IMG/VR virus record: IMGVR_UViG_3300028920_000038
Coordinates: 73,848-137,847 of that record
DNA: 64,000 bases
DNA from: a virus
Strand: one strand, 5' to 3'
Shown here: positions 1 through 64,000 of the stretch, one piece after another
How positions within the stretch are numbered: position 1 is the first letter of the stretch
How the letters are laid out: each line of letters starts with the position of its first letter
The notes under the pieces: model-generated
Told to the model about the DNA's origin: nothing
Seen by the model: the letters and a program-made list of their open reading frames with translations, nothing else
Databases searched by the model: none
Translations under genes and position numbers: made by a program

Positions 1-1
1 A

Positions 2-100
2 AGTGTTATAGTACATGGGAATGGATTAGCAGATGGAATTGGAATGAAAGAAGAGTTAGATTTATTTTATTGTAAATTGATAGGTGATAGTCATGACTAA
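2..100 (+). CDS. Partial (5'-truncated) glycosyltransferase C-terminus, possibly PLOD-GT-like
   Basis: Open frame 2 from the window edge reads SVIVHGNGLADGIGMKEELDLFYCKLIGDSHD*. The VHGNG motif resembles the C-terminal motif of PLOD-type GT domains, and the stop overlaps the next gene start. Confidence 0.4.
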   Translation, partial: SVIVHGNGLADGIGMKEELDLFYCKLIGDSHD

Positions 101-1100
101 GATATCAGTATTATTAGCAACAAATAGAGTAAATAGGAATGTATTCCCATATATACAAAAGTGTGTAGATGGATTAGATTATTTACAAGAAGATACATTT
201 ACAGATGAATTCTATGAATTGTGTAATAATACATTATTGAATATACAATACCATTTCTTAGAGACTTCTCTTATATCTCTTTCAAATCAAAAATTCAAAG
301 ATTTTGAAGTTATTATATCTCATAGATATCCAAAAGATGCAGAGATGATAGTTAAGGAATATGTAGATAATTATAATGTCCCAATTAGATTAGTGAAAGA
401 GAAGCATTCGGTATGGCATGATTTAGGAGAACAATACCATACAGTAGCTAATAATAAGAATACCGCATTCATAAATTCATCTGGTGAATTGATATATCAT
501 ATAGATGATCTTACATTTTTTAATGAAAATCTTTTACAAGAAGCTTGGGATGAATATCAAAATGGTAATTATATGACTGGAAGAACGGTAAGGTGTATAA
601 CATATGATAAAAATTTAGAAAACTCGATAGATAAAGTGGGACCTAATAAGATACAAATAACTAAGAATGGTTGGACTGGACAAAAGAAACCTTTAACTAA
701 CGATAAATACATTCCTATGAATATGTTTTGGACTTGCAGTGCATCTGTATCGGCAGAGGAATTATTAGAGATAAATGGATATGATGAGTTATATGATGGA
801 TCATTAGCTGGAATAGATATGGATGCTGGAAATAGGTTATCACGTATTAGTAATTATAATAGAATAGCTAGCGAAAATTACCTATATGAAATAGATGATC
901 CTACACCGAAGAATATGGTTAGAGATGATGTTCTTATGAGAAAGATATTTAGAGTAAGTCATATAAGAGCTAATTCTTGGAAACCTAAAAAATTTCAGAT
1001 TAGGAGATATGAGAATTGGCATAAACATACATTAGGAGAATTAGATCCTAATTGGGATAAATTTATGGACATTCCATTTTATAATATAGAGAGAATATGA
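93..1100 (+). CDS. GT-A fold (GT2-like) glycosyltransferase
   Basis: ISVLLAT N-terminal strand, DFEVIIS, SSGELIYHIDD (DxD-like), GYDELYDG..G.D.DAG.RL. Start moved to ATG 93 behind GGTGAT at 83-88. Confidence 0.75.
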   Translation: MTKISVLLATNRVNRNVFPYIQKCVDGLDYLQEDTFTDEFYELCNNTLLNIQYHFLETSLISLSNQKFKDFEVIISHRYPKDAEMIVKEYVDNYNVPIRLVKEKHSVWHDLGEQYHTVANNKNTAFINSSGELIYHIDDLTFFNENLLQEAWDEYQNGNYMTGRTVRCITYDKNLENSIDKVGPNKIQITKNGWTGQKKPLTNDKYIPMNMFWTCSASVSAEELLEINGYDELYDGSLAGIDMDAGNRLSRISNYNRIASENYLYEIDDPTPKNMVRDDVLMRKIFRVSHIRANSWKPKKFQIRRYENWHKHTLGELDPNWDKFMDIPFYNIERI

Positions 1101-1777
1101 AAATAGAAAATATTAAATATCATCTAGTTGCTAATCATAAAATAGCATACAAATTAAATTCTGAAGAAATACTAAATGAAAATTCTGTAATTTTTGACTG
1201 TGGTGCATATGTTGGGAAATTTACAGAAGAAATATTTAGATTAATTAATCCTAATATAAATATGTTTTTATACGAACCTAATATAATTTTATATAAAAAA
1301 CTAGTAGATAAATTTGAAAATAAGGAGAATGTAAATATTTTTAATAAAGCAATTTCAAATAAAGTTGGTTTTAATAATTTGTATTTAGGTAAAAATTTGA
1401 ATGAGAGTAGTTTAAAAAAATCAAAGAAAGGATTGACTAATGATTATTTAAATGTAGAAACAACAACTATACCGAATGAAATAATAAAATTAAATTTAAA
1501 GTATATAGATGTTATAAAATTAAATGTAGAAGGAGAAGAATTAGATATTATAAATAATTTAGATAAAGGTGTTCTAGAGAAAATAGGACAATTTGCTGTT
1601 GCATTTCATTTAAATAATGGAATAAAAGATTATACACAAGAAATTCATGATAATACTATAAAATATATGATAAATAATGGATTTACTTCTAGTAATTACT
1701 ATAAAAATAAACATAAATTATTTTTTAATGAAAAGTGGTATAATACTGACAAATATAAGGAGTTAAGATATGGATAG
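1097..1777 (+). CDS. FkbM-family SAM-dependent methyltransferase
   Basis: VIFDCGAYVG, LYEPN, NKAIS, IDVIKLNVEGEE motifs. Confidence 0.85.
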   Translation: MKIENIKYHLVANHKIAYKLNSEEILNENSVIFDCGAYVGKFTEEIFRLINPNINMFLYEPNIILYKKLVDKFENKENVNIFNKAISNKVGFNNLYLGKNLNESSLKKSKKGLTNDYLNVETTTIPNEIIKLNLKYIDVIKLNVEGEELDIINNLDKGVLEKIGQFAVAFHLNNGIKDYTQEIHDNTIKYMINNGFTSSNYYKNKHKLFFNEKWYNTDKYKELRYG

Positions 1778-2777
1778 AGAAATATTAATAACTGGAGGAT
1801 GTGGTTTTATAGGACATCATCTAGCAGAGCATTTATTGAAAAACACTAATTGGAATATAAAAATACTGGATAGTTTGACATATGCAGGCATACAAAAAAG
1901 AATAACAGATATGGGAGCTTATAAAGATAATAAAGATAGAATAAAATTTATATTTCATGATTTAAGAGCAGAATTAAATAAAACAACTATAAAAGATTTA
2001 GGACAATTAGATTATATTGTTCATATGGCTGCAGAGACACATGTAGATAATAGTTTAATAGATGCTAGACCATTTATAGAAACAAATGTTATTGGTACTA
2101 TGAATTTATTAAATTATATAAAAGATAATGATATCGGATTAAAACGGTTTATTAACTTCAGTACTGATGAAGTTTATGGATCTGCTCCGGATGATTATGA
2201 TTATAAAGAAGATGATAGATGGAGACCTTCTAATCCGTATTCTGCTAGTAAATGTGGACAATCTGCATTAGGAATTGCTTATGCAACATCATTTGGTTTA
2301 CCTATTATACATACTTATACAATGAATGTTTTTGGGGAGAGACAACATCCAGAGAAATTAATACCTAAAACTATAAGAACATTTAAAGAAGGGAAACCAA
2401 TGACAATTCATTGTAAAAAAGAAGGAGATAAAGTTACAGAAATAGGAAAAAGATATTGGCTCCATGCAAGAAATGCATCCGATGCAGTTCTATTTCTGTT
2501 AGATAAGGGTAAAAATAATGATCACTATAATATAGTAGGAGATATAGAATTAACCAATTTGGAGATGACAGATAAAATAGCTAAATATATGGGATTAGAT
2601 AATCCAAAGTATGATTTTGTAGATTTTCATAAAACTAGACCAGGCCATGATAGAAGATATTCTCTAGATGGAAATAAACTACGGAAAATGGGATGGAAAG
2701 CAAAAGTAGATTTTGAAGAATCTTTAGACAGAACCGTAAAATGGTCTATTAATAATATGGATTGGCTATATTTATGA
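1770..2777 (+). CDS. rfbB: dTDP/NDP-glucose 4,6-dehydratase
   Basis: ITGGCGFIG, HMAAETHVDNS, STDEVYG, YSASK, RPGHDRRYSLD motifs. Confidence 0.93.
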   Translation: MDREILITGGCGFIGHHLAEHLLKNTNWNIKILDSLTYAGIQKRITDMGAYKDNKDRIKFIFHDLRAELNKTTIKDLGQLDYIVHMAAETHVDNSLIDARPFIETNVIGTMNLLNYIKDNDIGLKRFINFSTDEVYGSAPDDYDYKEDDRWRPSNPYSASKCGQSALGIAYATSFGLPIIHTYTMNVFGERQHPEKLIPKTIRTFKEGKPMTIHCKKEGDKVTEIGKRYWLHARNASDAVLFLLDKGKNNDHYNIVGDIELTNLEMTDKIAKYMGLDNPKYDFVDFHKTRPGHDRRYSLDGNKLRKMGWKAKVDFEESLDRTVKWSINNMDWLYL

Positions 2778-3991
2778 AACATAAAATAAGGAATGAATGT
2801 CTAATATGTAAAAATAAGAATCTTCACAAATTTTTAGAATTAGGGAACATGCCTCTCCCTAATAAATTTATAGATAAAGAGGAATTTAATAATGAGGAGT
2901 TCTATCCATTAAATGTATACGTTTGTGATAAGTGTTTTCTTGTACAATTAAAGGATATTATAGATCCAAAACTTCTATTTGATGATTATTTGTATATGAC
3001 AGGAACTTCAAAGCCATTGGTGGATCATTTAAAAACTTTAGCAAAAGATTCTCTGAAATATCATAAAGATGGTTTAGTTATAGATATAGGATGTAATGAT
3101 GGAACTCTATTAAAACATTATAAAAAATTAAATTTTAATACTATTGGAATAGACCCTGCAAAGAAAATAACAGATATTGGAAAAAAAGAAGGATTAAATA
3201 TTATAAATGATTATTTTAGTAGTAAGTGTGTAAAAAAAATATTAGAAATGTATGGGAAAGCTAATATAATAACAGCAACAAACGTATTTGCACATACAGA
3301 AGATATAAAAACTATAATAGAGGGAGTTCGTGATTTATTGACAGAGGATGGAGTATTTATTATAGAAGTTCATCATTTGATGAATCTTATATTAAATAAT
3401 GAATTTGATACTATATATCACGAGCATATATCATATTTTAGTTTATCATCTCTAATTCATCTTTTTAATTTATATGATATGACAATAATAGATGTTAGAG
3501 AAATATCTAATCATGGAGGATCATTAAGAGTTTTTATTAAAAAAACTGGAACTCCTTCAGATAATGTTTTTAAAATAATTGATAAAGAAAAAGAATTAGG
3601 TTTGTATTCTTTAGATACATATAATAATTTCTCAGAAAAAGTTAATGATATAAAAGATGAATTGATTGATACATTAAAAAATTTAAAAGAAAATGGAAAT
3701 AGAATTACTGGATATGGAGCTACAGCTAAAGGAAATATACTATTAAACTATTGTAATATTGGTCCTGATATTCTAGATTATATTAGTGATAGAACTCCAT
3801 TTAAATGTGGGAAATATAGTCCAGGGATGCATATCCCTATAATATCTGAAGATAAATTTCATGATGACAATCCAGATTATGTTTTATTATTGGCTTGGAA
3901 TTATAAGGATAATATATTAATTAAGGAAGATAAATTCAGAAAAAATGGTGGAAAATTTATAATTCCTATACCTAAACCAGAAATATTATGA
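2774..3991 (+). CDS. NDP-hexose C-methyltransferase (Zn-binding N-terminus + SAM domain + C-methyltransferase C-terminus)
   Basis: CLIC...C..C zinc motif, DIGCNDG, YHEHISYFS, HGGSLRVF, GYGATAKGN. Start at ATG 2774 overlaps the upstream TGA (ATGA). Confidence 0.9.
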   Translation: MKHKIRNECLICKNKNLHKFLELGNMPLPNKFIDKEEFNNEEFYPLNVYVCDKCFLVQLKDIIDPKLLFDDYLYMTGTSKPLVDHLKTLAKDSLKYHKDGLVIDIGCNDGTLLKHYKKLNFNTIGIDPAKKITDIGKKEGLNIINDYFSSKCVKKILEMYGKANIITATNVFAHTEDIKTIIEGVRDLLTEDGVFIIEVHHLMNLILNNEFDTIYHEHISYFSLSSLIHLFNLYDMTIIDVREISNHGGSLRVFIKKTGTPSDNVFKIIDKEKELGLYSLDTYNNFSEKVNDIKDELIDTLKNLKENGNRITGYGATAKGNILLNYCNIGPDILDYISDRTPFKCGKYSPGMHIPIISEDKFHDDNPDYVLLLAWNYKDNILIKEDKFRKNGGKFIIPIPKPEIL

Positions 3992-4635
3992 TAGTTTATA
4001 CTTCAATTTTTAATAATAATGATAGATTACCAGAACCATTAATTAAGAATAAAAATATAGAATATATTTGTTTTACAGATGGGCTCAAAAGAAGCAAAAA
4101 ATCTATATGGAAAATAAAAACTGTGGATGGAATATACGATGGAACTAGGAATAATAGATATTATAAAATAAATTCTCATTTATTTTTTCCATCAGAAGAG
4201 ATTGTATTATATTTAGATCCAACATTTCTAATAATAAAGGATTTTTATAATAAAATTGAGGAATGGCTTGGAGATAAAGACATAGCTATTAGACCTCATC
4301 CTAAGAGAAAATCTATATATGAAGAAGCTGAATATTTAATAAATAATAAACCACATAAGATAGATAGTAAAGAATTAATTATAAAACAAATGAATATGCT
4401 TAAAAATGAAGATTATCCTGAATCTGAACCTTTATGTGAAGGAGGATTTATTATTAGAAGAAACACTGAACAAGTTAAGAAATTTAATGAGATGTGGTGG
4501 AATATAGTAAAGAATTATAGTAAGAGAGATCAATTGAGTTTTAATTATGTATCATGGAAATTAGGAATAGGTTATAATTTAATAGAGAGAAAGGAAGTTG
4601 AAGAATATACCAGGAGAATAGCATGGCATCCTTAA
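3988..4635 (+). CDS. DUF616 (TOD1/MUCI70-like) putative glycosyltransferase
   Basis: IVYTSIF, YICFTD, NRYYKINSH, HPKRKSIYEEA, W...SKRDQLSFNYV motifs. Confidence 0.85.
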   Translation: MIVYTSIFNNNDRLPEPLIKNKNIEYICFTDGLKRSKKSIWKIKTVDGIYDGTRNNRYYKINSHLFFPSEEIVLYLDPTFLIIKDFYNKIEEWLGDKDIAIRPHPKRKSIYEEAEYLINNKPHKIDSKELIIKQMNMLKNEDYPESEPLCEGGFIIRRNTEQVKKFNEMWWNIVKNYSKRDQLSFNYVSWKLGIGYNLIERKEVEEYTRRIAWHP

Positions 4636-5363
4636 GAAAGTTAGTAGTATTAACTACAGTTGGATTAACAGATTATGTTATAGGAGCATTAGAATCTCTT
4701 AAAGAAGAAGAAGCTGATATACTCCTTATAGATGATGGAAGTTCAGTAGATTATTCTTATATAATTAATAATTATGAAATAGATTTAATACAAAAGAAAA
4801 AAGGTAAAGGAGTTACAGATTCATGGAATATAGCATATAAATTATTTAAAGATAATTATGATTATTGTTTATTTTCTAATGATGATGTAATATTCCCAGG
4901 AAGAGTACCTCCTGATATGTGGAATGGTTTGGAGAAATATATATTTTTAGGTCCTTTATCTGATCCTATAGGAAGTGGTAGATTCATGGGTAATTTTCAG
5001 AATATTACTACGTATCTTAGAGGAGTAAAAGATTTTAAAGATGTCAAATTAATTCAGAATAGATTACAAAAGATACATCCTAATAAAAAGTATCTAGAAA
5101 TAGGTAAAGATATAGTATTTCAAAGAAAAGAACCTCCATATATTAATGGCTTTTGTTTTTCTTTTAATAAGGATATAATTGAATATGAATTTCAAAAGGA
5201 TATTTTATTTAATCCAAAGTATACAAATTCTGGAAATGATAAAGAATTGCAGAGAGATCGATTAAATAAAGGAAAGGCAATATCTATTAAATCTTATATA
5301 TTTCACTATAAAGGAGGAACAATAGACCCTTATAGTAATACAAGACAGGAGATTATTAATTAA
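4623..5363 (+). CDS. GT2-family glycosyltransferase
   Basis: LLIDDGS, G...SWN, LFSNDDVIF, NGFCF, GND.E, YIFHYKGGT motifs. Confidence 0.85.
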   Translation: MASLRKLVVLTTVGLTDYVIGALESLKEEEADILLIDDGSSVDYSYIINNYEIDLIQKKKGKGVTDSWNIAYKLFKDNYDYCLFSNDDVIFPGRVPPDMWNGLEKYIFLGPLSDPIGSGRFMGNFQNITTYLRGVKDFKDVKLIQNRLQKIHPNKKYLEIGKDIVFQRKEPPYINGFCFSFNKDIIEYEFQKDILFNPKYTNSGNDKELQRDRLNKGKAISIKSYIFHYKGGTIDPYSNTRQEIIN

Positions 5364-6178
5364 TGATAATAATTACGATAGATGGTTTAAATTGGGATAC
5401 AGCTAATAAATACTGTAAAGATATATTTGAAAATCAAAATATGAAAAAAATAAAAAATAATGTTAGATTATTTACAAATACACCAGATTCGGGCCAACCT
5501 ACTCTTGTCGGTCTTACGTGTCTTTGGAGTGGAGAAAAAATTAGAAACTTTGATAAAAATTTATTTGCTAGGGTAAATCCAAAATACAATGAGAATTATA
5601 AACTCTCATTTAAAGATAAGAGTGGAAATGATTTTGATTTAATATTTAACTATTTTAATAAACCAAAAATTCAACTATCTCATCATGGAGGAAATCCTTA
5701 TTCAAATAATGAAAAATATTTTAAATACTGGACAACACTAGAACCAAAAGTAAGAATATGCCCATCTGAAGAATGGTGTATAATACCTGAATTATTAAAG
5801 AAAGATTATGATTTTTTTCATATTCATACAGAAATTGGTAAGATAGGAGTATTACAACATGGTCCTTACGAACAAGGGAGAATGCCTGCTTGTATTCCTT
5901 ATGATCAAATAAGACAAGATAAAGAATTAAAAAAAGAAGTATATTTATTTGGTCTTAAAAGATGGATATTTATTATTAAAGAATATTTATCAAAGATGAT
6001 TGATGATACAATAATAATAACAGCAGATCATGGAACATCATTAGAAAAAATATTCAAACCAGAATACATTGATGACATTCCATTAATAATTAATAGAGAT
6101 GTAGATTTATCAAATGTGACATATCAATGGGAATTAAAAAATTTTATAGTCGATTTAAATGAAAGATATAAAGAATAA
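5363..6178 (+). CDS. Alkaline phosphatase/sulfatase superfamily enzyme (candidate phospho/phosphono-transferase or hydrolase)
   Basis: IIITIDGL first metal motif, Thr nucleophile region (QPTLVGLTCLWSG), FFHIH, IIITADHG. Confidence 0.7.
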   Translation: MIIITIDGLNWDTANKYCKDIFENQNMKKIKNNVRLFTNTPDSGQPTLVGLTCLWSGEKIRNFDKNLFARVNPKYNENYKLSFKDKSGNDFDLIFNYFNKPKIQLSHHGGNPYSNNEKYFKYWTTLEPKVRICPSEEWCIIPELLKKDYDFFHIHTEIGKIGVLQHGPYEQGRMPACIPYDQIRQDKELKKEVYLFGLKRWIFIIKEYLSKMIDDTIIITADHGTSLEKIFKPEYIDDIPLIINRDVDLSNVTYQWELKNFIVDLNERYKE

Positions 6179-6503
6179 ATTTGGAGTTCCTTGCAGTCAA
6201 TTGAAAGAGTATTTAGATGGAACTGAAATACCTTGTACTTCTGAAGTTGAAGCGATGGCAATGGCTGCAGGAGCTTGGTTTGCAGGTAAAAAACCAGAAG
6301 TTTATATGCAAAATAGTGGACTAGGACATATAGTGGATATTGTGTCTAGTTTATATAAACCTTATAAAATTCCATTACCAAGAATGTATTTGAGTATTAG
6401 ATTCAAACCAAAACATCATTATGATATGTTTTTATATACTCCTTCTATTCTATTATTAATGGAATATGATGATGTTTTTGAGATCATGCAAGATGACAAC
6501 TAG
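6159..6503 (+). CDS. ppd: Phosphonopyruvate decarboxylase alpha subunit (TPP PYR domain, ComD-like)
   Basis: GVPCS, EVEAMAMAAGAWFAG, VYMQNSGLG motifs; clustered with pepM. Confidence 0.85.
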   Translation: MKDIKNKFGVPCSQLKEYLDGTEIPCTSEVEAMAMAAGAWFAGKKPEVYMQNSGLGHIVDIVSSLYKPYKIPLPRMYLSIRFKPKHHYDMFLYTPSILLLMEYDDVFEIMQDDN

Positions 6504-6969
6504 AAAAAAATCTATAGAAAAAATTTTGGAATTAAATCAAAATTCATTAATTATATCATCTGCAGGTTATACATCTAGATCCTTATATGAAGTTAAAGAT
6601 GCTCCAAATCATTTTTATATGATGGGATCAATGGGATGTGCATTACCATTTGCTATTGGATTAGCTTTAAATACTGATAAGGAAGTGGTAGCTATAATCG
6701 GAGATGGAGAATTATTAATGAATTTTAGTTCTCTTATACAAACTGAGAATTTAAAATTAGATAATTTAACTATTTATATATTAGATAATAATATGTATCA
6801 ATCAACTGGAGGACAAAAGACTATTAGTGAATATATTCCAAAGTGTGGATTTAATGTATGGACTATTAGTATAGAAGATGATCATATACCTCCAAGGATT
6901 CCTATAAGTCATAAAGAAATATCGGAGAGATTCTATGAGCACATTAATGGTGTGCAGCAAATCAACTAA
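6493..6969 (+). CDS. ppd: Phosphonopyruvate decarboxylase beta subunit (TPP-binding PP domain, ComE-like)
   Basis: FYMMGSMG, AIGLAL, GDGELLMN, ILDNNMYQSTGGQ. Start moved to ATG 6493. Confidence 0.85.
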   Translation: MTTRKKSIEKILELNQNSLIISSAGYTSRSLYEVKDAPNHFYMMGSMGCALPFAIGLALNTDKEVVAIIGDGELLMNFSSLIQTENLKLDNLTIYILDNNMYQSTGGQKTISEYIPKCGFNVWTISIEDDHIPPRIPISHKEISERFYEHINGVQQIN

Positions 6970-7558
6970 AAAATATACTAAACTGTATAATTATGATGAA
7001 TTATTAATAGTGAAAGAACCTCCAAATAAAGAAACTTTAAAAAAGAAAGATCTTTATCATAATGTTGTAGCAATAGGAGGAGGAAGTGTCATAGATACAG
7101 CTAAGATTTTAAGTATGAATTCAGTGATAGCTATTCCTACTACATATTCTGGAGCATCTGAGACTTCTCATGCAGTCTATTGGGATAATGGAATGAAATA
7201 TGATATAGAATGTATTAAACCTATATCTGTTTTGAGAAAAGAATTTATAAATTTACCTAAACATATTGAAGTAGCTACTAAAATAGATTGCATTTCTCAT
7301 ATTATAGAAAGTTTAATTTCAAAGAATTCTACCATAGATTCTGATAAATACGCTCTTATAGCTATTAATTTTATAAAAGAAGATAAATGGTTAGAAGCAA
7401 GTATATATGCTGGTAAGGCTATTGATATAACTGGTACCAATATTATACATGCTATGTCCTATTCATTAACTGGGGTATATGAATTACCTCATGGAGTATC
7501 TTTGTTAAAAATATTTGAATTAGCTAAACATTATAAGAAATTAGAGGAATTATTATGA
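6935..7558 (+). CDS. Iron-containing alcohol dehydrogenase, probable phosphonoacetaldehyde reductase (compact form)
   Basis: [35 protein letters not shown] metal ligands; lies between ppd and pepM. Confidence 0.8.
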
Positions 7559-8826
7559 AAACCGTTTATGTAGGAATGTCAGCCGATTTTATTCATGATG
7601 GTCATATAAATATAATAAATATTGCTAGAAATTATGGTAATATAATAATAGGACTATTAACTGATGAAGCTATAGCATCATATAAAAGAGTACCTTTATT
7701 GTCTTACGAAAAAAGGAAAAAGATATTAGAGAATATAAAATATGTATATAAAGTAGTGCCACAGAAAACATTAGATTATACCGATAATCTTAAGAAATAT
7801 AAACCAAATTACGTTGTACATGGAGATGATTGGAAAAAAGGAATACAAAAAGAAATAAGAAATAAAGTTATAGAAACTTTAAAAGAATGGAATGGAGAAT
7901 TAATTGAACCTGAATATACAAAAGGTATATCATCTACATTACTTATAAACGATAAATTAAATCAAGGAGTTACACCTAATTATAGAAGAGGTAAATTGAA
8001 AAAGCTTCTAGAATTAAAGTCATACATAAGAATATTAGAAGCTCATAGTGGTATATCTGGTATAGTTGTAGAAAGATCTAATTATAATGGAAAAGAATTT
8101 GACGGGATATGGATATCAAGTTTGACAGATTCTACTTCTAAAGGAAAACCAGACATAGAAATAGTAGATTTTACATCAAGAATACAAACCATTAATGAGA
8201 TATTAGAAGTAACCACTAAACCTATTATAGTAGATATTGATACAGGAGGTCAAATAGATCATTTTGTATATATGATAAAAACCTTAGAAAGACTAGGAGT
8301 ATCTGCAATTATAGTAGAAGATAAAACATTTCCTAAAAGGAATTCACTGTCAGAAGGAGAAATTCACATACAAGAAGATAAAGAGACATTTTGTAGAAAG
8401 ATAAGAGCTGGAATACAATCTAGAATAACAGATGATTTTATGATAATAGCTAGAATAGAATCATTTATAACCGGAGAAGAAGTTGATCTTGCATTAAATA
8501 GAGCTAAAGACTACATAGAAGCTGGTGCAGATGGTATTATGATACATAGTAAAAAGAGTAATCCCAAAGATTTAATATTATTTTGTGATGAATATAAGAA
8601 ATTTAAAAATAGAGTTCCATTAATTTTAGTTCCTACTACATATAATTGGATGAAAGAAGAAGAGTTAAATTCTTTAGGTGCTAATATTATTATATATGCT
8701 AATCATCTATTAAGATCATCATATAAATCTATGAAAGAAGTAGCTAAAGAAATATTAAAAAATGAAAGAAGTTTAGAAGTAAATGATATGTGTACAAGTG
8801 TTAAGGAGATATTAGAATTAATATGA
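7555..8826 (+). CDS. pepM: Cytidylyltransferase-phosphoenolpyruvate mutase fusion
   Basis: N-terminal HDGH (HxGH) NTase with VVHGDDW; C-terminal LEAHSG, SSLTDS..GKPD, DIDTGG and the PepM signature [10 protein letters not shown] (EDK-X5-NS). Confidence 0.95.
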
Positions 8827-9656
8827 TAATTGGTATAATAGGATTCGGAATGGTTGGTAGAGCAATACATCATGGTTTTGCTCAAATATGTGATTTTAAA
8901 ATTTATGATAAAGATAAGAAATTATCAGAAAATACATTAAAAGAAACTTTAGTAAATAGTGATTTTATATTTATATGTGTGCCTACTCCAATGAAAAAAG
9001 AAAATGGAGAAATAGATTTAAAATCTTTAGATAGTACATTGTCTTACGCTAATAAATATATACCAAGAGAAGATAAAATATTGATTATTAAATCAACAAT
9101 AGTTCCAGGTACTACAGATAGTTATATAAAAAAATATCCAAATCTAAATATTATATTTAATCCAGAATTTCTAACAGCTCGTACATCTAAATTGGATTTT
9201 ATTAATTCGTCTAGAGTCATATTGGGAGGGGATCCTAAATTAACCAGTAGAGTAGCAGATTTATATGGAAAAAGATTTACACATACTCCTATTTATCTAA
9301 CAGACGCAAGAACAGCTGAATTAGTTAAATATACAGCTAATTGTTTCTTTGCGACTAAGGTTTCGTTTTTTAACGAAATTTTTGATATATGCCGAAAGTT
9401 AGATATAAGATATGAAGATGTAAGAGATATGACATTAGCGGATGGGAGAATAGGCAATTCTCATACAGATGTTCCAGGTCATGACGGTTTAAGGGGATTT
9501 GGTGGATTATGCTTTCCAAAGGACCTTAATTCTATGATATACAAAGCTGAAGAATTAGGTGTAGATCCTAAAGTTATGAAAGCTGTATGGGAAAAAAACA
9601 TTGAAGTAAGAGAAAAGAAAGATTGGGAGAAAATCGAAGGTGCGGTCTCAGATTAA
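8823..9656 (+). CDS. ugd: UDP-glucose/GDP-mannose dehydrogenase family (lacks the C-terminal domain)
   Basis: [45 protein letters not shown]. Confidence 0.85.
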
Positions 9657-10347
9657 AAAAGCTGTAATTCCTGCAGCTGGTTTAGGTACTAGATTCTATC
9701 CTATAACCAAATGTATACCAAAAGAAATGTTACCTATAAAAAATAAGCCTATAATTCATTATGTCATTGATGAAGCAATTCAATCTGGAATTACTGATAT
9801 AGCAATTATAACAAGAAAAGGCAAAACAGTAATAGAAGATTATATAGATGAAATGAATTTTGAGGCTAATTTCTATTACTTAAGACAGAAATACCCAATG
9901 GGATTAGGTCATGCAGTACTAACAGCAGAAGGATTTATAGGAGAAGAAGACTTTGCTGTACTTTTAGGAGATGATCTATTAGATAATAATAGGGATCTAC
10001 AAAATATGATGAAATTAAATCACTGCATAGCAGTGGAATCTGTAGTAGATCCGAGTAAATATGGAGTAGTATCTATTAAAGATAATAAAATAATAGATAT
10101 AATTGAAAAACCAAAAAAGAATGCTCCGAGTAATTACGGAGTAGTGGGTAGATACATTCTACCTTATAAAATATTTAAATATATTAAAAAACAAAAGACA
10201 GATGAAAATGATGAGATTCAACTAACATACGCAATTCGGGATATGATAAGAGAAGGATATTCTTTTAGTCCTTATTATCTAACCGGAAAGCGTTATGACT
10301 GTGGAACTCCAGATTCGTATAAGGGCTGTTTTTTGGACTATTTTTAA
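9640..10347 (+). CDS. galU: UTP-glucose-1-phosphate uridylyltransferase-like sugar-phosphate nucleotidyltransferase
   Basis: KAVIPAAGLGTRF, PKEMLP, Q..P.GLGHAV, LGDD, IIEKP, EIQLT, DCG motifs; GTG start. Confidence 0.85.
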   Translation: MRSQIKKAVIPAAGLGTRFYPITKCIPKEMLPIKNKPIIHYVIDEAIQSGITDIAIITRKGKTVIEDYIDEMNFEANFYYLRQKYPMGLGHAVLTAEGFIGEEDFAVLLGDDLLDNNRDLQNMMKLNHCIAVESVVDPSKYGVVSIKDNKIIDIIEKPKKNAPSNYGVVGRYILPYKIFKYIKKQKTDENDEIQLTYAIRDMIREGYSFSPYYLTGKRYDCGTPDSYKGCFLDYF

Positions 10348-10462
10348 GTACCCTTACCTATACCATTCGTTTTAAAAAAAGGTGTTATAGTAACTAATTT
10401 TGAGTCAATTTTTAGGAACTATTCCTAATTTTTGAGCTTTTTTTTAAATAGGGTCACCTTAA
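10348..10462. terminator. Convergent intergenic region with oligo-T tracts and a short hairpin; candidate terminator
   Basis: Lies between convergent stop codons; TTAGGAA-cta-TTCCTAA inverted repeat flanked by T runs, plus an A7 run (T7 on the minus strand). Confidence 0.4.
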
Positions 10463-10948
10463 TTATAACCCTGAAGATCCACTAACAAACCCTTCTATTT
10501 TTGTGTGGATCCAATCTATAGTATCTAAAGTAGTTGTAGTTATATTTTTTACATATAGGAGAGTGTTTTTTCTCATATTTTTTAGATTAGACCCATTCAT
10601 AGCAGATGAGCTTGGTGTAGGATATAATCTTAAAGTATTCTCTCCAGTCCATGTCTGATCATAATAAGTAGGTCTACCAAGAATCTTATATAACTCTCCA
10701 GTTGCTCCAGGGGTTACATTAGACATTAGGGTATTTAATTGTGTTTCATCTAACCAAGTTGAGACTGTTACAGAGTAATTCTCAACATCCCAGCGAGAAC
10801 ACTTACAATCTATAAAATCGTCTCCATCTAAGGAATTATAAAAAATAGCTAAATCATTTTCAAATTTAAATAACGTAGGGATATCTCTAAAAGTGATACC
10901 TTCATCATCATCGAAATGATAAGTAAAAGAATAGTGACTTGTTGGCAT
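10463..10948 (-). CDS. Tail-tip protein, conserved ~120-aa domain (paralog 1; Dit/gpM-like by inference)
   Basis: FIDCKCSRW...NVTPGATGELYKILGRPTYYDQTWTGENTL...KIEGFVSGSS, near-identical to the C-termini of 16727 and 17611. Confidence 0.55.
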   Translation of the reverse strand: MPTSHYSFTYHFDDDEGITFRDIPTLFKFENDLAIFYNSLDGDDFIDCKCSRWDVENYSVTVSTWLDETQLNTLMSNVTPGATGELYKILGRPTYYDQTWTGENTLRLYPTPSSSAMNGSNLKNMRKNTLLYVKNITTTTLDTIDWIHTKIEGFVSGSSGL

Positions 10949-10995
10949 ATTAATCTAAATGTGGATATATTATGATATTACGATAATACCATAAT

Positions 10996-11214
10996 CTAAG
11001 TTATTACATCCTCATCTATTTCAGGACTTAATGATTCTTGTGCTATTCTTATTTTACCACTTTTATATATTCTCTTAATTGTAAAAACTATTTTATCTTT
11101 AATCCACTGATTATCAGTTCCTTCCCAATCGTCTGGTATTGGATATATTTTAAGGAATCCAGCTTTGAATTCTTCCAATTTTTCATCAGGAACTGTTAAT
11201 GTTAATTCTACCAT
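10996..11214 (-). CDS. Small hypothetical protein (possible fibre assembly factor)
   Basis: 72-aa ORF with a GAGG-type RBS in the tail block. Confidence 0.5.
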   Translation of the reverse strand: MVELTLTVPDEKLEEFKAGFLKIYPIPDDWEGTDNQWIKDKIVFTIKRIYKSGKIRIAQESLSPEIDEDVIT

Positions 11215-11252
11215 TTTAACCTCTTCTTTCTTTAATTTATAAACATATTAAA

Positions 11253-11930
11253 TTAAATATTATATGAACCTGAAACCCAAGCCCATGAAGTAGGGTTTCC
11301 ACTTGGATAAAAATAATTCGAAGATGAACTAATAACTCCCCATTTCCAATTAGTCGGTTCATCTGAAGTTGCTCTAATTCCACTATCAACATTGAATTGA
11401 CCTGAATTCCACACCCAAGATGTAGGAGAGCCAACAAGAGTTATGAATTTACTATAATAACTGCCTTCCTCTTCACAAGTATAATATACGTACATTTTAA
11501 CATAATCTACATACATACCTCCTTCATTGATATCTGTATTAGCAACAGCTTTTAATGCTATTCCAGATGGAAAATCAGATAGATCCTCACCCCAATCATC
11601 ATCTTGTGCTCCAGCTGTCTCTATACTATGATCTGGATATTCAGTAAATTCTCCTGTTTCTTTACCGTCTGAAAAAGTCTGACCACTATCTATTGATATA
11701 TACATTATTAAAGATGGAGAACTTCCTTCTACAGTTCCTTTAGCTTTAGCTTCTGCTACTATGCCATCTACTTGATAAATTTCACAATCAAGATTAAAAT
11801 CATGTCCTCCTACTGTAACGTATTCTCCATCGGAAAGAATTGTTGAACAACCTCCATCCTCCAAAACGCAACCAGAATAATTTACATCAGAATCTATTAC
11901 ATTACTAAAAAAAGTGCTATCAGATGACAT
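11253..11930 (-). CDS. Virion protein: beta-sandwich domain plus Trp-rich C-terminal module
   Basis: MYVDYVKMYVYY jelly-roll-like ending; C-terminal SPTSWVWNSGQFNVDSGIRATS module shared with 38897. Confidence 0.55.
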   Translation of the reverse strand: MSSDSTFFSNVIDSDVNYSGCVLEDGGCSTILSDGEYVTVGGHDFNLDCEIYQVDGIVAEAKAKGTVEGSSPSLIMYISIDSGQTFSDGKETGEFTEYPDHSIETAGAQDDDWGEDLSDFPSGIALKAVANTDINEGGMYVDYVKMYVYYTCEEEGSYYSKFITLVGSPTSWVWNSGQFNVDSGIRATSDEPTNWKWGVISSSSNYFYPSGNPTSWAWVSGSYNI

Positions 11931-11934
11931 AGTA

Positions 11935-12468
11935 TCAAATTAGATTAATTAAATCGTTACTTAAATTTTGTCCATAGTAAATTTCATTGTTTACTACAGA
12001 ACTCGATGCATTTGCATAATTGTAAAGCCAATGGAATTCATAAGTTTCTAGCATATTATAAGATAGATATCCTTGTATTCTATCTACTTCTTCATTATAT
12101 TTTAATGTACTAAAGCTATACTCTAACAGAGAATGAGCTTCGCTGATACCGCTAGAATTACCAAAATCATATAATATTAATTCACAAATAGCCAAATCAT
12201 CTTTAATATCCCACTGAAAATAAGATGTCATATTAGAACCACTAAATGCACCATAACCAACTTTATTAGCTGATGGATGGTTACATAAACTAACGTTAGA
12301 TATATCACTAGAATAAATACGTTTTCCCTTCCACAAATCTACTAATTCATTATCATCAAGATGTCTATTAGTATGGTTGGAATTACTACTTTGCCATGAT
12401 CTATAATATTCATACAAATAATACACATCAACGATATCATCTTCAATTATTTCTCTATATGTAATCAT
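11935..12468 (-). CDS. Hypothetical protein, possible degenerate GNAT fold
   Basis: MITYREIIEDD start, GYGAF...YF beta strands, SLLEYSFSTLK helix; canonical acetyl-CoA motif A is weak. Confidence 0.35.
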   Translation of the reverse strand: MITYREIIEDDIVDVYYLYEYYRSWQSSNSNHTNRHLDDNELVDLWKGKRIYSSDISNVSLCNHPSANKVGYGAFSGSNMTSYFQWDIKDDLAICELILYDFGNSSGISEAHSLLEYSFSTLKYNEEVDRIQGYLSYNMLETYEFHWLYNYANASSSVVNNEIYYGQNLSNDLINLI

Positions 12469-12480
12469 AATTAATCGTTA

Positions 12481-15400
12481 TTAAGTAGACAGACCTAGCT
12501 GTATCCATTCCCAGCTATTCGCATCATTCTTAACTGACATAAATATCCATGTCTTCTCATCAGTGCCACCAGATACTCTAATTATCTCACCCTTATGATT
12601 TGTAGCAGTAGGTTTAGATGAATATAGATTAGTTAATACCTGCATACCTGATATTTGACTACTAGTTGCCATAGAATTAATAATAGATCCACTTATCTTC
12701 GTATTACCGGATAAATAGATATTTCCGTATCCACCAGTATTTATAGAAACTGACCCACTACCAATAATATTAATATATGGATATGAATCTAATGTATCTC
12801 CATATAACCATAATTCACTTCCAGTAGATGAATCGCCCATAATAACAGATTGATTTGCACCAGCATTATATTGAAATTTAAAAGATTGAGTATCTTCTTC
12901 ATAAAATTTTATATCATTTTTTGTCCGTAATTCTATTTCCTCGTCTCCTTTTAGACGTATGTGTGGGAAATCAGTAGCAGTATTCGCATATATTCTCAAA
13001 TCGTTTCCTGCTTCATCAGGTCCATATAATTTAGCAATTGTAGAAGTACCTGAGAATGTAAATTGAGTATCAGTCTTATTTCTTATTCTAAAGAATCCAC
13101 CATCATTTGGCCCATAAGATGCAACAATAGAACCAGAACCATTCAAAGTTATATATGGATAATCATCATCTGAGTTTGCTTTTATTTCTAAATCATCACT
13201 AGTATCAGCCCCTCCTTGGATAAAACTATCTGCGCCATTAAGATAAAATTTAGCAATCTGTGCTGCTTCATTAAAAATCTTAAAACTTGTAGCGTCTTGA
13301 ATTTTTAAATAAGATGCATCTCCAATATTCATTTCGATACGTGGATAATTTGCACCATCTCTTGCATAAATCCACAAATCAGCACTAGCATTTGTATTAC
13401 CATAGAACTTTGAAATAGGATCATCTATAGTAAACTTGAACATTTGAGTAGAACCGCTCTTGAAATAAATGTTTTCAGTTGTACCTATAACTGTATCTCC
13501 ATCTGCTTGTATAGCAATTCCACTAACTCCACCAGCTACTAGATTTGCTTGGTCTGATTTTAATGCTAGGTAGGTATCTGAATCCCCTACGTGTTCTACT
13601 TTCTCAGTAGTTTTTAGATAACTACCTCGAATATTAACTCCGGATATATATGAGGCATTATGAATTCCTTTGCTATTCCAATCCTTATGGTCATCTATAC
13701 TTAAAGCAGATAATGTAGATACACCACCACCTGAACCACCAGATGGCATAGCTACCCAAGCTGAGCCATTCCACATAATACCGGAATTAGTAAATTCATC
13801 AGAATCCCATCCATCGATTTCAGTATCTTCACGGATATGATCTAAACTTCCACCACCACCTGAACCAGCTCCACTTGCAGTTAAGGATATCCAATCACCA
13901 GAATTAGCACTACAGAGATATATATCGCAATTTGTAGTGGAACCTGACATCCATAGATTACCTGCAATTTTTGAAGGTTCAGATCCACCAGGTTTAATAT
14001 ATACCATATTACTGGACATTCTAAATAATGTATCGTGATTATCATATATTCTAAATTGTTGACTACTTGGTATTGTAAGAACTGCATTACCAGAACCTAA
14101 TAATTCCAATTGACATTTTCCTTTAGGTCCGTTATCCACACCATAATTAGGTTTTATTCTCATTCCACTGGCTGATTTATTGGTACCATATATATATGAA
14201 TATGTTCCTACACGGTCAAATAGAAACATTACATTAGATCCATCACTCATGTAGATATCAGGATTACCAGCTACACCTTGAAGATTAATATAACTATTGC
14301 CTACCATATGTATTCTAGGCCAAGTATCAGTAGAATTTGCATTAATACGTAATTTCTCACCAGTACCAGCACCACCTTCTAATATAGAACCAATACTAGA
14401 ACCTGAGTAAAATTTGAATGCTTGGACTCCATTTTCATCTATACGGAAATCATTGCCAGTACCATAGTTAATCTCTACAGAACCACCACCAAACATTCTT
14501 AACCAAGGTATCATATCTGTACTATTTGCATGAATATAAAGGTCTCCAGTAGAATTACTTCTACCCTCTATTACAGAATTATCACTACCAGAAAGATAAA
14601 ACTTAGCTATTTGAGTATCTTTACTCTTAATATAAACATTTCCAGATGCATTAATATCGATATGAGAACTATCGTAAAGAGTTATTAGAGGCCAAAGTTT
14701 ATCATCAGTTCCTTGTATGTTGAGATTACCAGCAGAGCCACCTTCTATGTAATTATTACCACCTTGTTTATTAAATTTGAACATCTGCGTTGTATTATTA
14801 AGAAACTGTATGACACTTCCATCAGCACAACCCATCTCTACATTTCCACTACCGTATAAAAATAAACCTGCTCTTTTATCAGTATCATTTGCATAGATGT
14901 ACAAGTCTCCTCCAGTAGGGTCTGGTCCTCGAATATATGAGTTACCAGCAGTATAATTAAATCGAAACATCTGCGTGCCTTGTTCCTTGAAGTAAATATC
15001 AGCGTAGGAATCTATATTTATATTACTACTTCCAACCATATCAATATATGGATATGAATAATCTTCATGTGCTTTCCAATTAAATCGAGCTCCATTTGTT
15101 GCAGCTCCATCTAGATGAACATCACTATAATTATTATCTGTATAAACTCTAGCAGAATTATGACCTTGATTTCCAAATACTACTTTAGAATTACCAGATG
15201 CGGAAATATAAATATTTCCAGGTACTGTTGCATCACCATCTCCTATCATCCAAATCATTGGATAGGAATCAACTGAATTTGCCTGTATGATTAAATCATT
15301 CTCGTTTGTAGAACCTCCATAAAGATAAGATTGATTAGTACCATAAACAAACTTAAATGACTGTGTGCCTTTGTCAGTGAAATAGATGTCATTATTAGAA

Positions 15401-16707
15401 CCTAATATCAAATCACTATCAGAAGATATATAAGGGATATTAGTGATACCATGTCCATCCCAATCTTTATCTATATCTATAGATAAATCGCTTAAATTGG
15501 AAGCTCCACCTTCTGCTGCTTCTGTTAGAGATTTCCATTCACCTCCTGTACCTGATTTGTAGTATAAATCAGATGAGGATAAGCTTCCAGAGAACCAGAT
15601 AACACCACCAACATTCGGTGGTTGATTACTAGATGGCATTATTCTAAAATATGAATAGTAAGGGCTAAAATCAAGTTTAGTAGATCCTTCTAACCATACT
15701 CTAAAATTGGAGTCCGTATTAGCTGGAATATCAAATCCTGCAATTCCATAACTAGTACCAGAACCATAAAGTCTTATCATTGGATATGTATTATTTTCAC
15801 TTGCTATTATTTGTAAATTTCCAGATACATTAGATCCATATATTTTAGAAAGAGAAAGAGATTTAGCAAATTTAAACATCTGCGTGCCCTGTTCTCTAAA
15901 AAAGATGTCCGCTTCAGAATCTAAAATAAGATTAGTATTAGCAGTATCGGTATTAATTATAGACTCTCCACCAACTAGCTTAAACTCAAACATTGGACTT
16001 GCTTGCTCATAAAAATTAATATTCTGATATGCAGCTAAAGTAATATCCCCCTGGCCATAAACACCAAGATATCCATTTGCGGCAGCATTAGTATTTGCTT
16101 GTATGACAACATCATGATTTGCATCAGTGCCTCCTTTAATATAGCTCTTATCACTTCCATCCCATTCAAACTTAAACATCTGCGTATTCTGTTCTTTGAA
16201 GAGTATATCCGCATAGCTAGTTACAGTAATATTTTCTTGTCCTTCAATAAAGATATTTCCATTTAATTGAGAATTACTATTAGCAGCTAACATTAAATTC
16301 ATTGTTGCACTAGTACCACCATACATAATTTTATTACTTCCAGCAGATGTGAATGTGAATATACGATTATCCTTTAATCTGAAATAAATATCTCCATAGG
16401 TATCTAGGTATATATTTCCACTACCTTCCAATATCATTCTACTATAAGGAGATAATGAGTTCGCCATAATATGTATATCTTCTCTATAACTATCTGCTCC
16501 GTAAAGAATTGATTTAGTTCCTGCATCATATTCAAATTTAAAAAATTGGTTGCCATCATCTTCAAAGTAAATATCATCAGAAGTATTAAAATGTTTCCAG
16601 CGAGCAGACTCACTCGGATTATGACAAATTGCACCTGACATAGTATTCCAATTGGTATAGGTGATAGTATCACCACTAGCCATCGTATCGAACCAATTTG
16701 TAGCCAT
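12481..16707 (-). CDS. 1408-aa tail fibre/spike with many ~55-60-aa beta repeats
   Basis: Repeated DIYFxEQGTQMFKF...GG....DL.I.ANS.D.YPYI.L.GSG units; Gly-rich linkers. Confidence 0.7.
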   Translation of the reverse strand: MATNWFDTMASGDTITYTNWNTMSGAICHNPSESARWKHFNTSDDIYFEDDGNQFFKFEYDAGTKSILYGADSYREDIHIMANSLSPYSRMILEGSGNIYLDTYGDIYFRLKDNRIFTFTSAGSNKIMYGGTSATMNLMLAANSNSQLNGNIFIEGQENITVTSYADILFKEQNTQMFKFEWDGSDKSYIKGGTDANHDVVIQANTNAAANGYLGVYGQGDITLAAYQNINFYEQASPMFEFKLVGGESIINTDTANTNLILDSEADIFFREQGTQMFKFAKSLSLSKIYGSNVSGNLQIIASENNTYPMIRLYGSGTSYGIAGFDIPANTDSNFRVWLEGSTKLDFSPYYSYFRIMPSSNQPPNVGGVIWFSGSLSSSDLYYKSGTGGEWKSLTEAAEGGASNLSDLSIDIDKDWDGHGITNIPYISSDSDLILGSNNDIYFTDKGTQSFKFVYGTNQSYLYGGSTNENDLIIQANSVDSYPMIWMIGDGDATVPGNIYISASGNSKVVFGNQGHNSARVYTDNNYSDVHLDGAATNGARFNWKAHEDYSYPYIDMVGSSNINIDSYADIYFKEQGTQMFRFNYTAGNSYIRGPDPTGGDLYIYANDTDKRAGLFLYGSGNVEMGCADGSVIQFLNNTTQMFKFNKQGGNNYIEGGSAGNLNIQGTDDKLWPLITLYDSSHIDINASGNVYIKSKDTQIAKFYLSGSDNSVIEGRSNSTGDLYIHANSTDMIPWLRMFGGGSVEINYGTGNDFRIDENGVQAFKFYSGSSIGSILEGGAGTGEKLRINANSTDTWPRIHMVGNSYINLQGVAGNPDIYMSDGSNVMFLFDRVGTYSYIYGTNKSASGMRIKPNYGVDNGPKGKCQLELLGSGNAVLTIPSSQQFRIYDNHDTLFRMSSNMVYIKPGGSEPSKIAGNLWMSGSTTNCDIYLCSANSGDWISLTASGAGSGGGGSLDHIREDTEIDGWDSDEFTNSGIMWNGSAWVAMPSGGSGGGVSTLSALSIDDHKDWNSKGIHNASYISGVNIRGSYLKTTEKVEHVGDSDTYLALKSDQANLVAGGVSGIAIQADGDTVIGTTENIYFKSGSTQMFKFTIDDPISKFYGNTNASADLWIYARDGANYPRIEMNIGDASYLKIQDATSFKIFNEAAQIAKFYLNGADSFIQGGADTSDDLEIKANSDDDYPYITLNGSGSIVASYGPNDGGFFRIRNKTDTQFTFSGTSTIAKLYGPDEAGNDLRIYANTATDFPHIRLKGDEEIELRTKNDIKFYEEDTQSFKFQYNAGANQSVIMGDSSTGSELWLYGDTLDSYPYINIIGSGSVSINTGGYGNIYLSGNTKISGSIINSMATSSQISGMQVLTNLYSSKPTATNHKGEIIRVSGGTDEKTWIFMSVKNDANSWEWIQLGLST

Positions 16708-16726
16708 ATTTATCTATTTCCTATAA

Positions 16727-17611
16727 TTATAAATTAGAAGATCCCGAGACGAATCCCTCTATTTTTACATTCAAAAAACCTGAAGGACCCTCGAAAGGAG
16801 AGTCGGTAATACTTTTAACATATATTAAACATTCTTTACGCATATTTTTAAGATTTGAACCGTGTTCTGAATTTGGAACTATTCTTAGAGTGTTTTCTCC
16901 ACTCCAAGTTTGATCGTAATAGGTAGGTCTTCCTAATATTTTAAAGAGTTCACCAGCAGCTCCTGGTGTTATATTATTTTTTAAAGTTTGTAAATCGGAT
17001 TTATTCATGAAGGTTTCTAATACAATAGAATAATTTTCTTGAGTCCATCGAGTGCAGAAACAGTCAATAAAATTACCCAAGGATAAACTAGAATAATATA
17101 TTGCAATATCTTTTGAATGAAGAAAGTAGTTATATTGAGCATAGAAGAAATGTCCATAGTTATAAATATCATAATTAGTTTGACTATCCAAAGTTGGGTA
17201 TTTGGAAGCAAAATCTCCACTATCGTTATCAGAGTAATCTTTACTATTATCGTACCAGACCTTACCACCACCAGTAGTCCAGTAAATAAATTTACCGTTT
17301 TCATCACTCCAAATGGCTATAATATATGTTGTACCAGCAGTAATAGATGATGGCCCAAAGTTGGCAGTATTCCATGTATCATCAGTACCAGCTCCATCAA
17401 TTTCACTTGTCTGAGCTACAATTTCTCTTGTACTAGACACATATACTGCTCCCCTAACTTTTTCTCCTGGATCCCAATCTGAATCTCCTCTAACGTACAT
17501 TTTATCTAATGTACCTGTATATTTAGCAGTATCATAATGATATATTATAGTATCTGTATAATTAAAAGAATCACCAGAACTACCAGATCGTCCAATTAAG
17601 TCAGTTGACAT
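16727..17611 (-). CDS. Tail-tip protein: beta-sandwich N-domain plus conserved ~120-aa C-domain (paralog 2)
   Basis: C-terminus FIDCFCTRW...NITPGAAGELFKILGRPTYYDQTWSGENTL; N-terminus RGAVY...EIVAQT...FGPSSITAGTTYIIAIWSD shared with 17611. Confidence 0.6.
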   Translation of the reverse strand: MSTDLIGRSGSSGDSFNYTDTIIYHYDTAKYTGTLDKMYVRGDSDWDPGEKVRGAVYVSSTREIVAQTSEIDGAGTDDTWNTANFGPSSITAGTTYIIAIWSDENGKFIYWTTGGGKVWYDNSKDYSDNDSGDFASKYPTLDSQTNYDIYNYGHFFYAQYNYFLHSKDIAIYYSSLSLGNFIDCFCTRWTQENYSIVLETFMNKSDLQTLKNNITPGAAGELFKILGRPTYYDQTWSGENTLRIVPNSEHGSNLKNMRKECLIYVKSITDSPFEGPSGFLNVKIEGFVSGSSNL

Positions 17612-18837
17612 TATGTATCCAACCTAGTTCCTTCAATCTTTATATGGAACTTTTCCCAATTAATAAAATCGTCGCTTATATTTTTTACAGCTATTATACG
17701 TTTTTCTCTGAGAGATGATAATCCATAACCTGAAATTGGTTCTAAAATTAATGTATTTCCAGAAGAATATGTCGAATCTATAAAGGTGGGTTTGCCTAAT
17801 ATTTTATATAATTCACGGACTGCTCCAGGAGTTACATTTTTAAATAATGTATTTCTAGCTCCTGAAGATAGAAAAGTTTCTACTATAACATTATAATTAT
17901 CCTCATCCCATCTTGTAGCCCAGCAATCTATATAATTAGCGGGATATTGATTGCAGGAGTAATGGATTCTAAGAGAGTTTCCTTCTTTGTATGTATATCC
18001 AGCGGAAGTACCGAAGGTAATAGTAGAATCAAACCAATCTTCACCTCCACCTAAGTTATTAGAAGATATATACACCCTATAACAATATGAGGTATTTGGA
18101 TTTAAATCAGTTAATTGTTGAGTAAGATATTCTCCACTAGTTACAATTTCTTCATATTGACTACTATAACGCCATTCACTTGGGTCAGTGCCTCCTCCAG
18201 TGCTTCCTGTTTCATAATAGAATTTTACATTACCTGGACCTCCTGTACATTTTGCTGATAAAGTGACAATTGATACTCCAGATGCAACACACCCACTAAC
18301 ATTTGTTATTGTAGCTGTAGGGTTTTCTAAATATGAAGCATACATTTGTATTAATTTTTCTGAACCAATCTGAGTAAAGTCTGGATCTAAGGTAGGTAAA
18401 TATAGAGAAAAATCTCCACTACTACTAGCATAAAAATTCCTACCTGAATCCCACCAATAATATTTTCCAGCTACAGTCTCTATACCAAGGGTTTTAATAC
18501 TATCATCACCCCAAATTGCAACAATATATGTCTCATTAGCAGATATAGAAGATGGACCGAATTGACCAGAAACCCATTCAATATTTCCTCCAGATGGTCC
18601 ACTAAATGGATCTGTTTGAGCAATTAACTCTCTATTAGATGATAAATATACTGCAGCTCTAGCAAATTCAGTATGGTCCCATCTTTGTGTTTCAGTTGCC
18701 CCACTATAAACTCTAAGGAAAAATTGGTCTAATATTCCCGCTGAATTACTAGAACCATATATATACTTTATTTGATTACTAAGTGCAGTAAAGGTACTGC
18801 CTGCATTAGAACTAAATCCTATTTCATTATATGTCAT
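17611..18837 (-). CDS. Tail-tip protein: beta-sandwich + FN3-like domain + conserved C-domain (paralog 3)
   Basis: LTDLNPNTSYCYRVY FN3 motif; C-terminus YIDCWATRW...NVTPGAVRELYKILGKPT. Confidence 0.6.
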   Translation of the reverse strand: MTYNEIGFSSNAGSTFTALSNQIKYIYGSSNSAGILDQFFLRVYSGATETQRWDHTEFARAAVYLSSNRELIAQTDPFSGPSGGNIEWVSGQFGPSSISANETYIVAIWGDDSIKTLGIETVAGKYYWWDSGRNFYASSSGDFSLYLPTLDPDFTQIGSEKLIQMYASYLENPTATITNVSGCVASGVSIVTLSAKCTGGPGNVKFYYETGSTGGGTDPSEWRYSSQYEEIVTSGEYLTQQLTDLNPNTSYCYRVYISSNNLGGGEDWFDSTITFGTSAGYTYKEGNSLRIHYSCNQYPANYIDCWATRWDEDNYNVIVETFLSSGARNTLFKNVTPGAVRELYKILGKPTFIDSTYSSGNTLILEPISGYGLSSLREKRIIAVKNISDDFINWEKFHIKIEGTRLDT

Positions 18838-21800
18838 TATCCTATCTCCTGTTTATGTTCTAATTCTGCAACTTTTCTAGCAATATCATAAGGTTGTTTA
18901 CCATAATTAATTGTAGTTGTAAATCCATTTTGGTCTATTCTTTGAGTATATGATACTACATCCCATATCTCATTGATTCCAAAATTAGTTAAATTAGAAG
19001 AAAATCTATAATATGTATCGATGTCTGTAATTCCTTCAATAGTAACTGAACCTTTTTTAGGAATTGTTTCCATTCCAGATACTTCCAATTCAGCTCTTGC
19101 TTGAGCCTGTTCAAATGTTGTATAGCTAGAATCGGATATTTTCTTAAAATGTTTTCCATATTTATTTATACTCGTTTGATTAGAGGCTCTATAAGATATT
19201 TCTCCTTGTCTCCATCCAAGTTGAAATGACATATTTCCATCAGGGATTGTATCTGGATTTGTAGCATTCGTGCTCCAATTTATTCCATTATCCCAGGAGT
19301 AAGCTATTTTTCCATTATAAGGTGAAGAAACATCATAATGGTAAGCCCAATAATCATCAGTTGTATAAACTCCTATTTTCCTAATAAAAACTTGTTCATC
19401 CTCATAATCAGTTGGTTCAAATCTTAACCAAAAATCTGACGTATAATAAGAAGATGGTATTTTATAAGAAAATTGTTGTTCAGGTGCTGAAGGATTGGCT
19501 GTAGCTAACTCTACCCAAGAACTACTTGATGTCTTTCTTATTTTGCAAGTAATTGGATTTCCAGTAACATCTCCATCAGTACCACAAACTTCGAATTCTA
19601 CATATGATACATTAACTGAGTCAAGATCTATATTTTTCCATATATGACTATTAGGCCATATACTAATTGGTTTAGGAGATCCTCCATAAGCAGTATAAGT
19701 AGTTACAGTACCTGCTTGTTCCCAATCATCCTTATCAGTAGTTGGTCCATATTCATAGGAAAAACCTGAATCATATTCAGGTGAAGTAAATATCATCCAC
19801 CATGTATTATTCTCTAATTCATCTGGAGCTAATTTTGGTTCAGAATATGTCTTCCATGAAGAATAGCTCGGAGGATAAGGAACATCTCCAGGAGACCAAG
19901 AAATATCATCAGACCATTCTACTCTAGTTCCAGATTTCGGTACTCCTCCTCCAATAACCTTTTGAGCGTATAGTTGAGTTCTTCCTATAGAAGGTGAATT
20001 GGTTATAGGATAAGGAGCCCATTTAACTTTATTACAAACTCCACTAGTTTGGAAGCAATACATAAGAACTGCATTTTTACCGTCATCAACATCGGTAACA
20101 GAATTAGCACTCATATGAGTCCATGAAGATCCACTATTTAAAGAACCAGAATATGATATATATTGATTATAAGTTACATTTGTCGGTTTAACTTCTAAAA
20201 AACTCATGTCCATATTATTAGCAACAGTATAATTATTTGTCTTAAAACATTTTCTTAATCCACTATAATGAGAACCACTTCCTATTACTCTGGCAAGTAT
20301 TCCATAACTCCAAAGGTTAGCACCTTCGTATCCACTAAATTGTCTCATTTGTACTTTTATTTTTCTTATTCCACTATATATCCAATCATCATCAAATAAA
20401 ATTTCAGCCCATTCATCTGGTTCAGTTTCTAAATCTATTGCTCCATCAAATACATGAATCCAATCACTCCATGTTGTAGATATATATATGTCTCTCATCT
20501 CAACATCAGAATGAGATTGTGCGTTAGCCTTTGCGTATATACCATCACACAACATTGGAGCATCAAATTCATATATATCTGTTATTGTTCTATTATTTCC
20601 ACCACCATAATCCTGAGCATAAGTAAGTAAACTTCCATCTATCAAAGCACCTTCAATACTACCTGGATCTCCATTCCAATGTTTGTATCCATCATATATA
20701 GTATACTCACATCCAATTGGATTCTTTGTCCCGCTATAATATTCGTGCCTACTAGTAGATATGTATATAGCTCCATTATATATCTTAGCTCCAGTGGCTT
20801 GTGAGGATAAAAATGAATTGTCGTTGAAATTATCATCAAAAATCTCGTCTTCAAATCCTCCAGAATCGTCAGAAATCATTAAACTTGCACTACCGATCCT
20901 TGGTGTAAAGTGTCCATTAGAGGATAATTTATAGTATACAATACATCCATCAGATGATTCACTACCAAAGTCAACCCATTCTCCATCTTTTAATGTAAGT
21001 CGAGAACTACCACCATCATTAGTACCAGAGATAAATATATGATTTGATGAAACGACTCCAGTTAGGTCCAATTTCATATATCTACAATCATTAGGATATG
21101 AAATACTAGAAATATACCCAATAGTTTCATAGTTGCTCCAAGAATAATACAGATGTCCATCTATATTATATTCCCAACCATGATAACTAAAATGAAAACC
21201 ACTACCCCAAGATGATCCCTTTCCATGATACAATTTTCCTGGTATAATGTCTTGCGTATATGTAGTTTTCAAATAAACTCTAGCTTCTTCTGCACCATAA
21301 GGTCCATCGTTACCTTTAATTAAAAATGCATATGTCTCACCACTAATCATTCTAATATAACTATCACTAACATCCACTAATACAAGTCCATCCTGCGATG
21401 GTATAGTAGTAGACCATAGTATATTCTCATCTTCTAATGCTCCTTTTCTTAATTCCAATAGATATTCCCAACACCACATATGATCCCATAAACCAAAACC
21501 TAATAAACTAAAAAATCCATTATTTGAAGGTATAAAAGTTTGTGCGAAATATTCATTGTGAGTTTGAACTTCTGCATTATATGGAGTATGTTCTGCAACA
21601 TAATAATAATTGCTATCATCAGATGTGGCTAAATTTAAATCACTATTTCTAACACATATATTAGAAGAATAACTAAATAAATCTAAATTGTTAAAATCGT
21701 CCTCAAACAATTTCAATTCTGTATTTTCCCATATTTCAAATTCAAGAGTTCCAGGAGCATCTGGATCTGTACTTCTATCTAAATATAACTTAATAGCAGA

Positions 21801-22547
21801 TAGTCTTGGATCTTCTCCATCAAATCTTTGAGCTACAAGAACTCCATTTGGAAAAGGTTTTGATTGTGGATGATTTGGAGATACTATAGTCTTTGCAGAA
21901 TAATCTGTACCTCCTATAACTAAACAATCATTAATTAAGTCTTCATCTGCTTCTTCTATAGGTTCCATATTTATAATATCATCTTCTGTTATAGAAAATT
22001 TATATGTACCGGAATGATAATAATATCTTAAATTATCTTCATTATCTACATAAAAACTAAAACCATCTATATCAGATAATCTACTTATAGCATCTCCTAC
22101 TTGGATATTTGTTAAATTAATTTCACTAGTTAATGATATTCCTTTAGAAGTATCTATGTAATCAGAACTTATGCCATCACAATAGTCATTAACTAAAGAT
22201 GCAACTATATTAGTAGTGGTTCCTGAGTATAAAGCATTTTCATCAGTAACGTATCTCCAAAGATCATATGTTTTTCCAACTAATTGATATGTATCGAATT
22301 TAGTTCCTTTCTCTACAGTTTGCTGTCTTCTTGAAACGTATCCATTAAATTGTAAAGATCCATCTATGAAGATCATACATGTATCTCCAACATTTTGTGC
22401 AGATACTTTATATAATTGTACCACTCCATTTTGATAATATGAATCGTCTGAATTTGTTATTTCTATGAAAGATATATTATCTCCAGGAAAATAATGTACA
22501 GTGCTAGCTCCTCCTGAATTAAAATATATATCATATTTATTTGTCAT
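18837..22547 (-). CDS. Baseplate hub/Tal-like protein with large inserted beta-sandwich domains
   Basis: Directly downstream of the tape measure gene. N-terminus (GDTCMIFIDG...FNGYVSRR...GKTYDL...DAISRLSDIDGFSFYVDNEDNLRY) and C-terminus (SINKYGKH...EQAQARA...KGSVTIEG...VVSYTQRIDQNGFTTTINYG) resemble hub proteins. Confidence 0.7.
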   Translation of the reverse strand: MTNKYDIYFNSGGASTVHYFPGDNISFIEITNSDDSYYQNGVVQLYKVSAQNVGDTCMIFIDGSLQFNGYVSRRQQTVEKGTKFDTYQLVGKTYDLWRYVTDENALYSGTTTNIVASLVNDYCDGISSDYIDTSKGISLTSEINLTNIQVGDAISRLSDIDGFSFYVDNEDNLRYYYHSGTYKFSITEDDIINMEPIEEADEDLINDCLVIGGTDYSAKTIVSPNHPQSKPFPNGVLVAQRFDGEDPRLSAIKLYLDRSTDPDAPGTLEFEIWENTELKLFEDDFNNLDLFSYSSNICVRNSDLNLATSDDSNYYYVAEHTPYNAEVQTHNEYFAQTFIPSNNGFFSLLGFGLWDHMWCWEYLLELRKGALEDENILWSTTIPSQDGLVLVDVSDSYIRMISGETYAFLIKGNDGPYGAEEARVYLKTTYTQDIIPGKLYHGKGSSWGSGFHFSYHGWEYNIDGHLYYSWSNYETIGYISSISYPNDCRYMKLDLTGVVSSNHIFISGTNDGGSSRLTLKDGEWVDFGSESSDGCIVYYKLSSNGHFTPRIGSASLMISDDSGGFEDEIFDDNFNDNSFLSSQATGAKIYNGAIYISTSRHEYYSGTKNPIGCEYTIYDGYKHWNGDPGSIEGALIDGSLLTYAQDYGGGNNRTITDIYEFDAPMLCDGIYAKANAQSHSDVEMRDIYISTTWSDWIHVFDGAIDLETEPDEWAEILFDDDWIYSGIRKIKVQMRQFSGYEGANLWSYGILARVIGSGSHYSGLRKCFKTNNYTVANNMDMSFLEVKPTNVTYNQYISYSGSLNSGSSWTHMSANSVTDVDDGKNAVLMYCFQTSGVCNKVKWAPYPITNSPSIGRTQLYAQKVIGGGVPKSGTRVEWSDDISWSPGDVPYPPSYSSWKTYSEPKLAPDELENNTWWMIFTSPEYDSGFSYEYGPTTDKDDWEQAGTVTTYTAYGGSPKPISIWPNSHIWKNIDLDSVNVSYVEFEVCGTDGDVTGNPITCKIRKTSSSSWVELATANPSAPEQQFSYKIPSSYYTSDFWLRFEPTDYEDEQVFIRKIGVYTTDDYWAYHYDVSSPYNGKIAYSWDNGINWSTNATNPDTIPDGNMSFQLGWRQGEISYRASNQTSINKYGKHFKKISDSSYTTFEQAQARAELEVSGMETIPKKGSVTIEGITDIDTYYRFSSNLTNFGINEIWDVVSYTQRIDQNGFTTTINYGKQPYDIARKVAELEHKQEIG

Positions 22548-22552
22548 ATTGT

Positions 22553-25500
22553 TTACCTCGATGCTCTAGACCTATATTTCAATTCTGACATAAATGCATC
22601 TGCATTAGTTACATTATTTAAATTGATAGGTCCATATACATTAACATTTTCATTAGTAGTGTCTCCATAGTCTATTGGTCCTTCTCCTCCTGTAACTCCT
22701 CCTCTCTGAAGAGCTATTAAATCTGGATAATATTTTGGTATTATATATCTTAATAGTTTTTCTCCATATTTTCTATTTATACCTTCCAAAGGAATTACTG
22801 CTTCTGCTCCTTTTTCACCTATCATAGCAAATGTAGGTCCACTTGTTTTCTTTATTCCTTTTTGTAATCCTAGAATTCCACCTTCAGCATGATTTCCACC
22901 TTGGTATACATCTCTATGATATGTTGTGTGCATAGTACTAACATTTGCTGGAATACTACCTATAAGTCTTATTATTTTAATTAGCTTGTTTTCTGAATCT
23001 CCAGTATCAGTTTTTACTTTAACTTTTCTTTCTATTTCACTAGGTATATCATCAGTTGTTCCATTCATCAAATTTGCACTTTTGTTTAGTACTGAGTTTA
23101 TTGCATCTTGACTTGCTTGACTCCATAGGAAATTTAATGTTAGCTCCTTATCTAATGCTCCAAGGTCTGGTAGCATTGCATTAAATTCTTCCAGAGTTGG
23201 TGTCTTTATTAATTTAGTGATATTTAGTTTATCAGTACCAACCAAATTTCTGAAGAATGCAACTCCACCAAGTGGTGTAGATGGAAAGTATAGTTTCTTT
23301 TTATCTTCATCACTAAGAGATGTAAACAATGTATTTATATCAGATTGAGTTAGATTTGGTCTTATTGATATTTCTTGAGGAGAAGCACTTTTTGTTGCTT
23401 CACCTATTTGATCTATAATTCCATCTTTATCAACAGTATACTCTAAATTACCTAGCATAAATGTAGTTCCCTCTACTGTAGTTTTAACAGTAGACATATC
23501 TGCAGCAAATGGAAGTTTTATTCCTTCAGGCATCATACCTTCTAAAGCTGGTATATATTCAGTTGGTATAGCAGATAAGAATGTTTGCCAATTCTTACCG
23601 TCCCATTTAGTATCTAATTTAAATTCTGCAGAGAATCTATGAAATATGTCAGATAATTGACTGATTTGAGTAGAAGTTAATTTTCCTATCCAAGTGTTCC
23701 AATCATATCCATCCCATTTTACATCAAAATCTAATAATTCTTCCATGCCTGCAAATGATTTAGTTATCCAGTCCTTAGCTTCTTCTGTATTAAATATCTC
23801 TTCCCAGTCATCTCCTTTCCATTCATTTATATTGCTTGGTACTTCCTTAAATATATCTCCAAATTTCTTATTTAAACTCTTAGCAAATGATTTTCCTAAT
23901 ATACTAGTTCCTATTACTTCATCGAAAGTTTCCCAATCAGTTTCATCCCAACTAACAGTCATATCTGGTGTGAATATTACATCATTTTCTTCCATATCTT
24001 TTAGGAATGCATTAAAGTTATCTCTCCATTGTTGTAAATCAGCCATTTCAGTAAAGTTAATTTGTATAGCAGTTTCCATAGAATTTAGATCTACTCCTTG
24101 AAGTTTTAATATCATTTCTAATGTTTTCTGAAGAGAATCTCTGGTTTCTATTAGTATATCATTTGTTTTTTCTAATGTTTCATTAATTTCAGCTAATGTA
24201 CCTACACCACCATCAGTAGTATCCCAAGCAGATGCAGCAGCATTACGAAATGCCTCCATGTTTTCTATGCCAAGTTCTTCCGCTAGAGCAGCCTCTGTCA
24301 TTCCTTGTTCCCATACTCCAATAGCATTACCCATTTGTATCATTGAAGCAGCTGATATTATACCAGCCTGTCCATATTCTTCTAGTATTTGGTCCATATT
24401 CATTCCATAGAAGTTTTCTAGAGTAGAGATTACTCCGTCCATACTTCCACCAAACTCATCCCATATACCTAGATTTTCTAGCATTACTTGTGCTACGGTT
24501 TTACCAGCATGTTCACTTCCCTCTCCATATACATCGAAAAGGTCTCTTTGTTCATCTAGTAATCCACCAACAGAACTAGCATTTACTGTTGAGTCAATTA
24601 ATGCTTTGCCCATTGTTGCAGCATTCTTTATTACTCCTTGCATTGATTCAGATAGAGCGTTATTAGCTAAACCTAATTCTAGTTCTGCCTCTGCAGCTTC
24701 ATAAGCATTATCAGCAATATCGTACCATGCTTCTGCTGCTTCAGAAGATATTATTCCTTGATCAATTAAAGAATCCATTATTGGACCTAAAATATCTTTG
24801 TATTTTTGAGTTGTATTTGTTAGATTATCTTGTGCATCATTATAAGCAATTATTGTATCTAATTCCTCTTGTGTTATTATTCCCTGAGAGACTAAGTCTT
24901 GTAAGTCAGCGAGCTCTTCAGCATACGCAGCAGTTCCTGCTTCTGTATTCATGAATTCTTCTACTTCTTCTCTTTGTGCATCGTTAAGTCCATCTATAGC
25001 ATCCATAAATCCTTTGTTTAATTCAAGAACTTCTCCTTCTGCTTCCTTTAATTCCTTAAATCCTTCTATGATCTCATCATTTATCATTCCCTGCTCAGCT
25101 AGTGTCTCGAATAAATCTGATAATTGACTTCCTTCGTCTTTTCTTAATTTATATAACTTTAGTTCAATTTCATATATTTTGTCTTGAGCTTCTAGATAAT
25201 GTTTTAGGTGTTCATTAGTTATTTTTGTAGCTTCTTCTAATAATCTCATATAAGCAGCTTGTTGAGCTTCTAATTTCAACTGCTCCTCAGTTTGACTAGT
25301 TAGAGTCTCCCTTAACTCCATAAAGGCTTCAGTTATTTCCATTAAATCTCTTTCAGCTGCAGTTGCTTTTATAGTTACTATTCTAGCTTCATCTTTATTT
25401 TCTAACCACTCTGCCATTACATTTGTATTGCCTGCTACCATCTTAGTTATTTCTTGATAAGAATATCCCAAATCTATAAGTTCATTATATGTTTTATTTG

Positions 25501-28500
25501 CAGTATATCCAGTTTCACTCATCATAGTATTCCACATGCTTTGAGCTTGAGCTGCTGAAGTAGTAGCTTCTTCCTGTTCTATCATTCTATCTACAATATC
25601 TTTAGCTATACTTGCAAGTTCAACTTCTTTTTCTTGAGCTTCTTTAGAATTAGCTCCATATTTACCTAATGCTTCTGCATATTCTAATACAAGATCTGTT
25701 TCTCTTTGTCTTGCTTGAGCAATATCATCAATTATATTGCTTACATTATTTAATGACTTATAATATTCTTCTAAATATCCAACTGCATCATCCATAGCTT
25801 CAGAATAATTTCTTACTTCCTGTAAGAGTCCTCCTATACTATTTATAAGATCCTGATTTACCTCATTCAATTTTTCTTCCGCTTCTATTAATTCATTCTC
25901 TGCATCTATAAATGCTTGAGAATCGCTGATGCCTTCAGCTTTCATATCATTGACTTTCTCCAATGCAAGTCTATATACTCTAGAAGCATCAGATACTTCT
26001 CCTAATTTATCTTGTAAAACAGCTTCTTCTCCTATTAATAGATGTGTCATTCTTTTTAAATCTACTCCATAATTAACCAATTCTTCCATTGAATCAAACC
26101 TATCAGCATATGCCTTATCTGTCAGATGTAGAGCTTCTGCTATTCTTTTTGAAGCAAATTCAACAGTAGATGCAACCGCTTCTGAAGATATAGCTTCTTG
26201 TTGTGTATTTTTCATGAAAATTCCTGATAGTTCTTTTTTAGCCCAAGCTCCAAGAGATGCAAGTTGTCCTCCTATGCCTCCCATAGATTTTGACATCTGT
26301 TCTAAAGCTTCACCTTCTCTATATAAACTTTCTGAATCTAAAATTCCTCTTCCTAATATTCCTAATCCTCCAAAAGTTTCTGTTAACAAATCTAGAGGAT
26401 TCATAAGCTCTTTAGTAGATTTTACTTGTTGAACATTCATAGCTGAAACTAAGGTTGACATTTCTGCTAAACTACCTAGTGACTCAGCTGCTCTTTCATT
26501 AACACTAACCCAGTCAAGTTCTTTATCACTGAGATATGCAACTGCATCAGCGAATCCCATACTAGAGTTAGATGCAGCCCATGAAGCAACCTCAAGCATC
26601 GATAATTCAGTTGCTAAATAATCTAAATCAATGCCTGCTTTCTTTACAGTATCTCCTAAACTACCAAAATCTCTATTTAGAGTATTGAAATAAGCAGACA
26701 CTGCTAATACTGCTACGGCTGCAGCTAATAAAACTGGAATTGCTACTTTTAATGCCATTGCACTAGCAGCTGCTGTTTTTTGAGCTGCAGATAATTGTAC
26801 ATTAGCTATAGAAAGAGCTTCAGTTACAGGTATGTCCTCTTCTTTTGCTATAGTTAATGCTCTCTGTAGTAATGCTGTAGTAGCTAAATTAGGATTAAGT
26901 GACATTCTGGCAGCAGCTTCAGCAGTTAATTGTTTGTTGTATATTCCCATAAAGGCAGCCTTAGCTCTTAATGCTTGGTCTTCCTTAATTGATAGTGCTA
27001 AATAAGCTTGTTTTAAAACAGTTTGAGCCTTAGTTAATTTATTTGAAATTAATCTTGCTGCTAATTCCTTTCCCAATGCACTAGTAAGTATTGCCTCTCT
27101 AGCAATCTCTTTTCCTAATAGTGCTAAATATAAAGTTTTTAATGTAAGGAGACCAGAAACTATACCTCTAACAGCCATTAAAGTTCCTTTCCATGTTATA
27201 TAAGCTACTATTAATGTCTTTATTATATTCCAATTTTTTTGAAGAAATCCGATAAAAACTGATAGAGCTGGTAATACAGAATCCTTAATGAATCCAGCTA
27301 ATTCTCTAAGAAATGGAGAAAGTTTATTTCCAATTTCTATAGCGGTTTCTGAGAAAGCATTCTGTAATAGTGTTAAAGAACCCCATAGAGTATCTGTTTG
27401 AGTTTGTGCAACTGATTTAGTAATTCCAGCTGAACTTTTAAGCATTGAATTATATTCAGATACTTTATCTGCTGAATCCACCAATACAGCAGCTGCAGCG
27501 GCAGTTCTTGCTCTAAACATATTAGCAGCAGTTCCAGCATCAAAATTAGCTGCTTTTAATTTATATAATATTTCTGTTAAAGAATATATTTCTGGGTTTA
27601 AATCTTGTACAGTCAATCCCATTCCTTCAAGCATCTCTACTGCTTCATCAGTTGGTTTTAATAATTTAGTAAATATCATATTTAGACGTTGACCAGCTTG
27701 CGATCCAGTCAAACCAGTGTCTGTTAAAACTGCAAGAGCAGCTGATACTTCTTCCAATTCTACACCTATTGCACCAGCTATTGGACCAACGTATTTCATA
27801 GCCTCTTGCATTTTCTCAAATGTCATAAATGAATTGGTAATAGTAGCTGTAAATGTATCTACTATTCTTTCAGTATCTTCTATAGCTAATCCAAATGCTT
27901 TCATAGCTGTAGCAACAGAATATGTAGCTTCAGAAAGTTCTGATTGTGTAGCTGCTGCATAATCCAATATAGGTTGTAAATCTTTTTCTGTCATGTCTGC
28001 TACATCATAACCAGCACTAGCTAGATTATAGAATGCATCTGCTACTTTTTGTGCAGAGAATACTGTAGTTCTTCCAAGTTCTTGAGATACCTGCATAATA
28101 TGATCCCTAACTTTTTCAAATGATGATCCTAAATATCCTGCTACTGTGGCTGCATTTGTGGCTGACCTTTCAAACTCTGAAAATGTTTCTATCATCTGTT
28201 GGATACCATTCCGAAGGGCCATTACCATCTGAACACCAATAGTAAAAGTTAAATAATGAGCAATCATACCAAATAGATTTCTTAAATTAAATGCCTTCTT
28301 TATTATAGAACCAAATGACTTACTAACTCCTTGATCCATTTTTATAGAACCTTGTATCATTCCATCCTTTAGGGTTCTGAAACTTACATTTGTCTTATCG
28401 TAAGCCATTCCCAATTCTAATATTCTTGGTTTTAATTGTTCCATTACTTCCATTTGAGTTTTTCCCATAGCGACTCCAGGACCCGCTAAATCGGGTGCTG

Positions 28501-28801
28501 TAGTAGGAGCTATTGTTTCTTTAACTTTAGTAGCTCCTCCCATTTTAGCTAAACCCATTTCTTTCATAGCTACAGCTGCTCTTTCAGTAGCTGTGGCTAA
28601 TTCACTCATAGCTTTAGTGTGGATTTTAATTTGACTCATAAACCCTTGTGGAAATGCAAAGGGTCCTCTCTTACCTGCTCCAGCAGCTTTTCTAATTTCT
28701 TGATTAAAACTACCTAAAGCTTTTTGGACTTTATTAATTTCACTAACGAATTTGCTAGCATTAGCAATTATATCAAATCTTATTTGGCCAATTGTTGCCA
28801 T
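22553..28801 (-). CDS. Tail tape measure protein (TP901-type domain), 2082 aa
   Basis: FERSATNAATVAG...ELGRTTVFSAQKVADAFYNLASAG...GSQAGQRL domain, long helical body, C-terminal HAEGGI...AMIGEKGAEAVIPL. Confidence 0.93.
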   Translation of the reverse strand: MATIGQIRFDIIANASKFVSEINKVQKALGSFNQEIRKAAGAGKRGPFAFPQGFMSQIKIHTKAMSELATATERAAVAMKEMGLAKMGGATKVKETIAPTTAPDLAGPGVAMGKTQMEVMEQLKPRILELGMAYDKTNVSFRTLKDGMIQGSIKMDQGVSKSFGSIIKKAFNLRNLFGMIAHYLTFTIGVQMVMALRNGIQQMIETFSEFERSATNAATVAGYLGSSFEKVRDHIMQVSQELGRTTVFSAQKVADAFYNLASAGYDVADMTEKDLQPILDYAAATQSELSEATYSVATAMKAFGLAIEDTERIVDTFTATITNSFMTFEKMQEAMKYVGPIAGAIGVELEEVSAALAVLTDTGLTGSQAGQRLNMIFTKLLKPTDEAVEMLEGMGLTVQDLNPEIYSLTEILYKLKAANFDAGTAANMFRARTAAAAAVLVDSADKVSEYNSMLKSSAGITKSVAQTQTDTLWGSLTLLQNAFSETAIEIGNKLSPFLRELAGFIKDSVLPALSVFIGFLQKNWNIIKTLIVAYITWKGTLMAVRGIVSGLLTLKTLYLALLGKEIAREAILTSALGKELAARLISNKLTKAQTVLKQAYLALSIKEDQALRAKAAFMGIYNKQLTAEAAARMSLNPNLATTALLQRALTIAKEEDIPVTEALSIANVQLSAAQKTAAASAMALKVAIPVLLAAAVAVLAVSAYFNTLNRDFGSLGDTVKKAGIDLDYLATELSMLEVASWAASNSSMGFADAVAYLSDKELDWVSVNERAAESLGSLAEMSTLVSAMNVQQVKSTKELMNPLDLLTETFGGLGILGRGILDSESLYREGEALEQMSKSMGGIGGQLASLGAWAKKELSGIFMKNTQQEAISSEAVASTVEFASKRIAEALHLTDKAYADRFDSMEELVNYGVDLKRMTHLLIGEEAVLQDKLGEVSDASRVYRLALEKVNDMKAEGISDSQAFIDAENELIEAEEKLNEVNQDLINSIGGLLQEVRNYSEAMDDAVGYLEEYYKSLNNVSNIIDDIAQARQRETDLVLEYAEALGKYGANSKEAQEKEVELASIAKDIVDRMIEQEEATTSAAQAQSMWNTMMSETGYTANKTYNELIDLGYSYQEITKMVAGNTNVMAEWLENKDEARIVTIKATAAERDLMEITEAFMELRETLTSQTEEQLKLEAQQAAYMRLLEEATKITNEHLKHYLEAQDKIYEIELKLYKLRKDEGSQLSDLFETLAEQGMINDEIIEGFKELKEAEGEVLELNKGFMDAIDGLNDAQREEVEEFMNTEAGTAAYAEELADLQDLVSQGIITQEELDTIIAYNDAQDNLTNTTQKYKDILGPIMDSLIDQGIISSEAAEAWYDIADNAYEAAEAELELGLANNALSESMQGVIKNAATMGKALIDSTVNASSVGGLLDEQRDLFDVYGEGSEHAGKTVAQVMLENLGIWDEFGGSMDGVISTLENFYGMNMDQILEEYGQAGIISAASMIQMGNAIGVWEQGMTEAALAEELGIENMEAFRNAAASAWDTTDGGVGTLAEINETLEKTNDILIETRDSLQKTLEMILKLQGVDLNSMETAIQINFTEMADLQQWRDNFNAFLKDMEENDVIFTPDMTVSWDETDWETFDEVIGTSILGKSFAKSLNKKFGDIFKEVPSNINEWKGDDWEEIFNTEEAKDWITKSFAGMEELLDFDVKWDGYDWNTWIGKLTSTQISQLSDIFHRFSAEFKLDTKWDGKNWQTFLSAIPTEYIPALEGMMPEGIKLPFAADMSTVKTTVEGTTFMLGNLEYTVDKDGIIDQIGEATKSASPQEISIRPNLTQSDINTLFTSLSDEDKKKLYFPSTPLGGVAFFRNLVGTDKLNITKLIKTPTLEEFNAMLPDLGALDKELTLNFLWSQASQDAINSVLNKSANLMNGTTDDIPSEIERKVKVKTDTGDSENKLIKIIRLIGSIPANVSTMHTTYHRDVYQGGNHAEGGILGLQKGIKKTSGPTFAMIGEKGAEAVIPLEGINRKYGEKLLRYIIPKYYPDLIALQRGGVTGGEGPIDYGDTTNENVNVYGPINLNNVTNADAFMSELKYRSRASR

Positions 28802-28809
28802 ATTTATAC

Positions 28810-29124
28810 CTACTTAATCTTAACTAATTGAATTGCTTCTCTATCAACCTTTGGGGAATAATCCCATGGATGTTCGTAATTAAACCAAGCTTTCCATTCA
28901 CACACATATAAACCTAAGTCATCGGTTGATTGAGTCGATACATAATAATGATATATCCCTGTAGATGCATGAGTTCCTGATACAGGTCCGAGTAGAACTG
29001 TTCCATCTGGTCGATATACTGTCAAATAAGCTTTATTACCAGAACAGTCTATATAAGTGGATCCCGATGTGAATGTAACTTGCGATTTAAATGTACTTTC
29101 CCTTTCATATTTTGTTACGGACAT
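28810..29124 (-). CDS. Ig-like (BppU-like) virion protein
   Basis: AYLTVYRPDGT...TGIYHYY...GLYVCEWKA pattern. Start moved to ATG 29124 (MSVTKYERE). Confidence 0.6.
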   Translation of the reverse strand: MSVTKYERESTFKSQVTFTSGSTYIDCSGNKAYLTVYRPDGTVLLGPVSGTHASTGIYHYYVSTQSTDDLGLYVCEWKAWFNYEHPWDYSPKVDREAIQLVKIK

Positions 29125-29131
29125 ATTTATA

Positions 29132-29590
29132 TCACTCTGATGTAGAAACAGTAGAAACAGTTCCCTCAGATGAGGACTGTCTAACATTTTTATCTTCAGA
29201 AGATGAAACAGAAGATTTCTTCTGTTCATCAGAAACTACTGAAGATTTTTTTAATCTCGATGTAGTTACAATCGATTTTATTAAGTTTGAAATTGAATTA
29301 GAAATTCTATTAATTTCTGATGAAGTCACAGATATATTATGAAGATCTGATACTTGAGATACTAAATTATATACTTCACTATCTGTTAATGAAGTAATAT
29401 TTCTTTCAGAGAATTCCTGCACTAGATTATTTATTAAGGAATCTGAAGTAGTTATGTTATAGATTTCAGTGAAATCTACAGTTATATCTGATGGTATGGT
29501 CGGTAATGGAGGTGCTGTCGGTTCTTCTAAAACATCAAATCTTGATGAATCGAATCGTGCAGTGTCGAATCTAGCTGGAAAGAAAGTCAT
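29132..29590 (-). CDS. Ser/Thr-rich hypothetical virion protein
   Basis: MTFFPARFDTARFDSSRFD start (ATG 29590); low-complexity Ser-rich tail. Confidence 0.55.
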   Translation of the reverse strand: MTFFPARFDTARFDSSRFDVLEEPTAPPLPTIPSDITVDFTEIYNITTSDSLINNLVQEFSERNITSLTDSEVYNLVSQVSDLHNISVTSSEINRISNSISNLIKSIVTTSRLKKSSVVSDEQKKSSVSSSEDKNVRQSSSEGTVSTVSTSE

Positions 29591-29614
29591 TAAAAATTCC
29601 TCTATCACTTGCCA

Positions 29615-30169
29615 TTAATATGTTCCTGTATTTATATATATGTCATTACTTTGCTTAGATGTTTGAATATTCATACATTGTCCTAACTTTGATGATAATA
29701 TTATCAAATCTGGTGGGGATATATCAATGGGAGGAGATGATATATCTCCATAAGCATCAAATATAGTAAAAGGAGATGCTCCATTTCCCCAAAAACACCA
29801 ATGATTATATTCACTATCAATAACTTCAACATATATGTATCTGCCATCTTTGTCAGTAGAATCTACTTCTGCCCAATCACTTGTATCTTGCCAAGTAGAA
29901 ATACCCTCAGCAACTGCAGTTCCCCAAGTCCCCTTTATATCACTAACGTAGATATCCACATCTATAGGATCTATACCAAGTTGGGAACGGCCTCTAAATT
30001 TAGTTATAGTATATGTTTGTCCTAAATCAATAATAAACCAATGAGTTTCTGATACTGAATGGGCCCAATAATTTGTTCCATCTAATGCATCTACTAGGTC
30101 AAAACCTTCATTTTGCCCACAACTACTATCATATTCATCACTACTTATTTCTAACCAATCTTCAGCCAT
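29615..30169 (-). CDS. Discoidin/F5-8 type C carbohydrate-binding-like domain protein
   Basis: DALDG..YWA....ETHWFIIDLGQTYTITKFR...DGRYIYVEV pattern. Confidence 0.7.
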   Translation of the reverse strand: MAEDWLEISSDEYDSSCGQNEGFDLVDALDGTNYWAHSVSETHWFIIDLGQTYTITKFRGRSQLGIDPIDVDIYVSDIKGTWGTAVAEGISTWQDTSDWAEVDSTDKDGRYIYVEVIDSEYNHWCFWGNGASPFTIFDAYGDISSPPIDISPPDLIILSSKLGQCMNIQTSKQSNDIYINTGTY

Positions 30170-30170
30170 T

Positions 30171-30572
30171 TTATATCTCTAATTCTTCTTCGATACTTGT
30201 AGCTAAATTATCTCTATGAACCTGACTAATATTAGTAATAACTGGAACATCTAACTCTGAATCCCAATAATAATTCTGCAAACCAGTCATAATTATATTA
30301 TTTATATTCTGTAGTGAAGTTATTGAACCTGATATTGCAGTAGCAAATTCTGGATATCTTGATGCAAACCAATCTCCATGAGTAGTATTAAAGTTATTAA
30401 GCATGGCATAATTATTCACAAACCTATCTCTCAAATCCATCAACTCCATAGTAGAATAAGTTCTATTAGTATCCCGTAATTGAATTACTAGATGATTTAT
30501 ACTATTCCAAAGTCTAGGTAATTGTTTAATTATAGTTTGAGCTGTAGATTCTCTTTGAAGTTTATATATCAT
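30171..30572 (-). CDS. Hypothetical helical protein
   Basis: 133-aa ORF, translationally coupled, in the appendage block. Confidence 0.5.
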   Translation of the reverse strand: MIYKLQRESTAQTIIKQLPRLWNSINHLVIQLRDTNRTYSTMELMDLRDRFVNNYAMLNNFNTTHGDWFASRYPEFATAISGSITSLQNINNIIMTGLQNYYWDSELDVPVITNISQVHRDNLATSIEEELEI

Positions 30573-30627
30573 TTTATCCCTCCTTTAGTAGACATATTGA
30601 ACATTAAAGCATAATAGGTAATATCGC

Positions 30628-31191
30628 TCATGCTATAGTAACCCGATGTCCCTTTCCTGAAAACATTATTCTCTTACCGGGTACCTTATTAAATTTAGTA
30701 ACTCCAGCTGCCTCTCCCTCTTCAGAACTTTCTGTATAATTAGCATAGATTAATAAACTAACAGTTGAATATCCGTCATCAAATGATTCTATTGGATCTT
30801 CTGGTGTCGGATATGTCATAAATTCATAGTATAAACCACCAGTTCCATCTGCTTCATTCTCTGAATTAAAATTGACAGCAAGTGTATCATCAATAAAAAC
30901 ACCAATATAATATAATGTAGATGCTGTTACTGTTGGTTTTGGTTCACTAAAATTAAATGTAATCCAACCAGAACCTCCATCTGTTTTTTCTTCAGTGGAA
31001 TCTATTAGATTTAAATTTTCATCATATAATAAACATGTTACTTCTTCCCCAGAACTCCAACCACTTGTAAAATACACAACTATATTATCAACGGTACCGT
31101 CACTTGTTGGTGTTCCCTTACAAAATCTACCTTGATTAGCTGATACTGATAATTGGTTTTCTGCTGAACCATTATAACCAAATATTGCCAT
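30628..31191 (-). CDS. Beta-sandwich (DUF4082-like) virion protein
   Basis: MAIFGYNG...GTVDNIVVY...VTCLLYD...GWITFNFS...VTASTLYYIGV, similar to the N-domains of 16727 and 17611. Confidence 0.55.
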   Translation of the reverse strand: MAIFGYNGSAENQLSVSANQGRFCKGTPTSDGTVDNIVVYFTSGWSSGEEVTCLLYDENLNLIDSTEEKTDGGSGWITFNFSEPKPTVTASTLYYIGVFIDDTLAVNFNSENEADGTGGLYYEFMTYPTPEDPIESFDDGYSTVSLLIYANYTESSEEGEAAGVTKFNKVPGKRIMFSGKGHRVTIA

Positions 31192-31193
31192 AT

Positions 31194-33476
31194 TTAATAC
31201 ACCGAAATTTGCATAAATCCAGTTCCATACTGATACCCAGATAAGGATGCACCACCGGAATACATGAACCGTATTTCTGTATTTCCACCATCTGATTTGG
31301 CTAATGGATATCCTTGTTGTAATATAGATGATGATGTTTTATAGACCGATGTGGAACCGCTTAGAAGTTCTACACATAAACCACTAACTGATGTTCCACC
31401 TGAATTACAGGCTGCTGCTTGCCATACATATACGTTTTTAGATCCTGCATCAAATCTAGTTAGATTAATATTATGATTAGCTGATATTTCAATGTTACCT
31501 ATATTAAAGGTCATTGGTGGTAATTCATTTTCCCATCTAGAATTATCCGCCTTGTATACTAAAATTTCTCCAGAAGCTGGGGATGACAATTCAGCTTCTT
31601 CAAATGCAAGTTGTCTAAGAGATTGTGATGAAACTACAGAATGAACAATGTCCTTTGCAGATGCATACAATGTTGATTCATATTGAAGATTACCAGATAA
31701 ATAAATATTTTTGATTCTTTTACCACCAATTCCAGCTGAACCTATATTAACATTTCCATCAGTAATTGGAGTTATATCATTTACTACATCCAAAGAATTA
31801 ACAGTTAAAGTATGTGAAGTGGAATCGTCTGTATCTTTTCTTAGATATGTTCCGGATGGTTCTAAATAATAATCTGCATCTTCTGTTGTAGAACTAATAT
31901 GATAAATTATAAGCTCATCATAAGAACCTCCACTAATTATTGCCATGTCTCCTGTATTATGCGGAATATTATCCCAAACAGATTTATCCATGACTGGAAG
32001 TTGAGTTATTCCTCTATATTTAGTATTTAATTGGTGTCTATTACTAAAGTATGAATTTTGAGGTCTAAAACTACAATTAATATATTGTATATCACAATAA
32101 GGAGGAGAATCTGTACTTTCTTCATATATATCATATTCAGTTCCTTTATTAGCTTCAGCCTTGAAATATGTATTTGCATAAATAACTACATCAGCATCTG
32201 AAGATTGTTTAGAATATAATCCATACGCTAATCCAGTAGGAGAATATGATTCAACAAAAGAATTATTAACTGTAATTCCATGATTACTAAGCATGGTTCC
32301 ACCAAAATAAAGACCTCTTGTAGTTCCACCTAAATTATTTTTAGCATATATAGTACAATTATTCAAATAGCTTTGACCTACTCCTCCTTTCTTTATTCCA
32401 GTAGTTTCAGCTCCTTGTCCAGATATATCACTTATCACTCTAATATATGAATTAATTATATCTACTCTAGGATCTTCACCAAGAGATGATCCAGGTCTGT
32501 ATATACCAATTGTACTTCCATTTCCAGTAGGTCTATATAAGTTAATAAATGAATTTTTTATTATAAGAGGCTCGTAATCTATTAAAGATGCACCTGAAGA
32601 TAATATATGAATACCGTAAGAATCTTGATTACCTGAAGGTTCTACTTTAATTTCAACATTATTTATTATAGAATTTCTCCAAGACTTTATTGTATTTTCA
32701 TTTCCTATACCTTCTTTTTTAGCATAGATATAAAGATTATCTAGGTAAACATCATTTACATTAGTAAAAGCTTTTATAGCTATAGATCCTGAACCTTCTG
32801 CATTTATAGTTAAATTTTGTATACTAGAATTAGATGAAACTCCTATAAATGGATCTTCTCCAGCTGTAGTTGATTGAATGATAGTTCCGTTTCTAGATTC
32901 ACCTTCTAAATGTACATAAGAGCAAACTGGTAATGCAGTTTCAGTATATGTTCCATTAGATACTTTTACCGTTATTGGCCAGGAAGAGGATGCTATAGAA
33001 GCAGCCTCTGTTAATCCTTTAGACACTGTTAAAAATGCATTATGAGGAGATAATCCATCATTAGAATCGCTCCCATTCTTTCCTACATAGATAGAACCTG
33101 AGAAATCTGTATCCCCAATTTCACTATCTACATAATGCTTATTAGTCGCACAACTTGGATATGAAGGATCTATAAGTCCAGAAATGGTATTAGCATTAAT
33201 TGTTAAATCGCCAGTACTGATAGAACCTGAAACCTTTTGAGATGATAAATAAGTAATATCATAAATACCATAAGTAGATTGACCATCTAAATCTCCACCT
33301 AATTGAGGAGAATCATCTTCTACTACACTACTTAATCCTCCAGCTGCTTCTACATTTACAGCTATCCATTTTTTAGTTCCATCATCCCATTTTATTCCTG
33401 AGCTATCATAAGTTGTAGAATCCCAGGAAGTAATATCGGCTGCTCCAGTTATATTGTAAATTTTTAATTTAGTCAT
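31194..33476 (-). CDS. Fibre/spike with right-handed beta-helix (pectin lyase-like) domain
   Basis: YVGKNGSDSNDGLSPHNAFLTVSKG, VKVSNGTYTE, VHLEGESRNGTII, NSSIQNLTI; NKHYVD motif. Start moved to ATG 33476 behind GAGGA. Confidence 0.75.
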   Translation of the reverse strand: MTKLKIYNITGAADITSWDSTTYDSSGIKWDDGTKKWIAVNVEAAGGLSSVVEDDSPQLGGDLDGQSTYGIYDITYLSSQKVSGSISTGDLTINANTISGLIDPSYPSCATNKHYVDSEIGDTDFSGSIYVGKNGSDSNDGLSPHNAFLTVSKGLTEAASIASSSWPITVKVSNGTYTETALPVCSYVHLEGESRNGTIIQSTTAGEDPFIGVSSNSSIQNLTINAEGSGSIAIKAFTNVNDVYLDNLYIYAKKEGIGNENTIKSWRNSIINNVEIKVEPSGNQDSYGIHILSSGASLIDYEPLIIKNSFINLYRPTGNGSTIGIYRPGSSLGEDPRVDIINSYIRVISDISGQGAETTGIKKGGVGQSYLNNCTIYAKNNLGGTTRGLYFGGTMLSNHGITVNNSFVESYSPTGLAYGLYSKQSSDADVVIYANTYFKAEANKGTEYDIYEESTDSPPYCDIQYINCSFRPQNSYFSNRHQLNTKYRGITQLPVMDKSVWDNIPHNTGDMAIISGGSYDELIIYHISSTTEDADYYLEPSGTYLRKDTDDSTSHTLTVNSLDVVNDITPITDGNVNIGSAGIGGKRIKNIYLSGNLQYESTLYASAKDIVHSVVSSQSLRQLAFEEAELSSPASGEILVYKADNSRWENELPPMTFNIGNIEISANHNINLTRFDAGSKNVYVWQAAACNSGGTSVSGLCVELLSGSTSVYKTSSSILQQGYPLAKSDGGNTEIRFMYSGGASLSGYQYGTGFMQISVY

Positions 33477-33495
33477 ATTTATCCTCACTTAAAAT

Positions 33496-35385
33496 CTAAA
33501 CATCTTCATATATAGAGAGACTTTTATTTCCTCCATAAAATTTTAATCGTCCTGGTCCATAAATATTTAAATAATAAACAGATTCCTCTTCTTCTTCACC
33601 GAGGGTTACATCTAAATGTCCATATCCAACTAAATTTAGACTGGATACAACTATTAATCCATTATTTTGAGTATAGGATTCAGCTTCTTCATCATTCCAA
33701 TTCACAGTATATGTTTCTGTAGTATCTGGCATTTGAAATCTAATATTAGCAATTCCTTCTCCAGAAATTTCTATTAGAGATTCTGTATCATCAGTAGTTG
33801 GAGATGTAGCTGATAATATATATATATTTTTATTCGAAAGATATTCTATTTTTGGATGAGATGTATGTTGTGATGAATATATAAAACTTGTAGACGATGC
33901 AAGATATGATCCAGATATATATACATGAGGACTAGCTATACTATCTGCTTTATATACCCAAGATAGAAAATTCCAAGAGTGTGGATAATCCATAGACCAA
34001 TTTATCCCACCAAGATAATATTCATATTTTGTTATAACATCACTAGTATCTGCAACGGGAAAACTTATATCTCTTCCATTAGCATAAGTAGACACTCTTT
34101 TAAAACCTGCATCTCCATCATCCCCGACTTTGTATATAATTTTATTATAACAACCAGAGAACACACAAAGATTTAAGTCTGGAACTGATGAATTAAATGC
34201 AATTACATAAGTACCACAAGTTAAATCTCCATCATCAGTAGGAGGATCTTCTGTTAATCTGAATGCATCTGTACCATAATGACCACCTAATGTAGTTCTT
34301 CCAGTGTTTAGATACATATTACCAGAATTACTCTGAGCTGACACGAATATAGAATATTTTCTTATAATTCTATTTGACGATGAATCGGTGAATTCAAGGA
34401 ATAATGAATGAGTTCCATATCTATCTAATGTTAAATTACCTGATATTAGACTTCCATTCTGTCCTGAATATGAAAATGTATCAGTATCTGGATAAGAATA
34501 TACTTTCCAATCCGGATTCTCTTCCATTTTAAGATCTGGTTTTCTAGTTCTAAATGAATAGGATATTGTGCTGTTTACTGATGGGACTATATTACTTATA
34601 GAAAGACCACTGATTTCATACCCTTGAATTGGGTGATATAAATAATTATGATGAATATTTGGTCCACCAGTATTAGGATAATTAGTAAATATTATGCATT
34701 TACCACAATTTTTGAAAGTATTGTAACAAATCTCATTAGTATAACAAAGTTCACTTTCTTTTATACCATAGTTGCATTCTTCAAATGTATTACTAGAGAA
34801 TATATTATTATCTGCTGCATGAGCTTTAGAAGCTATTCCGCATCTATAGAAAGTGCAATTTGAAATTGTATTATCATCTGAACCTGTTACTAAATCAATT
34901 CCTTGAGATAATCCAGAAAATGTACAATATTCAATTATAGAATCATCGTCAGATATACTAACTCCTGGCCAGGTTCCAACTCTAAAACTTGAATTATCTG
35001 TAAATGTACACCCACTAATAGTAATATATTGACCTTGTATATTTATACCATAATCGCATTTCCTAAATGTACAATTATTTATGTGAGTATGAATTCCATA
35101 ACTTCTTATTGCACTTCTATAATTAGCATTATATCCTATGAAATCTATATCTTTTATAGTGTTATAACCGCTATCGTCATATAGATAAAATATGAAACTA
35201 ATAGAATCACTAGTAGATGACATATAATAATTATTACCACTAAATGTTATACCACTAACAGCAGATAGTTTAATTTGAGAACTTAGCTTAATATTATCTG
35301 TAAGAGTTATTGTATCTCCAGATACTGCTATATTATGAGCAGTTGATGATAATTCATACTGATTAATTACATCATAATTTGTCAT
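33496..35385 (-). CDS. Beta-helix (NosD/Beta_helix-like) appendage protein with Ig-like C-terminal domains
   Basis: Repeated NCTF..C..GI, DNTISNCTF, NNIFSSNTF units. Confidence 0.7.
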   Translation of the reverse strand: MTNYDVINQYELSSTAHNIAVSGDTITLTDNIKLSSQIKLSAVSGITFSGNNYYMSSTSDSISFIFYLYDDSGYNTIKDIDFIGYNANYRSAIRSYGIHTHINNCTFRKCDYGINIQGQYITISGCTFTDNSSFRVGTWPGVSISDDDSIIEYCTFSGLSQGIDLVTGSDDNTISNCTFYRCGIASKAHAADNNIFSSNTFEECNYGIKESELCYTNEICYNTFKNCGKCIIFTNYPNTGGPNIHHNYLYHPIQGYEISGLSISNIVPSVNSTISYSFRTRKPDLKMEENPDWKVYSYPDTDTFSYSGQNGSLISGNLTLDRYGTHSLFLEFTDSSSNRIIRKYSIFVSAQSNSGNMYLNTGRTTLGGHYGTDAFRLTEDPPTDDGDLTCGTYVIAFNSSVPDLNLCVFSGCYNKIIYKVGDDGDAGFKRVSTYANGRDISFPVADTSDVITKYEYYLGGINWSMDYPHSWNFLSWVYKADSIASPHVYISGSYLASSTSFIYSSQHTSHPKIEYLSNKNIYILSATSPTTDDTESLIEISGEGIANIRFQMPDTTETYTVNWNDEEAESYTQNNGLIVVSSLNLVGYGHLDVTLGEEEEESVYYLNIYGPGRLKFYGGNKSLSIYEDV

Positions 35386-35388
35386 CTA

Positions 35389-38300
35389 TTATACTCTCGC
35401 CATCCATGAGAAGTCTTCTGATTCATCCGAAGTATGATATACTGTAACATCTGATGCATCTACAGTAAATGAATAAGCTATAGGATTAGCTCCAGAAGGA
35501 GTTAGATTAACATAACTTGGTTTTGCAGAGCAATTATGAGCAAATGTTCCTCCATCAGCTACGTTTGCCCAGCCAGTTCTTGTTTCTGTTGATGGAGAAA
35601 ATCTACTTATAGAATTTGAAGATGTTATATATAGAGTATGATCAAATTCGTCATATCCTTCTAAAGTATCTATACGAGAATCTAAATTGCTTGAGATAGA
35701 ATTAACTAACGCCCTATTAATATTGGAAGATCCTGCATAATTGTCATTAAGAACTGAAGTAAGATCTGATTCTTGATAATAGAATTTATTGATAGCTACA
35801 GAAGAAGCTATGTAATCATCTACATCTATAGTTAAGCTTCCAGATATTTTACCATCACCAGTTGTTGATATTCCTAATCCAGCAGTAAGTGCAGTCCATG
35901 AAATATCTTCTATACCAGCTTCACCCTCTAAAGTATCTAAACGGGTATCATGAGCAGATGAAGTATTAAATAAAGAAGTGATATCATCACTTATATTAGA
36001 TGAGAAACCATAATAGTCAGCTGCTCCAGACCATGATGACGGTTCTTGAGATTCCAAAGCTTCTAATCTAGTATCTATGCTACCAGATAGAGTATCAATC
36101 CATGTTTGATTATATAAATTGGATGATAAAGAGTATAGAGTATGATCGAATTCATCATTGTCTTCAAGATCTTCAAGACGTGAATCTATATTCCCTGAAA
36201 GACTATCTATCCAAGTCTGAGTATACATATTAGAAGATGCCCAAGAACCAGCTACTGCATTGCTTGATATAGTTGAATATCCAAGTACTGTGACATCATG
36301 ATCTCCAGATCCACTAACACCAACTCCTGTAATAGATGCAATTCCTGTACCTTCTGTTAATGTACCCCAATTAGAAGGAGTATCTGATACAGCATCTATC
36401 TTAGCATCAAGATTAGATGATATTGTATCTATATAATGTTTGTTGGATACTCCAGAAGCGTAAGTTGGATCTGCTATTCCAGAAATCTCTCCAATGAAAG
36501 TTACAGAACCGCTAAAGTATGAATCCCCAGATACTTGAAATTGATAAGGCCCTACATCAAAATTAGCATGACCTACTGTAACTTCATTAGCATAGTAAAT
36601 TCCTCCAGTTCTTGTATTCCATTGTCCTGCTCCTTCACCTCCACTTCCTCCACTAGGCATCGCAACCCAATTGGAGCCATTCCATAATATTCCAGAATTG
36701 AGGAAAGTATCAGAATCCCATGAATCTATTCCATCCGATATTTCATACATTGCAACTTGAGCTGAAGCGTATGCTTGACTATATTTTTGACCAGAAATAA
36801 CATAACCAGATGGATGGTAATTATCATCTAATACTGATGTTAAATCTCCTTCTGATGAATAAGTCTCACTATACAAAGCTATTTGTGTAGAAGCGTATGC
36901 TTTTGAATATTCTTGTCCTGATATTACAAAACCAGATGGATGATAGTTGTCATCTAAAATTGCTGTTAAATCACCCTCTGAAGAGTAAGTTTCAGTGTAT
37001 AATGCAATTTGTGCAGAGGCATAAGCTGCAGTATATTTTTGAGAAGAAGCTGAAAACCAATCACTAAGAGTTTTTACATTGCTACTTATTCCTTTCCCTA
37101 ATGAAGAGGGATAGTATTCAGATCCATCTAAAGAATCTTGTTTGCTATCTATCTTTGTATCTAAATTGCTAGAGATGGAATTTATTAAAGATATATTCAC
37201 ATTTGAACTGCCAGGATAATTATCATTTAATGCAGCAGTTAAGTCATTTTCTGTGGAATATGTTTCGGAATAAAGAGCAACTTGTCCAGATAGATAACCT
37301 TTCCAATAATAAGAACCAGATTTAAGTATATTTTGAGGTATATCAACAAGTGATAACGTGCCTGCAATTCCATCATGTCTAATAGTTACTGTACTAGTTA
37401 ATCCTGAAGCTATAGATAAAATTGCAGAAGAATCGCTACCAGCACTTGAAGGAGTAGGAATCCATTTCTGAGAACCTTTATCCCATTTAATTCCAGAATT
37501 ATCAAAGGTATCGCTATTCCAATCTATATCTGATGCTCCTGTTATTGCAAAAGAACCTACAGCACCTGTAGCTGCATATATAGTATCTAACCAACTTCTT
37601 ATATTACTAGAAGGAAAGTGTATATCAGAATCATTTTTATGAGTTTGAAATGCTCCAGATCCTGCATAGTTATCATTTAATATTGATATTAAATCATCTT
37701 CCGATGAGTATGTCTCACTATATAGAGCTATTTGCGCTGATGCATAAGCTTTTGAATATTGTTCTCCAGAAATTACATATCCAGATGGGTGATAGTTGTC
37801 ATTAAGAACTTCAATTAAATCTGATTCGTTAGAATATGTTTCAGAGTATAAAGCAATCTGTGCACTTGCATATGCTTTGGAGTATTTATCTCCAGAAATT
37901 ATAATATCTGAAATTGTTGAAGATGAATTATTAAACCAATTATATGATTGTGTATATTTATTTCCTGAAGATAGTAAATCTTCATATCTCTGAGAAGAAG
38001 CATTTATCCAATTATAAGAATCTTTTGCATTCGAAGAAATTGTGGTATATCCATCAACAGATACAGTTAATGAAGAATCTCCACTAATAGCATAGGTTCC
38101 TGTAAATCCTCCGATACCAGTTCCAGCAGAAAAAGACTGCCATCCTGAAATACCTCCACCAGCAACTGGAGTTTGAGAAGACCACATACTTTGGGTATCG
38201 TCCCAAGTTAATACATCGCCATCACTTGGAGTCATATTCGTAACAACATCTGTAAGGCCAGATATTGTATTATCTCCAGTGGAGTAACTCAATGAATTCC

Positions 38301-38433
38301 AGGAATTAGAACCGTCTCCAATTTTGATTTTTCCTGTATCGGTTTCACATCCAAATTCTCCTGCTGCTAATGTTGGATCATTATTTGTCCAATTAGCTGC
38401 GGTATCATGTCTCAGTTGAATTTTTACAACCAT
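35389..38433 (-). CDS. Tail/head fibre with Mtd_N/hyaluronidase-like N-terminal domain and 42-aa repeats
   Basis: IQLRHDTAANWTNNDPTLAAGEFGCETDTGKIKIGDGSNSWNSLSY; YASAQIALYSETYS repeats. Confidence 0.8.
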   Translation of the reverse strand: MVVKIQLRHDTAANWTNNDPTLAAGEFGCETDTGKIKIGDGSNSWNSLSYSTGDNTISGLTDVVTNMTPSDGDVLTWDDTQSMWSSQTPVAGGGISGWQSFSAGTGIGGFTGTYAISGDSSLTVSVDGYTTISSNAKDSYNWINASSQRYEDLLSSGNKYTQSYNWFNNSSSTISDIIISGDKYSKAYASAQIALYSETYSNESDLIEVLNDNYHPSGYVISGEQYSKAYASAQIALYSETYSSEDDLISILNDNYAGSGAFQTHKNDSDIHFPSSNIRSWLDTIYAATGAVGSFAITGASDIDWNSDTFDNSGIKWDKGSQKWIPTPSSAGSDSSAILSIASGLTSTVTIRHDGIAGTLSLVDIPQNILKSGSYYWKGYLSGQVALYSETYSTENDLTAALNDNYPGSSNVNISLINSISSNLDTKIDSKQDSLDGSEYYPSSLGKGISSNVKTLSDWFSASSQKYTAAYASAQIALYTETYSSEGDLTAILDDNYHPSGFVISGQEYSKAYASTQIALYSETYSSEGDLTSVLDDNYHPSGYVISGQKYSQAYASAQVAMYEISDGIDSWDSDTFLNSGILWNGSNWVAMPSGGSGGEGAGQWNTRTGGIYYANEVTVGHANFDVGPYQFQVSGDSYFSGSVTFIGEISGIADPTYASGVSNKHYIDTISSNLDAKIDAVSDTPSNWGTLTEGTGIASITGVGVSGSGDHDVTVLGYSTISSNAVAGSWASSNMYTQTWIDSLSGNIDSRLEDLEDNDEFDHTLYSLSSNLYNQTWIDTLSGSIDTRLEALESQEPSSWSGAADYYGFSSNISDDITSLFNTSSAHDTRLDTLEGEAGIEDISWTALTAGLGISTTGDGKISGSLTIDVDDYIASSVAINKFYYQESDLTSVLNDNYAGSSNINRALVNSISSNLDSRIDTLEGYDEFDHTLYITSSNSISRFSPSTETRTGWANVADGGTFAHNCSAKPSYVNLTPSGANPIAYSFTVDASDVTVYHTSDESEDFSWMARV

Positions 38434-38473
38434 ATAATCATAACCTATATATTAACATATTATATATAAACAT

Positions 38474-38887
38474 TTAAGATCCACCACAATCTATCCCAGA
38501 AATTCCACCATAAGTGGAATCTGATAATCCGCCATCTAAATTGGGGGAACCTTGTACATTTCTATCAATCCAATATGTTCCGTCATAAGTAAGAGAATTT
38601 CCAGATGTAGGGGCTGGTACATTAGTATCAGTTAAATCCTCTAAGGTGCTTGAAGCACCACCTGCTGCTACTGATGAGGGTATCCAATGAGTTCCATCCC
38701 ATCTTAATCCTGATCCTACTCCAGGTGATATTATCTCTACATCAGCTAAACTAGAAAGGTATGCCCATGAGATGTCTCCACTAGGAGCAAATGTCTTATC
38801 TACATATCCTTTATTAGCTGCACCTGAATAGTAGGTGGGATCTATTAATCCTGATATTTCTGTTGCTCTAAATATATTTCTTGTCAT
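38474..38887 (-). CDS. Short fibre-associated protein
   Basis: ISGLIDPTY..AANKGYVD, LEDLTDTN, GNSLTYDGTYW and terminal LDGG...IDCGG motifs typical of fibre neighbours. Confidence 0.6.
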   Translation of the reverse strand: MTRNIFRATEISGLIDPTYYSGAANKGYVDKTFAPSGDISWAYLSSLADVEIISPGVGSGLRWDGTHWIPSSVAAGGASSTLEDLTDTNVPAPTSGNSLTYDGTYWIDRNVQGSPNLDGGLSDSTYGGISGIDCGGS

Positions 38888-38896
38888 ATTAATTTA

Positions 38897-41434
38897 TTAT
38901 TGTCCAGCTCCACCTTGACTTCCGGATACCCATTTCCATTTAGTAGATAGGTTTCCTATTCCAGATGGGTAGTAATAATTACTGGATGAACTTATAACAT
39001 ACCAATTCCATGTATTTGGATTTGAAGATGTAGCTCTCATACTACTATCTACATTATATTGACCAGAGTTCCATATCCATTTTGTAGTAGGAGAATTTAC
39101 AGAAATCATGGTACTAAAATATGTATATCCAGCTACTTCTGGAGGTGCAGAAGGTACAAGAGTATCTAAATTTAATGCACAGAATCCACACTGATTAGCT
39201 TGAGTTTCATCATCTCCTGAACCTCCTTGACCATCATCGAATTGTTGTACACACACTTTATAATTAGATGATATTTTCCATATACCAGCTGGATTTAATG
39301 ATCCATTAAATGTATCATATGAACTCTGTTCTCCTCTAAGATATGTACCATGTTGTCCTCTAGTTTGTGCAACTCCGCTTATAAAGAATCTAGCAGCTGT
39401 TGTTAAACGGGTTCCATTAGATTCGGTCTGTCTTTCTAAAAGGCCATTTCCTAATAATAAGACATCACATGTCTTTTCAACATTCATACTACTTATTGAT
39501 GCTTGAGTAAATGCAGCAGAATCATTATGATCCACATCTCTCATCCATTTCATATAAGTAGTTGTATCACCGACTGCTTCTCCACCAGTTGAATCATGAC
39601 TTATAAATGTCTCAGCTTCAGAAGGTAATTCCATTACGAATACTGCAGATTGACTACTAGCAAATCCATCTCCTGAAGAATCTACATCAGCATTTCCTCG
39701 TTGGCATTGAATAACTAGTTTCTCATTATTTGATGTAGTTTTGTGTATGAACCAAGCATTAGTTTCTCCATACTGATTTTCATCATCTCTTATATATGTA
39801 TAACCATAAGATTGAGGTATTTCAGATTCAAATGAAGAACTTGATACAATAGCTCTAGATATTCTTTGAGTTCTAACATCTCCTGCACCCAAATTATGTG
39901 CAAAGCTATATAATATTAAGAATTTACTTCCAGATGTATTAAGTGTAATGGTTTCTCCACCAGCTAATGCAGCTGATGTATCAAATCCAGTAAATGTATG
40001 ACTATATGGGGGACTATCATCAGGACCTGCTATATTATCAGCAGTTATTCCAGCATCCCAGTTTACTCCATTAGAAGTTCCAGTACCCCTTTCAACTATA
40101 ATATAATCTATTCGAGTATCTATACGAGTATCATCAGTATCAGCTCCATTATGTCTACCAACATAGCAATTTGTTGTAGTTGGAGTGCCACTTTGTGTTC
40201 CATCAGAACACCAAGCTTGTAAGAATTTGTCTTCTGGACATCCATGGATTTGAGTTAGTACGGTTAAATTAGAATATGAACCTTGAAGAGATACTTGCTC
40301 CATAGTTCCTGGCCAAGTTGGTGCCAAATGGGAACTAGATGGTTTATAACTAGCTTCGCATTCATCTCCTCCTGGAAGAATATGATTACCTGATTCCATT
40401 ACAAGAAAATATATAGTATTTGCATCAGCAGAATCTGCACTAGCAGCATCTAATCTTAATTTGAAGGATATAGGAGTAACTCCACTAATTCTAGCTGTTA
40501 CAGGTGGATTACTAGCACTATTTATGGAAGGTGTACAAATTATAATAGGTTCTTTATATGATTTAACTAAATTAATATCAACCCAAGATTCATCTACATT
40601 TGTTTGAGAACTATATTCACCAATTACTACAGAATTCTCATCTAATATGGTACCAGCTTTATAATTGAAAGCCCAATACATCATATCCTCTGTAGTATGA
40701 TTTCTTTCTGTATCTCCTATATTATCTTCATCACAAACTACATTCATAGTTCCTGCAGTTATAGGATTTGAACCATAGAACGTAGGGAGATATCCATCTC
40801 CTCCATCTTCTCCACAATGAGTTAAGACTCCAAAGTGACTTACTCCTATAGCTGTACCTGTACCTCCAGATATAATATTATCATTAGTTTGTACTATCTT
40901 ATGTTCCCATATTCCATTCTTCCAAGATGTACCATCAAAATTATCAGTACCATAAGTACTTCCGTAATGCCCATAAGCAACATCGCTAGAATCTGTAAGT
41001 CTAACAAGCATTATTTCGGAGTAATTAGCAACTGCAGTATTAGATATGCTATCAGAATCTCGTCTTGCTTGAACAGTTACTATTTGACCAGATTTAGCTC
41101 CAAGAATCATACAAGAGGCTCTAGTATATATTGCATTATTATTTGTATCTCTCTGATATCCAGCTCCTCTTGAACCTTGAACTTCAACACCATCCAGTAA
41201 TGTTCTACTCTGCATATTTTCACGATTATTTCCACCTTCACCGTGAATATAAGTTAAACAAAGATAATTACCATCTTCAGTTAATTGAAATCCTTTACCA
41301 GATCCAGATACATTGTATGTACCATCGTTTCTATATTCTGTATTAAATGGAAATTGAACAAATGAAGTTGTCCAAGTTTGAGTACCAGCAGAATCGTACC
41401 AGATTCCTATATCACCAATAGCCAAGAATATCAC
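38897..41434 (-). CDS. Receptor-binding-like protein: C1q/TNF-like beta domains with H-type-lectin-like insert and Trp-rich C-terminal module
   Basis: FNTE.RND.TY...DGNYL, SYKEPIIICTPS...TARISGVTPISFKLRL. Probable true start is TTG 41425 after GGTGAT. Confidence 0.6.
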   Translation of the reverse strand: MIFLAIGDIGIWYDSAGTQTWTTSFVQFPFNTEYRNDGTYNVSGSGKGFQLTEDGNYLCLTYIHGEGGNNRENMQSRTLLDGVEVQGSRGAGYQRDTNNNAIYTRASCMILGAKSGQIVTVQARRDSDSISNTAVANYSEIMLVRLTDSSDVAYGHYGSTYGTDNFDGTSWKNGIWEHKIVQTNDNIISGGTGTAIGVSHFGVLTHCGEDGGDGYLPTFYGSNPITAGTMNVVCDEDNIGDTERNHTTEDMMYWAFNYKAGTILDENSVVIGEYSSQTNVDESWVDINLVKSYKEPIIICTPSINSASNPPVTARISGVTPISFKLRLDAASADSADANTIYFLVMESGNHILPGGDECEASYKPSSSHLAPTWPGTMEQVSLQGSYSNLTVLTQIHGCPEDKFLQAWCSDGTQSGTPTTTNCYVGRHNGADTDDTRIDTRIDYIIVERGTGTSNGVNWDAGITADNIAGPDDSPPYSHTFTGFDTSAALAGGETITLNTSGSKFLILYSFAHNLGAGDVRTQRISRAIVSSSSFESEIPQSYGYTYIRDDENQYGETNAWFIHKTTSNNEKLVIQCQRGNADVDSSGDGFASSQSAVFVMELPSEAETFISHDSTGGEAVGDTTTYMKWMRDVDHNDSAAFTQASISSMNVEKTCDVLLLGNGLLERQTESNGTRLTTAARFFISGVAQTRGQHGTYLRGEQSSYDTFNGSLNPAGIWKISSNYKVCVQQFDDGQGGSGDDETQANQCGFCALNLDTLVPSAPPEVAGYTYFSTMISVNSPTTKWIWNSGQYNVDSSMRATSSNPNTWNWYVISSSSNYYYPSGIGNLSTKWKWVSGSQGGAGQ

Positions 41435-41746
41435 CTACGTACAAGTTTCTGAGCAGCATTCACAATTATTATAATAGCATTCTTTTTGTAATGTATGTCC
41501 ACATATCTTACATGGACATGAACATAATAAAGTTGTAATACCTTCAGTCTTATTTCCTGTATCTATAGTTAATTCATTAGGTGGATATTTTTCTGGATGG
41601 AATGTATGAGCATATCTATAATAGAACTTGTCTTTGTATTTTTCTAATAATTCCCCAAATCTTTTATGCATTAATTCTTTTTCTTCATCTGATTCACTAA
41701 ATTTATGCTTATTGATCCAATCTTCTACATTCTTATATTTTATCAT
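41435..41746 (-). CDS. Small Cys-rich putative metal-binding protein
   Basis: C-terminal CSCPCKICGH....EC....CECC..TC. Start moved to ATG 41746 (TAATG overlap). Confidence 0.6.
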   Translation of the reverse strand: MIKYKNVEDWINKHKFSESDEEKELMHKRFGELLEKYKDKFYYRYAHTFHPEKYPPNELTIDTGNKTEGITTLLCSCPCKICGHTLQKECYYNNCECCSETCT

Positions 41747-43959
41747 TAATTTCCTGTGAGATAAGTTAATAACATCCAATCATATGAACTACCGCCATAT
41801 ATTGATACCCAAACCCAAGTTCCATCTGAATTACCAGAAGTTCTTATAAGTTGACCTGGTCTTGTTGAGGCTGATCCTGCATCTGTTAGATTACCAAATA
41901 ATGGTAAATGCCAATTACCAGATATTCCAGCTTGAGACGAAACACTTGCAAATACAGCATGTGTTGTATCTTTCACATGAATATCAGAGTTTGATGAATG
42001 TAAATAAGCCTGAGAATATTCCGCACCAGATATAACAAAGCCAGATGGATGATAATTATCGTCAAGGTCAGAAGTTAAATCACTTTCATTACTATAAGTT
42101 TCAGTGTAAATTGCTATTTGTGCAGAAGCGTAGGCTTGCGAGTATTCCTGACCAGAAATTACGTACCCAGAGGGATGGTAGTTATCATCAAGAACAGATG
42201 TTAAGTCTGATTCATTGGAATACGTTTCTTCATATAGAGCAATCTGAGCAGACGCATAAGCTTGTGAGTATTCAGAACCTGATATTACGTAACCTGATGG
42301 GTGGTAGTTATCATTTAATTCAGATGTTAGATCATTCTCAGATGAATATGTTTCCTCATATATTGCAATCTGAGCGGATGCATATGCTCTACTATATTCA
42401 GATCCAGATATTACATATCCTGATGGATGATAATCATCATCTAAAACATCTGTAAGATCTCCCTCTGAAGAAAATGTTTCTTCGTATATAGCTATTTGTG
42501 CACTTGCATATGCATTTGAATATTTCTGAGATGAATTATCATACCAAGAATTTAGCACATTAACTAAACTTGAAACTGTATAAAATTCTGCAGATCCTGA
42601 CCATGAGCTAGGTTCTTGTGATTCTAAAGAGTCTATCCTTGTATCTATATTTCCTGAGAAAGAATCTATCCAGCTTTTATTATATAAATTAGAAGATATT
42701 ATATAAAGAGTATGATCAAATAAATCTTTCACTCTTTGAGCTGAAGCATATGCTTGAGTATATTTAGTACCAGAAGCTAATAATTCTTCGTATCTCTGAG
42801 ATGAGGCATTAACCCATTCATAAGCAGAAGTCCATTGAGAATCTTCTGTTAGAGATACATGAACATCTGTATTACTTGAATGGCCTATATAACCTGCAGC
42901 ACCGGACCAAGAAACATCAGATCCTGCAGTACCAGATTCTTGGTATTCACTATTTAACCAAGCTAATAAACTTGATGAAGGGAAGTGAATATCAGAATCA
43001 GATTTGTGTGTAGAATAATTAGAGGAATCTGCAAATCTGCTAATAGCATTAGAACTTGTTATATAATTCTCTTCATTAAATTGATCGTATCCTTCTAATG
43101 TATCTATTCTAGAGTCAAAATTAGAAGAGGTGTCGAATAATGCAGTTAAATCATCCTTAACATTTGAAGAGAATCCATAAAAATCAGAAGCACCTGACCA
43201 GGCTACATCTGATCCTCCTACACCTGTAGATGACGATATAATTATTGTATTATTTCCAGAATATATATAAATTCCATTCTGTCCTGAGAAATAGATATTA
43301 TCATCATCATTTTTAGTTATCTGTTGATTTTGTGGATATGCAAAGAAATTATATTGATATGTAGAAGGTCCTCCAGCAAACCAGTTAACACAATGTTTAC
43401 CAGCTATAGATAAGTATACTATAATATAAGTATCATCATAAGAAACTGAATATCCATAAGTATCAGTACCACTTGGAGATATTCCAACTATAGTAGGAGT
43501 ACTCCCAAAATTGTGTGTGATTTTAGATTGTGAAGAGACTAGAGCCCAACCAGCTTGATAATCTGCAGTTGTACCCCCACCTCCACTTCCAGCATTATCG
43601 TCTACATACTTTTTTGTAGCAGGTTCATAATCTCCATCTGGAGTAAATGGAGTTATGTTTTCTTTATATAGATATAAATCATGATGAGTATGAGATGATG
43701 CTCCGAATAAATTAATGGCATTAGAGCTAAATCCATAGAAAGATGAAGCGCCAGACCAGGCTACATCAGCTCCAGCTGCTCCAGTAGGAGCATATACACT
43801 ATCAAACCAACTTCTGAGTAAAGAAGAAGGGTAATGTATATCTGCATTGGATGAATGTCCATATGCATTACTAGAGATTAATTCAGTAAAATCTACGAAT
43901 GCATTCCAATCTGCAGAATATATTACATCTCCCGATGCTTTAGTATCATTAAATGCCAT
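41746..43959 (-). CDS. Fibre protein with 42-aa tandem repeats
   Basis: EPATKKYVDD motif; four HPSG.VISG.EYS.AYASAQIA.Y.ETYS units; termini similar to 12481. Confidence 0.7.
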   Translation of the reverse strand: MAFNDTKASGDVIYSADWNAFVDFTELISSNAYGHSSNADIHYPSSLLRSWFDSVYAPTGAAGADVAWSGASSFYGFSSNAINLFGASSHTHHDLYLYKENITPFTPDGDYEPATKKYVDDNAGSGGGGTTADYQAGWALVSSQSKITHNFGSTPTIVGISPSGTDTYGYSVSYDDTYIIVYLSIAGKHCVNWFAGGPSTYQYNFFAYPQNQQITKNDDDNIYFSGQNGIYIYSGNNTIIISSSTGVGGSDVAWSGASDFYGFSSNVKDDLTALFDTSSNFDSRIDTLEGYDQFNEENYITSSNAISRFADSSNYSTHKSDSDIHFPSSSLLAWLNSEYQESGTAGSDVSWSGAAGYIGHSSNTDVHVSLTEDSQWTSAYEWVNASSQRYEELLASGTKYTQAYASAQRVKDLFDHTLYIISSNLYNKSWIDSFSGNIDTRIDSLESQEPSSWSGSAEFYTVSSLVNVLNSWYDNSSQKYSNAYASAQIAIYEETFSSEGDLTDVLDDDYHPSGYVISGSEYSRAYASAQIAIYEETYSSENDLTSELNDNYHPSGYVISGSEYSQAYASAQIALYEETYSNESDLTSVLDDNYHPSGYVISGQEYSQAYASAQIAIYTETYSNESDLTSDLDDNYHPSGFVISGAEYSQAYLHSSNSDIHVKDTTHAVFASVSSQAGISGNWHLPLFGNLTDAGSASTRPGQLIRTSGNSDGTWVWVSIYGGSSYDWMLLTYLTGN
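42010..42520 (-). repeat. 126-bp (42-codon) tandem coding repeat, about 4 copies
   Basis: GGATG/GGGTG anchors at 42047, 42173, 42299 and 42425 (126-bp period); related copies at about 36760-37030 and 37670-37890. Confidence 0.85.
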
Positions 43960-44107
43960 ATATAATCCTTATATCAATTAATCTAAGTAAACAAAAAGAA
44001 AAACATAGGTTAATAATCCATACAATCTAAGCGTCTCCTTAAAAAAAATTCTGTGCATTAGATTATAATGAGATTATTACCAACATTAAACATAAATTAT
44101 AACATTA

Positions 44108-44314
44108 CTACCTACGGTGACCTCGTTTCGACTTGGCCTTTCTTTCCATTTCTTTATATTGTTTTTCTTTTTCAGTTGCTTTATGGATTATATGTCTCTC
44201 AAGAAATGAAACCCCAAGAGGATCATCCTTTCTTAATTTTCCAAGCTGCATTGGCGTTACATGTAAAAATGAACACATTTCAGCTTCAAGATAACCTAAA
44301 TTAGATTCAACGAA
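44108..44314 (-). CDS. Unannotated +1-frame extension of the tail assembly chaperone (gpT-like)
   Basis: 68-codon open frame FVESNLGYLEAEMCSFLHVTPMQLGKLRKDDPLGVSFLERHIIHKATEKEKQYKEMERKAKSKRGHRR ending TAG TAA; missing from the ORF track. Confidence 0.75.
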   Translation of the reverse strand, partial: FVESNLGYLEAEMCSFLHVTPMQLGKLRKDDPLGVSFLERHIIHKATEKEKQYKEMERKAKSKRGHRR

Positions 44315-44318
44315 AGGA
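44307..44318 (-). other. Putative +1 programmed ribosomal frameshift site TCC_TTT_CGT_TGA
   Basis: Last codons of the chaperone. A UUU to UUC +1 slip enters the 44108-44314 frame; the heptamer context matches the influenza PA-X site UCC_UUU_CGU. Confidence 0.6.
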
Positions 44319-44804
44319 TTGTAATTGATCTTCTTCTAGGGGTCCCTCCTGAGTAGCCTTGATTAGGCCAGCTATGAAATTCTGTAAGGTAGTAAACGAA
44401 ACATTAGATCTCCAGAATTTTTCATCTAATGATGGATCCACACAGAGCTTTGCTGCTAATTTTGGAAGTGATTCATAAATTGATACCATTTTTTGTAAAG
44501 ATTTAGAATCTAGTTTACCTTCATACATAGAGGCTTCTGCTGATAGTTTCATTATTATTATCATCTCTTCTTGAGTTGGTCTTCGAGATTTAACAGTTCT
44601 CTTAGTTTCTGGTGAAGAGTAAAATGTTATTTTTAACAGATCTTCTTTATAGTCTCTTTCTAGAATACCACGGGTTGTTATTTGCTTTATGATATCTTTA
44701 GAATCATTCTTCTCTTTCTTTTCAATTTTTTCTCTTAGCTCATCAAAATTTTTGGGTTCTTTATTTTCTTTATTCTTATCATTAGATTCTTTATTTTCTA
44801 CCAT
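44307..44804 (-). CDS. Tail assembly chaperone (gpG-like)
   Basis: Follows the tail tube genes; charged helical 165-aa protein; has a downstream overlapping frame. Confidence 0.75.
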   Translation of the reverse strand: MVENKESNDKNKENKEPKNFDELREKIEKKEKNDSKDIIKQITTRGILERDYKEDLLKITFYSSPETKRTVKSRRPTQEEMIIIMKLSAEASMYEGKLDSKSLQKMVSIYESLPKLAAKLCVDPSLDEKFWRSNVSFTTLQNFIAGLIKATQEGPLEEDQLQSFR

Positions 44805-44845
44805 ATTTGTCTCCTCGAATAGAAAGAATTAAAACATTAAAACAT

Positions 44846-45322
44846 TTATGGATAGTCTGTAATATATGTTCCTTGAGTAGTACTATCTACAGTTACTGAA
44901 GATACTTTATAAGGATATAACAAAGTAAAATCTATAGATCCTTCTGTAATTTCATCTGCAGTTCCAATTGAAAAATCAAATCCTGTTATCTGACAACTCT
45001 TGAAATAAAAGTGTAACGAATTATCTCCAACTGAACCTGAAATTTGCACATTAGATGCACCTATTAAACCAGATACTAGAATACTACCTAAACCTGTATC
45101 AGTTAATTTACAGGCTGTTAATGATCCTTCGATGCTTCTAGACCCAGCTAGGAAGAAATTCCCAGTTTCACCTACAAGTTCTTGTTCTGCAGTTCCCCTA
45201 CTAATAGTAAGAGAAACATCAGATATAGCAAGTGTAGAATGAGTTTGGGTAGATCCATATCCTGCACTAGCTATTACAATTTTTGCATTATTTCCCCTAT
45301 AAGTTACAGGTGTTGCTCCCAT
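44846..45322 (-). CDS. Tail tube protein, paralog B
   Basis: SLTISRGTAEQELVG...SIEGSLT...SCQITGFDFSIG.ADEITEGSIDF; aligns with 45329. Confidence 0.75.
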   Translation of the reverse strand: MGATPVTYRGNNAKIVIASAGYGSTQTHSTLAISDVSLTISRGTAEQELVGETGNFFLAGSRSIEGSLTACKLTDTGLGSILVSGLIGASNVQISGSVGDNSLHFYFKSCQITGFDFSIGTADEITEGSIDFTLLYPYKVSSVTVDSTTQGTYITDYP

Positions 45323-45328
45323 TGTCTA

Positions 45329-45802
45329 TCACGCATCCGATATTAATCCAGCTTTATAGGTGACATTTTGTGGATCTAGTAAAGCAAAGTCAATGCTAGC
45401 TTCACTAATAGTATCTGCATCTCCCATGCTCACATCATATCCAGTAATTTGACATGAGACTAAGAACCAATGAATTGGGCTAGTACTTCCTACTGAACCT
45501 GATATTGCTATGAGTTCATTTGTTGAAGTTCCTTCTATAATATTATTTAAAACATCAGAACTACCAGATGAACCAAATCTACTAAGTGTAAATGATCCAT
45601 CCATAGAAAGAGCTCCTTGAGCAAAATAATTACCAGGTAATCCTATGAGATCTTGTTCTACTGTTCCTCTGTCAAGTGTTAATGAGAATGATCCCATTCC
45701 CCAAAATGAATGCAATTTAGAAGCACTCATAGTAGGTGCTGATCCAGCTGCATGAGCTTGTAAGAATATCGCGGCATTTTCTCCTGTTACAGTTCCTGCC
45801 AT
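45329..45802 (-). CDS. Tail tube protein, paralog A
   Basis: SLTLDRGTVEQDLIG...SMDGSFT...SCQITGYDVSMG.ADTISEASIDF; follows the tail terminator; GGTGA RBS. Confidence 0.75.
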   Translation of the reverse strand: MAGTVTGENAAIFLQAHAAGSAPTMSASKLHSFWGMGSFSLTLDRGTVEQDLIGLPGNYFAQGALSMDGSFTLSRFGSSGSSDVLNNIIEGTSTNELIAISGSVGSTSPIHWFLVSCQITGYDVSMGDADTISEASIDFALLDPQNVTYKAGLISDA

Positions 45803-45842
45803 ATAATATCACCTTATTCTTTTATTAAATTATAAACATACA

Positions 45843-46244
45843 TTAATCATCGTGATGTAATTTATACCTATAAGTTTGCATTTTTCTATATACATTCATA
45901 TCATTATCAAATAAATCTATATCCCCCTCTTTTCTACAAGCCCCAGATACTATAAATAATGGAGTAATAACATCAGCTATTTGATATGTCTCCATTCTAC
46001 TACTTCTTGAGAATATATCTACTGTGAATACAGCATCTTCAAGTCTTAATCTAGAGCCTGCCGGAGCTGATTTGTAACCTAAATAACCAGTATCTGTACC
46101 ACCTGTTTGAGTTAATATAATACATGGAAAAGAATCTAAAGTTTTAGTCCATCCAACTTTTATATTATTTTCTGAAACTAAAGATGTTACTGATGATGAA
46201 CTTCTCATGAACCAATACAGGTCAGCTATAGATGTTAATGACAT
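45843..46244 (-). CDS. Tail terminator/completion protein
   Basis: FPCIILT...FTVDIFS...YQIADVI...Y(R)KMQTY pattern; position between neck and tube genes. Confidence 0.75.
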   Translation of the reverse strand: MSLTSIADLYWFMRSSSSVTSLVSENNIKVGWTKTLDSFPCIILTQTGGTDTGYLGYKSAPAGSRLRLEDAVFTVDIFSRSSRMETYQIADVITPLFIVSGACRKEGDIDLFDNDMNVYRKMQTYRYKLHHDD

Positions 46245-46774
46245 TATCGTAACCTCATAGAACCAACTTCTCTTAGTATTCTATTTTTATAATTTATTTC
46301 TATCATAGATACACTTTGATTCATAGCATTTGATAGATAATGTTTACCATCTTGTAATTTTACTATTCTTGGATAATGAATCCCATCGTGTTTTCCCTGA
46401 GATTTTCCTACGGGCCATCCTTTATGACCGTAATTATCAGCATCTATAAATCCTTGAACTGGAGTTCCTGTATCTGATTGCATGAATCCTTGAGTACCTC
46501 CAAGTTCAACTATAGCAGCATGATTTGAATTATATCCTAATCCCATTTTTATGGAATAGCCTTGAATTTCTGGACTTGTTATAAATTTACTATCTCTTAT
46601 TTTATCATCTCCTATGGAATGTCCCCATTTTAAAGTAGAATCTATATTATTCATCGCTTTCTCATGAACTTTATCTAAAGAAGTTATAGTTTCGTCATTA
46701 AGATAATTTACTATACTACTCTTTAATAAATTTATATTTCGAATAGCTACATCTAATCCTTCTATTTTTATCAT
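46244..46774 (-). CDS. Neck protein (HK97 gp10-like)
   Basis: MIKIEGLD start, GYNSNHAAIVELGG (YA..VE.GT-like), HYLSNAM ending. Confidence 0.75.
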   Translation of the reverse strand: MIKIEGLDVAIRNINLLKSSIVNYLNDETITSLDKVHEKAMNNIDSTLKWGHSIGDDKIRDSKFITSPEIQGYSIKMGLGYNSNHAAIVELGGTQGFMQSDTGTPVQGFIDADNYGHKGWPVGKSQGKHDGIHYPRIVKLQDGKHYLSNAMNQSVSMIEINYKNRILREVGSMRLR

Positions 46775-47088
46775 TGTAACACCAAATATGCAGTTTTATG
46801 ATGAGATGAGGAATCAATAACTACTTCTCTTACTTTATAGGTTTCATCATTATAAGTAATTCTATCTCCTCTAGTAACTGTAGAAGAGGATTTCATATAG
46901 CATTTATGTTTAACATCGTCGTAGATGCCTGCTAATTGAGTCATTTCAGCTGCTGTTAAAGGATTTATTCTACAAGGTATAGATGTAGAACCAGCTGTAT
47001 AAGTATGAGTCCATTCACCGAGCATATTCTGTGATGATACTACAGAATGTTTTGTTATATTATGAATCATTAAACTATCGAAAGTCAT
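46771..47088 (-). CDS. Head closure/stopper protein (SPP1 gp16-like)
   Basis: QNMLGEWT...IPCRINP...VTRGDRITYNDETYKV pattern. Confidence 0.8.
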   Translation of the reverse strand: MTFDSLMIHNITKHSVVSSQNMLGEWTHTYTAGSTSIPCRINPLTAAEMTQLAGIYDDVKHKCYMKSSSTVTRGDRITYNDETYKVREVVIDSSSHHKTAYLVLQ

Positions 47089-47323
47089 TTATTCTCATCT
47101 TTTTATTTCTAAAATGCACATCATAGTGACATTCACTACATAAAGGAATTAGATTACTTTTGCTATTAGATCCTCCTCTTCCAAGGGGGATTATATGATG
47201 CAAATGTAAATTACCTTTAGAAAATCTTTGACACATTGCACATCTATATCCATATTCTTTAAAGATCGCATATCTTAATGCATTCCAATTTGAAGGATAT
47301 CTATCATCAGGACCACTATACAT
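47075..47323 (-). CDS. HNH endonuclease
   Basis: YRCAMC...LHLHHIIPLGRGGSNSKSNLIPLCSECH..VH. Confidence 0.92.
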   Translation of the reverse strand: MYSGPDDRYPSNWNALRYAIFKEYGYRCAMCQRFSKGNLHLHHIIPLGRGGSNSKSNLIPLCSECHYDVHFRNKKMRINDFR

Positions 47324-47734
47324 TTAATCATTAGCTTTGTATAAATCCCATCTATGTGCAGCTTTAGCATTAAGAATATCTAAAGCCATCTTCTCCCAAG
47401 TTTTTGATATTACAAATGGAGATGATTGAATATCTGTACCTCTAGATATAGGTTGAGCTAATGCGTATCTATAGTCTCCTAATTGCTCTTCACTCAGTGT
47501 ATAATATTTTTTAGCTAGAGCTGGAGTATGAATAATCTTTGATGCTATTAATAGTAAAGCTGCTATTCTACCATCAGTTGATGATGTTATTCCATACACA
47601 TGATTTATATATGTCTCTACAGATTCTATTTTTATTAATATCTCTGCTGTACTTATATCATCATAATCTAGAGGTGGTGTAAAGAAGTTCCTTACATCCA
47701 TTTCCCTTAACATTGTTGGTGTATAATCTGACAT
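47324..47734 (-). CDS. Head-tail adaptor (gp6/gp15-like)
   Basis: Helical 136-aa protein with SEEQLGDYRY (SEsiGdYSY-like) motif; lies upstream of head closure. Confidence 0.7.
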   Translation of the reverse strand: MSDYTPTMLREMDVRNFFTPPLDYDDISTAEILIKIESVETYINHVYGITSSTDGRIAALLLIASKIIHTPALAKKYYTLSEEQLGDYRYALAQPISRGTDIQSSPFVISKTWEKMALDILNAKAAHRWDLYKAND

Positions 47735-47736
47735 AC

Positions 47737-47997
47737 TTAATCACTCATTTCTCCTAAAGTTGGATCTATTTTTCTTATATCAACTTTTTGTTTACTTCTA
47801 ACGGTAGAATCCACGGGATATGGAAATTGTTTTATGATAGTATTAGTTGGATTAGTTCTTCCTGATCCTTCGTCTTCTATTATTTCTAATTCTTCTAAAT
47901 CTTCTTCATTGTATTTACTTCTATCTAATAGAGCTTTTCGTCTATCTTCCAAGTAAGATTTTTTAAGAAATTTTTGATTACCATATCCATGTAACAT
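47737..47997 (-). CDS. Hypothetical head-region protein
   Basis: 86 aa; FPYP motif echoes YPYP in the scaffold domain. Confidence 0.5.
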   Translation of the reverse strand: MLHGYGNQKFLKKSYLEDRRKALLDRSKYNEEDLEELEIIEDEGSGRTNPTNTIIKQFPYPVDSTVRSKQKVDIRKIDPTLGEMSD

Positions 47998-48003
47998 AAT
48001 TAT

Positions 48004-48273
48004 CTATAACCTTGTATTTCTAGACCTGAAAACTGGAACATAGTATGCTGCTCCTGTAGGACCGAATGTACTACCAGAAATAATATGAACTTTTAACCAT
48101 CCTGCAGAACTAACTGTATTAAGAAAATGCCTACCTCCAACAGTACCTCCTGAATAACTATATCCATACCAATCATGAGTCATTCTTCCGGATTCGTGAA
48201 ATAAGAATCCTCTTCCATCATCATTAATTAGTAATTTTTCTACTTCCAATTCTGGAATCTTAGACCCAGCCAT
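48004..48273 (-). CDS. Small capsid-associated protein, paralog 2
   Basis: MAGSKIPELEVEKLL...GWLKVHIISGSTFGPTGAAYYVP; GGTGA RBS. Confidence 0.6.
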   Translation of the reverse strand: MAGSKIPELEVEKLLINDDGRGFLFHESGRMTHDWYGYSYSGGTVGGRHFLNTVSSAGWLKVHIISGSTFGPTGAAYYVPVFRSRNTRL

Positions 48274-48282
48274 TTAAATCAC

Positions 48283-48564
48283 CTATGATGATAGGTTGGT
48301 ATCTAAATTGCTATATAATGGTATGTAATAAAGTTGACCTGTAGGTCCGTAACTACTTCCAGATATAACATGAACACCAATATATCCAGATGAACTAGCA
48401 GCTGGAAAGAATTTTTTACTAGCATTAGATGCTTGAGATGAAATACCAGTCCAATCTTGACCTAGATGAAAATTAGTACCGTCATTATATACCAATATTC
48501 CTCTACCATTTTTAGTGACTAATAAGTTCTCTACTTCTAATACTGGAATTTTAGCTCCTGCCAT
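48283..48564 (-). CDS. Small capsid-associated protein, paralog 1
   Basis: MAGAKIPVLEVENLL...GYIGVHVISGSSYGPTGQLYYIP; directly after MCP. Confidence 0.6.
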   Translation of the reverse strand: MAGAKIPVLEVENLLVTKNGRGILVYNDGTNFHLGQDWTGISSQASNASKKFFPAASSSGYIGVHVISGSSYGPTGQLYYIPLYSNLDTNLSS

Positions 48565-48647
48565 AATTCCAACCTCTTATTTAACATCGAAATTTTAACA
48601 TAAAATATAAAAGAACATTAAAACATATTTGTAATAATAGATCATTA

Positions 48648-49619
48648 TTACTTATGATAAATTATACAACCAGCGGTTTCTCGAAGAACATCAGTTCCAA
48701 ATCTCATAGTAACAGAGATTCCCATGAGGTCATGGATAGGATCATCATATTCTTCTACGGTAAGATCTCTTCGCATGCAGATAGCAGCTAGATCAGCTTT
48801 TGAAAATACTAATCCAGTTACGTCAGATCCAGCAGTTGTGTCGTCCCAAGTTGGTGATGAAGCATCTGTTGCTGAACAAGTGTATGGTGCTAATCCCATA
48901 AGTTTAGGAACTTCTCCACCAGTTAGAGGGCCTGAACTTCCTGCATATGAAACATATGCTAGATTTGAATCTTGTAATAGATACCCCTCTGCAGTTGGAT
49001 GAGTCACTAAAATGTCTGGAAGATATCTCTGTGATTTGACTTTGCTTACAGCAAATGCAATATCAGATACCGCAATATGAGGTCCAGCTGGGTTTACGGT
49101 GTTGGTTGATATTTTATTAGATCCCTGTAGAATTGCATAAAGAACTTCTCGATTGAGTTTGTTTTCCATACGAGCGCCTGCTTTCTTAAGTTCCAACTCT
49201 ACAATATCGAAGAGTGAATCTTCAATAAGTTCATTGGTAATCAATGGGCGAGTACCGTATTTGCTAATTGTAATATCCTGTTTTGTATATTCCTCAGTAT
49301 CGATTGGAATCTTAGCTCCTTCAGCCATTTTTTCTGCATAGTTATTCCCTTCACTCTTTACAAAGCGAACTGAATATGAATTTGCATTGATGACTGGAAC
49401 AACTTCTCTCATACATTTGAAAGGTTCTGCACCTTCAATAATAGTTTTGTAAACTTCTTCCTGTACAAGAGTTGAATCGTTTATAGCATCAGCTTCAGAT
49501 TGAAGAAGTTTGTGTGTATCTTTTCCGATAATGTTTCTGAATGCCTCTTTGTTCAACATCCTTGAACGTTCTGAATTGCCTGCGAAACCGTATTCTAAAA
49601 GTTTAGTTAACTTACTCAT
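48648..49619 (-). CDS. Major capsid protein (HK97 fold)
   Basis: AEKMAEGAKIP...KYGTRPLITNELIEDS.FDIVELEL...ENKLN...CMRRDLTVE...MRFG. Start moved to ATG 49619 (MSKLTKLLEY) after AGGG. Confidence 0.92.
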   Translation of the reverse strand: MSKLTKLLEYGFAGNSERSRMLNKEAFRNIIGKDTHKLLQSEADAINDSTLVQEEVYKTIIEGAEPFKCMREVVPVINANSYSVRFVKSEGNNYAEKMAEGAKIPIDTEEYTKQDITISKYGTRPLITNELIEDSLFDIVELELKKAGARMENKLNREVLYAILQGSNKISTNTVNPAGPHIAVSDIAFAVSKVKSQRYLPDILVTHPTAEGYLLQDSNLAYVSYAGSSGPLTGGEVPKLMGLAPYTCSATDASSPTWDDTTAGSDVTGLVFSKADLAAICMRRDLTVEEYDDPIHDLMGISVTMRFGTDVLRETAGCIIYHK

Positions 49620-49645
49620 TTTATTTCCCTTTATTTTATTATTAT

Positions 49646-49697
49646 AACATACTGTAAAATTACAGTGAACATAGGACAAATAAACATAAAAAAACAT
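49646..49697. promoter_or_regulatory. Inverted repeat ACTGTAA-AA-TTACAGT (49651-49666) flanked by AACAT motifs upstream of MCP
   Basis: Perfect 7-bp arms; four AACAT copies within 52 bp. Confidence 0.35.
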
Positions 49698-49709
49698 AAA
49701 GTTTTAAAA

Positions 49710-50093
49710 TTATTTTAGAAGAACTCTAACTGCTCCATTATTATCTGCATTTTCTAAAGCGACACCTACACAAACTGCAGTTCCGCCCATAGTACCATGA
49801 TCATCTACTTTACCAGTTGTGGTTGCATATAAGTCATCTCCAGAATGGATAACACCAGATGCACAACACCTTACGATATTACCAGGTCCATAGACAGCAA
49901 CTGGTTTTCCAGCAGCTGCTCTATAAGCTGCAACACCAATAACATTATCAGCATCATGCGATGCGTGAGCTACACTCATAGTACCAACAGGTGCAACCAA
50001 AGCTCCACCAGAAACTGCACTCGATGCTATAAAGCTATAAGCAAAAGTTCCTTCTTGTACAATGATATCATCACTGGGAGTTACAATAGCCAT
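49710..50093 (-). CDS. Capsid decoration/cement protein (DUF2190-like)
   Basis: FIASSAVSGGALV...IGVAAY.AAAG.PVAV...GDDLY..TTGKV...VGVALE. Confidence 0.8.
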   Translation of the reverse strand: MAIVTPSDDIIVQEGTFAYSFIASSAVSGGALVAPVGTMSVAHASHDADNVIGVAAYRAAAGKPVAVYGPGNIVRCCASGVIHSGDDLYATTTGKVDDHGTMGGTAVCVGVALENADNNGAVRVLLK

Positions 50094-50124
50094 ATTTATT
50101 TCCTCTTTTTATTTTTTACAGAAT

Positions 50125-51684
50125 TTACATAAACGCTCTAGAGGTGACAATGCCACGCTCTACGACAATAGGACTCTCTTTCTCTAGTTCCTCTTCTTCA
50201 TCTTCTGACTTATTAACCGTTTTTGGTTTCGGTTCCTCTTTCTCTTCTTCATCAGAAGACTTATTTAAGAGTTCTACCTTTTGTTCAAGAGAATTAATAG
50301 CATCATCTTTAGCTTTAAGCGAAGCTTTAAGTTCATCAATTTCCTTAGTCTTTGTTATTTCCTTCAATAGATTATCGATTGAATTCTGTAAACTTTCAAT
50401 TGCTTTACTGTCTGGATATGGATATTTAGAAGGCTCTTCTTCCTCTTCCTCGTCCTCTTCTTCATCCTCTTCCATTTTCTCCTCCTCTTCCTCTTCTTCC
50501 ATAGGTTCTTCTTCTGGCATTTCTTCTTCTTCTGGCTCTTCTTTTTGAACAGTTTGTTGTACTAGTTCTACTAGAGATTCAATTGTTTTTTCGATGTTTT
50601 CTAATCGCTCTTCAACTGATAATTCTTGCACTTCTGATTCGGTTTCTTCAGTTTCTTCTTCATCGATCTCCTCTTCAGATGTTTTTTCTTTTTGTTCTTC
50701 TATTTCTTCGTTCTCTTCTTCTTTCATAGTATCTAACTCATTTGACATACAACATACAGATTTATTCTCTTCCTTACATTTTGAAATAACTATAAAGCCT
50801 GATTTAGGATTGACAGGTTCATTGCAAACTGATACTTCGACTATATTAATTTCATCTAGGTGTTCCACGCAGGTTTTATCGTCACATTCTTCGTGTGAAA
50901 GTAATACTTCACATCCAATTGAGAATCCACTGATATTTTTATTAAGAATTTCTTCCCAAACTTCATCAGCGGTTTTAATATCTTTCCTAACTTCGGCAAC
51001 TACAAATAGTCCTTTATCATCCACATGTGTCTTGTATTTACCAAATCCCTCAAGGATTTTTCCAATTTGTACATTTTGATGGACTAACATCAAGTTCGCG
51101 TAATGTGGATCGTCAAGTAAAGTCTTTAATCCTTTTTTAAGAACTTCAGTAGATATGAATTGATTATCTTTATCTATAATAGCTACATTAGCATATCCTG
51201 CTATAATTCGTCGTTTGCTATTAGCTTTATTAATTACTCTAAGATTACCTTTTAAATTTAATTTTATATTTCTTGACATATTTATCACATCCATATTTTC
51301 TATTGGTACTAGATTTAATTCAAATATTGGAATATAACTGGTATATGATCCAGTATTATTATAATGAATATGAACATATTTTTTTATATCATCATATTCA
51401 CATCCTAATATATGCGTGAATAATCGGTAGATTCTAAAATCTACGGCTTCTTTAACTTTGTCTGAAAGATCTTCACCTCTAACTACTATATCAATATCAT
51501 TATTACTGAAACCTTCAGTTGCTACTGATCCTACAATCATTGCAAAAGGTTTTCTTAATGATATATTCTTTATATTTTTTAATATATTCTCTTTTTTAAT
51601 AAGACTAGATTTCTCTCCTCTACCTGATGGAGGAGTTGGTGCATATTCTATTTCAGCTTTTTCAGTTAATTCCTTAAGATTCAT
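50125..51684 (-). CDS. Nucleotidyltransferase-like + HK97 prohead protease + acidic scaffold fusion
   Basis: N: IVGSVATEGFSNNDIDIVV; middle: IIAGYAN..IID...MLVHQN..IG...GLFV...GFSIG...EVSVCNEPVNP; C: Glu-rich coiled coil. Confidence 0.85.
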   Translation of the reverse strand: MNLKELTEKAEIEYAPTPPSGRGEKSSLIKKENILKNIKNISLRKPFAMIVGSVATEGFSNNDIDIVVRGEDLSDKVKEAVDFRIYRLFTHILGCEYDDIKKYVHIHYNNTGSYTSYIPIFELNLVPIENMDVINMSRNIKLNLKGNLRVINKANSKRRIIAGYANVAIIDKDNQFISTEVLKKGLKTLLDDPHYANLMLVHQNVQIGKILEGFGKYKTHVDDKGLFVVAEVRKDIKTADEVWEEILNKNISGFSIGCEVLLSHEECDDKTCVEHLDEINIVEVSVCNEPVNPKSGFIVISKCKEENKSVCCMSNELDTMKEEENEEIEEQKEKTSEEEIDEEETEETESEVQELSVEERLENIEKTIESLVELVQQTVQKEEPEEEEMPEEEPMEEEEEEEKMEEDEEEDEEEEEEPSKYPYPDSKAIESLQNSIDNLLKEITKTKEIDELKASLKAKDDAINSLEQKVELLNKSSDEEEKEEPKPKTVNKSEDEEEELEKESPIVVERGIVTSRAFM

Positions 51685-51911
51685 GTGAATACACCAGATA
51701 TTAATAGTGTGATTAGTGTAACTCCTAAGGATAATACAACTGATAGACCTCCATACAGCGCTGCGTTTTTAAGTCTCATATTTGTAAGTTTATCATTTAT
51801 CATCTTGATTTCTTTCTTAACTTCCTTAATATCATCATTCATGTATTTTAATGTAGTTTTGAATTCCGAATTTAAACCTAGCTGTTTCTCGAGAAGTGTT
51901 TCATAGTCCAT
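51681..51911 (-). CDS. Small coiled-coil + C-terminal transmembrane protein (holin-like/XhlA-like)
   Basis: DDIKEVKKEIK coiled coil followed by AALYGGLSVVLSLGVTLITLLISGVFT. Confidence 0.6.
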   Translation of the reverse strand: MDYETLLEKQLGLNSEFKTTLKYMNDDIKEVKKEIKMINDKLTNMRLKNAALYGGLSVVLSLGVTLITLLISGVFT

Positions 51912-51914
51912 TAA

Positions 51915-52343
51915 CTATACCCTCACCCACATTTCAATAACAGACGATACCCCATTATATTTAAGAGGCATACATGTAACATTATACATGTAATCACTCA
52001 AAGGACTTTTAACATTACATCTAGTTACAATTTTATTATATTTTATAGATTCTTCTAATGGACAATCATGTATTAAACCACAATTTCCCTGAATTCCAGC
52101 ACATGGAGCCATTATAAATTTATCTGAATCTTGATTAATCTCTTTAAATCTTTCTCTTATAGATTGATTCAGAAATAATACCAGTTTATCTGTATTTACT
52201 ATAGCAACACATGTATCTAATGTATCAAAATATTTAGCGAATGAATGAAATAAAGGACCTCCTTCTGGGGTTTTTTTCAATTCCAATGCTAATTGTTCCA
52301 TCATTCCATCTATTTTTTTAAGTTTTTTTTCTATTTTATCCAA
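51915..52343 (-). CDS. Stand-alone PAS-domain protein
   Basis: FDTLDTCVAIVNTDKLVLFLNQS...C......C....DCP...MYNVTCMPL; TTG start behind GGTGA. Confidence 0.75.
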   Translation of the reverse strand: MDKIEKKLKKIDGMMEQLALELKKTPEGGPLFHSFAKYFDTLDTCVAIVNTDKLVLFLNQSIRERFKEINQDSDKFIMAPCAGIQGNCGLIHDCPLEESIKYNKIVTRCNVKSPLSDYMYNVTCMPLKYNGVSSVIEMWVRV

Positions 52344-52353
52344 GTACTTTCAC

Positions 52354-52536
52354 CTAAGGCTGTGTCATTGGGATCCAAGTATCACTAGTTGCATCCCATA
52401 CATATAAACAGCAAGCCAAACCAGCTGAACTAGATAATCCAGATAGACGAAATGCTGATATATTGTATATAGAATCTCCTACTGCAGTGGCTCCTGATGT
52501 ACTTGAACTATATCTAAAACTTCCTAATACGCTCAT
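52354..52536 (-). CDS. Small hypothetical virion protein
   Basis: 60 aa; Ser-rich; GAGAG-type RBS; YVWD...WIP ending. Confidence 0.5.
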   Translation of the reverse strand: MSVLGSFRYSSSTSGATAVGDSIYNISAFRLSGLSSSAGLACCLYVWDATSDTWIPMTQP

Positions 52537-52568
52537 TTACTCTCTCTTTTTTATTTGTACATATAACA

Positions 52569-53810
52569 TTATTTTAATTTACTTGAAAATAACTTTATAG
52601 AATCTTCTCGATAATCTTCTCTGCCAAATCCATCCACTTTGTCCGATGGAACTAAATAGTGATAGGATATGTCAGAATGCTGTATACTATCCATAGGTCT
52701 TGAATCTGATATAGCTTTCCAAATTTCCCATCTTGAAGTTCCTTCATTATCTTGAAGACATTTTATTATGAATTTACCATCATATATATCGGATTTACCT
52801 TCTTTTTTATACATGAATAGTTCGTGAAGATCATGACGTTGACATCCTGTTATTACTTCTCCAGACCAGATATGCATCATATAAGAATATGTGTTTTTAG
52901 TTGCTCCTATTCCACCAGGTTCTATCCAATAGGAGGATTCACCTAGGTCTAAAGACTCTGCTAATTTAGCTCCTTCTTCATCTATGGATGGAGTGTATTC
53001 AGAAGGTTGAGATGATTCTGGATCTACCTTATAGAATTTCTCAGGACTTTCATCTGGAGGTTCACCCGATGGTTTTGAAACTACTTTAGAATGCTGTACA
53101 TTCATAACTCCTCCAGCAGTTTCTCTTTTTTCTCCTTTCATCATTCGGACCATTGATTGGATATCATTTTCAGTTATTACATATTGAACTAATTTTTCTA
53201 ATCCATCATAATCTATGCGAAGATCTATATGAACAGAATTACCTAAGAATGATTCCCAGAGTTTCATTTTACCAGATTTTACTTTTTCATAATCTTCTGG
53301 ATCTATACCTCTGAGATGGATTTGAGCCCAAGCTTTACCTTTCTTTTGATCAGTATATAACATTTTCGGTAGAGGTAACTTTTCTTTAGCTAATTCATTA
53401 TAGATTTTTTTAGGAATTCTTTTTTTATTTACCCATTCTAAAACTTCATCTTTGGCTATTTCAGCTAGTTCTATGATTGAAGATATACTAATAGGATATT
53501 TATACGATAATTCTTTTAAATCTTCTTCTGTTGGTAATTCTAATTCATCTAATTTACATAGATGATAATCTCTTGAATTTGATATTATATATTTCTTCTC
53601 CGAAAGTTCTTTTTGTTTTTCTAAATATTTCTCTTCTAAATCTATATATTCTTTTCCTATTTCTTCTAATTCTTCTCGTTGTTTATGAAGCTTCTTGGAA
53701 TCCTCTTTAAAGAATTCCTTGAGCTTATCTAGCTGTTCGCTAATTATACTATATTCTTCTTTAACTTTTTCTATTCTTCTATTATATTCAGTTAATAATA
53801 TATCTTTCAT
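52569..53810 (-). CDS. Coiled coil + LigD 3'-phosphoesterase-like domain
   Basis: AQIHLRG...SVHIDLRI and IEPGGIGAT...IWSGEV...ELFM...DGKFII resemble the PE-domain Q-H/H-D-R metal site. Confidence 0.6.
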   Translation of the reverse strand: MKDILLTEYNRRIEKVKEEYSIISEQLDKLKEFFKEDSKKLHKQREELEEIGKEYIDLEEKYLEKQKELSEKKYIISNSRDYHLCKLDELELPTEEDLKELSYKYPISISSIIELAEIAKDEVLEWVNKKRIPKKIYNELAKEKLPLPKMLYTDQKKGKAWAQIHLRGIDPEDYEKVKSGKMKLWESFLGNSVHIDLRIDYDGLEKLVQYVITENDIQSMVRMMKGEKRETAGGVMNVQHSKVVSKPSGEPPDESPEKFYKVDPESSQPSEYTPSIDEEGAKLAESLDLGESSYWIEPGGIGATKNTYSYMMHIWSGEVITGCQRHDLHELFMYKKEGKSDIYDGKFIIKCLQDNEGTSRWEIWKAISDSRPMDSIQHSDISYHYLVPSDKVDGFGREDYREDSIKLFSSKLK

Positions 53811-53812
53811 AT

Positions 53813-56182
53813 TTACTCTTCATCTATTTCAAAATTCCGAAGAAACTTTTCAAGAGATTCGTCATCTAATGTAGTAATTACCATTTGCATCATTTTATTT
53901 ATTTTAGTATCTAATTTTTCGAATTCCTTTTCATTAGTTTTTTCCATAATTTCTTTAGACATATTTTTGAGTTCATCTATAGAATCGTCTATTATTTTAG
54001 TAGCTTCACTATAATTCTTGTCAGAATTTTTTATATTTTTCTTTATTAAATTTAACTTTTCTGTTAGTCTATCTATTTGTAGAATTATCTCATCTTTGGA
54101 TTCTTCTATTGTTTTGATTTCATCTTTGTGTTTTTTATTTGTAGATTTCTCTAATTTATTTATATTTTTAATTATCTTCGATACATTTTCAATTAGATCA
54201 TCTCTTTGTTTATGAGTCCAAGGAGATTTGCCTCTTGTATATACTGCATAAGATTTACCTCCACCTCCTCCATAAGCTTCTAGATTCGAAGATATCCAAG
54301 TAGTCTGTGAAGATAGCCAAGTAGTTTGTGTTGATATGTAAGATACCATATTTTGTGTGGCAGTTCCTCCAGCAGCAGACCAATTTGCATCGCCATGAGT
54401 TATAATAGACCCACTTTGGAACCAAAGATTATTTGAAGATGCCCAATTAACTATACCAGATATGTAATTAACCTGAGGTGATAAATCAGCTGCAGCGGCA
54501 GTCCAATTGTTATCTCCATGAACTATAATTGCAGCAGATGGGAATACATCAGCTACTTGAGATGAAATGTAATTTAATTGTGTTGATATGAATATACTTC
54601 CAGCACTTCCTCCACCAGTTCCTGTAGACCAATTATTATCTCCATGTACTATGATATCTCCAGAAGCAAATATATCACCAACTTGTGAAGAGACGTAATC
54701 CATTTCAGATTCCAATTCATCAAAGTCTGATGGTGTTGCAAATCCAACTGCAGTAGCCCAGTTAGTATCTCCATAAGATTCAATTCCTTTGACTTGAGAT
54801 GATATTCCAAATATTTGAGAGGATATATGATTTAATTGTGAAGAGATAAATTCACTACCAGCTGAACCTCCTCCTACTCCAGTTGTCCAATAGTTGTCTC
54901 CATGTAAGATTATAGCAGAGGATGGGAATGAATTTCCTGATATATAATCAGTATCTTTACCTAATTCAACAATATTTGAGGATATAGCAGATAATTGGGA
55001 TGATAAGAATCCAGAACCTCCAACTCCCTCCCAAGAGCCTGCTCCGTGAGAAGAAGTTAATTCTGTATCTATATCTGTTGGTATATTATTAATATTTGAA
55101 GATCTCCAATATATATCACCGTGTGTTATTATACTTCCTGAATTCCATTGTTGAGATGAAATCCAATCGATTGTATCATCTCTAGTTCCAGCAGTTAATT
55201 CTCTAGTAGCAACAGACCAAATATCTGAAGCATTATGAGTTGAAAATCCTACAGCTGTTATCCAGTTATTGTCTCCATGGTCTATAATAGCCGCAGATGG
55301 ATATATTTGAGATGATATGTAATCAGTATCTTTTCCTAATTCTACTGTGTTTGAAGATATAGCAGCAAGTTGAGATGATAGATAAGCTGAACCTCCAACT
55401 CCTTCCCAATCTCCACTTCCGTGAGAGGATGATAGAGTTGTATCTACATCTGCTGCTGAATGAGTTGAGAATCCAACTGCTGTAATCCAATTGCTATCTC
55501 CATGTGTTATTATATCTCCTGATGGAAATACTTGAGATGAAACATAGTCCATTTCCGATTCTAATTCAGCCAAATCAGCTGCAGTTGCAAAACCTACAGC
55601 AGTTGCCCAATTTGAATCTCCATGAGTTTCTATTCCATCTAATTGTGATGATATACCAATTATTTGTGATGAGATGAAATTGAGTTGAGATGAAATGAAA
55701 TCCGATCCACCACCTCCACCTGCTCCGGTTGACCAATTATTGTCACCATGAGCAATGATATCCCCACTTGGAAATACTATTCCAGATATATAAGATAAAT
55801 TATCTTGTAATTCAGATATATTAGATGATCTCCAGTAATTATCTCCATGAGTGATAATAGATGAAGATGCAAATTGTTGACTTGAAATCCATACAATGTT
55901 GTCTTCTATAGAATCGACTTTAATTAATTCTCCATCAGCTCCATAAGAATTACTAGTTACAGAATATCCAGCATCTGTAAATACTACAGTTTGTAGATAA
56001 TAATATCCTGAAGTTGATGGAATAAATTCATTATAATAATAACCACGAGCTACGTGATTTAAATCTTTTGGTGATTGGCCTATTTCCTGCGATGATATAT
56101 AAATCCATACTCTAGGATAGAGAGAGGATTCTCTCTTAGCTAACTGAAGAGTTATTGGATAAATATCGTTCACAGTAGGCAT
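53813..56182 (-). CDS. Repeat-rich virion protein (HGDxxW repeats) with C-terminal coiled coil
   Basis: About 11 II.HGD.(N/Y)W units plus aromatic-x-SSQ motifs and Gly linkers. Confidence 0.65.
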   Translation of the reverse strand: MPTVNDIYPITLQLAKRESSLYPRVWIYISSQEIGQSPKDLNHVARGYYYNEFIPSTSGYYYLQTVVFTDAGYSVTSNSYGADGELIKVDSIEDNIVWISSQQFASSSIITHGDNYWRSSNISELQDNLSYISGIVFPSGDIIAHGDNNWSTGAGGGGGSDFISSQLNFISSQIIGISSQLDGIETHGDSNWATAVGFATAADLAELESEMDYVSSQVFPSGDIITHGDSNWITAVGFSTHSAADVDTTLSSSHGSGDWEGVGGSAYLSSQLAAISSNTVELGKDTDYISSQIYPSAAIIDHGDNNWITAVGFSTHNASDIWSVATRELTAGTRDDTIDWISSQQWNSGSIITHGDIYWRSSNINNIPTDIDTELTSSHGAGSWEGVGGSGFLSSQLSAISSNIVELGKDTDYISGNSFPSSAIILHGDNYWTTGVGGGSAGSEFISSQLNHISSQIFGISSQVKGIESYGDTNWATAVGFATPSDFDELESEMDYVSSQVGDIFASGDIIVHGDNNWSTGTGGGSAGSIFISTQLNYISSQVADVFPSAAIIVHGDNNWTAAAADLSPQVNYISGIVNWASSNNLWFQSGSIITHGDANWSAAGGTATQNMVSYISTQTTWLSSQTTWISSNLEAYGGGGGKSYAVYTRGKSPWTHKQRDDLIENVSKIIKNINKLEKSTNKKHKDEIKTIEESKDEIILQIDRLTEKLNLIKKNIKNSDKNYSEATKIIDDSIDELKNMSKEIMEKTNEKEFEKLDTKINKMMQMVITTLDDESLEKFLRNFEIDEE

Positions 56183-56189
56183 ATTTCAT

Positions 56190-57173
56190 CTAATCGGAAG
56201 CTGTTTTCATTGTCCCAGTTCCAGTAGTTCTAAGTTTTCCTGCACCAGCTACAGAAAGTGCAAATATTTCTCTAAGCTTATAAGCCTTAATTTCATAAAA
56301 CCCAGCAACATGTATATAACCATCTGAAGTTCCTGCAAGAATATCGTAAAATGATCCATCTCCATCGTCCCTTTCATCAAATTCAGTTAATGTATCATTT
56401 TCAAATTCATATGCTTTTAAAGTAGTTTTTGCTGAATATATATACTTACCATCTCCTCCAACTCTATTTGAATCTGAATCTGAATCTTTTAGAGTGAAAT
56501 CATCACCATCAAATGTATATGCTAAAAGATCATCGACATTAGATGCGAATATATATCCATTCTGACAATAGACATCATAGTATGTTCCTCCTTGATCGTC
56601 ACTTCCTTCTAAAGCTAAATCACTTCCATCAAATGAATATGCTCTGATACCATCAGTACCAACAGCTGTATAAATATAAGAATCATCTCCATAGAGTGAC
56701 CAATATGTTCCTCCGTTGTCAAGTTCATCTAATAAAGTGAAATCGGATCCGTCAAAAGAATAGGCTTGAATTCCTTCTGAAATATTAGCTGCATATATAT
56801 AACCTCCATGACCCCATAACTTTACATAAGTTCCTCCATCATCTTGACTTCCTTTTAATGTAAGTTCTCCTTGTCTTCCACAGGTAAATGCTTTAATTCC
56901 TTGAGTACCAGCTGCTACATAGATATAAGTACCATCTCCCCATATATCATATCCTATAGAGTCATAACTACTCATTAATGTAAATGAAGATCCATTAAAT
57001 TTATAGACCCACAAATTACCTAAAGATCCATATATTATATATTTACCATTATACCATTGTCCTAAATATTGTTCTACACCACCTATATCTCCTATTCTTC
57101 TTCCTAGATATCTTAATTTCTTCTGCATATTTTCTATACTCCCTTTAAAATTAAATTTATAATCTTTGCTCAT
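56190..57173 (-). CDS. LVIVD-repeat beta-propeller protein
   Basis: Repeated D.WGDG.YIYVA.GT.GI.A(F/Y) blades. Confidence 0.85.
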   Translation of the reverse strand: MSKDYKFNFKGSIENMQKKLRYLGRRIGDIGGVEQYLGQWYNGKYIIYGSLGNLWVYKFNGSSFTLMSSYDSIGYDIWGDGTYIYVAAGTQGIKAFTCGRQGELTLKGSQDDGGTYVKLWGHGGYIYAANISEGIQAYSFDGSDFTLLDELDNGGTYWSLYGDDSYIYTAVGTDGIRAYSFDGSDLALEGSDDQGGTYYDVYCQNGYIFASNVDDLLAYTFDGDDFTLKDSDSDSNRVGGDGKYIYSAKTTLKAYEFENDTLTEFDERDDGDGSFYDILAGTSDGYIHVAGFYEIKAYKLREIFALSVAGAGKLRTTGTGTMKTASD

Positions 57174-57182
57174 ATATAATAC

Positions 57183-57911
57183 CTAATCAGGCAATTCTTT
57201 GGTTGATACAGAAATTTTTCCTCTATGAGTTAGTGGAATTTCTTTACCGTATATAGTAAATAGATAATCTGAAGTTTCAGATTCTAACCAAGATGGTCCA
57301 CCAAAATTAGTTATACTTCCTCCACTAGGAAAATAACTTCCTCCACCATCTTTAATATTATAATATATTCTTATATTCCCAAATTCAGGCTCTTCCCCTC
57401 CTGTTCTTGGGGTTGTAGAAAATGTAATTGCATATTTGGTATCTGACTGGAATATATTATTTTGATTATTAATATGTACTGTAGTGTAAGGGACATTAGG
57501 TCCTTCTGGAGCACCAGGAAATGACGCTTGCATTTCCATTACATCTATACATCCAGAAGCTAAAGCAGGAAATTTAGGAGTAGTTCCATCTACCTCTAAT
57601 TCATTTAAATAAATCCAAAATTTAATTCCAGGTTCAGATGCATCTGAATCATCGTATGCTCTAACTTTAACAATTTTAGGTATATGAGCCATATTCGGTC
57701 CAGTAGTTCCTATTGTAAAAGTTTGTCCATAGGTAAATACTCCTTCTATATCAGCTAATTCATTATAATCATAATTAGGATAAATCTCATCTTCATACCT
57801 TTCATATTTATTATAAGCAGTTCCTATAGATAATCTACCAGTTCCTTTGATTTTCATTAATTTGTCATCTCCTTCTAACATTCCATTAAGTTTAAAATTA
57901 CTATAAGACAT
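57183..57911 (-). CDS. Beta-sandwich virion protein
   Basis: YGQTFT...TKYAI...DYLFTIYG choice-of-anchor-like strand pattern. Confidence 0.5.
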   Translation of the reverse strand: MSYSNFKLNGMLEGDDKLMKIKGTGRLSIGTAYNKYERYEDEIYPNYDYNELADIEGVFTYGQTFTIGTTGPNMAHIPKIVKVRAYDDSDASEPGIKFWIYLNELEVDGTTPKFPALASGCIDVMEMQASFPGAPEGPNVPYTTVHINNQNNIFQSDTKYAITFSTTPRTGGEEPEFGNIRIYYNIKDGGGSYFPSGGSITNFGGPSWLESETSDYLFTIYGKEIPLTHRGKISVSTKELPD

Positions 57912-58093
57912 TACGAATCATCTTCTTCAATGAATACTAATTTAAAGTAGCTCTCATCATCAGGATCACTAATAAATAAAGCAACATCTGTCCAGACCTT
58001 ATCTCCAAAGATTTCTGGAGCTACTACTTTACATGCTGCAAAGACATTTTGTTTTGTTTCTCTTATTATTACTTCTTTTGTTCTTGTTGCCAT
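57911..58093 (-). CDS. Small hypothetical protein
   Basis: 60-aa coupled ORF with GAGG RBS. Confidence 0.5.
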   Translation of the reverse strand: MATRTKEVIIRETKQNVFAACKVVAPEIFGDKVWTDVALFISDPDDESYFKLVFIEEDDS

Positions 58094-58100
58094 ATTAACC

Positions 58101-58778
58101 TCATGTTATCATATAAAAATATTTACCATCATACATAATACCATCCATTACAGCAGCTCCTATTGCATAAGAATCAACTTGTTTTGCTGTGTCCATATCA
58201 TATTTTAGAACTTGAGAACCTAATATTCCATCAACAAGTACATATAGATATTTTCCATCGTTTGTAATATCTTGTAATTTATTTGCATATCCAGTTAATT
58301 GTACAAATGTGCTAACAAAAGACATGTCTTTTATAAGTCTTATATGAATATAATCTACTAAAGCATTTCTCCATCCTGTGTATATGTATTTACCACAGCA
58401 AGTTGTACATGCAGGAGATAGAGTATAAGATGCTATAATACTACCATTATGATCTAAATTTATTTTCCAAATACTGGGAGAGCCAATTCCAGTACCATAT
58501 ACTCCATATGTATATTTTCCATCGAAAGAACATCCATAAGCTGAAGCTAGAAATCCTCCAGCAGCTTTAATTTCTTTTAAAAAATGAACCTCCATTCCTG
58601 TACTCTCTTGTCTAAGAAGATATAATCTTAATGAAGTTCCATAATATCCTAAGAAATATCCATTACCAATATATGCAAGACTTTCTCCTTTTATGATTGT
58701 TGATGGAGTATCACTTTCAACTATATATGCAGTTCCATTTTTAAAAAGGTATTTATATAGTATTATAGCAGCTGGCAT
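58101..58778 (-). CDS. Beta-propeller-like protein
   Basis: Repeated FDGKYTY, CCGKYIY, TNDGKYLY, YDGKYFY blades. Confidence 0.65.
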   Translation of the reverse strand: MPAAIILYKYLFKNGTAYIVESDTPSTIIKGESLAYIGNGYFLGYYGTSLRLYLLRQESTGMEVHFLKEIKAAGGFLASAYGCSFDGKYTYGVYGTGIGSPSIWKINLDHNGSIIASYTLSPACTTCCGKYIYTGWRNALVDYIHIRLIKDMSFVSTFVQLTGYANKLQDITNDGKYLYVLVDGILGSQVLKYDMDTAKQVDSYAIGAAVMDGIMYDGKYFYMIT

Positions 58779-58779
58779 T

Positions 58780-59358
58780 TTAATTTCTTAGATATAAAGA
58801 AGCCGATGAAATTGAAAACCAATTAGATCCATCAGTTCCTGTGACATCTACTGTAACTCTCATTTTGTATGCACATATTGGAAATGTAGACATATCTTGA
58901 ATACCTGCAGTTCCAACTGAACCATCATCATATCTCCAATCTGATATCCATCCTGGAGTTGACAATTTTACTATTGGTCCAGATCCAGATGGACATGTTT
59001 CTACTGAGAATACAATATCAGTAGGAGTACCATTCTTATTTAAATTAAATGCAACTGAAGCTTCTCTAAAATTATAACAGTCTACCCAACAAGAAGATGA
59101 TTGACAAGTTCCTGCAGTATAAACATAGTTAATATCAGCTAATCCACTCCATTTAGCTTCTACACCAGTCATTGTTCTTCCTGATAGATCTAACCATGCA
59201 TTAACTCTATCATTTTCAGCTACTTCAGTTGGAGCTTGACTTCCAGCTGTATAAGGTTCACTATCTATAGCTTTTCCACCAATTTTAATTGGACCATCAT
59301 CATCAGCATCATCATGATCTTCTGTTCCGTATGCTTTTATCTTTCTTAAATATGTCAT
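58780..59358 (-). CDS. Hypothetical virion protein
   Basis: 192 aa; GPIKIGG.A motif then a jelly-roll-like C-terminus (FPICAYKMRVTV). Confidence 0.5.
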   Translation of the reverse strand: MTYLRKIKAYGTEDHDDADDDGPIKIGGKAIDSEPYTAGSQAPTEVAENDRVNAWLDLSGRTMTGVEAKWSGLADINYVYTAGTCQSSSCWVDCYNFREASVAFNLNKNGTPTDIVFSVETCPSGSGPIVKLSTPGWISDWRYDDGSVGTAGIQDMSTFPICAYKMRVTVDVTGTDGSNWFSISSASLYLRN

Positions 59359-59368
59359 ATTAACCTCA

Positions 59369-62300
59369 TTAAATTATAAACCATTGCCCAGATTTATGAG
59401 CAACAATTGTCATACTATCTAAATCCTCTATTTCAATATAATTCTCATAATCTATTGGTTCATATCCACTACCGGATACAGTAATAACTGAACCTCCAGA
59501 TCCTACATTTTTAATTACATATTCCTTTCCATGTATCGAAGTTGGGTCTGGTAGAGTAATATTAAATGTTCCTCCACTGCATATAATTATATCATCTAAT
59601 GATGTAGCTGTATAATCTGATGTTTTAGTTTCAATATGTCTTGTTAATCCTCTAATAGTGGTAGCTCCATCAACTTCAAGAGATCCTCCTAAATATGTAG
59701 ATCCTCCATCTACATATATTGCATAATTATTATACGTACTAACACCAGTGATAGTGTCTGTAGAATCAAACCCTTCAATTCTTAATCCATATATATTAAG
59801 GGAATTCCATGATCCTCCTCCAATATTGAAAACGTTAAGTGAACCTCTATCTACTCTTAATCCATATAGAGTATGATCTATTCCTGTATCTGTAGTGGGT
59901 AACCAAGAATTGGTTCCTAAGTTTATATCCACTCCTTTAATTATGTAACTACCTGAGATATAAGAATCTCCATGGTCTATTTCAAAGAGAGTTCCGGTAT
60001 CATTATGGTTTCCTTTACCTAGAGTATTTCCCATATTAACTTTTTGGTAATTAACTATATTAGTTCCGCCAGTTATACAGGAATGATATATCTGATCGTA
60101 GTTAACGTAATCTATAGCTCCTGATAGATTATATAATGTGTATTTCTTAATAATTCCTACAGATGCATTGGTATCTTTTCCTGATATGTCCATTGCAGGA
60201 CTTCCGATGCTTCCTTGGAACTTACCTAAAGATTGGACAAATCTGCCATAGAGTTCTACATTACCAGAAAATATTGCTCCACTCATTACCATTTCATATG
60301 GGTAAATATCTATATCTGAATCTGCATTAGATCCATCTAATAGAAGATAAGCTCCTGATATACTAGAACCTAGACTAGATGGATAATATAGATTCTTGGA
60401 ATTGCTAGAAAATGAGACTAAAGTAGAAACAGTTCCAGATGTTCCAGCACCTATTGAACTCCCATAATAAAGATTAATTGCATTAGACGAAAAGTTAGTA
60501 TTAGATAGTGTATTAGAAGATACATTATCAATGTAGTTTCGATTAACCTGTGAAGAAGCAGTGTATAGATTTTTAGAATTACTCGAGAATGCTACAATAC
60601 TTGCAACTGTTCCAGAAACACCTGCTCCAATGGAAGAAGGATAATATTCTCCATTAAGCCAATCTATTAGATTACTTGAAGGGAAATGAATATCAGCATT
60701 AGAAGAATGTCCTATATATCCTACAGCTCCTGACCAAGCAGAAGAAGTTCCACTCTGTTGATATTCTCCATCTAACCAACCTAATAAATTACTAGATGCT
60801 AAGTAATTTGATTCTATCCAATGCTTATTAACTGCAGATGATGGATATAATGGATCCACTAATCCTGATATAGAATTACCTTTGAAATAGGCAACTCCAC
60901 TTAAATATGTATCTCCTGAAACCTGGAAATTATAATCACCAAGATCGAAATCTGAATGTCCAATTCTTACTTCACTATTACGATATATGTCATCTCCATC
61001 TAAGGACCATATTCCAGATGGAGCATAAATATTTTTAGCATTCGATGAGAAATTAGTATTAGCTAAAGTATTTGATGATACATTATCTAAATAGGTTTTA
61101 TTTACTAAACTACTAGCTGGATATAAATTATCATGAATATGTAATGCAGATGCGTCACTACCATCTGTTAAAGTATTGAAATTTGTGTCATCTGTAGCAG
61201 TTAGATGATAATATTCATCAGCAGTTCCACCTTGTAATCCACCTAAATCATTATGCTGGTCAACTGAACCTGCTGTAAATTTAGTTACCCAAGGAACCGC
61301 AAATTCAGCATTATCCATAGTTGTTTCACCCTGTTGGATAATTAATCTTGCAATCAAAGCACAATTGGTTTCAACTAAATCTGGAACTGTTGCTGGTACA
61401 GATGAATCTTCAGCTCCCGCTAAAGAGTATTGATCTTGACCATAAAGGATATTTAAATCTCCATCTGCTTCAAGATATAACCAGTGAACTCCATATTTAT
61501 TAGATACTAAATCATTTAGAGTTCCAGTTCCATCATCATAATAATTTGGGTCAACATCTGTTTGACCACTCTTTGCAATCCATCCCCCAGCACCATCTCT
61601 ATACCAGTATGTAAATGTTTCATCATGAATATGTCCATCTACAGTAGCATCTGGAATTGCTTGCCATACACCAATTCTAGTATATCCAGAACTACTTGGT
61701 TCTGTAGCAGAACTTACTTGATAGATACCATCATTACCAGTAGAATCTTCCACTTCAATAAAATATCCAACAACTAGATGAGGATCTTTAGAACCAGTGA
61801 TTGCAAACCATCCTTCAGATTGATTTACTGCAGTTATATCATGATAATGTCCTGTATCAATTTCTGGTACAACAAACTTATTCATTGCTTGCCAAAATGC
61901 TCCAGCAGTTACGGATAAGCATAATGGATGACCAGACGTTGCAGAAGATGCAGCCACTAATCCAGTACTTCTCTCTAATCCATAGACTTCTCTAAATCTT
62001 TGTTGTGCCTGCTTACCAAGAGCTGGAAATCTATATCCACCTTGGAATATATGAAGTTGAGGTATTGTACCAGTAGTAGTGTCATTATATACTTGACCTA
62101 TTGGAATTTGAGAATTCTTATTAAGGGATGCACTTTGTTGATGTCCATATTTTGGGGAACCACTATTATAATCTGCATAGATATAGTTGGTGCCAGCTTC
62201 TAAATATATATTTGAAGATGCTTCTATTTCAGCAAGCCAACCCTCATCAATATCATTAGGTCCTTCCTTTAGATATACAATAGATCTCCCTATATTAATT

Positions 62301-63574
62301 GCACCTGTACATGCAACAGTTCTTGTAATCGCACCTCCAGATAATAAAGTGGCAGCATCCATCAATGAATTATAGAGACAGAGATTATCATAAATAGTAT
62401 CCCCAATGGAATCCATTTTGACATCATGTGCACCAACTCCTGAAATTGCTTGTGTAGATATATAAGGGAAATCTCCTACTCCAGATGGATGATAGAGATT
62501 TCTTGAATTTGAAGAGAATAAAACTAAATCTGAAACTAAACTAGATACTGGCCAATAACCAGAAGCACCACTCCATGAACTCGGTTCTTGAGATTCAAGA
62601 GAGTCTAAACGAGTATCTATAGAACCTGATAAGTTGTCTATCCAAGTTGTATTATAAATGTTACTAGAGTGTACATATTGAGTGTGGTCAAACTCATCGT
62701 TATCTTCTAGGTCATCTAAACGAGAATCTAGATTACCAGATAATGAATCTATCCATGTTTGTGTATAGAAATTATTATCTATCTCTGTTTCTGTATAGTA
62801 CAAATCATCATGGGAGTGAGAAGATGCTCCATATAGATTTATGGCATTACTTGAAAAACCATAGAAAGAAGATGCACCAGACCAAGATGACCCAGATAAA
62901 TCATGAGTGTGATTAGCTAAAGCAAACACACCGGTAGATGTAGATATATACGCTTGACTGTACTTTTGACCTGATATTACTAGACCAGACGGGTGATAAT
63001 CATCATCAAGAGAATCTTTTGTGAAATGAATAGTTGAATCATTTTTGTGAGATTGATAATTAGAACTACCAGCATAATCATCATCTATAGATGATTTAGT
63101 AAAATGTATTGTGGAATCATTCCAGTGAGTATTATAAGAACCACTCATCGCTACATATCCTGTAGCACCTGACCATGCCTCATCCGATGCAGTTCCACTC
63201 TCTTGATATAGAGCGTTCAACCAACCTAATAATTGTGACGATGGAAAGTGTAAATCAGCATTAGACGAGTGACCTATGTAGTTACTAGATATTGTATAGA
63301 ACCCAGATGCACCGCTCCAAGCAACATCGCTACCACCAACAACTTCAGCCCAAGTCAATTCATCAGATGCATCCTTATATTGAAGATAATATCCATTAGT
63401 CGGAGAATTAGATATATCCAAGTATGCTTCAGATATACTATCTAGTTTTATGCAGGATGATGGTAAATAAGAACCTGTAGCACCACCACTTGTACCAATT
63501 ATTTGATTGGCACTAACCATACCAATAAATCCACCACCTTTAGGTACTATCGCTGCAGTTAATACAATTGGCAT
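59369..63574 (-). CDS. 1401-aa fibre protein with shared Ser-rich modules
   Basis: WSGASG, HSSNADIHFPSS, WIDSLSGNLDSRL modules; C-terminal TKTSDYTAT.LDDIIIC..GTFNITLP...GKEYVIKN fibre-tip motif. Confidence 0.75.
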   Translation of the reverse strand: MPIVLTAAIVPKGGGFIGMVSANQIIGTSGGATGSYLPSSCIKLDSISEAYLDISNSPTNGYYLQYKDASDELTWAEVVGGSDVAWSGASGFYTISSNYIGHSSNADLHFPSSQLLGWLNALYQESGTASDEAWSGATGYVAMSGSYNTHWNDSTIHFTKSSIDDDYAGSSNYQSHKNDSTIHFTKDSLDDDYHPSGLVISGQKYSQAYISTSTGVFALANHTHDLSGSSWSGASSFYGFSSNAINLYGASSHSHDDLYYTETEIDNNFYTQTWIDSLSGNLDSRLDDLEDNDEFDHTQYVHSSNIYNTTWIDNLSGSIDTRLDSLESQEPSSWSGASGYWPVSSLVSDLVLFSSNSRNLYHPSGVGDFPYISTQAISGVGAHDVKMDSIGDTIYDNLCLYNSLMDAATLLSGGAITRTVACTGAINIGRSIVYLKEGPNDIDEGWLAEIEASSNIYLEAGTNYIYADYNSGSPKYGHQQSASLNKNSQIPIGQVYNDTTTGTIPQLHIFQGGYRFPALGKQAQQRFREVYGLERSTGLVAASSATSGHPLCLSVTAGAFWQAMNKFVVPEIDTGHYHDITAVNQSEGWFAITGSKDPHLVVGYFIEVEDSTGNDGIYQVSSATEPSSSGYTRIGVWQAIPDATVDGHIHDETFTYWYRDGAGGWIAKSGQTDVDPNYYDDGTGTLNDLVSNKYGVHWLYLEADGDLNILYGQDQYSLAGAEDSSVPATVPDLVETNCALIARLIIQQGETTMDNAEFAVPWVTKFTAGSVDQHNDLGGLQGGTADEYYHLTATDDTNFNTLTDGSDASALHIHDNLYPASSLVNKTYLDNVSSNTLANTNFSSNAKNIYAPSGIWSLDGDDIYRNSEVRIGHSDFDLGDYNFQVSGDTYLSGVAYFKGNSISGLVDPLYPSSAVNKHWIESNYLASSNLLGWLDGEYQQSGTSSAWSGAVGYIGHSSNADIHFPSSNLIDWLNGEYYPSSIGAGVSGTVASIVAFSSNSKNLYTASSQVNRNYIDNVSSNTLSNTNFSSNAINLYYGSSIGAGTSGTVSTLVSFSSNSKNLYYPSSLGSSISGAYLLLDGSNADSDIDIYPYEMVMSGAIFSGNVELYGRFVQSLGKFQGSIGSPAMDISGKDTNASVGIIKKYTLYNLSGAIDYVNYDQIYHSCITGGTNIVNYQKVNMGNTLGKGNHNDTGTLFEIDHGDSYISGSYIIKGVDINLGTNSWLPTTDTGIDHTLYGLRVDRGSLNVFNIGGGSWNSLNIYGLRIEGFDSTDTITGVSTYNNYAIYVDGGSTYLGGSLEVDGATTIRGLTRHIETKTSDYTATSLDDIIICSGGTFNITLPDPTSIHGKEYVIKNVGSGGSVITVSGSGYEPIDYENYIEIEDLDSMTIVAHKSGQWFII

Positions 63575-63575
63575 T

Positions 63576-63998
63576 TTAACTCGTCCTTATTGTTATAGCA
63601 CCAAGTCCAGGGTTCTCTGAACGGTATACATAGAAATCTTCAGTCCAACCTTTAGCGTTTGTCACACTAACTGTTTCTGCATCTTCAAATGCAGCCTCAA
63701 AACCTGTACCATTATCATAGAATGTATAATCAGTTCCCTTTTCCCCCCATCTTTTAGGGAAACAGAATAACAAATACTCACCAGCATCAGCAGTAACTTC
63801 ATTCCAAGTTTGTGTTGAATCGTCAGTTATTGGGGAATTAGCAAGTCCTTCAACATCATCTTCATCATAACCACTAGTAGTTGTTGTCACTCCATAATAA
63901 ATCTCATTAATAGTAGAATATCTAGTATCAAATGTAGCACTACCTAAATTAGCATCTTCAGATGCATATACCTTATAATTCTCTGTGTACCCAGCAGA
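63576..63998 (-). CDS. Partial (5'-truncated) virion protein with duplicated TN..G.TE.Y.VY.S domain
   Basis: The frame is open to the window edge (SAGYTENYKVYASEDANLGSAT...YYGVTT), so the track start at 63890 is internal. Confidence 0.65.
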   Translation of the reverse strand, partial: SAGYTENYKVYASEDANLGSATFDTRYSTINEIYYGVTTTTSGYDEDDVEGLANSPITDDSTQTWNEVTADAGEYLLFCFPKRWGEKGTDYTFYDNGTGFEAAFEDAETVSVTNAKGWTEDFYVYRSENPGLGAITIRTS

Positions 63999-64000
63999 AT

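Follow-up and report, generated by a model that had tools for sequence, protein, structure and literature searches.

The pathway that leads from phosphoenolpyruvate (PEP) through phosphonopyruvate, phosphonoacetaldehyde and 2-hydroxyethylphosphonate (2-HEP, here HEP) to CMP-HEP is already known. Its four activities occur in the Fom1–Fom2–FomC system of fosfomycin synthesis in Streptomyces wedmorensis, which has the same fusion of a PF01467 cytidylyltransferase (CyTase) to a PEP mutase (PepM) as the virus described here. The virus lacks the later fosfomycin enzymes (the B12-radical SAM enzyme Fom3, FomD and HppE), its phosphonopyruvate decarboxylase (Ppd) is split and shortened, and its alcohol dehydrogenase (ADH) is about half size. 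The Fom genes belong to an antibiotic cluster, whereas the viral genes lie in a glycan island.

Cellular phosphonoglycan clusters, known for instance in Pelagibacteraceae, Neomarinimicrobiota and Bacteroidales (Acker 2022; Li and Horsman 2022), contain the same CyTase–PepM fusion, at 50–60% identity. These PepM–Ppd–ADH clusters share the partner genes and glycan-gene context of the virus but have a single 364–386-aa decarboxylase and a 364–382-aa ADH in place of the split and miniature viral forms. A 2-aminoethylphosphonate (AEP) pathway has been described on one giant-virus (NCLDV) metagenome-assembled genome, where it stands beside sugar genes and was read by its authors as encoding a viral phosphonoglycan; the same survey found PepM to be absent from RefSeq viruses and from 364 huge phages (Li and Horsman 2022, PMC8942020). 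Both cases involve a virus-borne PepM next to sugar genes, but the NCLDV is a eukaryotic giant virus with a PepM–Ppd fusion and an AEP transaminase, whereas the present locus belongs to a tailed virus, has split and miniature enzymes and is predicted to lead to HEP. There is no report in tailed viruses of a phosphonate synthesis and CMP-activation pathway of this kind. What is new is its presence in tailed viruses, its recurrence across IMG/VR and the strong shortening of enzymes that are nonetheless conserved.

A predicted phosphonate cassette in a viral glycan island

The window, a 64-kb stretch of a 137.8-kb IMG/VR record, has four plus-strand ORFs at 6159–8826, successive members of which overlap by 4–38 nt (Table 1). 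They share an operon with nucleotide-sugar and glycosyltransferase genes, the start and stop codons overlapping, within what the annotations identify as a sugar-decoration (glycan-synthesis) island of ~20 kb. The island extends ~9.5 kb upstream on the record, where it includes epimerase, FkbM, GT1, radical SAM–SPASM, PIG-L and WbqC genes. Downstream of the cassette, the UGD-like protein lacks the C-terminal domain in Pfam, scores 179.6 bits on TIGR03026 (cut-off 189.8) and is 66% identical to a 283-aa orthologue in a sister virus, and the GalU/RmlA-like protein scores 231 bits on TIGR01099 galU, under the cut-off. Transmembrane segments are predicted in none of the island proteins.

Table 1 Features of the window (positions in nucleotides)
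Feature	Position	Strand	Basis
GT-like	84–1100	+	Pfam/NCBIfam
FkbM methyltransferase	1097–1777	+	Pfam/NCBIfam
4,6-dehydratase/epimerase	1770–2777	+	Pfam/NCBIfam
Sugar C-methyltransferase	2762–3991	+	Pfam/NCBIfam
TOD1/MUCI70-like	3988–4635	+	Pfam/NCBIfam
GT2	4623–5363	+	Pfam/NCBIfam
Predicted alkaline-phosphatase-superfamily protein, 271 aa, abuts cassette	5363–6178	+	Fold, invariant residues
Predicted Ppd alpha (PYR-domain) subunit, shortened, 114 aa	6159–6503	+	9iz3_A, TIGR03297, alignment with full-length Ppd
Predicted Ppd beta (PP-domain) subunit, 167 aa	6466–6969	+	TPP_enzyme_C, 9iz3_B, kept motifs
Miniature iron-type ADH, predicted phosphonoacetaldehyde reductase, 207 aa	6935–7558	+	Pfam Fe-ADH, ADH_Fe_C; AF2
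Predicted bifunctional cytidylyltransferase–PEP mutase, 423 aa	7555–8826	+	PF01467, PF13714, TIGR02320, motifs, PDB
CyTase domain, ~residues 1–137	7555–7965	+
PepM domain, ~residues 146–423	7990–8823	+
Shortened nucleotide-sugar dehydrogenase (UGD-like), 277 aa	8823–9656	+	UDPG_MGDP_dh_N + central domain
Sugar-1-phosphate nucleotidylyltransferase (GalU/RmlA-like), 235 aa, last island gene	9640–10347	+	NTP_transferase 5.5e-35
Start of convergent virion module	10463–28801	−	PHROG tape measure matches
Tape measure protein, 2082 aa	22553–28801	−	PHROG
Tail fibre	35389–38433
Major head protein (HK97-type)	48648–49697		PHROG
Protease	50125–51684		PHROG

Gene content identifies the contig as a genuine tailed virus (Caudoviricetes), from marine sediment. 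PHROG matches include terminase (1.6e-86), portal (7e-21), major head protein (9e-12), protease (3e-14) and tape measure (down to 1.5e-55), with the terminase and portal genes upstream of the window on the record. The presence of PriL, RadA-like and PolB genes, which are of archaeal replication type, suggests that the host is probably an archaeon. A second, 144.5-kb virus (G001) shares 94 of 187 ORFs in collinear order.

It is extremely improbable that the island is cellular DNA misassembled onto a virus, or a host island flanking a provirus. Island GC content (25–29%) is lower than that of the virion module (31–36%), a miniature cassette is also found on cellular contigs, and the Logan contigs of the source run have a gap at 7690–8435, although a hole in itself proves nothing. 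Against such an origin, the island lies mid-record between replication genes (RNR and PolB) and virion genes, and G001 carries this island too, its cassette, 271-aa partner and junction gene being arranged as they are here; the orthologue of the gene at 10463–10948 adjoins the UGD gene in this sister virus. An independent Logan contig covers 8436–12580 with zero differences and so bridges the island–virion junction, at equal depth on either side (about 84–88), which makes a chimera unlikely. Such an origin is further disfavoured by the lack of any tRNA in the window and of any integrase among the ORFs annotated.

These results bear on an earlier note made from the same DNA. Its description of four coupled ORFs, with an EDK-X5-NS PepM fused to an HxGH cytidylyltransferase, agrees with the ORF list, family matches and motifs, and its placement of the cassette on one contig with virion genes is borne out by the tape measure, tail fibre, head, protease, terminase and portal genes. 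Continuity at 10.3–10.5 kb, on which that reading depended, is provided by the bridging contig. The cassette is also not unique to this contig: it recurs across about 24 IMG/VR contigs, which represent at least three lineages with verified virion genes.

Shortened enzymes with retained catalytic residues

As judged from their sequences, all four cassette genes encode unusually small or shortened enzymes that retain their catalytic residues. The 423-aa protein matches PEP_mutase (PF13714, 4.5e-53) and CTP_transf_like (PF01467, 2.2e-16) in Pfam and scores 366.6 bits on TIGR02320 PEP_mutase, above the equivalog cut-off in NCBIfam (319.55); phosphonopyruvate hydrolase, the second-ranked family, reaches 157.9 bits against a cut-off of 374.4. 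Residues 255–264 form the EDK-X5-NS motif, which separates Ppm from its isocitrate-lyase relatives, and 11 relatives all share E255, D256, K257, K261, N263 and S264. The Mg- and substrate-binding residues align with those of Mytilus PepM. The CyTase domain, N-terminal to PepM, has HDGH (HxGH) and GISST (ISxT) motifs. Matches in the PDB are 1m1b (1.3e-48) and, for CyTase residues 3–130, 5x3d (1.8e-48), which is deposited as phosphoenolpyruvate phosphomutase and which we take to be the Fom1 CyTase domain. The protein is thus predicted to act as both a PEP mutase and a Fom1-type cytidylyltransferase.

The 114-aa ORF has no Pfam match but hits the alpha subunit of a solved phosphonopyruvate decarboxylase (9iz3_A, 2e-6) and TIGR03297/TIGR03845 in NCBIfam (about 1e-14); the sister virus has an orthologue at 63% identity. 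Alignment to full-length Ppd shows that GVPCS, the catalytic Glu and YMQNSGLG are retained and that the N- and C-terminal segments are missing. The 167-aa ORF matches TPP_enzyme_C (1.4e-17) and 9iz3_B (4.4e-19) and retains GSMG, GDGE...MN and LDNN..STGGQ. Compared with four full-length enzymes, the thiamine-diphosphate (ThDP) machinery (the PYR-domain catalytic Glu and the PP-domain GDG...N(N)) is all present. On TIGR03297 the halves score 54.5 (alpha) and 104.9 (beta) bits, far below the cut-off of 312.5, whereas a full-length cellular Ppd neighbouring PepM scores 477 bits; the beta half is also under the TIGR03846 cut-off. On this basis we class the pair not as a canonical member but as a split, shortened form expected to work like Ppd. 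The halves score similarly on Ppd and ComDE models, and we favour phosphonopyruvate over sulfopyruvate as the predicted substrate: the pair adjoins PepM without exception in 27 loci, here a bona fide PepM, 9iz3 gives the best solved matches, and no coenzyme M gene is recognised among the ORFs annotated.

The 207-aa protein scores above the gathering thresholds of PF25137 (42.1 versus 27) and PF00465 (32.1 versus 31.3), and is predicted to be an iron-containing alcohol dehydrogenase with an intact metal site. Among 29 short forms of 207–290 aa, the GGG dinucleotide motif, D54, D118, H172 and H186 never vary, which covers three of the four metal ligands, and the fourth ligand, H122, is nearly invariant. 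Its AF2 model (pLDDT 95.9) has a query-normalised TM of ~0.8 to Fe-ADHs and covers about half of each target. The best NCBIfam match is TIGR03405 Phn_Fe-ADH (PhpC/FomC-like), at 60 bits against a cut-off of 423.7. Full-length ADHs of cellular PepM clusters also miss this cut-off (113–224 bits), which makes the model too narrow for a decision.

Both the decarboxylase and the reductase are far below canonical size (about 375 and 370–380 aa, respectively), a feature absent from the earlier note. With about 25% of the decarboxylase and ~45%, almost half, of the reductase missing, activity and substrate are not assured, and these two enzymes could be inactive remnants, such that the PepM–CyTase alone, or nothing, works and no C–P product forms in infection. 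The scores below equivalog cut-offs could be read in this way, but the decarboxylase halves and the reductase miss those cut-offs because they are truncated. The ADHs of G0 and G1 are the shortest forms and lack the last helices of other miniature forms. We nonetheless regard loss of function as quite unlikely. Gene lengths and open frames are kept between the two viruses, although the proteins are only 48–67% identical, and dN/dS in closer viral pairs is 0.03–0.28 for all four genes, indicating that the miniature genes are under purifying selection in related viral contigs. The miniature families show little or no variation in their catalytic and cofactor motifs, and the fold model is very confident.

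Cellular genomes retain the same miniature forms, which also speaks against inactive remnants. The nearest cellular copy is on a Bathyarchaeia contig (L059), and both L059 and a 216-kb cellular contig (L091) have the viral order of alpha, beta, miniature ADH and CyTase–PepM, at similar protein sizes (109/157/253/434 aa and 113/155/244/421 aa). Identity of these cellular proteins to those of the window is 64/47/46/62%, and L059 also has a 293-aa miniature UGD. The neighbouring genes are cellular, GrpE–DnaK–DnaJ on one contig and sulfate assimilation and Wzx on the second, and the likely transferase there is encoded beside the cassette by a TagF-like or a 754-aa Sulfatase-family gene, whereas the virus has only the soluble 271-aa protein. 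In the PepM tree, the viral and mini-cassette sequences form a clade (SH-aLRT 96) that excludes all 25 GTDB cellular rows. The miniature cassette, present in cellular genomes too, is a captured host trait and not a viral invention.

Predicted product and destination of the phosphonate

We consider it likely that this tailed virus encodes its own route from PEP to a CMP-activated C2 phosphonate, CMP-HEP, for use on the island glycan. The PepM domain would convert PEP to phosphonopyruvate, from which the two-subunit ThDP decarboxylase would remove CO2 to give phosphonoacetaldehyde, pulling the unfavourable mutase equilibrium in this direction. The iron-type dehydrogenase would then reduce phosphonoacetaldehyde to HEP, and the CyTase domain would join HEP to CMP, as in Fom1. 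CMP-HEP may be the donor that places HEP on the glycan made by the surrounding island, whose predicted enzymes would make nucleotide sugars (GalU-like, UGD-like, dehydratases/epimerases), tailor them (C-/O-methyltransferases, deacetylase, radical SAM) and, through several glycosyltransferases, assemble them.

HEP is a better prediction than AEP because the gene after the decarboxylase encodes an Fe-ADH whose metal site is intact, because the record has no class V (Aminotran_5) or DegT aminotransferase anywhere along its 137.8 kb, and because the CyTase domain matches 5x3d, the Fom1 PF01467 CyTase being one that produces CMP-HEP (PMC6697681). It is fairly unlikely that the final head group is something else, whether AEP formed by a host transaminase or a modified HEP, methylated by an island methyltransferase or by the radical SAM enzyme. 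PF01467–PepM fusions are also known in AEP clusters and neighbourhoods (PMC8942020), so the CyTase domain alone does not fix the identity of the phosphonate, and, with the record estimated by CheckV to be 87% complete, a gene not seen here could be encoded outside the contig. Cassette relatives L092 and L093 adjoin Fom3-like B12-radical SAM enzymes, and the island itself has a radical SAM–SPASM enzyme and several methyltransferases. However, the conserved Fe-ADH follows the decarboxylase in every viral miniature cassette, and the radical SAM enzyme of this record, encoded ~10 kb away from the cassette, lacks a B12-binding domain.

The earlier note had proposed the PepM, Ppd and reductase steps and, seeing no aminotransferase in the window, HEP over AEP; a fitting gene is present for each step, and the search of the whole record extends its argument. 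Its broader claim that a virus makes its own C–P compound holds for viral origin and for the genes, and can be stated more precisely for a tailed virus with archaeal-type replication genes; from these genes we infer HEP as the product and what the shortened decarboxylase and reductase act on.

The 271-aa protein abutting the cassette has no Pfam match at threshold, all being below it. Across its family of 24 clusters D7, T47, D148, H155, D222 and H223 are invariant, and its AF2 model (pLDDT 84) matches EptC, MCR-1 and others in Foldseek at probability 1.00. The core fold, with ~205–225 aligned residues, is shared with phosphoethanolamine transferases, LtaS, nucleotide pyrophosphatases, iPGM and sulfatases, as are the N-terminal Asp, the Thr at the presumed nucleophile position and the DHG motif, and on this basis the protein is assigned to the alkaline phosphatase (AlkP) superfamily. 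It is ~100–250 residues shorter than the enzymes compared and lacks a membrane domain. VIA-align gives Z scores of 15–16 to many AlkP branches, with transferases, sulfatases, iPGM, NPPs and phosphonate monoester hydrolases within 1 Z unit. No LicD, TagF-like or other known CMP/CDP-head-group transferase was found, and we regard the protein as a candidate phosphonyl transferase; alternatively, it may be a hydrolase or mutase. Both viruses have the gene next to the cassette, yet its family is not strictly tied to PepM, with members in related glycan islands that lack PepM.

Alternatively, CMP-HEP could be a transient step in the synthesis of a free small-molecule phosphonate, for instance an antibiotic resembling fosfomycin or a signal that the infected cell releases. 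Fosfomycin biosynthesis opens with the same four steps, and its cytidylylation is transient (PMC6697681); the AlkP-like neighbour, with a fold that ties with NPPs and phosphonate monoester hydrolases, might act as a CMP-phosphonate hydrolase. We find this very improbable given that the cassette is embedded in a nucleotide-sugar and glycosyltransferase operon, that a B12-radical SAM methyltransferase is absent, and that no large bi-cupin (HEPD/MpnS/HppE-like) ORF is seen among the island ORFs scanned.

For glycan decoration, the use of soluble enzymes, with no membrane enzymes, points to cytoplasmic assembly and thus to virion proteins as the most likely acceptor, the host surface and DNA being other candidates. 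A fuller picture is possible but doubtful: that tailed viruses infecting marine and sediment microbes, in this case probably Bathyarchaeia-like archaea, cover their own virions, or the infected cell anew, with an HEP glycan, using a captured miniaturised pathway and a new soluble AlkP-fold CMP-HEP phosphonyl transferase. If true, viruses would be a direct and unrecognised source of phosphonate esters in marine and sediment organic matter.

Miniature enzymes of the cassette

The four cassette open reading frames (ORFs; 6159-8826) lie on the plus strand with overlapping starts and stops. The earlier note read the last of them as a PEP mutase (PepM) with the EDK-X5-NS signature fused to an HxGH cytidylyltransferase (CyTase), and this reading is borne out. 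The mutase part scores 366.6 bits against the NCBIfam equivalog TIGR02320 (cut-off 319.55), and its translation contains EDK-X5-NS, the motif that tells true PEP mutases from their isocitrate-lyase relatives. It also matches the Mytilus PEP mutase 1m1b (1.3e-48), with the active-site Asp, Glu, Lys, Asn, Ser, Arg and His aligned. HDGH and GISST motifs are present in the N-terminal domain, which matches PDB chain 5x3d (1.8e-48). In Fom1, a PF01467 domain moves CMP from CTP onto 2-hydroxyethylphosphonate (HEP) (Rice et al., PMC6697681).

The viral phosphonopyruvate decarboxylase (Ppd) totals 281 aa in two chains, of which the thiamine-diphosphate (PP) half matches the β subunit of a solved phosphonopyruvate decarboxylase. 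Canonical Ppd is a single chain of ~370 aa and iron-type alcohol dehydrogenases (Fe-ADHs) have ~370-380 aa; in 25 GTDB genomes with a related PepM fusion, the neighbouring decarboxylases measure 364-386 aa and the ADHs 364-382 aa. Alignment with full-length enzymes shows that the viral decarboxylase has lost an N-terminal strand, a loop, the PYR-domain linker region and ~30 residues near the PP-domain C-terminus, and that it keeps GVPxS, the catalytic Glu, YMQNSGLG, GSMG, GDG...MN and LxNN...GGQ. The 207-aa ADH has the phosphonate-cluster ADH model TIGR03405 as its top NCBIfam match, and an exhaustive profile-free search places it in a short-ADH family (~207-290 aa) with the same start position. 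Across 29 short ADHs, GGG, D54, K57, PT, D118, H172 and H186 are invariant and H122 is nearly so, a set that includes the dinucleotide motif and four metal ligands. The AlphaFold model of the 207-aa protein has a pLDDT of 95.9 and aligns with full-size Fe-ADHs in Foldseek at a TM score of ~0.8 when normalized to the query and ~0.45-0.49 when normalized to the Fe-ADH.

All four cassette genes have dN/dS values of 0.03-0.28 between close viral contig pairs, and the cassette proteins are 48-67% identical between the window virus and its sister virus, with lengths kept. Because they are shortened, the decarboxylase halves and the ADH fall below NCBI equivalog cut-offs; they are therefore filed as shortened variants rather than canonical members and should act like Ppd and Fe-ADH. 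The cassette enzymes are miniature and look functional.

Features of the cassette, its neighbours and the upstream replication genes (window positions unless marked as contig)
Feature	Position	Strand	Matches
271-aa protein	5363-6178		
Ppd PYR half, 114 aa	6159-6503	+	9iz3_A 2e-6; TIGR03297/TIGR03845 ~1e-14
Ppd PP half, 167 aa	6466-6969	+	TPP_enzyme_C 1.4e-17; 9iz3_B 4e-19
Iron-type ADH, 207 aa	6935-7558	+	both Pfam models above gathering scores
CyTase-PepM fusion, 423 aa	7555-8826	+	Pfam CTP_transf_like residues 9-131, PEP_mutase residues 148-401
Nucleotide-sugar dehydrogenase, 277 aa	8823-9656		
Rad51/RadA-like recombinase with SWIM finger	contig 40693-41733 (L007:693-1733)		
Archaeo-eukaryotic primase large subunit match	contig 46817-47707 (L007:6817-7707)		PF04104 30.2 bits versus 22.4
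Family-B DNA polymerase	contig 48102-50429 (L007:8102-10429)		

Viral context and distribution

The record spans 137,847 bp, the window being its final 64 kb, and has a CheckV completeness estimate of 87%. Its virion genes include those for a terminase large subunit (1.6e-86), a portal, a major head protein, a prohead protease, tail fibres and a tape measure protein of 2082 aa, and its replication genes include a family-B DNA polymerase and a ribonucleotide reductase. The cassette sits in a ~20-kb plus-strand glycan-synthesis island (record ~64.3-84.2 kb) between the replication genes and a convergent virion module. That island and virion genes form one viral molecule, as the earlier note held, could be doubted if the two had been joined chimerically at their junction (~10.4 kb). 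The sole public run holding the window stretch is a marine sediment metagenome, probably the source of the record, and a Logan contig of that run covers 8436-12580 with zero differences and a depth of ~84-88 on both sides of the junction. The listed Logan pieces leave 7690-8435 uncovered, a hole that proves nothing. In the sister virus, a second IMG/VR contig of 144.5 kb, 94 of 187 ORFs are common and collinear, including the four cassette genes, the 271-aa neighbour, a UGD-like gene and the first virion-module gene past the junction. The hallmark genes, the Logan contig across the junction, the even depth and the synteny indicate that the cassette contig is viral and that a chimera is unlikely. 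A complete cassette predicted to make and activate HEP is fixed in one tailed-virus lineage.

GC content is 25-29% in the glycan island (window 1-10000) and 31-36% in the virion module (10001-64000). There is no tRNA in the 64-kb window, a promoter and terminator scan at the junction gave nothing above chance that bears on the finding, and no RNA dataset is listed as containing the stretch. No close cultured relative was found in GenBank, where terminase identity to any phage reaches 28% at most.

The earlier note proposed a search of viral databases and a tree against cellular pepM. Scanning IMG/VR with two peptide patterns from the PepM alignment, at no more than 80 loci a time, yielded 36 loci, and in the PepM tree viral, mini-cassette and unplaced metagenome sequences form one clade (SH-aLRT 96), with all 25 GTDB cellular rows outside it. 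At about 24 of the 36 loci, genes for a split decarboxylase (121-145 + 152-164 aa) and an ADH of 254-270 aa come after the CyTase-PepM gene, and the viral cassette loci fall into at least six gene-context groups. The window terminase found no match in ten other cassette-bearing IMG/VR records, which therefore represent different lineages. G004 (IMG/VR 3300007511_000001, L098-L107), a 189,182-bp record with direct terminal repeats that is rated complete (39% GC), carries a 427-aa PepM, a split Ppd of 129 + 154 aa and a 260-aa mini ADH; its PHROG hallmarks (terminase, 5e-62; protease; tail sheath; tail fibres) mark it as myovirus-like, and it is unrelated to the window virus. Another record, G006, encodes a T4-type Gp23 and was the only one of the other cassette-bearing records matched in a Gp23 search. 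Searches of the cassette-bearing records for NCLDV capsid and Terminase_6N were empty, an answer that is uninformative here. The cassette is present in about 24 viral contigs, with virion genes verified in at least three lineages.

A mini cassette in the window gene order also occurs on L059 (1202-15265), a JGI sediment contig with GrpE-DnaK-DnaJ genes whose DnaK shares 86-90% identity with that of Bathyarchaeia. The contig also encodes a TagF-like protein and a mini UGD of 293 aa. This lineage is a possible donor or host. Another lies on a 216-kb cellular contig that also encodes sulfate assimilation and a Wzx flippase. The mini cassette is thus not confined to viruses, and what the virus took up was a cellular version already reduced in size.

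Among GenBank phages, the full-length fusion is found only in two unannotated gut fragments (6-8 kb, 47-50% identity). We did not count the annotated PEP mutase of the cultured 128-kb Vibrio phage Va2 (MW073017.1; L108:3890-5194) as a verified PepM: it reads EDK-X6-NS, one residue too many, and is extended far at its C-terminus. A gene for a TPP-binding protein is located 4 kb upstream of it, and we found no paper on this annotated PEP mutase.

Predicted product, head-group transfer and acceptor

The earlier note predicted HEP rather than 2-aminoethylphosphonate (AEP), and HEP remains the favoured predicted product because every mini cassette has a reductase gene after its decarboxylase genes and neither class-V (AEP-type) nor DegT aminotransferases occur anywhere in the 137.8-kb record. 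In L093 (6654-14932), a virus-like contig with PolB, RFC-like, Cas4-like and resolvase genes, the PepM fusion and split Ppd are accompanied by two LicD genes, a B12-radical SAM (Fom3-like) and a radical SAM-SPASM gene, and a 133-aa ORF without a Pfam match takes the usual place of the ADH; its phosphonate may differ. The cellular locus L092 (7901-13574; NCBI name Woesearchaeota) has full-size Ppd and ADH, a B12-radical SAM, an extra stand-alone cytidylyltransferase and two sulfatase-family genes, and resembles a route to 2-hydroxypropylphosphonate.

No LicD or TagF-like head-group transferase was found in the record. In both viruses the gene for the 271-aa protein adjoins the cassette, preceding it in one genome and following it in the other. 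Its family (24 clusters) has no Pfam match at threshold, D7, T47, D148, H155, D222 and H223 are invariant, and the predicted fold is an alkaline-phosphatase (AlkP)-superfamily core (pLDDT 84). By a second alignment method several AlkP-superfamily branches tie at Z 15-16: phosphoethanolamine transferases, LtaS, nucleotide pyrophosphatases, cofactor-independent phosphoglycerate mutase, phosphonate monoester hydrolases and sulfatases. The protein might be a phosphonyl transferase using CMP-HEP, a tentative assignment that we consider somewhat improbable. Family members also occur in related viral glycan islands without PepM (L094:7001-7804, L096:3087-3914 and L097:6792-7601), and these three contexts led us to downgrade the idea that the protein is specific to the phosphonate cassette. 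Two of these islands have a GHMP sugar kinase and a dual-specificity phosphatase near the family member, and in one it lies behind TOD1/MUCI70 and GT2 genes, as in the window. Cellular mini cassettes adjoin a TagF-like gene or a 754-aa Sulfatase-family gene; close kinship between the latter and the 271-aa family was unsupported in profile comparison (probability 17%). BFVD R4T8R0 (E 5e-6), a 249-aa 'phosphodiesterase' from the archaeal tailed virus Haloarcula hispanica tailed virus 1, ranks with the best structural matches that the 271-aa protein has among viral proteins.

Transmembrane segments were predicted in none of the island proteins, and the record encodes no polytopic membrane protein, which fits cytoplasmic glycosylation of virion proteins. 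Such glycosylation is reported for mycobacteriophages (Freeman 2023). DNA, for which glycans are reported (Pyle 2024), and the host surface are further, less likely candidate acceptors. The nucleotide-sugar dehydrogenase lacks the whole C-terminal domain of its family; its counterparts have 283 aa in the sister virus (66% identical) and 261-293 aa in several other viral islands.

Host, novelty and implications

Three archaeal-type replication genes lie upstream of the window, encoding PolB, a primase large subunit match and a Rad51/RadA-like recombinase. Together with the Bathyarchaeia link and the origin from sediment, they make the window virus probably a tailed virus of archaea, not a bacteriophage, a reading that we offer as a lead.

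A large part of the dissolved organic phosphorus in the sea is phosphonate, and its producers were taken to be cells. PEP mutase was absent from RefSeq viruses and 364 huge phages, and a single AEP pathway on a giant-virus metagenome-assembled genome was counted among the surprises (Li and Horsman, 2022; PMC8942020). A 2025 paper places a PepM-cytidylyltransferase fusion on Borg elements, and a survey of Bathyarchaeia viruses leaves the cassette enzymes unmentioned. In the full-text literature, with subscription journals outside coverage, no account of PepM or Ppd from a tailed virus turned up. The pathway chemistry itself is already known, and the novelty lies in its carrier, its recurrence among tailed viruses and the split, miniature form of the enzymes.

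As unusually small versions of their families with intact active sites, the 207-aa ADH and the 114 + 167-aa decarboxylase are useful for delimiting the smallest core needed for catalysis. Together with the archaeal-type replication genes, the Bathyarchaeia link suggests that this is a large virus infecting an uncultured group of archaea. Recurrence of the cassette opens a test for phosphonoglycans on virions or infected cells and for their role, which may include resistance to phosphatases and glycosidases, masking of the particle or exclusion of other viruses.

Follow-up and report, generated by a model that had tools for sequence, protein, structure and literature searches.

A short linear motif of the form PHI-S-[S/G]-[N/Q], in which PHI is I, L, V, F, Y, W or P, was identified in the virion proteins of an uncultured tailed virus with a 138-kb genome (137.8-kb record, here G000). 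The virion proteins of the window, which is the whole 64,000-nucleotide stretch of DNA that was analyzed, contain 90 sites compared to 11.6 expected (7.7x, z 24), counted in the same data from which the motif was derived. PHI-S-[S/G]-[N/Q] is a real motif of the fibre, tailspike-like and tail-tip proteins in the clade of this virus, to which the relatives G001, G002, and G006 belong, and sequence comparison supports it as virion-restricted, serine-centred, clade-specific and present in unrelated folds. The motif positions may be structural turn and strand-end sites, which were recruited as putative acceptors of a serine-specific O-glycosylation. This reading is held tentatively, at somewhat under even chances, and a purely structural cause is almost as likely.

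Residue Rules of the Four-Residue Motif

The enrichment persists after global shuffles, after local shuffles over 40, 20, 10, and 8 residues (still 6x in the last case) and after the masking of repeats, as does that of the dipeptide S-G. Six permuted residue orders of the motif reached only 0.4–1.2x, and the non-virion proteins of G000 contain one site where 4.1 are expected. At position 2, serine is enriched 4.75x and threonine is not (0.78x). Position 3 takes serine or glycine and nothing else, while position 4 takes the amides glutamine (10.6x) and asparagine (6.1x), not aspartate or glutamate, with Asp, Thr, and Lys at about 1x. The residues at −1 and −3 are hydrophobic or aromatic. Across the clade the threonine form stays at 0.5–0.8x. 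Outside the motif, threonine is not avoided in the same proteins (PHI-T-PHI 1.06x, PHI-S-PHI 0.71x). The pattern [ST]-[GAS]-S is not enriched in this virus (1.08x).

The virion genes of interest in connection with the motif are the following:

10463–12468, minus strand: three small terminal virion genes
12481–16707, minus strand: virion protein, 1408 aa; 9 sites, 2.5 expected
17611–18837, minus strand: modular protein, 408 aa, whose C-terminal domain (about 110 aa) is conserved; 23 S-[S/G], 10.4 expected; 5 strict sites
18837–22547, minus strand: distal-tail protein, 1236 aa, directly after the tape measure; 6 sites, 1.8 expected
31194–33488, minus strand: tailspike-like protein, 764 aa; 9 sites, 1.9 expected
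33496–35385, minus strand: right-handed beta-helix (tailspike-like) protein, 629 aa; 7 sites, 1.4 expected
35389–38433, minus strand: fibre, 1014 aa, with 42-aa repeats and ISSNLDxRID units
38897–41434, minus strand: virion protein, 845 aa; 7 sites, 1.2 expected
41746–43959, minus strand: fibre, 737 aa, with 42-aa tandem repeats (YHPSG-x-VISG ... ETYSSE)
53813–56182, minus strand: fibre in the head module, 789 aa, with 11 units of about 42 aa and ISSQ heptads
59369–63574, minus strand: fibre, 1401 aa; 77 S-[S/G], at least 14 strict motif sites

Tandem or shared fibre modules account for about two thirds of the sites, which occupy fixed positions of regular structural repeats, and since these copies are homologous, they do not represent convergence. 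The non-redundant fraction, in which the flanks are unrelated, still comprises 25 sites with 6.1 expected (4.1x, z 7.5). The glutamine form belongs largely to one repeat family.

The units WSGAxGF, HFPSS, FSSN, and YHPSG-VISG recur in the fibre 59369–63574 and are common to three other fibres; the same protein also contains H-x-H motifs. The fibre 41746–43959 is paralogous to it and to 35389–38433, whose N-terminus is similar to the N-termini of a phage hyaluronidase and tail fibres. Each unit of the fibre 53813–56182 contains [YFW]-[IV]-S-[SG]-[QN] ... HGDxxW, and no motif site was found in its C-terminal coiled coil (640–789). An earlier note on this DNA had described the pattern in this fibre as a strict aromatic-x-S-S-Q/N; it is dominant, 17 of the 29 S-S sites fitting it, but not strict. 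The protein 33496–35385 matches the Pfam family Beta_helix (PF13229, 4.4e-13), whereas none of the other motif-rich proteins matches it. The C-terminal 70 aa of 38897–41434 are common to 11253–11930, and 10463–10948 is paralogous to the C-terminal domain of 16727–17611 and 17611–18837, with VSGSS ends. The motifs WSGA, HPSG, VISG, FPSS, ISSQ, ISGSVG, and VSGSS had been regarded as convergently selected. Most of them belong to modules that are repeated or paralogous and share a long sequence context, and are therefore homologous.

Three parts of the virion lack the strict motif:

22553–28801, minus strand: tape measure, depleted in S-[S/G]
44846–45802, minus strand: two tail-tube paralogues
48648–49697, minus strand: major capsid protein

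The description of the virion proteins as studded with the motif thus holds for fibres, tailspike-like and tail-tip proteins, but not for the capsid protein, the two tube paralogues or the glycine-rich trio 56190–58778, none of which is enriched. The underlying counts of S-[S/G] were reproduced, with 21 in the first 280 aa of 59369–63574, three in the capsid protein and five in PepM, and the tape measure is indeed scarce in these dipeptides (9 compared to 17.9 expected). One I-S-G of the tube does not vary among 46 sequences; the structure model places it within a strand, so that it is, judging from the model, a fold feature.

Comparison With Related and Unrelated Viruses

In the three relatives, which are kin of G000 and in this sense not independent replicates, the virion genes are enriched 5–8x (8.3x in G001; 5.3x and 5.5x on the virion strands of G002 and G006). 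The opposite strands are at expectation, with 6 sites compared to 4.5 in G002 and 4 compared to 4.0 in G006. When one orthologue pair per protein was considered, 45 and 55 motif sites were found, of which 28 are common (chance about 5); the lineage-private sites are therefore still at 4–5x chance. Motif sites are renewed at new positions between orthologues, and the distal-tail protein shares one of its six sites with the G001 orthologue. The L031 type, which is an outgroup of the clade, lacks the motif.

Coliphage virions show the serine form at 1.66x and the threonine form at 1.92x. In T4, T5, lambda, and the halovirus HF2, S-G reaches 1.2x and the motif 1.7–2x, with threonine as frequent as serine, a baseline that rules out a generic property of phage fibres as the full explanation. 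For the beta-helix protein 33496–35385, 76 distant homologues were compared. They contain the serine form at 1.56x and the threonine form at 2.10x, as against 0.76x for the latter here, the glutamine form is depleted, and the residues aligned to the motif serines of the window are 78 serines and 75 threonines. Serine and threonine are thus interchangeable at this turn position in the homologues and not in the present clade, and the beta-helix fold as such is likewise ruled out as the full explanation. What sets the clade apart is that the residue is always serine, that the density is high and that new sites are gained as old ones are lost.

No match was obtained when the DNA of the window and two fibres were searched against cultured phages, when the fibre sequences were searched against the PDB and the 789-aa fibre against the ESM Atlas, or when loci were searched with the single sequence of the GT8-like gene described below; for the beta-helix protein, a word index returned only the protein itself.

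Structural Setting and a Possible Purely Structural Cause

The motif is located at the end of a beta-strand, where a turn or helix starts. Of the 23 S-[S/G] in the model of 17611–18837, 11 are placed where a strand ends or up to two residues past this point, the structure models being of moderate confidence (pLDDT 70–74). In right-handed parallel beta-helices, like tailspikes and the pectate-lyase fold, turn and asparagine-ladder positions are well known. The sites of 33496–35385 align with conserved positions of this kind, which read [I/V/L]-[T/S]-G-[N/S] at the coil turns of the distant homologues, and many motif positions are therefore ordinary structural sites. Together with the 1.5–2x baseline in unrelated virions, this means that the signal is partly structural. 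Unlike in these homologues, where threonine is at least as frequent as serine, glutamine is depleted and enrichment stays at 1.5–2x, the motif of the present clade also occurs outside beta-helix proteins.

The signal could even be structural throughout. The motif would then be a strand-capping or turn element of beta-rich trimeric folds, which is inherited, amplified by duplication and exchange of modules and left unmodified, serine being favoured by a packing or stability need of the clade, e.g., in cold sediment. We regard this as a serious possibility, rather less than even in probability. Besides the strand-end location and the turn alignment, it is favoured by the hydrophobic or aromatic residues at −1 and −3, the regular spacing of sites by 7 and 42 residues in the repeats, the baseline of other phages, the I-S-G that is invariant in the tube strand and also in a small head protein, and the behaviour of N-G described at the end. 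It does not explain why threonine, which serves equally well in the same folds elsewhere, falls to 0.5–0.8x in this motif alone and is normal in other contexts, nor why the density is 4–8x instead of the 1.5–2x baseline, nor that lineage-specific sites keep appearing in unrelated folds. Should it be correct, the clade follows an unusually sharp serine-for-threonine rule at turn positions, and caution would be advised before an enriched motif in fibres is interpreted as a site of modification.

The Sugar Operon

The recruitment of such turn positions as serine-specific O-glycosylation acceptors is suggested by the genes beside the virion module:

84–1100, plus strand: soluble protein of the sugar operon, 338 aa, weakly GT2-like; also present in G001 (39%) and G002 (60%); candidate reader or extender enzyme
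1097–10347, plus strand: variable part of the sugar operon, with phosphonate genes including a PepM fusion (7555–8826)

Genes of the GT2, GT1, TOD1/MUCI70-like, and GT8-like types adjoin the virion module in convergent orientation. The operon core common to G000, G001, and G002 consists of an epimerase, a GT8-like protein of 310 aa, a GT1/GT4-like protein of 305 aa, the weakly GT2-like protein of 338 aa and a radical SAM-SPASM enzyme; the GT8-like gene is present in G006 too. Of the three transferase-like proteins, which are encoded at 84–1100 of the window and at L049:10585–11517 and L049:12506–13423, none has a membrane segment. Several methyltransferases are encoded in the operon as well. 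Motif and sugar operon, whose conserved core thus includes three soluble glycosyltransferase-like genes, co-occur in all four large genomes, and sugar genes were found in all long contigs of the clade. Because all genomes with the motif are relatives, this co-occurrence counts as one phylogenetic event and not as a correlation.

The phosphonate genes are absent from the relatives, and PepM was found only in G000 among the four large genomes. The link between motif and phosphonate machinery, which had been part of the earlier proposal, is thereby ruled out, as the enrichment in G001, G002, and G006 is the same.

Known Systems and a Putative Serine Glycosylation

To our knowledge, very few tailed viruses have been described as glycosylating their particles, and a sequon has not yet been established for any fibre. 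The general O-glycosylation system of Bacteroidota acts outside the cytoplasm at the sequon D-(S/T)-(A/I/L/V/M/T). It resembles the present case in that a short sequon is found in many exported or surface proteins; the Bacteroidota-type pattern D-S-[A/D] is not enriched in this virus (18 compared to 19 expected, 0.95x).

TibC attaches heptose to TibA at N-S-G-G and T-S-A-A, on serine and not on threonine (PMC4358343). In Aah/AIDA-I and TibC/TibA, a soluble cytoplasmic enzyme hyperglycosylates a surface protein with a repetitive beta-helix, in whose turns many serines, each with small residues after it, are modified (PMC4358343), and the preference for serine with a small residue next to it fits the motif described here in terms of sequence statistics. 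Unlike there, where the enzyme belongs to GT9, the substrates are bacterial adhesins, no Asn or Gln at +2 is described and the modification is proven, the candidates here are virion fibres and the modification is putative, predicted from sequence. Neither GT9 heptosyltransferases nor GT41 or Maf proteins, which are known families of protein O-glycosyltransferases, were found in the genome, and the GT9 profile PF01075 gave no match in the 137.8-kb record.

Mycobacteriophages glycosylate their own virions (Freeman et al., 2023, cited by PMC12619734). Phage-encoded glycosyltransferases are reported to decorate the structural proteins in the cytoplasm, and here, too, glycosyltransferase genes and structural genes share one genome. 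The mycobacteriophage glycans are located on the C-terminal tails of capsid and tail-tube subunits, whereas here both are free of the motif and fibres and tail-tip proteins are the candidates.

A course of events can be proposed in which turn positions of the folds became acceptor sites for a serine-specific modification and most copies were multiplied via tandem and shared fibre modules. The serines would be modified in the cytoplasm, most likely O-glycosylated by the three shared soluble glycosyltransferase-like proteins. The sugar would be supplied by the variable remainder of the operon, with phosphonate as an optional decoration of the glycan in G000 only. From the earlier acceptor-site reading, a clade-specific serine motif beside a sugar operon is thus retained, and the phosphonate link, the convergence and the inclusion of capsid and tube are dropped.

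A more specific version is that the motif constitutes a new, serine-only O-glycosylation sequon in a clade of large marine-sediment tailed viruses, and that the soluble GT8-like, GT4-like and GT2-like trio recognizes it in the cytoplasm. Fibres and tail tip would be sugar-coated and the capsid shell would not, and the sugar would vary with the cassette, being phosphonate-bearing here. We consider this version possible but less than probable. If true, it provides a directly testable four-residue, serine-only rule with a small conserved enzyme set, accounts for 20-kb sugar operons without export genes in large tailed viruses, and offers a sequence signature to find sugar-coated virions in metagenomes.

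Possible Other Chemistry and Sequence Composition

Another chemistry involving serine and the amide, such as autocatalytic Ser-Gln/Asn ester cross-links that would stabilise the fibres, a phosphoryl or methyl tag or recognition by an assembly chaperone, appears unlikely. Position 4 is restricted to amides, the operon encodes methyltransferases and the radical SAM-SPASM enzyme, and in all 11 units of 53813–56182 S-S-Q/N is followed by a conserved H-G-D about 12 residues on, so that each 42-aa unit contains Ser, His, Asp, and Gln. However, H-G-D accompanies the motif in one protein family only, and known ester cross-links pair sequence-distant residues within Ig-like domains.

An artefact of composition and internal repeats, with the motif unselected, is very improbable and is accepted solely for most of the plain S-S excess: virion proteins are rich in Ser and Gly (11 and 8.6%, compared to 6.7 and 5.5% elsewhere) and repeat copies make up 32% of their residues, but the shuffles, the masking and the permuted orders reject composition alone for S-G and the four-residue motif. 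The earlier expectation that the dipeptides exceed composition therefore divides. S-G is the most over-represented dipeptide of the virion module (271 compared to 168 expected, 1.6x, z 9), an excess that outlasts 10-residue local shuffles. S-S reaches 1.24x and, with repeat copies masked, a non-significant 1.12x (z 1.5), and its excess is mostly due to serine composition and repeats. Codon usage at S-G does not differ from that in general. The constraint is therefore at the protein level, and a DNA-level word as the cause of S-G is ruled out.

Finally, N-G is reduced to 0.6x in the virion modules of G000 and G001, and the N-G sites of relatives align most often with S-G in G000. This suggests that S-G replaces N-G at turns, and as a side hypothesis, avoidance of Asn-Gly due to its deamidation may lie behind the S-G excess.

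Genomic context

The record is 137.8 kb long, with an estimated completeness of 87%, and its final 64 kb form the window. Its sugar operon starts outside the window, some 10 kb upstream, and is followed by a virion module with numerous large proteins without family match:

84 to 10347, + strand: sugar-nucleotide, methyltransferase, glycosyltransferase and phosphonate genes, the latter comprising PepM fused to a cytidylyltransferase, decarboxylase pieces and an Fe-ADH
10463 to window end, - strand: virion module
22553-28801, - strand: tape measure
44846-45802, - strand: two tail-tube paralogues, fold confirmed
48648-49697, - strand: capsid protein
50125-51684, - strand: protease

The tail-tube gene is present as a tandem duplicate, and ORF calls give four copies in some relatives (L010, L017). 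Three genes (10463-10948, 16727-17611 and 17611-18837, all - strand) share a conserved C-terminal domain of about 110 aa, which in metagenome relatives is joined to very different N-terminal partners, including a concanavalin-like one (PF13385). These genes look like a swappable receptor-binding protein family. The 1401-aa fibre (59369-63574, - strand) carries several His-x-His-Asp motifs (HTHD, HSHD, HIHD), which resemble the H-x-H motifs that bind metal at the tip of the T4 long tail fibre.

Serine motif in the virion proteins

In an earlier note, an S-S/S-G motif on virion proteins had been proposed as acceptor for the adjacent glycosylation and phosphonate machinery. Its S-[S/G] counts were reproduced: 21 within the N-terminal 280 residues of the 1401-aa protein, three for the capsid protein and five for PepM. 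With expectations taken from shuffles of each protein, S-G ranks first in over-representation among all 400 dipeptides of the virion module (271 vs 168 expected, z 9), and shuffling inside windows of 40, 20 or 10 residues leaves the excess unaltered. S-G reaches 1.16-fold in the rest of the genome and 1.08-fold in the sugar operon; S-S is 1.24-fold enriched in the virion module, about the same as in the remainder of the genome. Since codon choice at S-G matches general usage, the feature lies at the protein level. After each later copy of a detectable repeat was dropped (32% of residues), S-G was still enriched 1.48-fold (z 5.1) and S-S was no longer significant (1.12-fold, z 1.5). Pro-Ser ranks second in enrichment among the dipeptides of the virion module (1.74-fold, z 6), mostly from Y/H/F-P-S-[G/S] of the fibre units; it is also enriched 1.49-fold in non-virion genes.

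The sites are preceded by a hydrophobic residue or proline (PHI: I, L, V, F, Y, W or P) and followed by Asn, Gln or Ser, and PHI-S-[SG]-[SNQ] is enriched 4.65-fold. Position 2 favors Ser (4.75-fold; Thr 0.78-fold, remaining residues about 1), position 3 Ser (4.8-fold) and Gly (4.7-fold; remaining residues about 1), and position 4 Gln (10.6-fold), Asn (6.1-fold) and Ser (2.7-fold; Asp, Thr and Lys about 1). The strict motif PHI-S-[SG]-[NQ] occurs 90 times in the virion module of the window vs 11.6 expected (7.7-fold, z 24) and keeps a 6-fold enrichment under 8-residue local shuffles; the same residues in six permuted orders reach only 0.4-1.2-fold. [ST]-[GAS]-S is not enriched in this virus (1.08-fold). 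The earlier observation is real and, with the context included, stronger than stated.

Distribution and conservation

The strict motif is restricted to fibres, tailspike-like and tail-tip proteins and two proteins encoded at the record's left end. It is absent from the tape measure, the glycine-rich trio (56190-58778), the entire sugar operon, and also from the capsid protein and both tube proteins; the earlier description of tube and capsid as studded with serine motifs is wrong. The non-virion proteins of the genome (20.4 kaa) contain one site vs 4.1 expected. Among relatives picked via the capsid protein, the large genomes G001 (155 kb), G002 and G006 show enrichments of 8.3-, 5.3- and 5.5-fold in virion genes and of 1.5-, 1.3- and 1.0-fold in other genes, respectively. 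The majority of shorter relatives reach 2.3-10-fold; no strict motif was found in the most distant relative (capsid 41% identical) and in one other.

The serine of S-G is retained at 58% of aligned orthologue positions vs 44% for other serines, and changes to Thr half as frequently. S-G and S-S interchange at 5-10% between orthologues, which backs their grouping in the earlier note. Using one orthologue pair per protein, 45 and 55 sites were counted, 28 of them common (chance about 5); even the lineage-private sites (17 and 27) thus exceed the chance expectation 4-5-fold, a figure that repeat alignment slippage may inflate. The 1236-aa protein, which is not repetitive, behaves likewise (4 and 3 sites, 1 common).

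Fold controls and structural context

Motif enrichment is 1.8-fold in the virion proteins of T4, T5 and lambda and 2.0-fold in those of halovirus HF2. An exhaustive profile-free search yielded 76 distant homologues of the beta-helix protein 33496-35385 (23-37% identity, 56 kaa).

Strict motif with Ser or Thr at position 2 (observed/expected)
Protein set; Ser form; Thr form
Beta-helix homologues; 1.56; 2.10
Coliphage virions; 1.66; 1.92
Window virion module; 7.8; 0.76
Window, non-redundant; 4.1; 0.45

The Gln form is depleted among the homologues (0.55-fold). Their residues aligned to the motif serines of the window are S (78) and T (75), and site 314 reads [I/V/L]-T34/S12-G57-N26/S25, so some of the sites, at the least, occupy ordinary turns of the fold. 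What is specific to the clade is the serine-only use together with the high density. Thr is not generally shunned (PHI-T-PHI 1.06-fold, T-x-x-[E/D] 1.30-fold), and outside the motif it is Ser that falls short (PHI-S-[not S/G] 0.79-fold).

In the model of 17611-18837 (pLDDT 70, 18-row alignment), 11 of the 23 S-[S/G] lie at a strand end or up to 2 residues past it, and just one immediately before a strand. From this placement, together with hydrophobic residues at -1 and -3, the serine of the motif is predicted to face solvent at the strand end, which is compatible with glycosylation and structural readings alike. All 46 sequences of the tail-tube family keep S95-G96, which the model (pLDDT 74) places inside a strand; this dipeptide is a fold feature and does not match the strict motif. 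A small head-module family has an invariant S68 and an almost invariant G69.

The turn sites may have been recruited as a putative serine-specific O-glycosylation site, a reading that is favored tentatively and at less than even probability. A purely structural, clade-specific rule is nearly as likely.

Sugar genes and known systems

PepM is missing from G001-G006; the motif therefore does not depend on the phosphonate pathway, and the proposed phosphonate link is unsupported. G001 and G002 each encode four or five epimerase-type genes. Comparison of the operon loci of four related genomes (L049:9043-14433, upstream of the window, with window 84-1100; G001 66-94 kb; G002 46-74 kb; contig L058) revealed a conserved core, the remaining genes varying by genome:

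Epimerase
310-aa protein, Atlas model similar to GT8 enzymes over the full length (TM 0.67-0.69)
GT1/GT4-like protein, 305 aa
Window 84-1100: 338-aa protein, weak GT2 (PglI) match
L049:13456-14433, + strand: radical SAM-SPASM enzyme

The radical SAM-SPASM gene lies inside the sugar operon and its product is 27-30% identical to the G001 and G002 counterparts; peptides are often the substrates of SPASM enzymes. Beyond the window's own genome, viral contigs with the GT8-like gene are G001, G002 and G006 only. None of the three transferase-like proteins contains a membrane segment, and no GT9, GT41 or Maf-type protein glycosyltransferases were found in the genome. Co-occurrence of motif and sugar genes is perfect, yet phylogenetically confounded.

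The closest working analogue is TibC and Aah, which act on serine but not threonine at N-S-G-G and T-S-A-A of beta-helical autotransporters (PMC4358343). The virus is not a member of this type, because that enzyme family is absent from its genome. As cited in PMC12619734, mycobacteriophage virions are glycosylated at the C-termini of capsid and tube, unlike the motif-free capsid and tube proteins of the window. The Bacteroidota sequon is not enriched in this virus.

Repeats and paralogy

Four fibres (31194-33488, 35389-38433, 41746-43959, 59369-63574) have modules in common. The convergent origin proposed for the examples quoted earlier is wrong; nearly all sit in recurring units with long shared context (DNYHPSG-x-VISG; SDVAWSGAxxFYGFSSN; HKxDSDIHFPSS); ISGSVG is present in both tube paralogues and VSGSS at two paralogous C-termini. 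Sites lie 7 or 42 residues apart far more often than expected. The 789-aa protein (53813-56182, - strand) contains 11 units, about 42 residues long, that each carry [YFW]-[IV]-S-[SG]-[QN] and, further on, HGDxxW. Its aromatic-x-S-S-Q/N pattern was wrongly described as strict; its C-terminal coiled coil holds none of the 40 sites.

Each of these units brings Ser, His, Asp and an amide side chain together, and it is pure speculation that these residues might serve as a catalytic triad or form autocatalytic ester cross-links. Some other Ser/amide chemistry behind the motif is improbable. An artefact of composition or repeats is very improbable: the non-redundant fraction still holds 25 strict sites vs 6.1 expected (4.1-fold, z 7.5), with flanks that share no similarity (e.g., SYCYRVY-ISSN, CIVYYK-LSSN, DIDTYYR-FSSN).

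Asn-Gly is depleted (0.58-0.60-fold, z -4) in the virion proteins of the window (10463-63998) and of G001 (97.8-155 kb). This depletion is absent from the other genes of both viruses and from coliphage and HF2 virions, and no other Asn-x dipeptide shows a comparable one. The commonest counterpart in the window virus aligned to N-G sites of relatives is S-G. The shortage may reflect avoidance of deamidation-prone Asn-Gly in long-lived particles.
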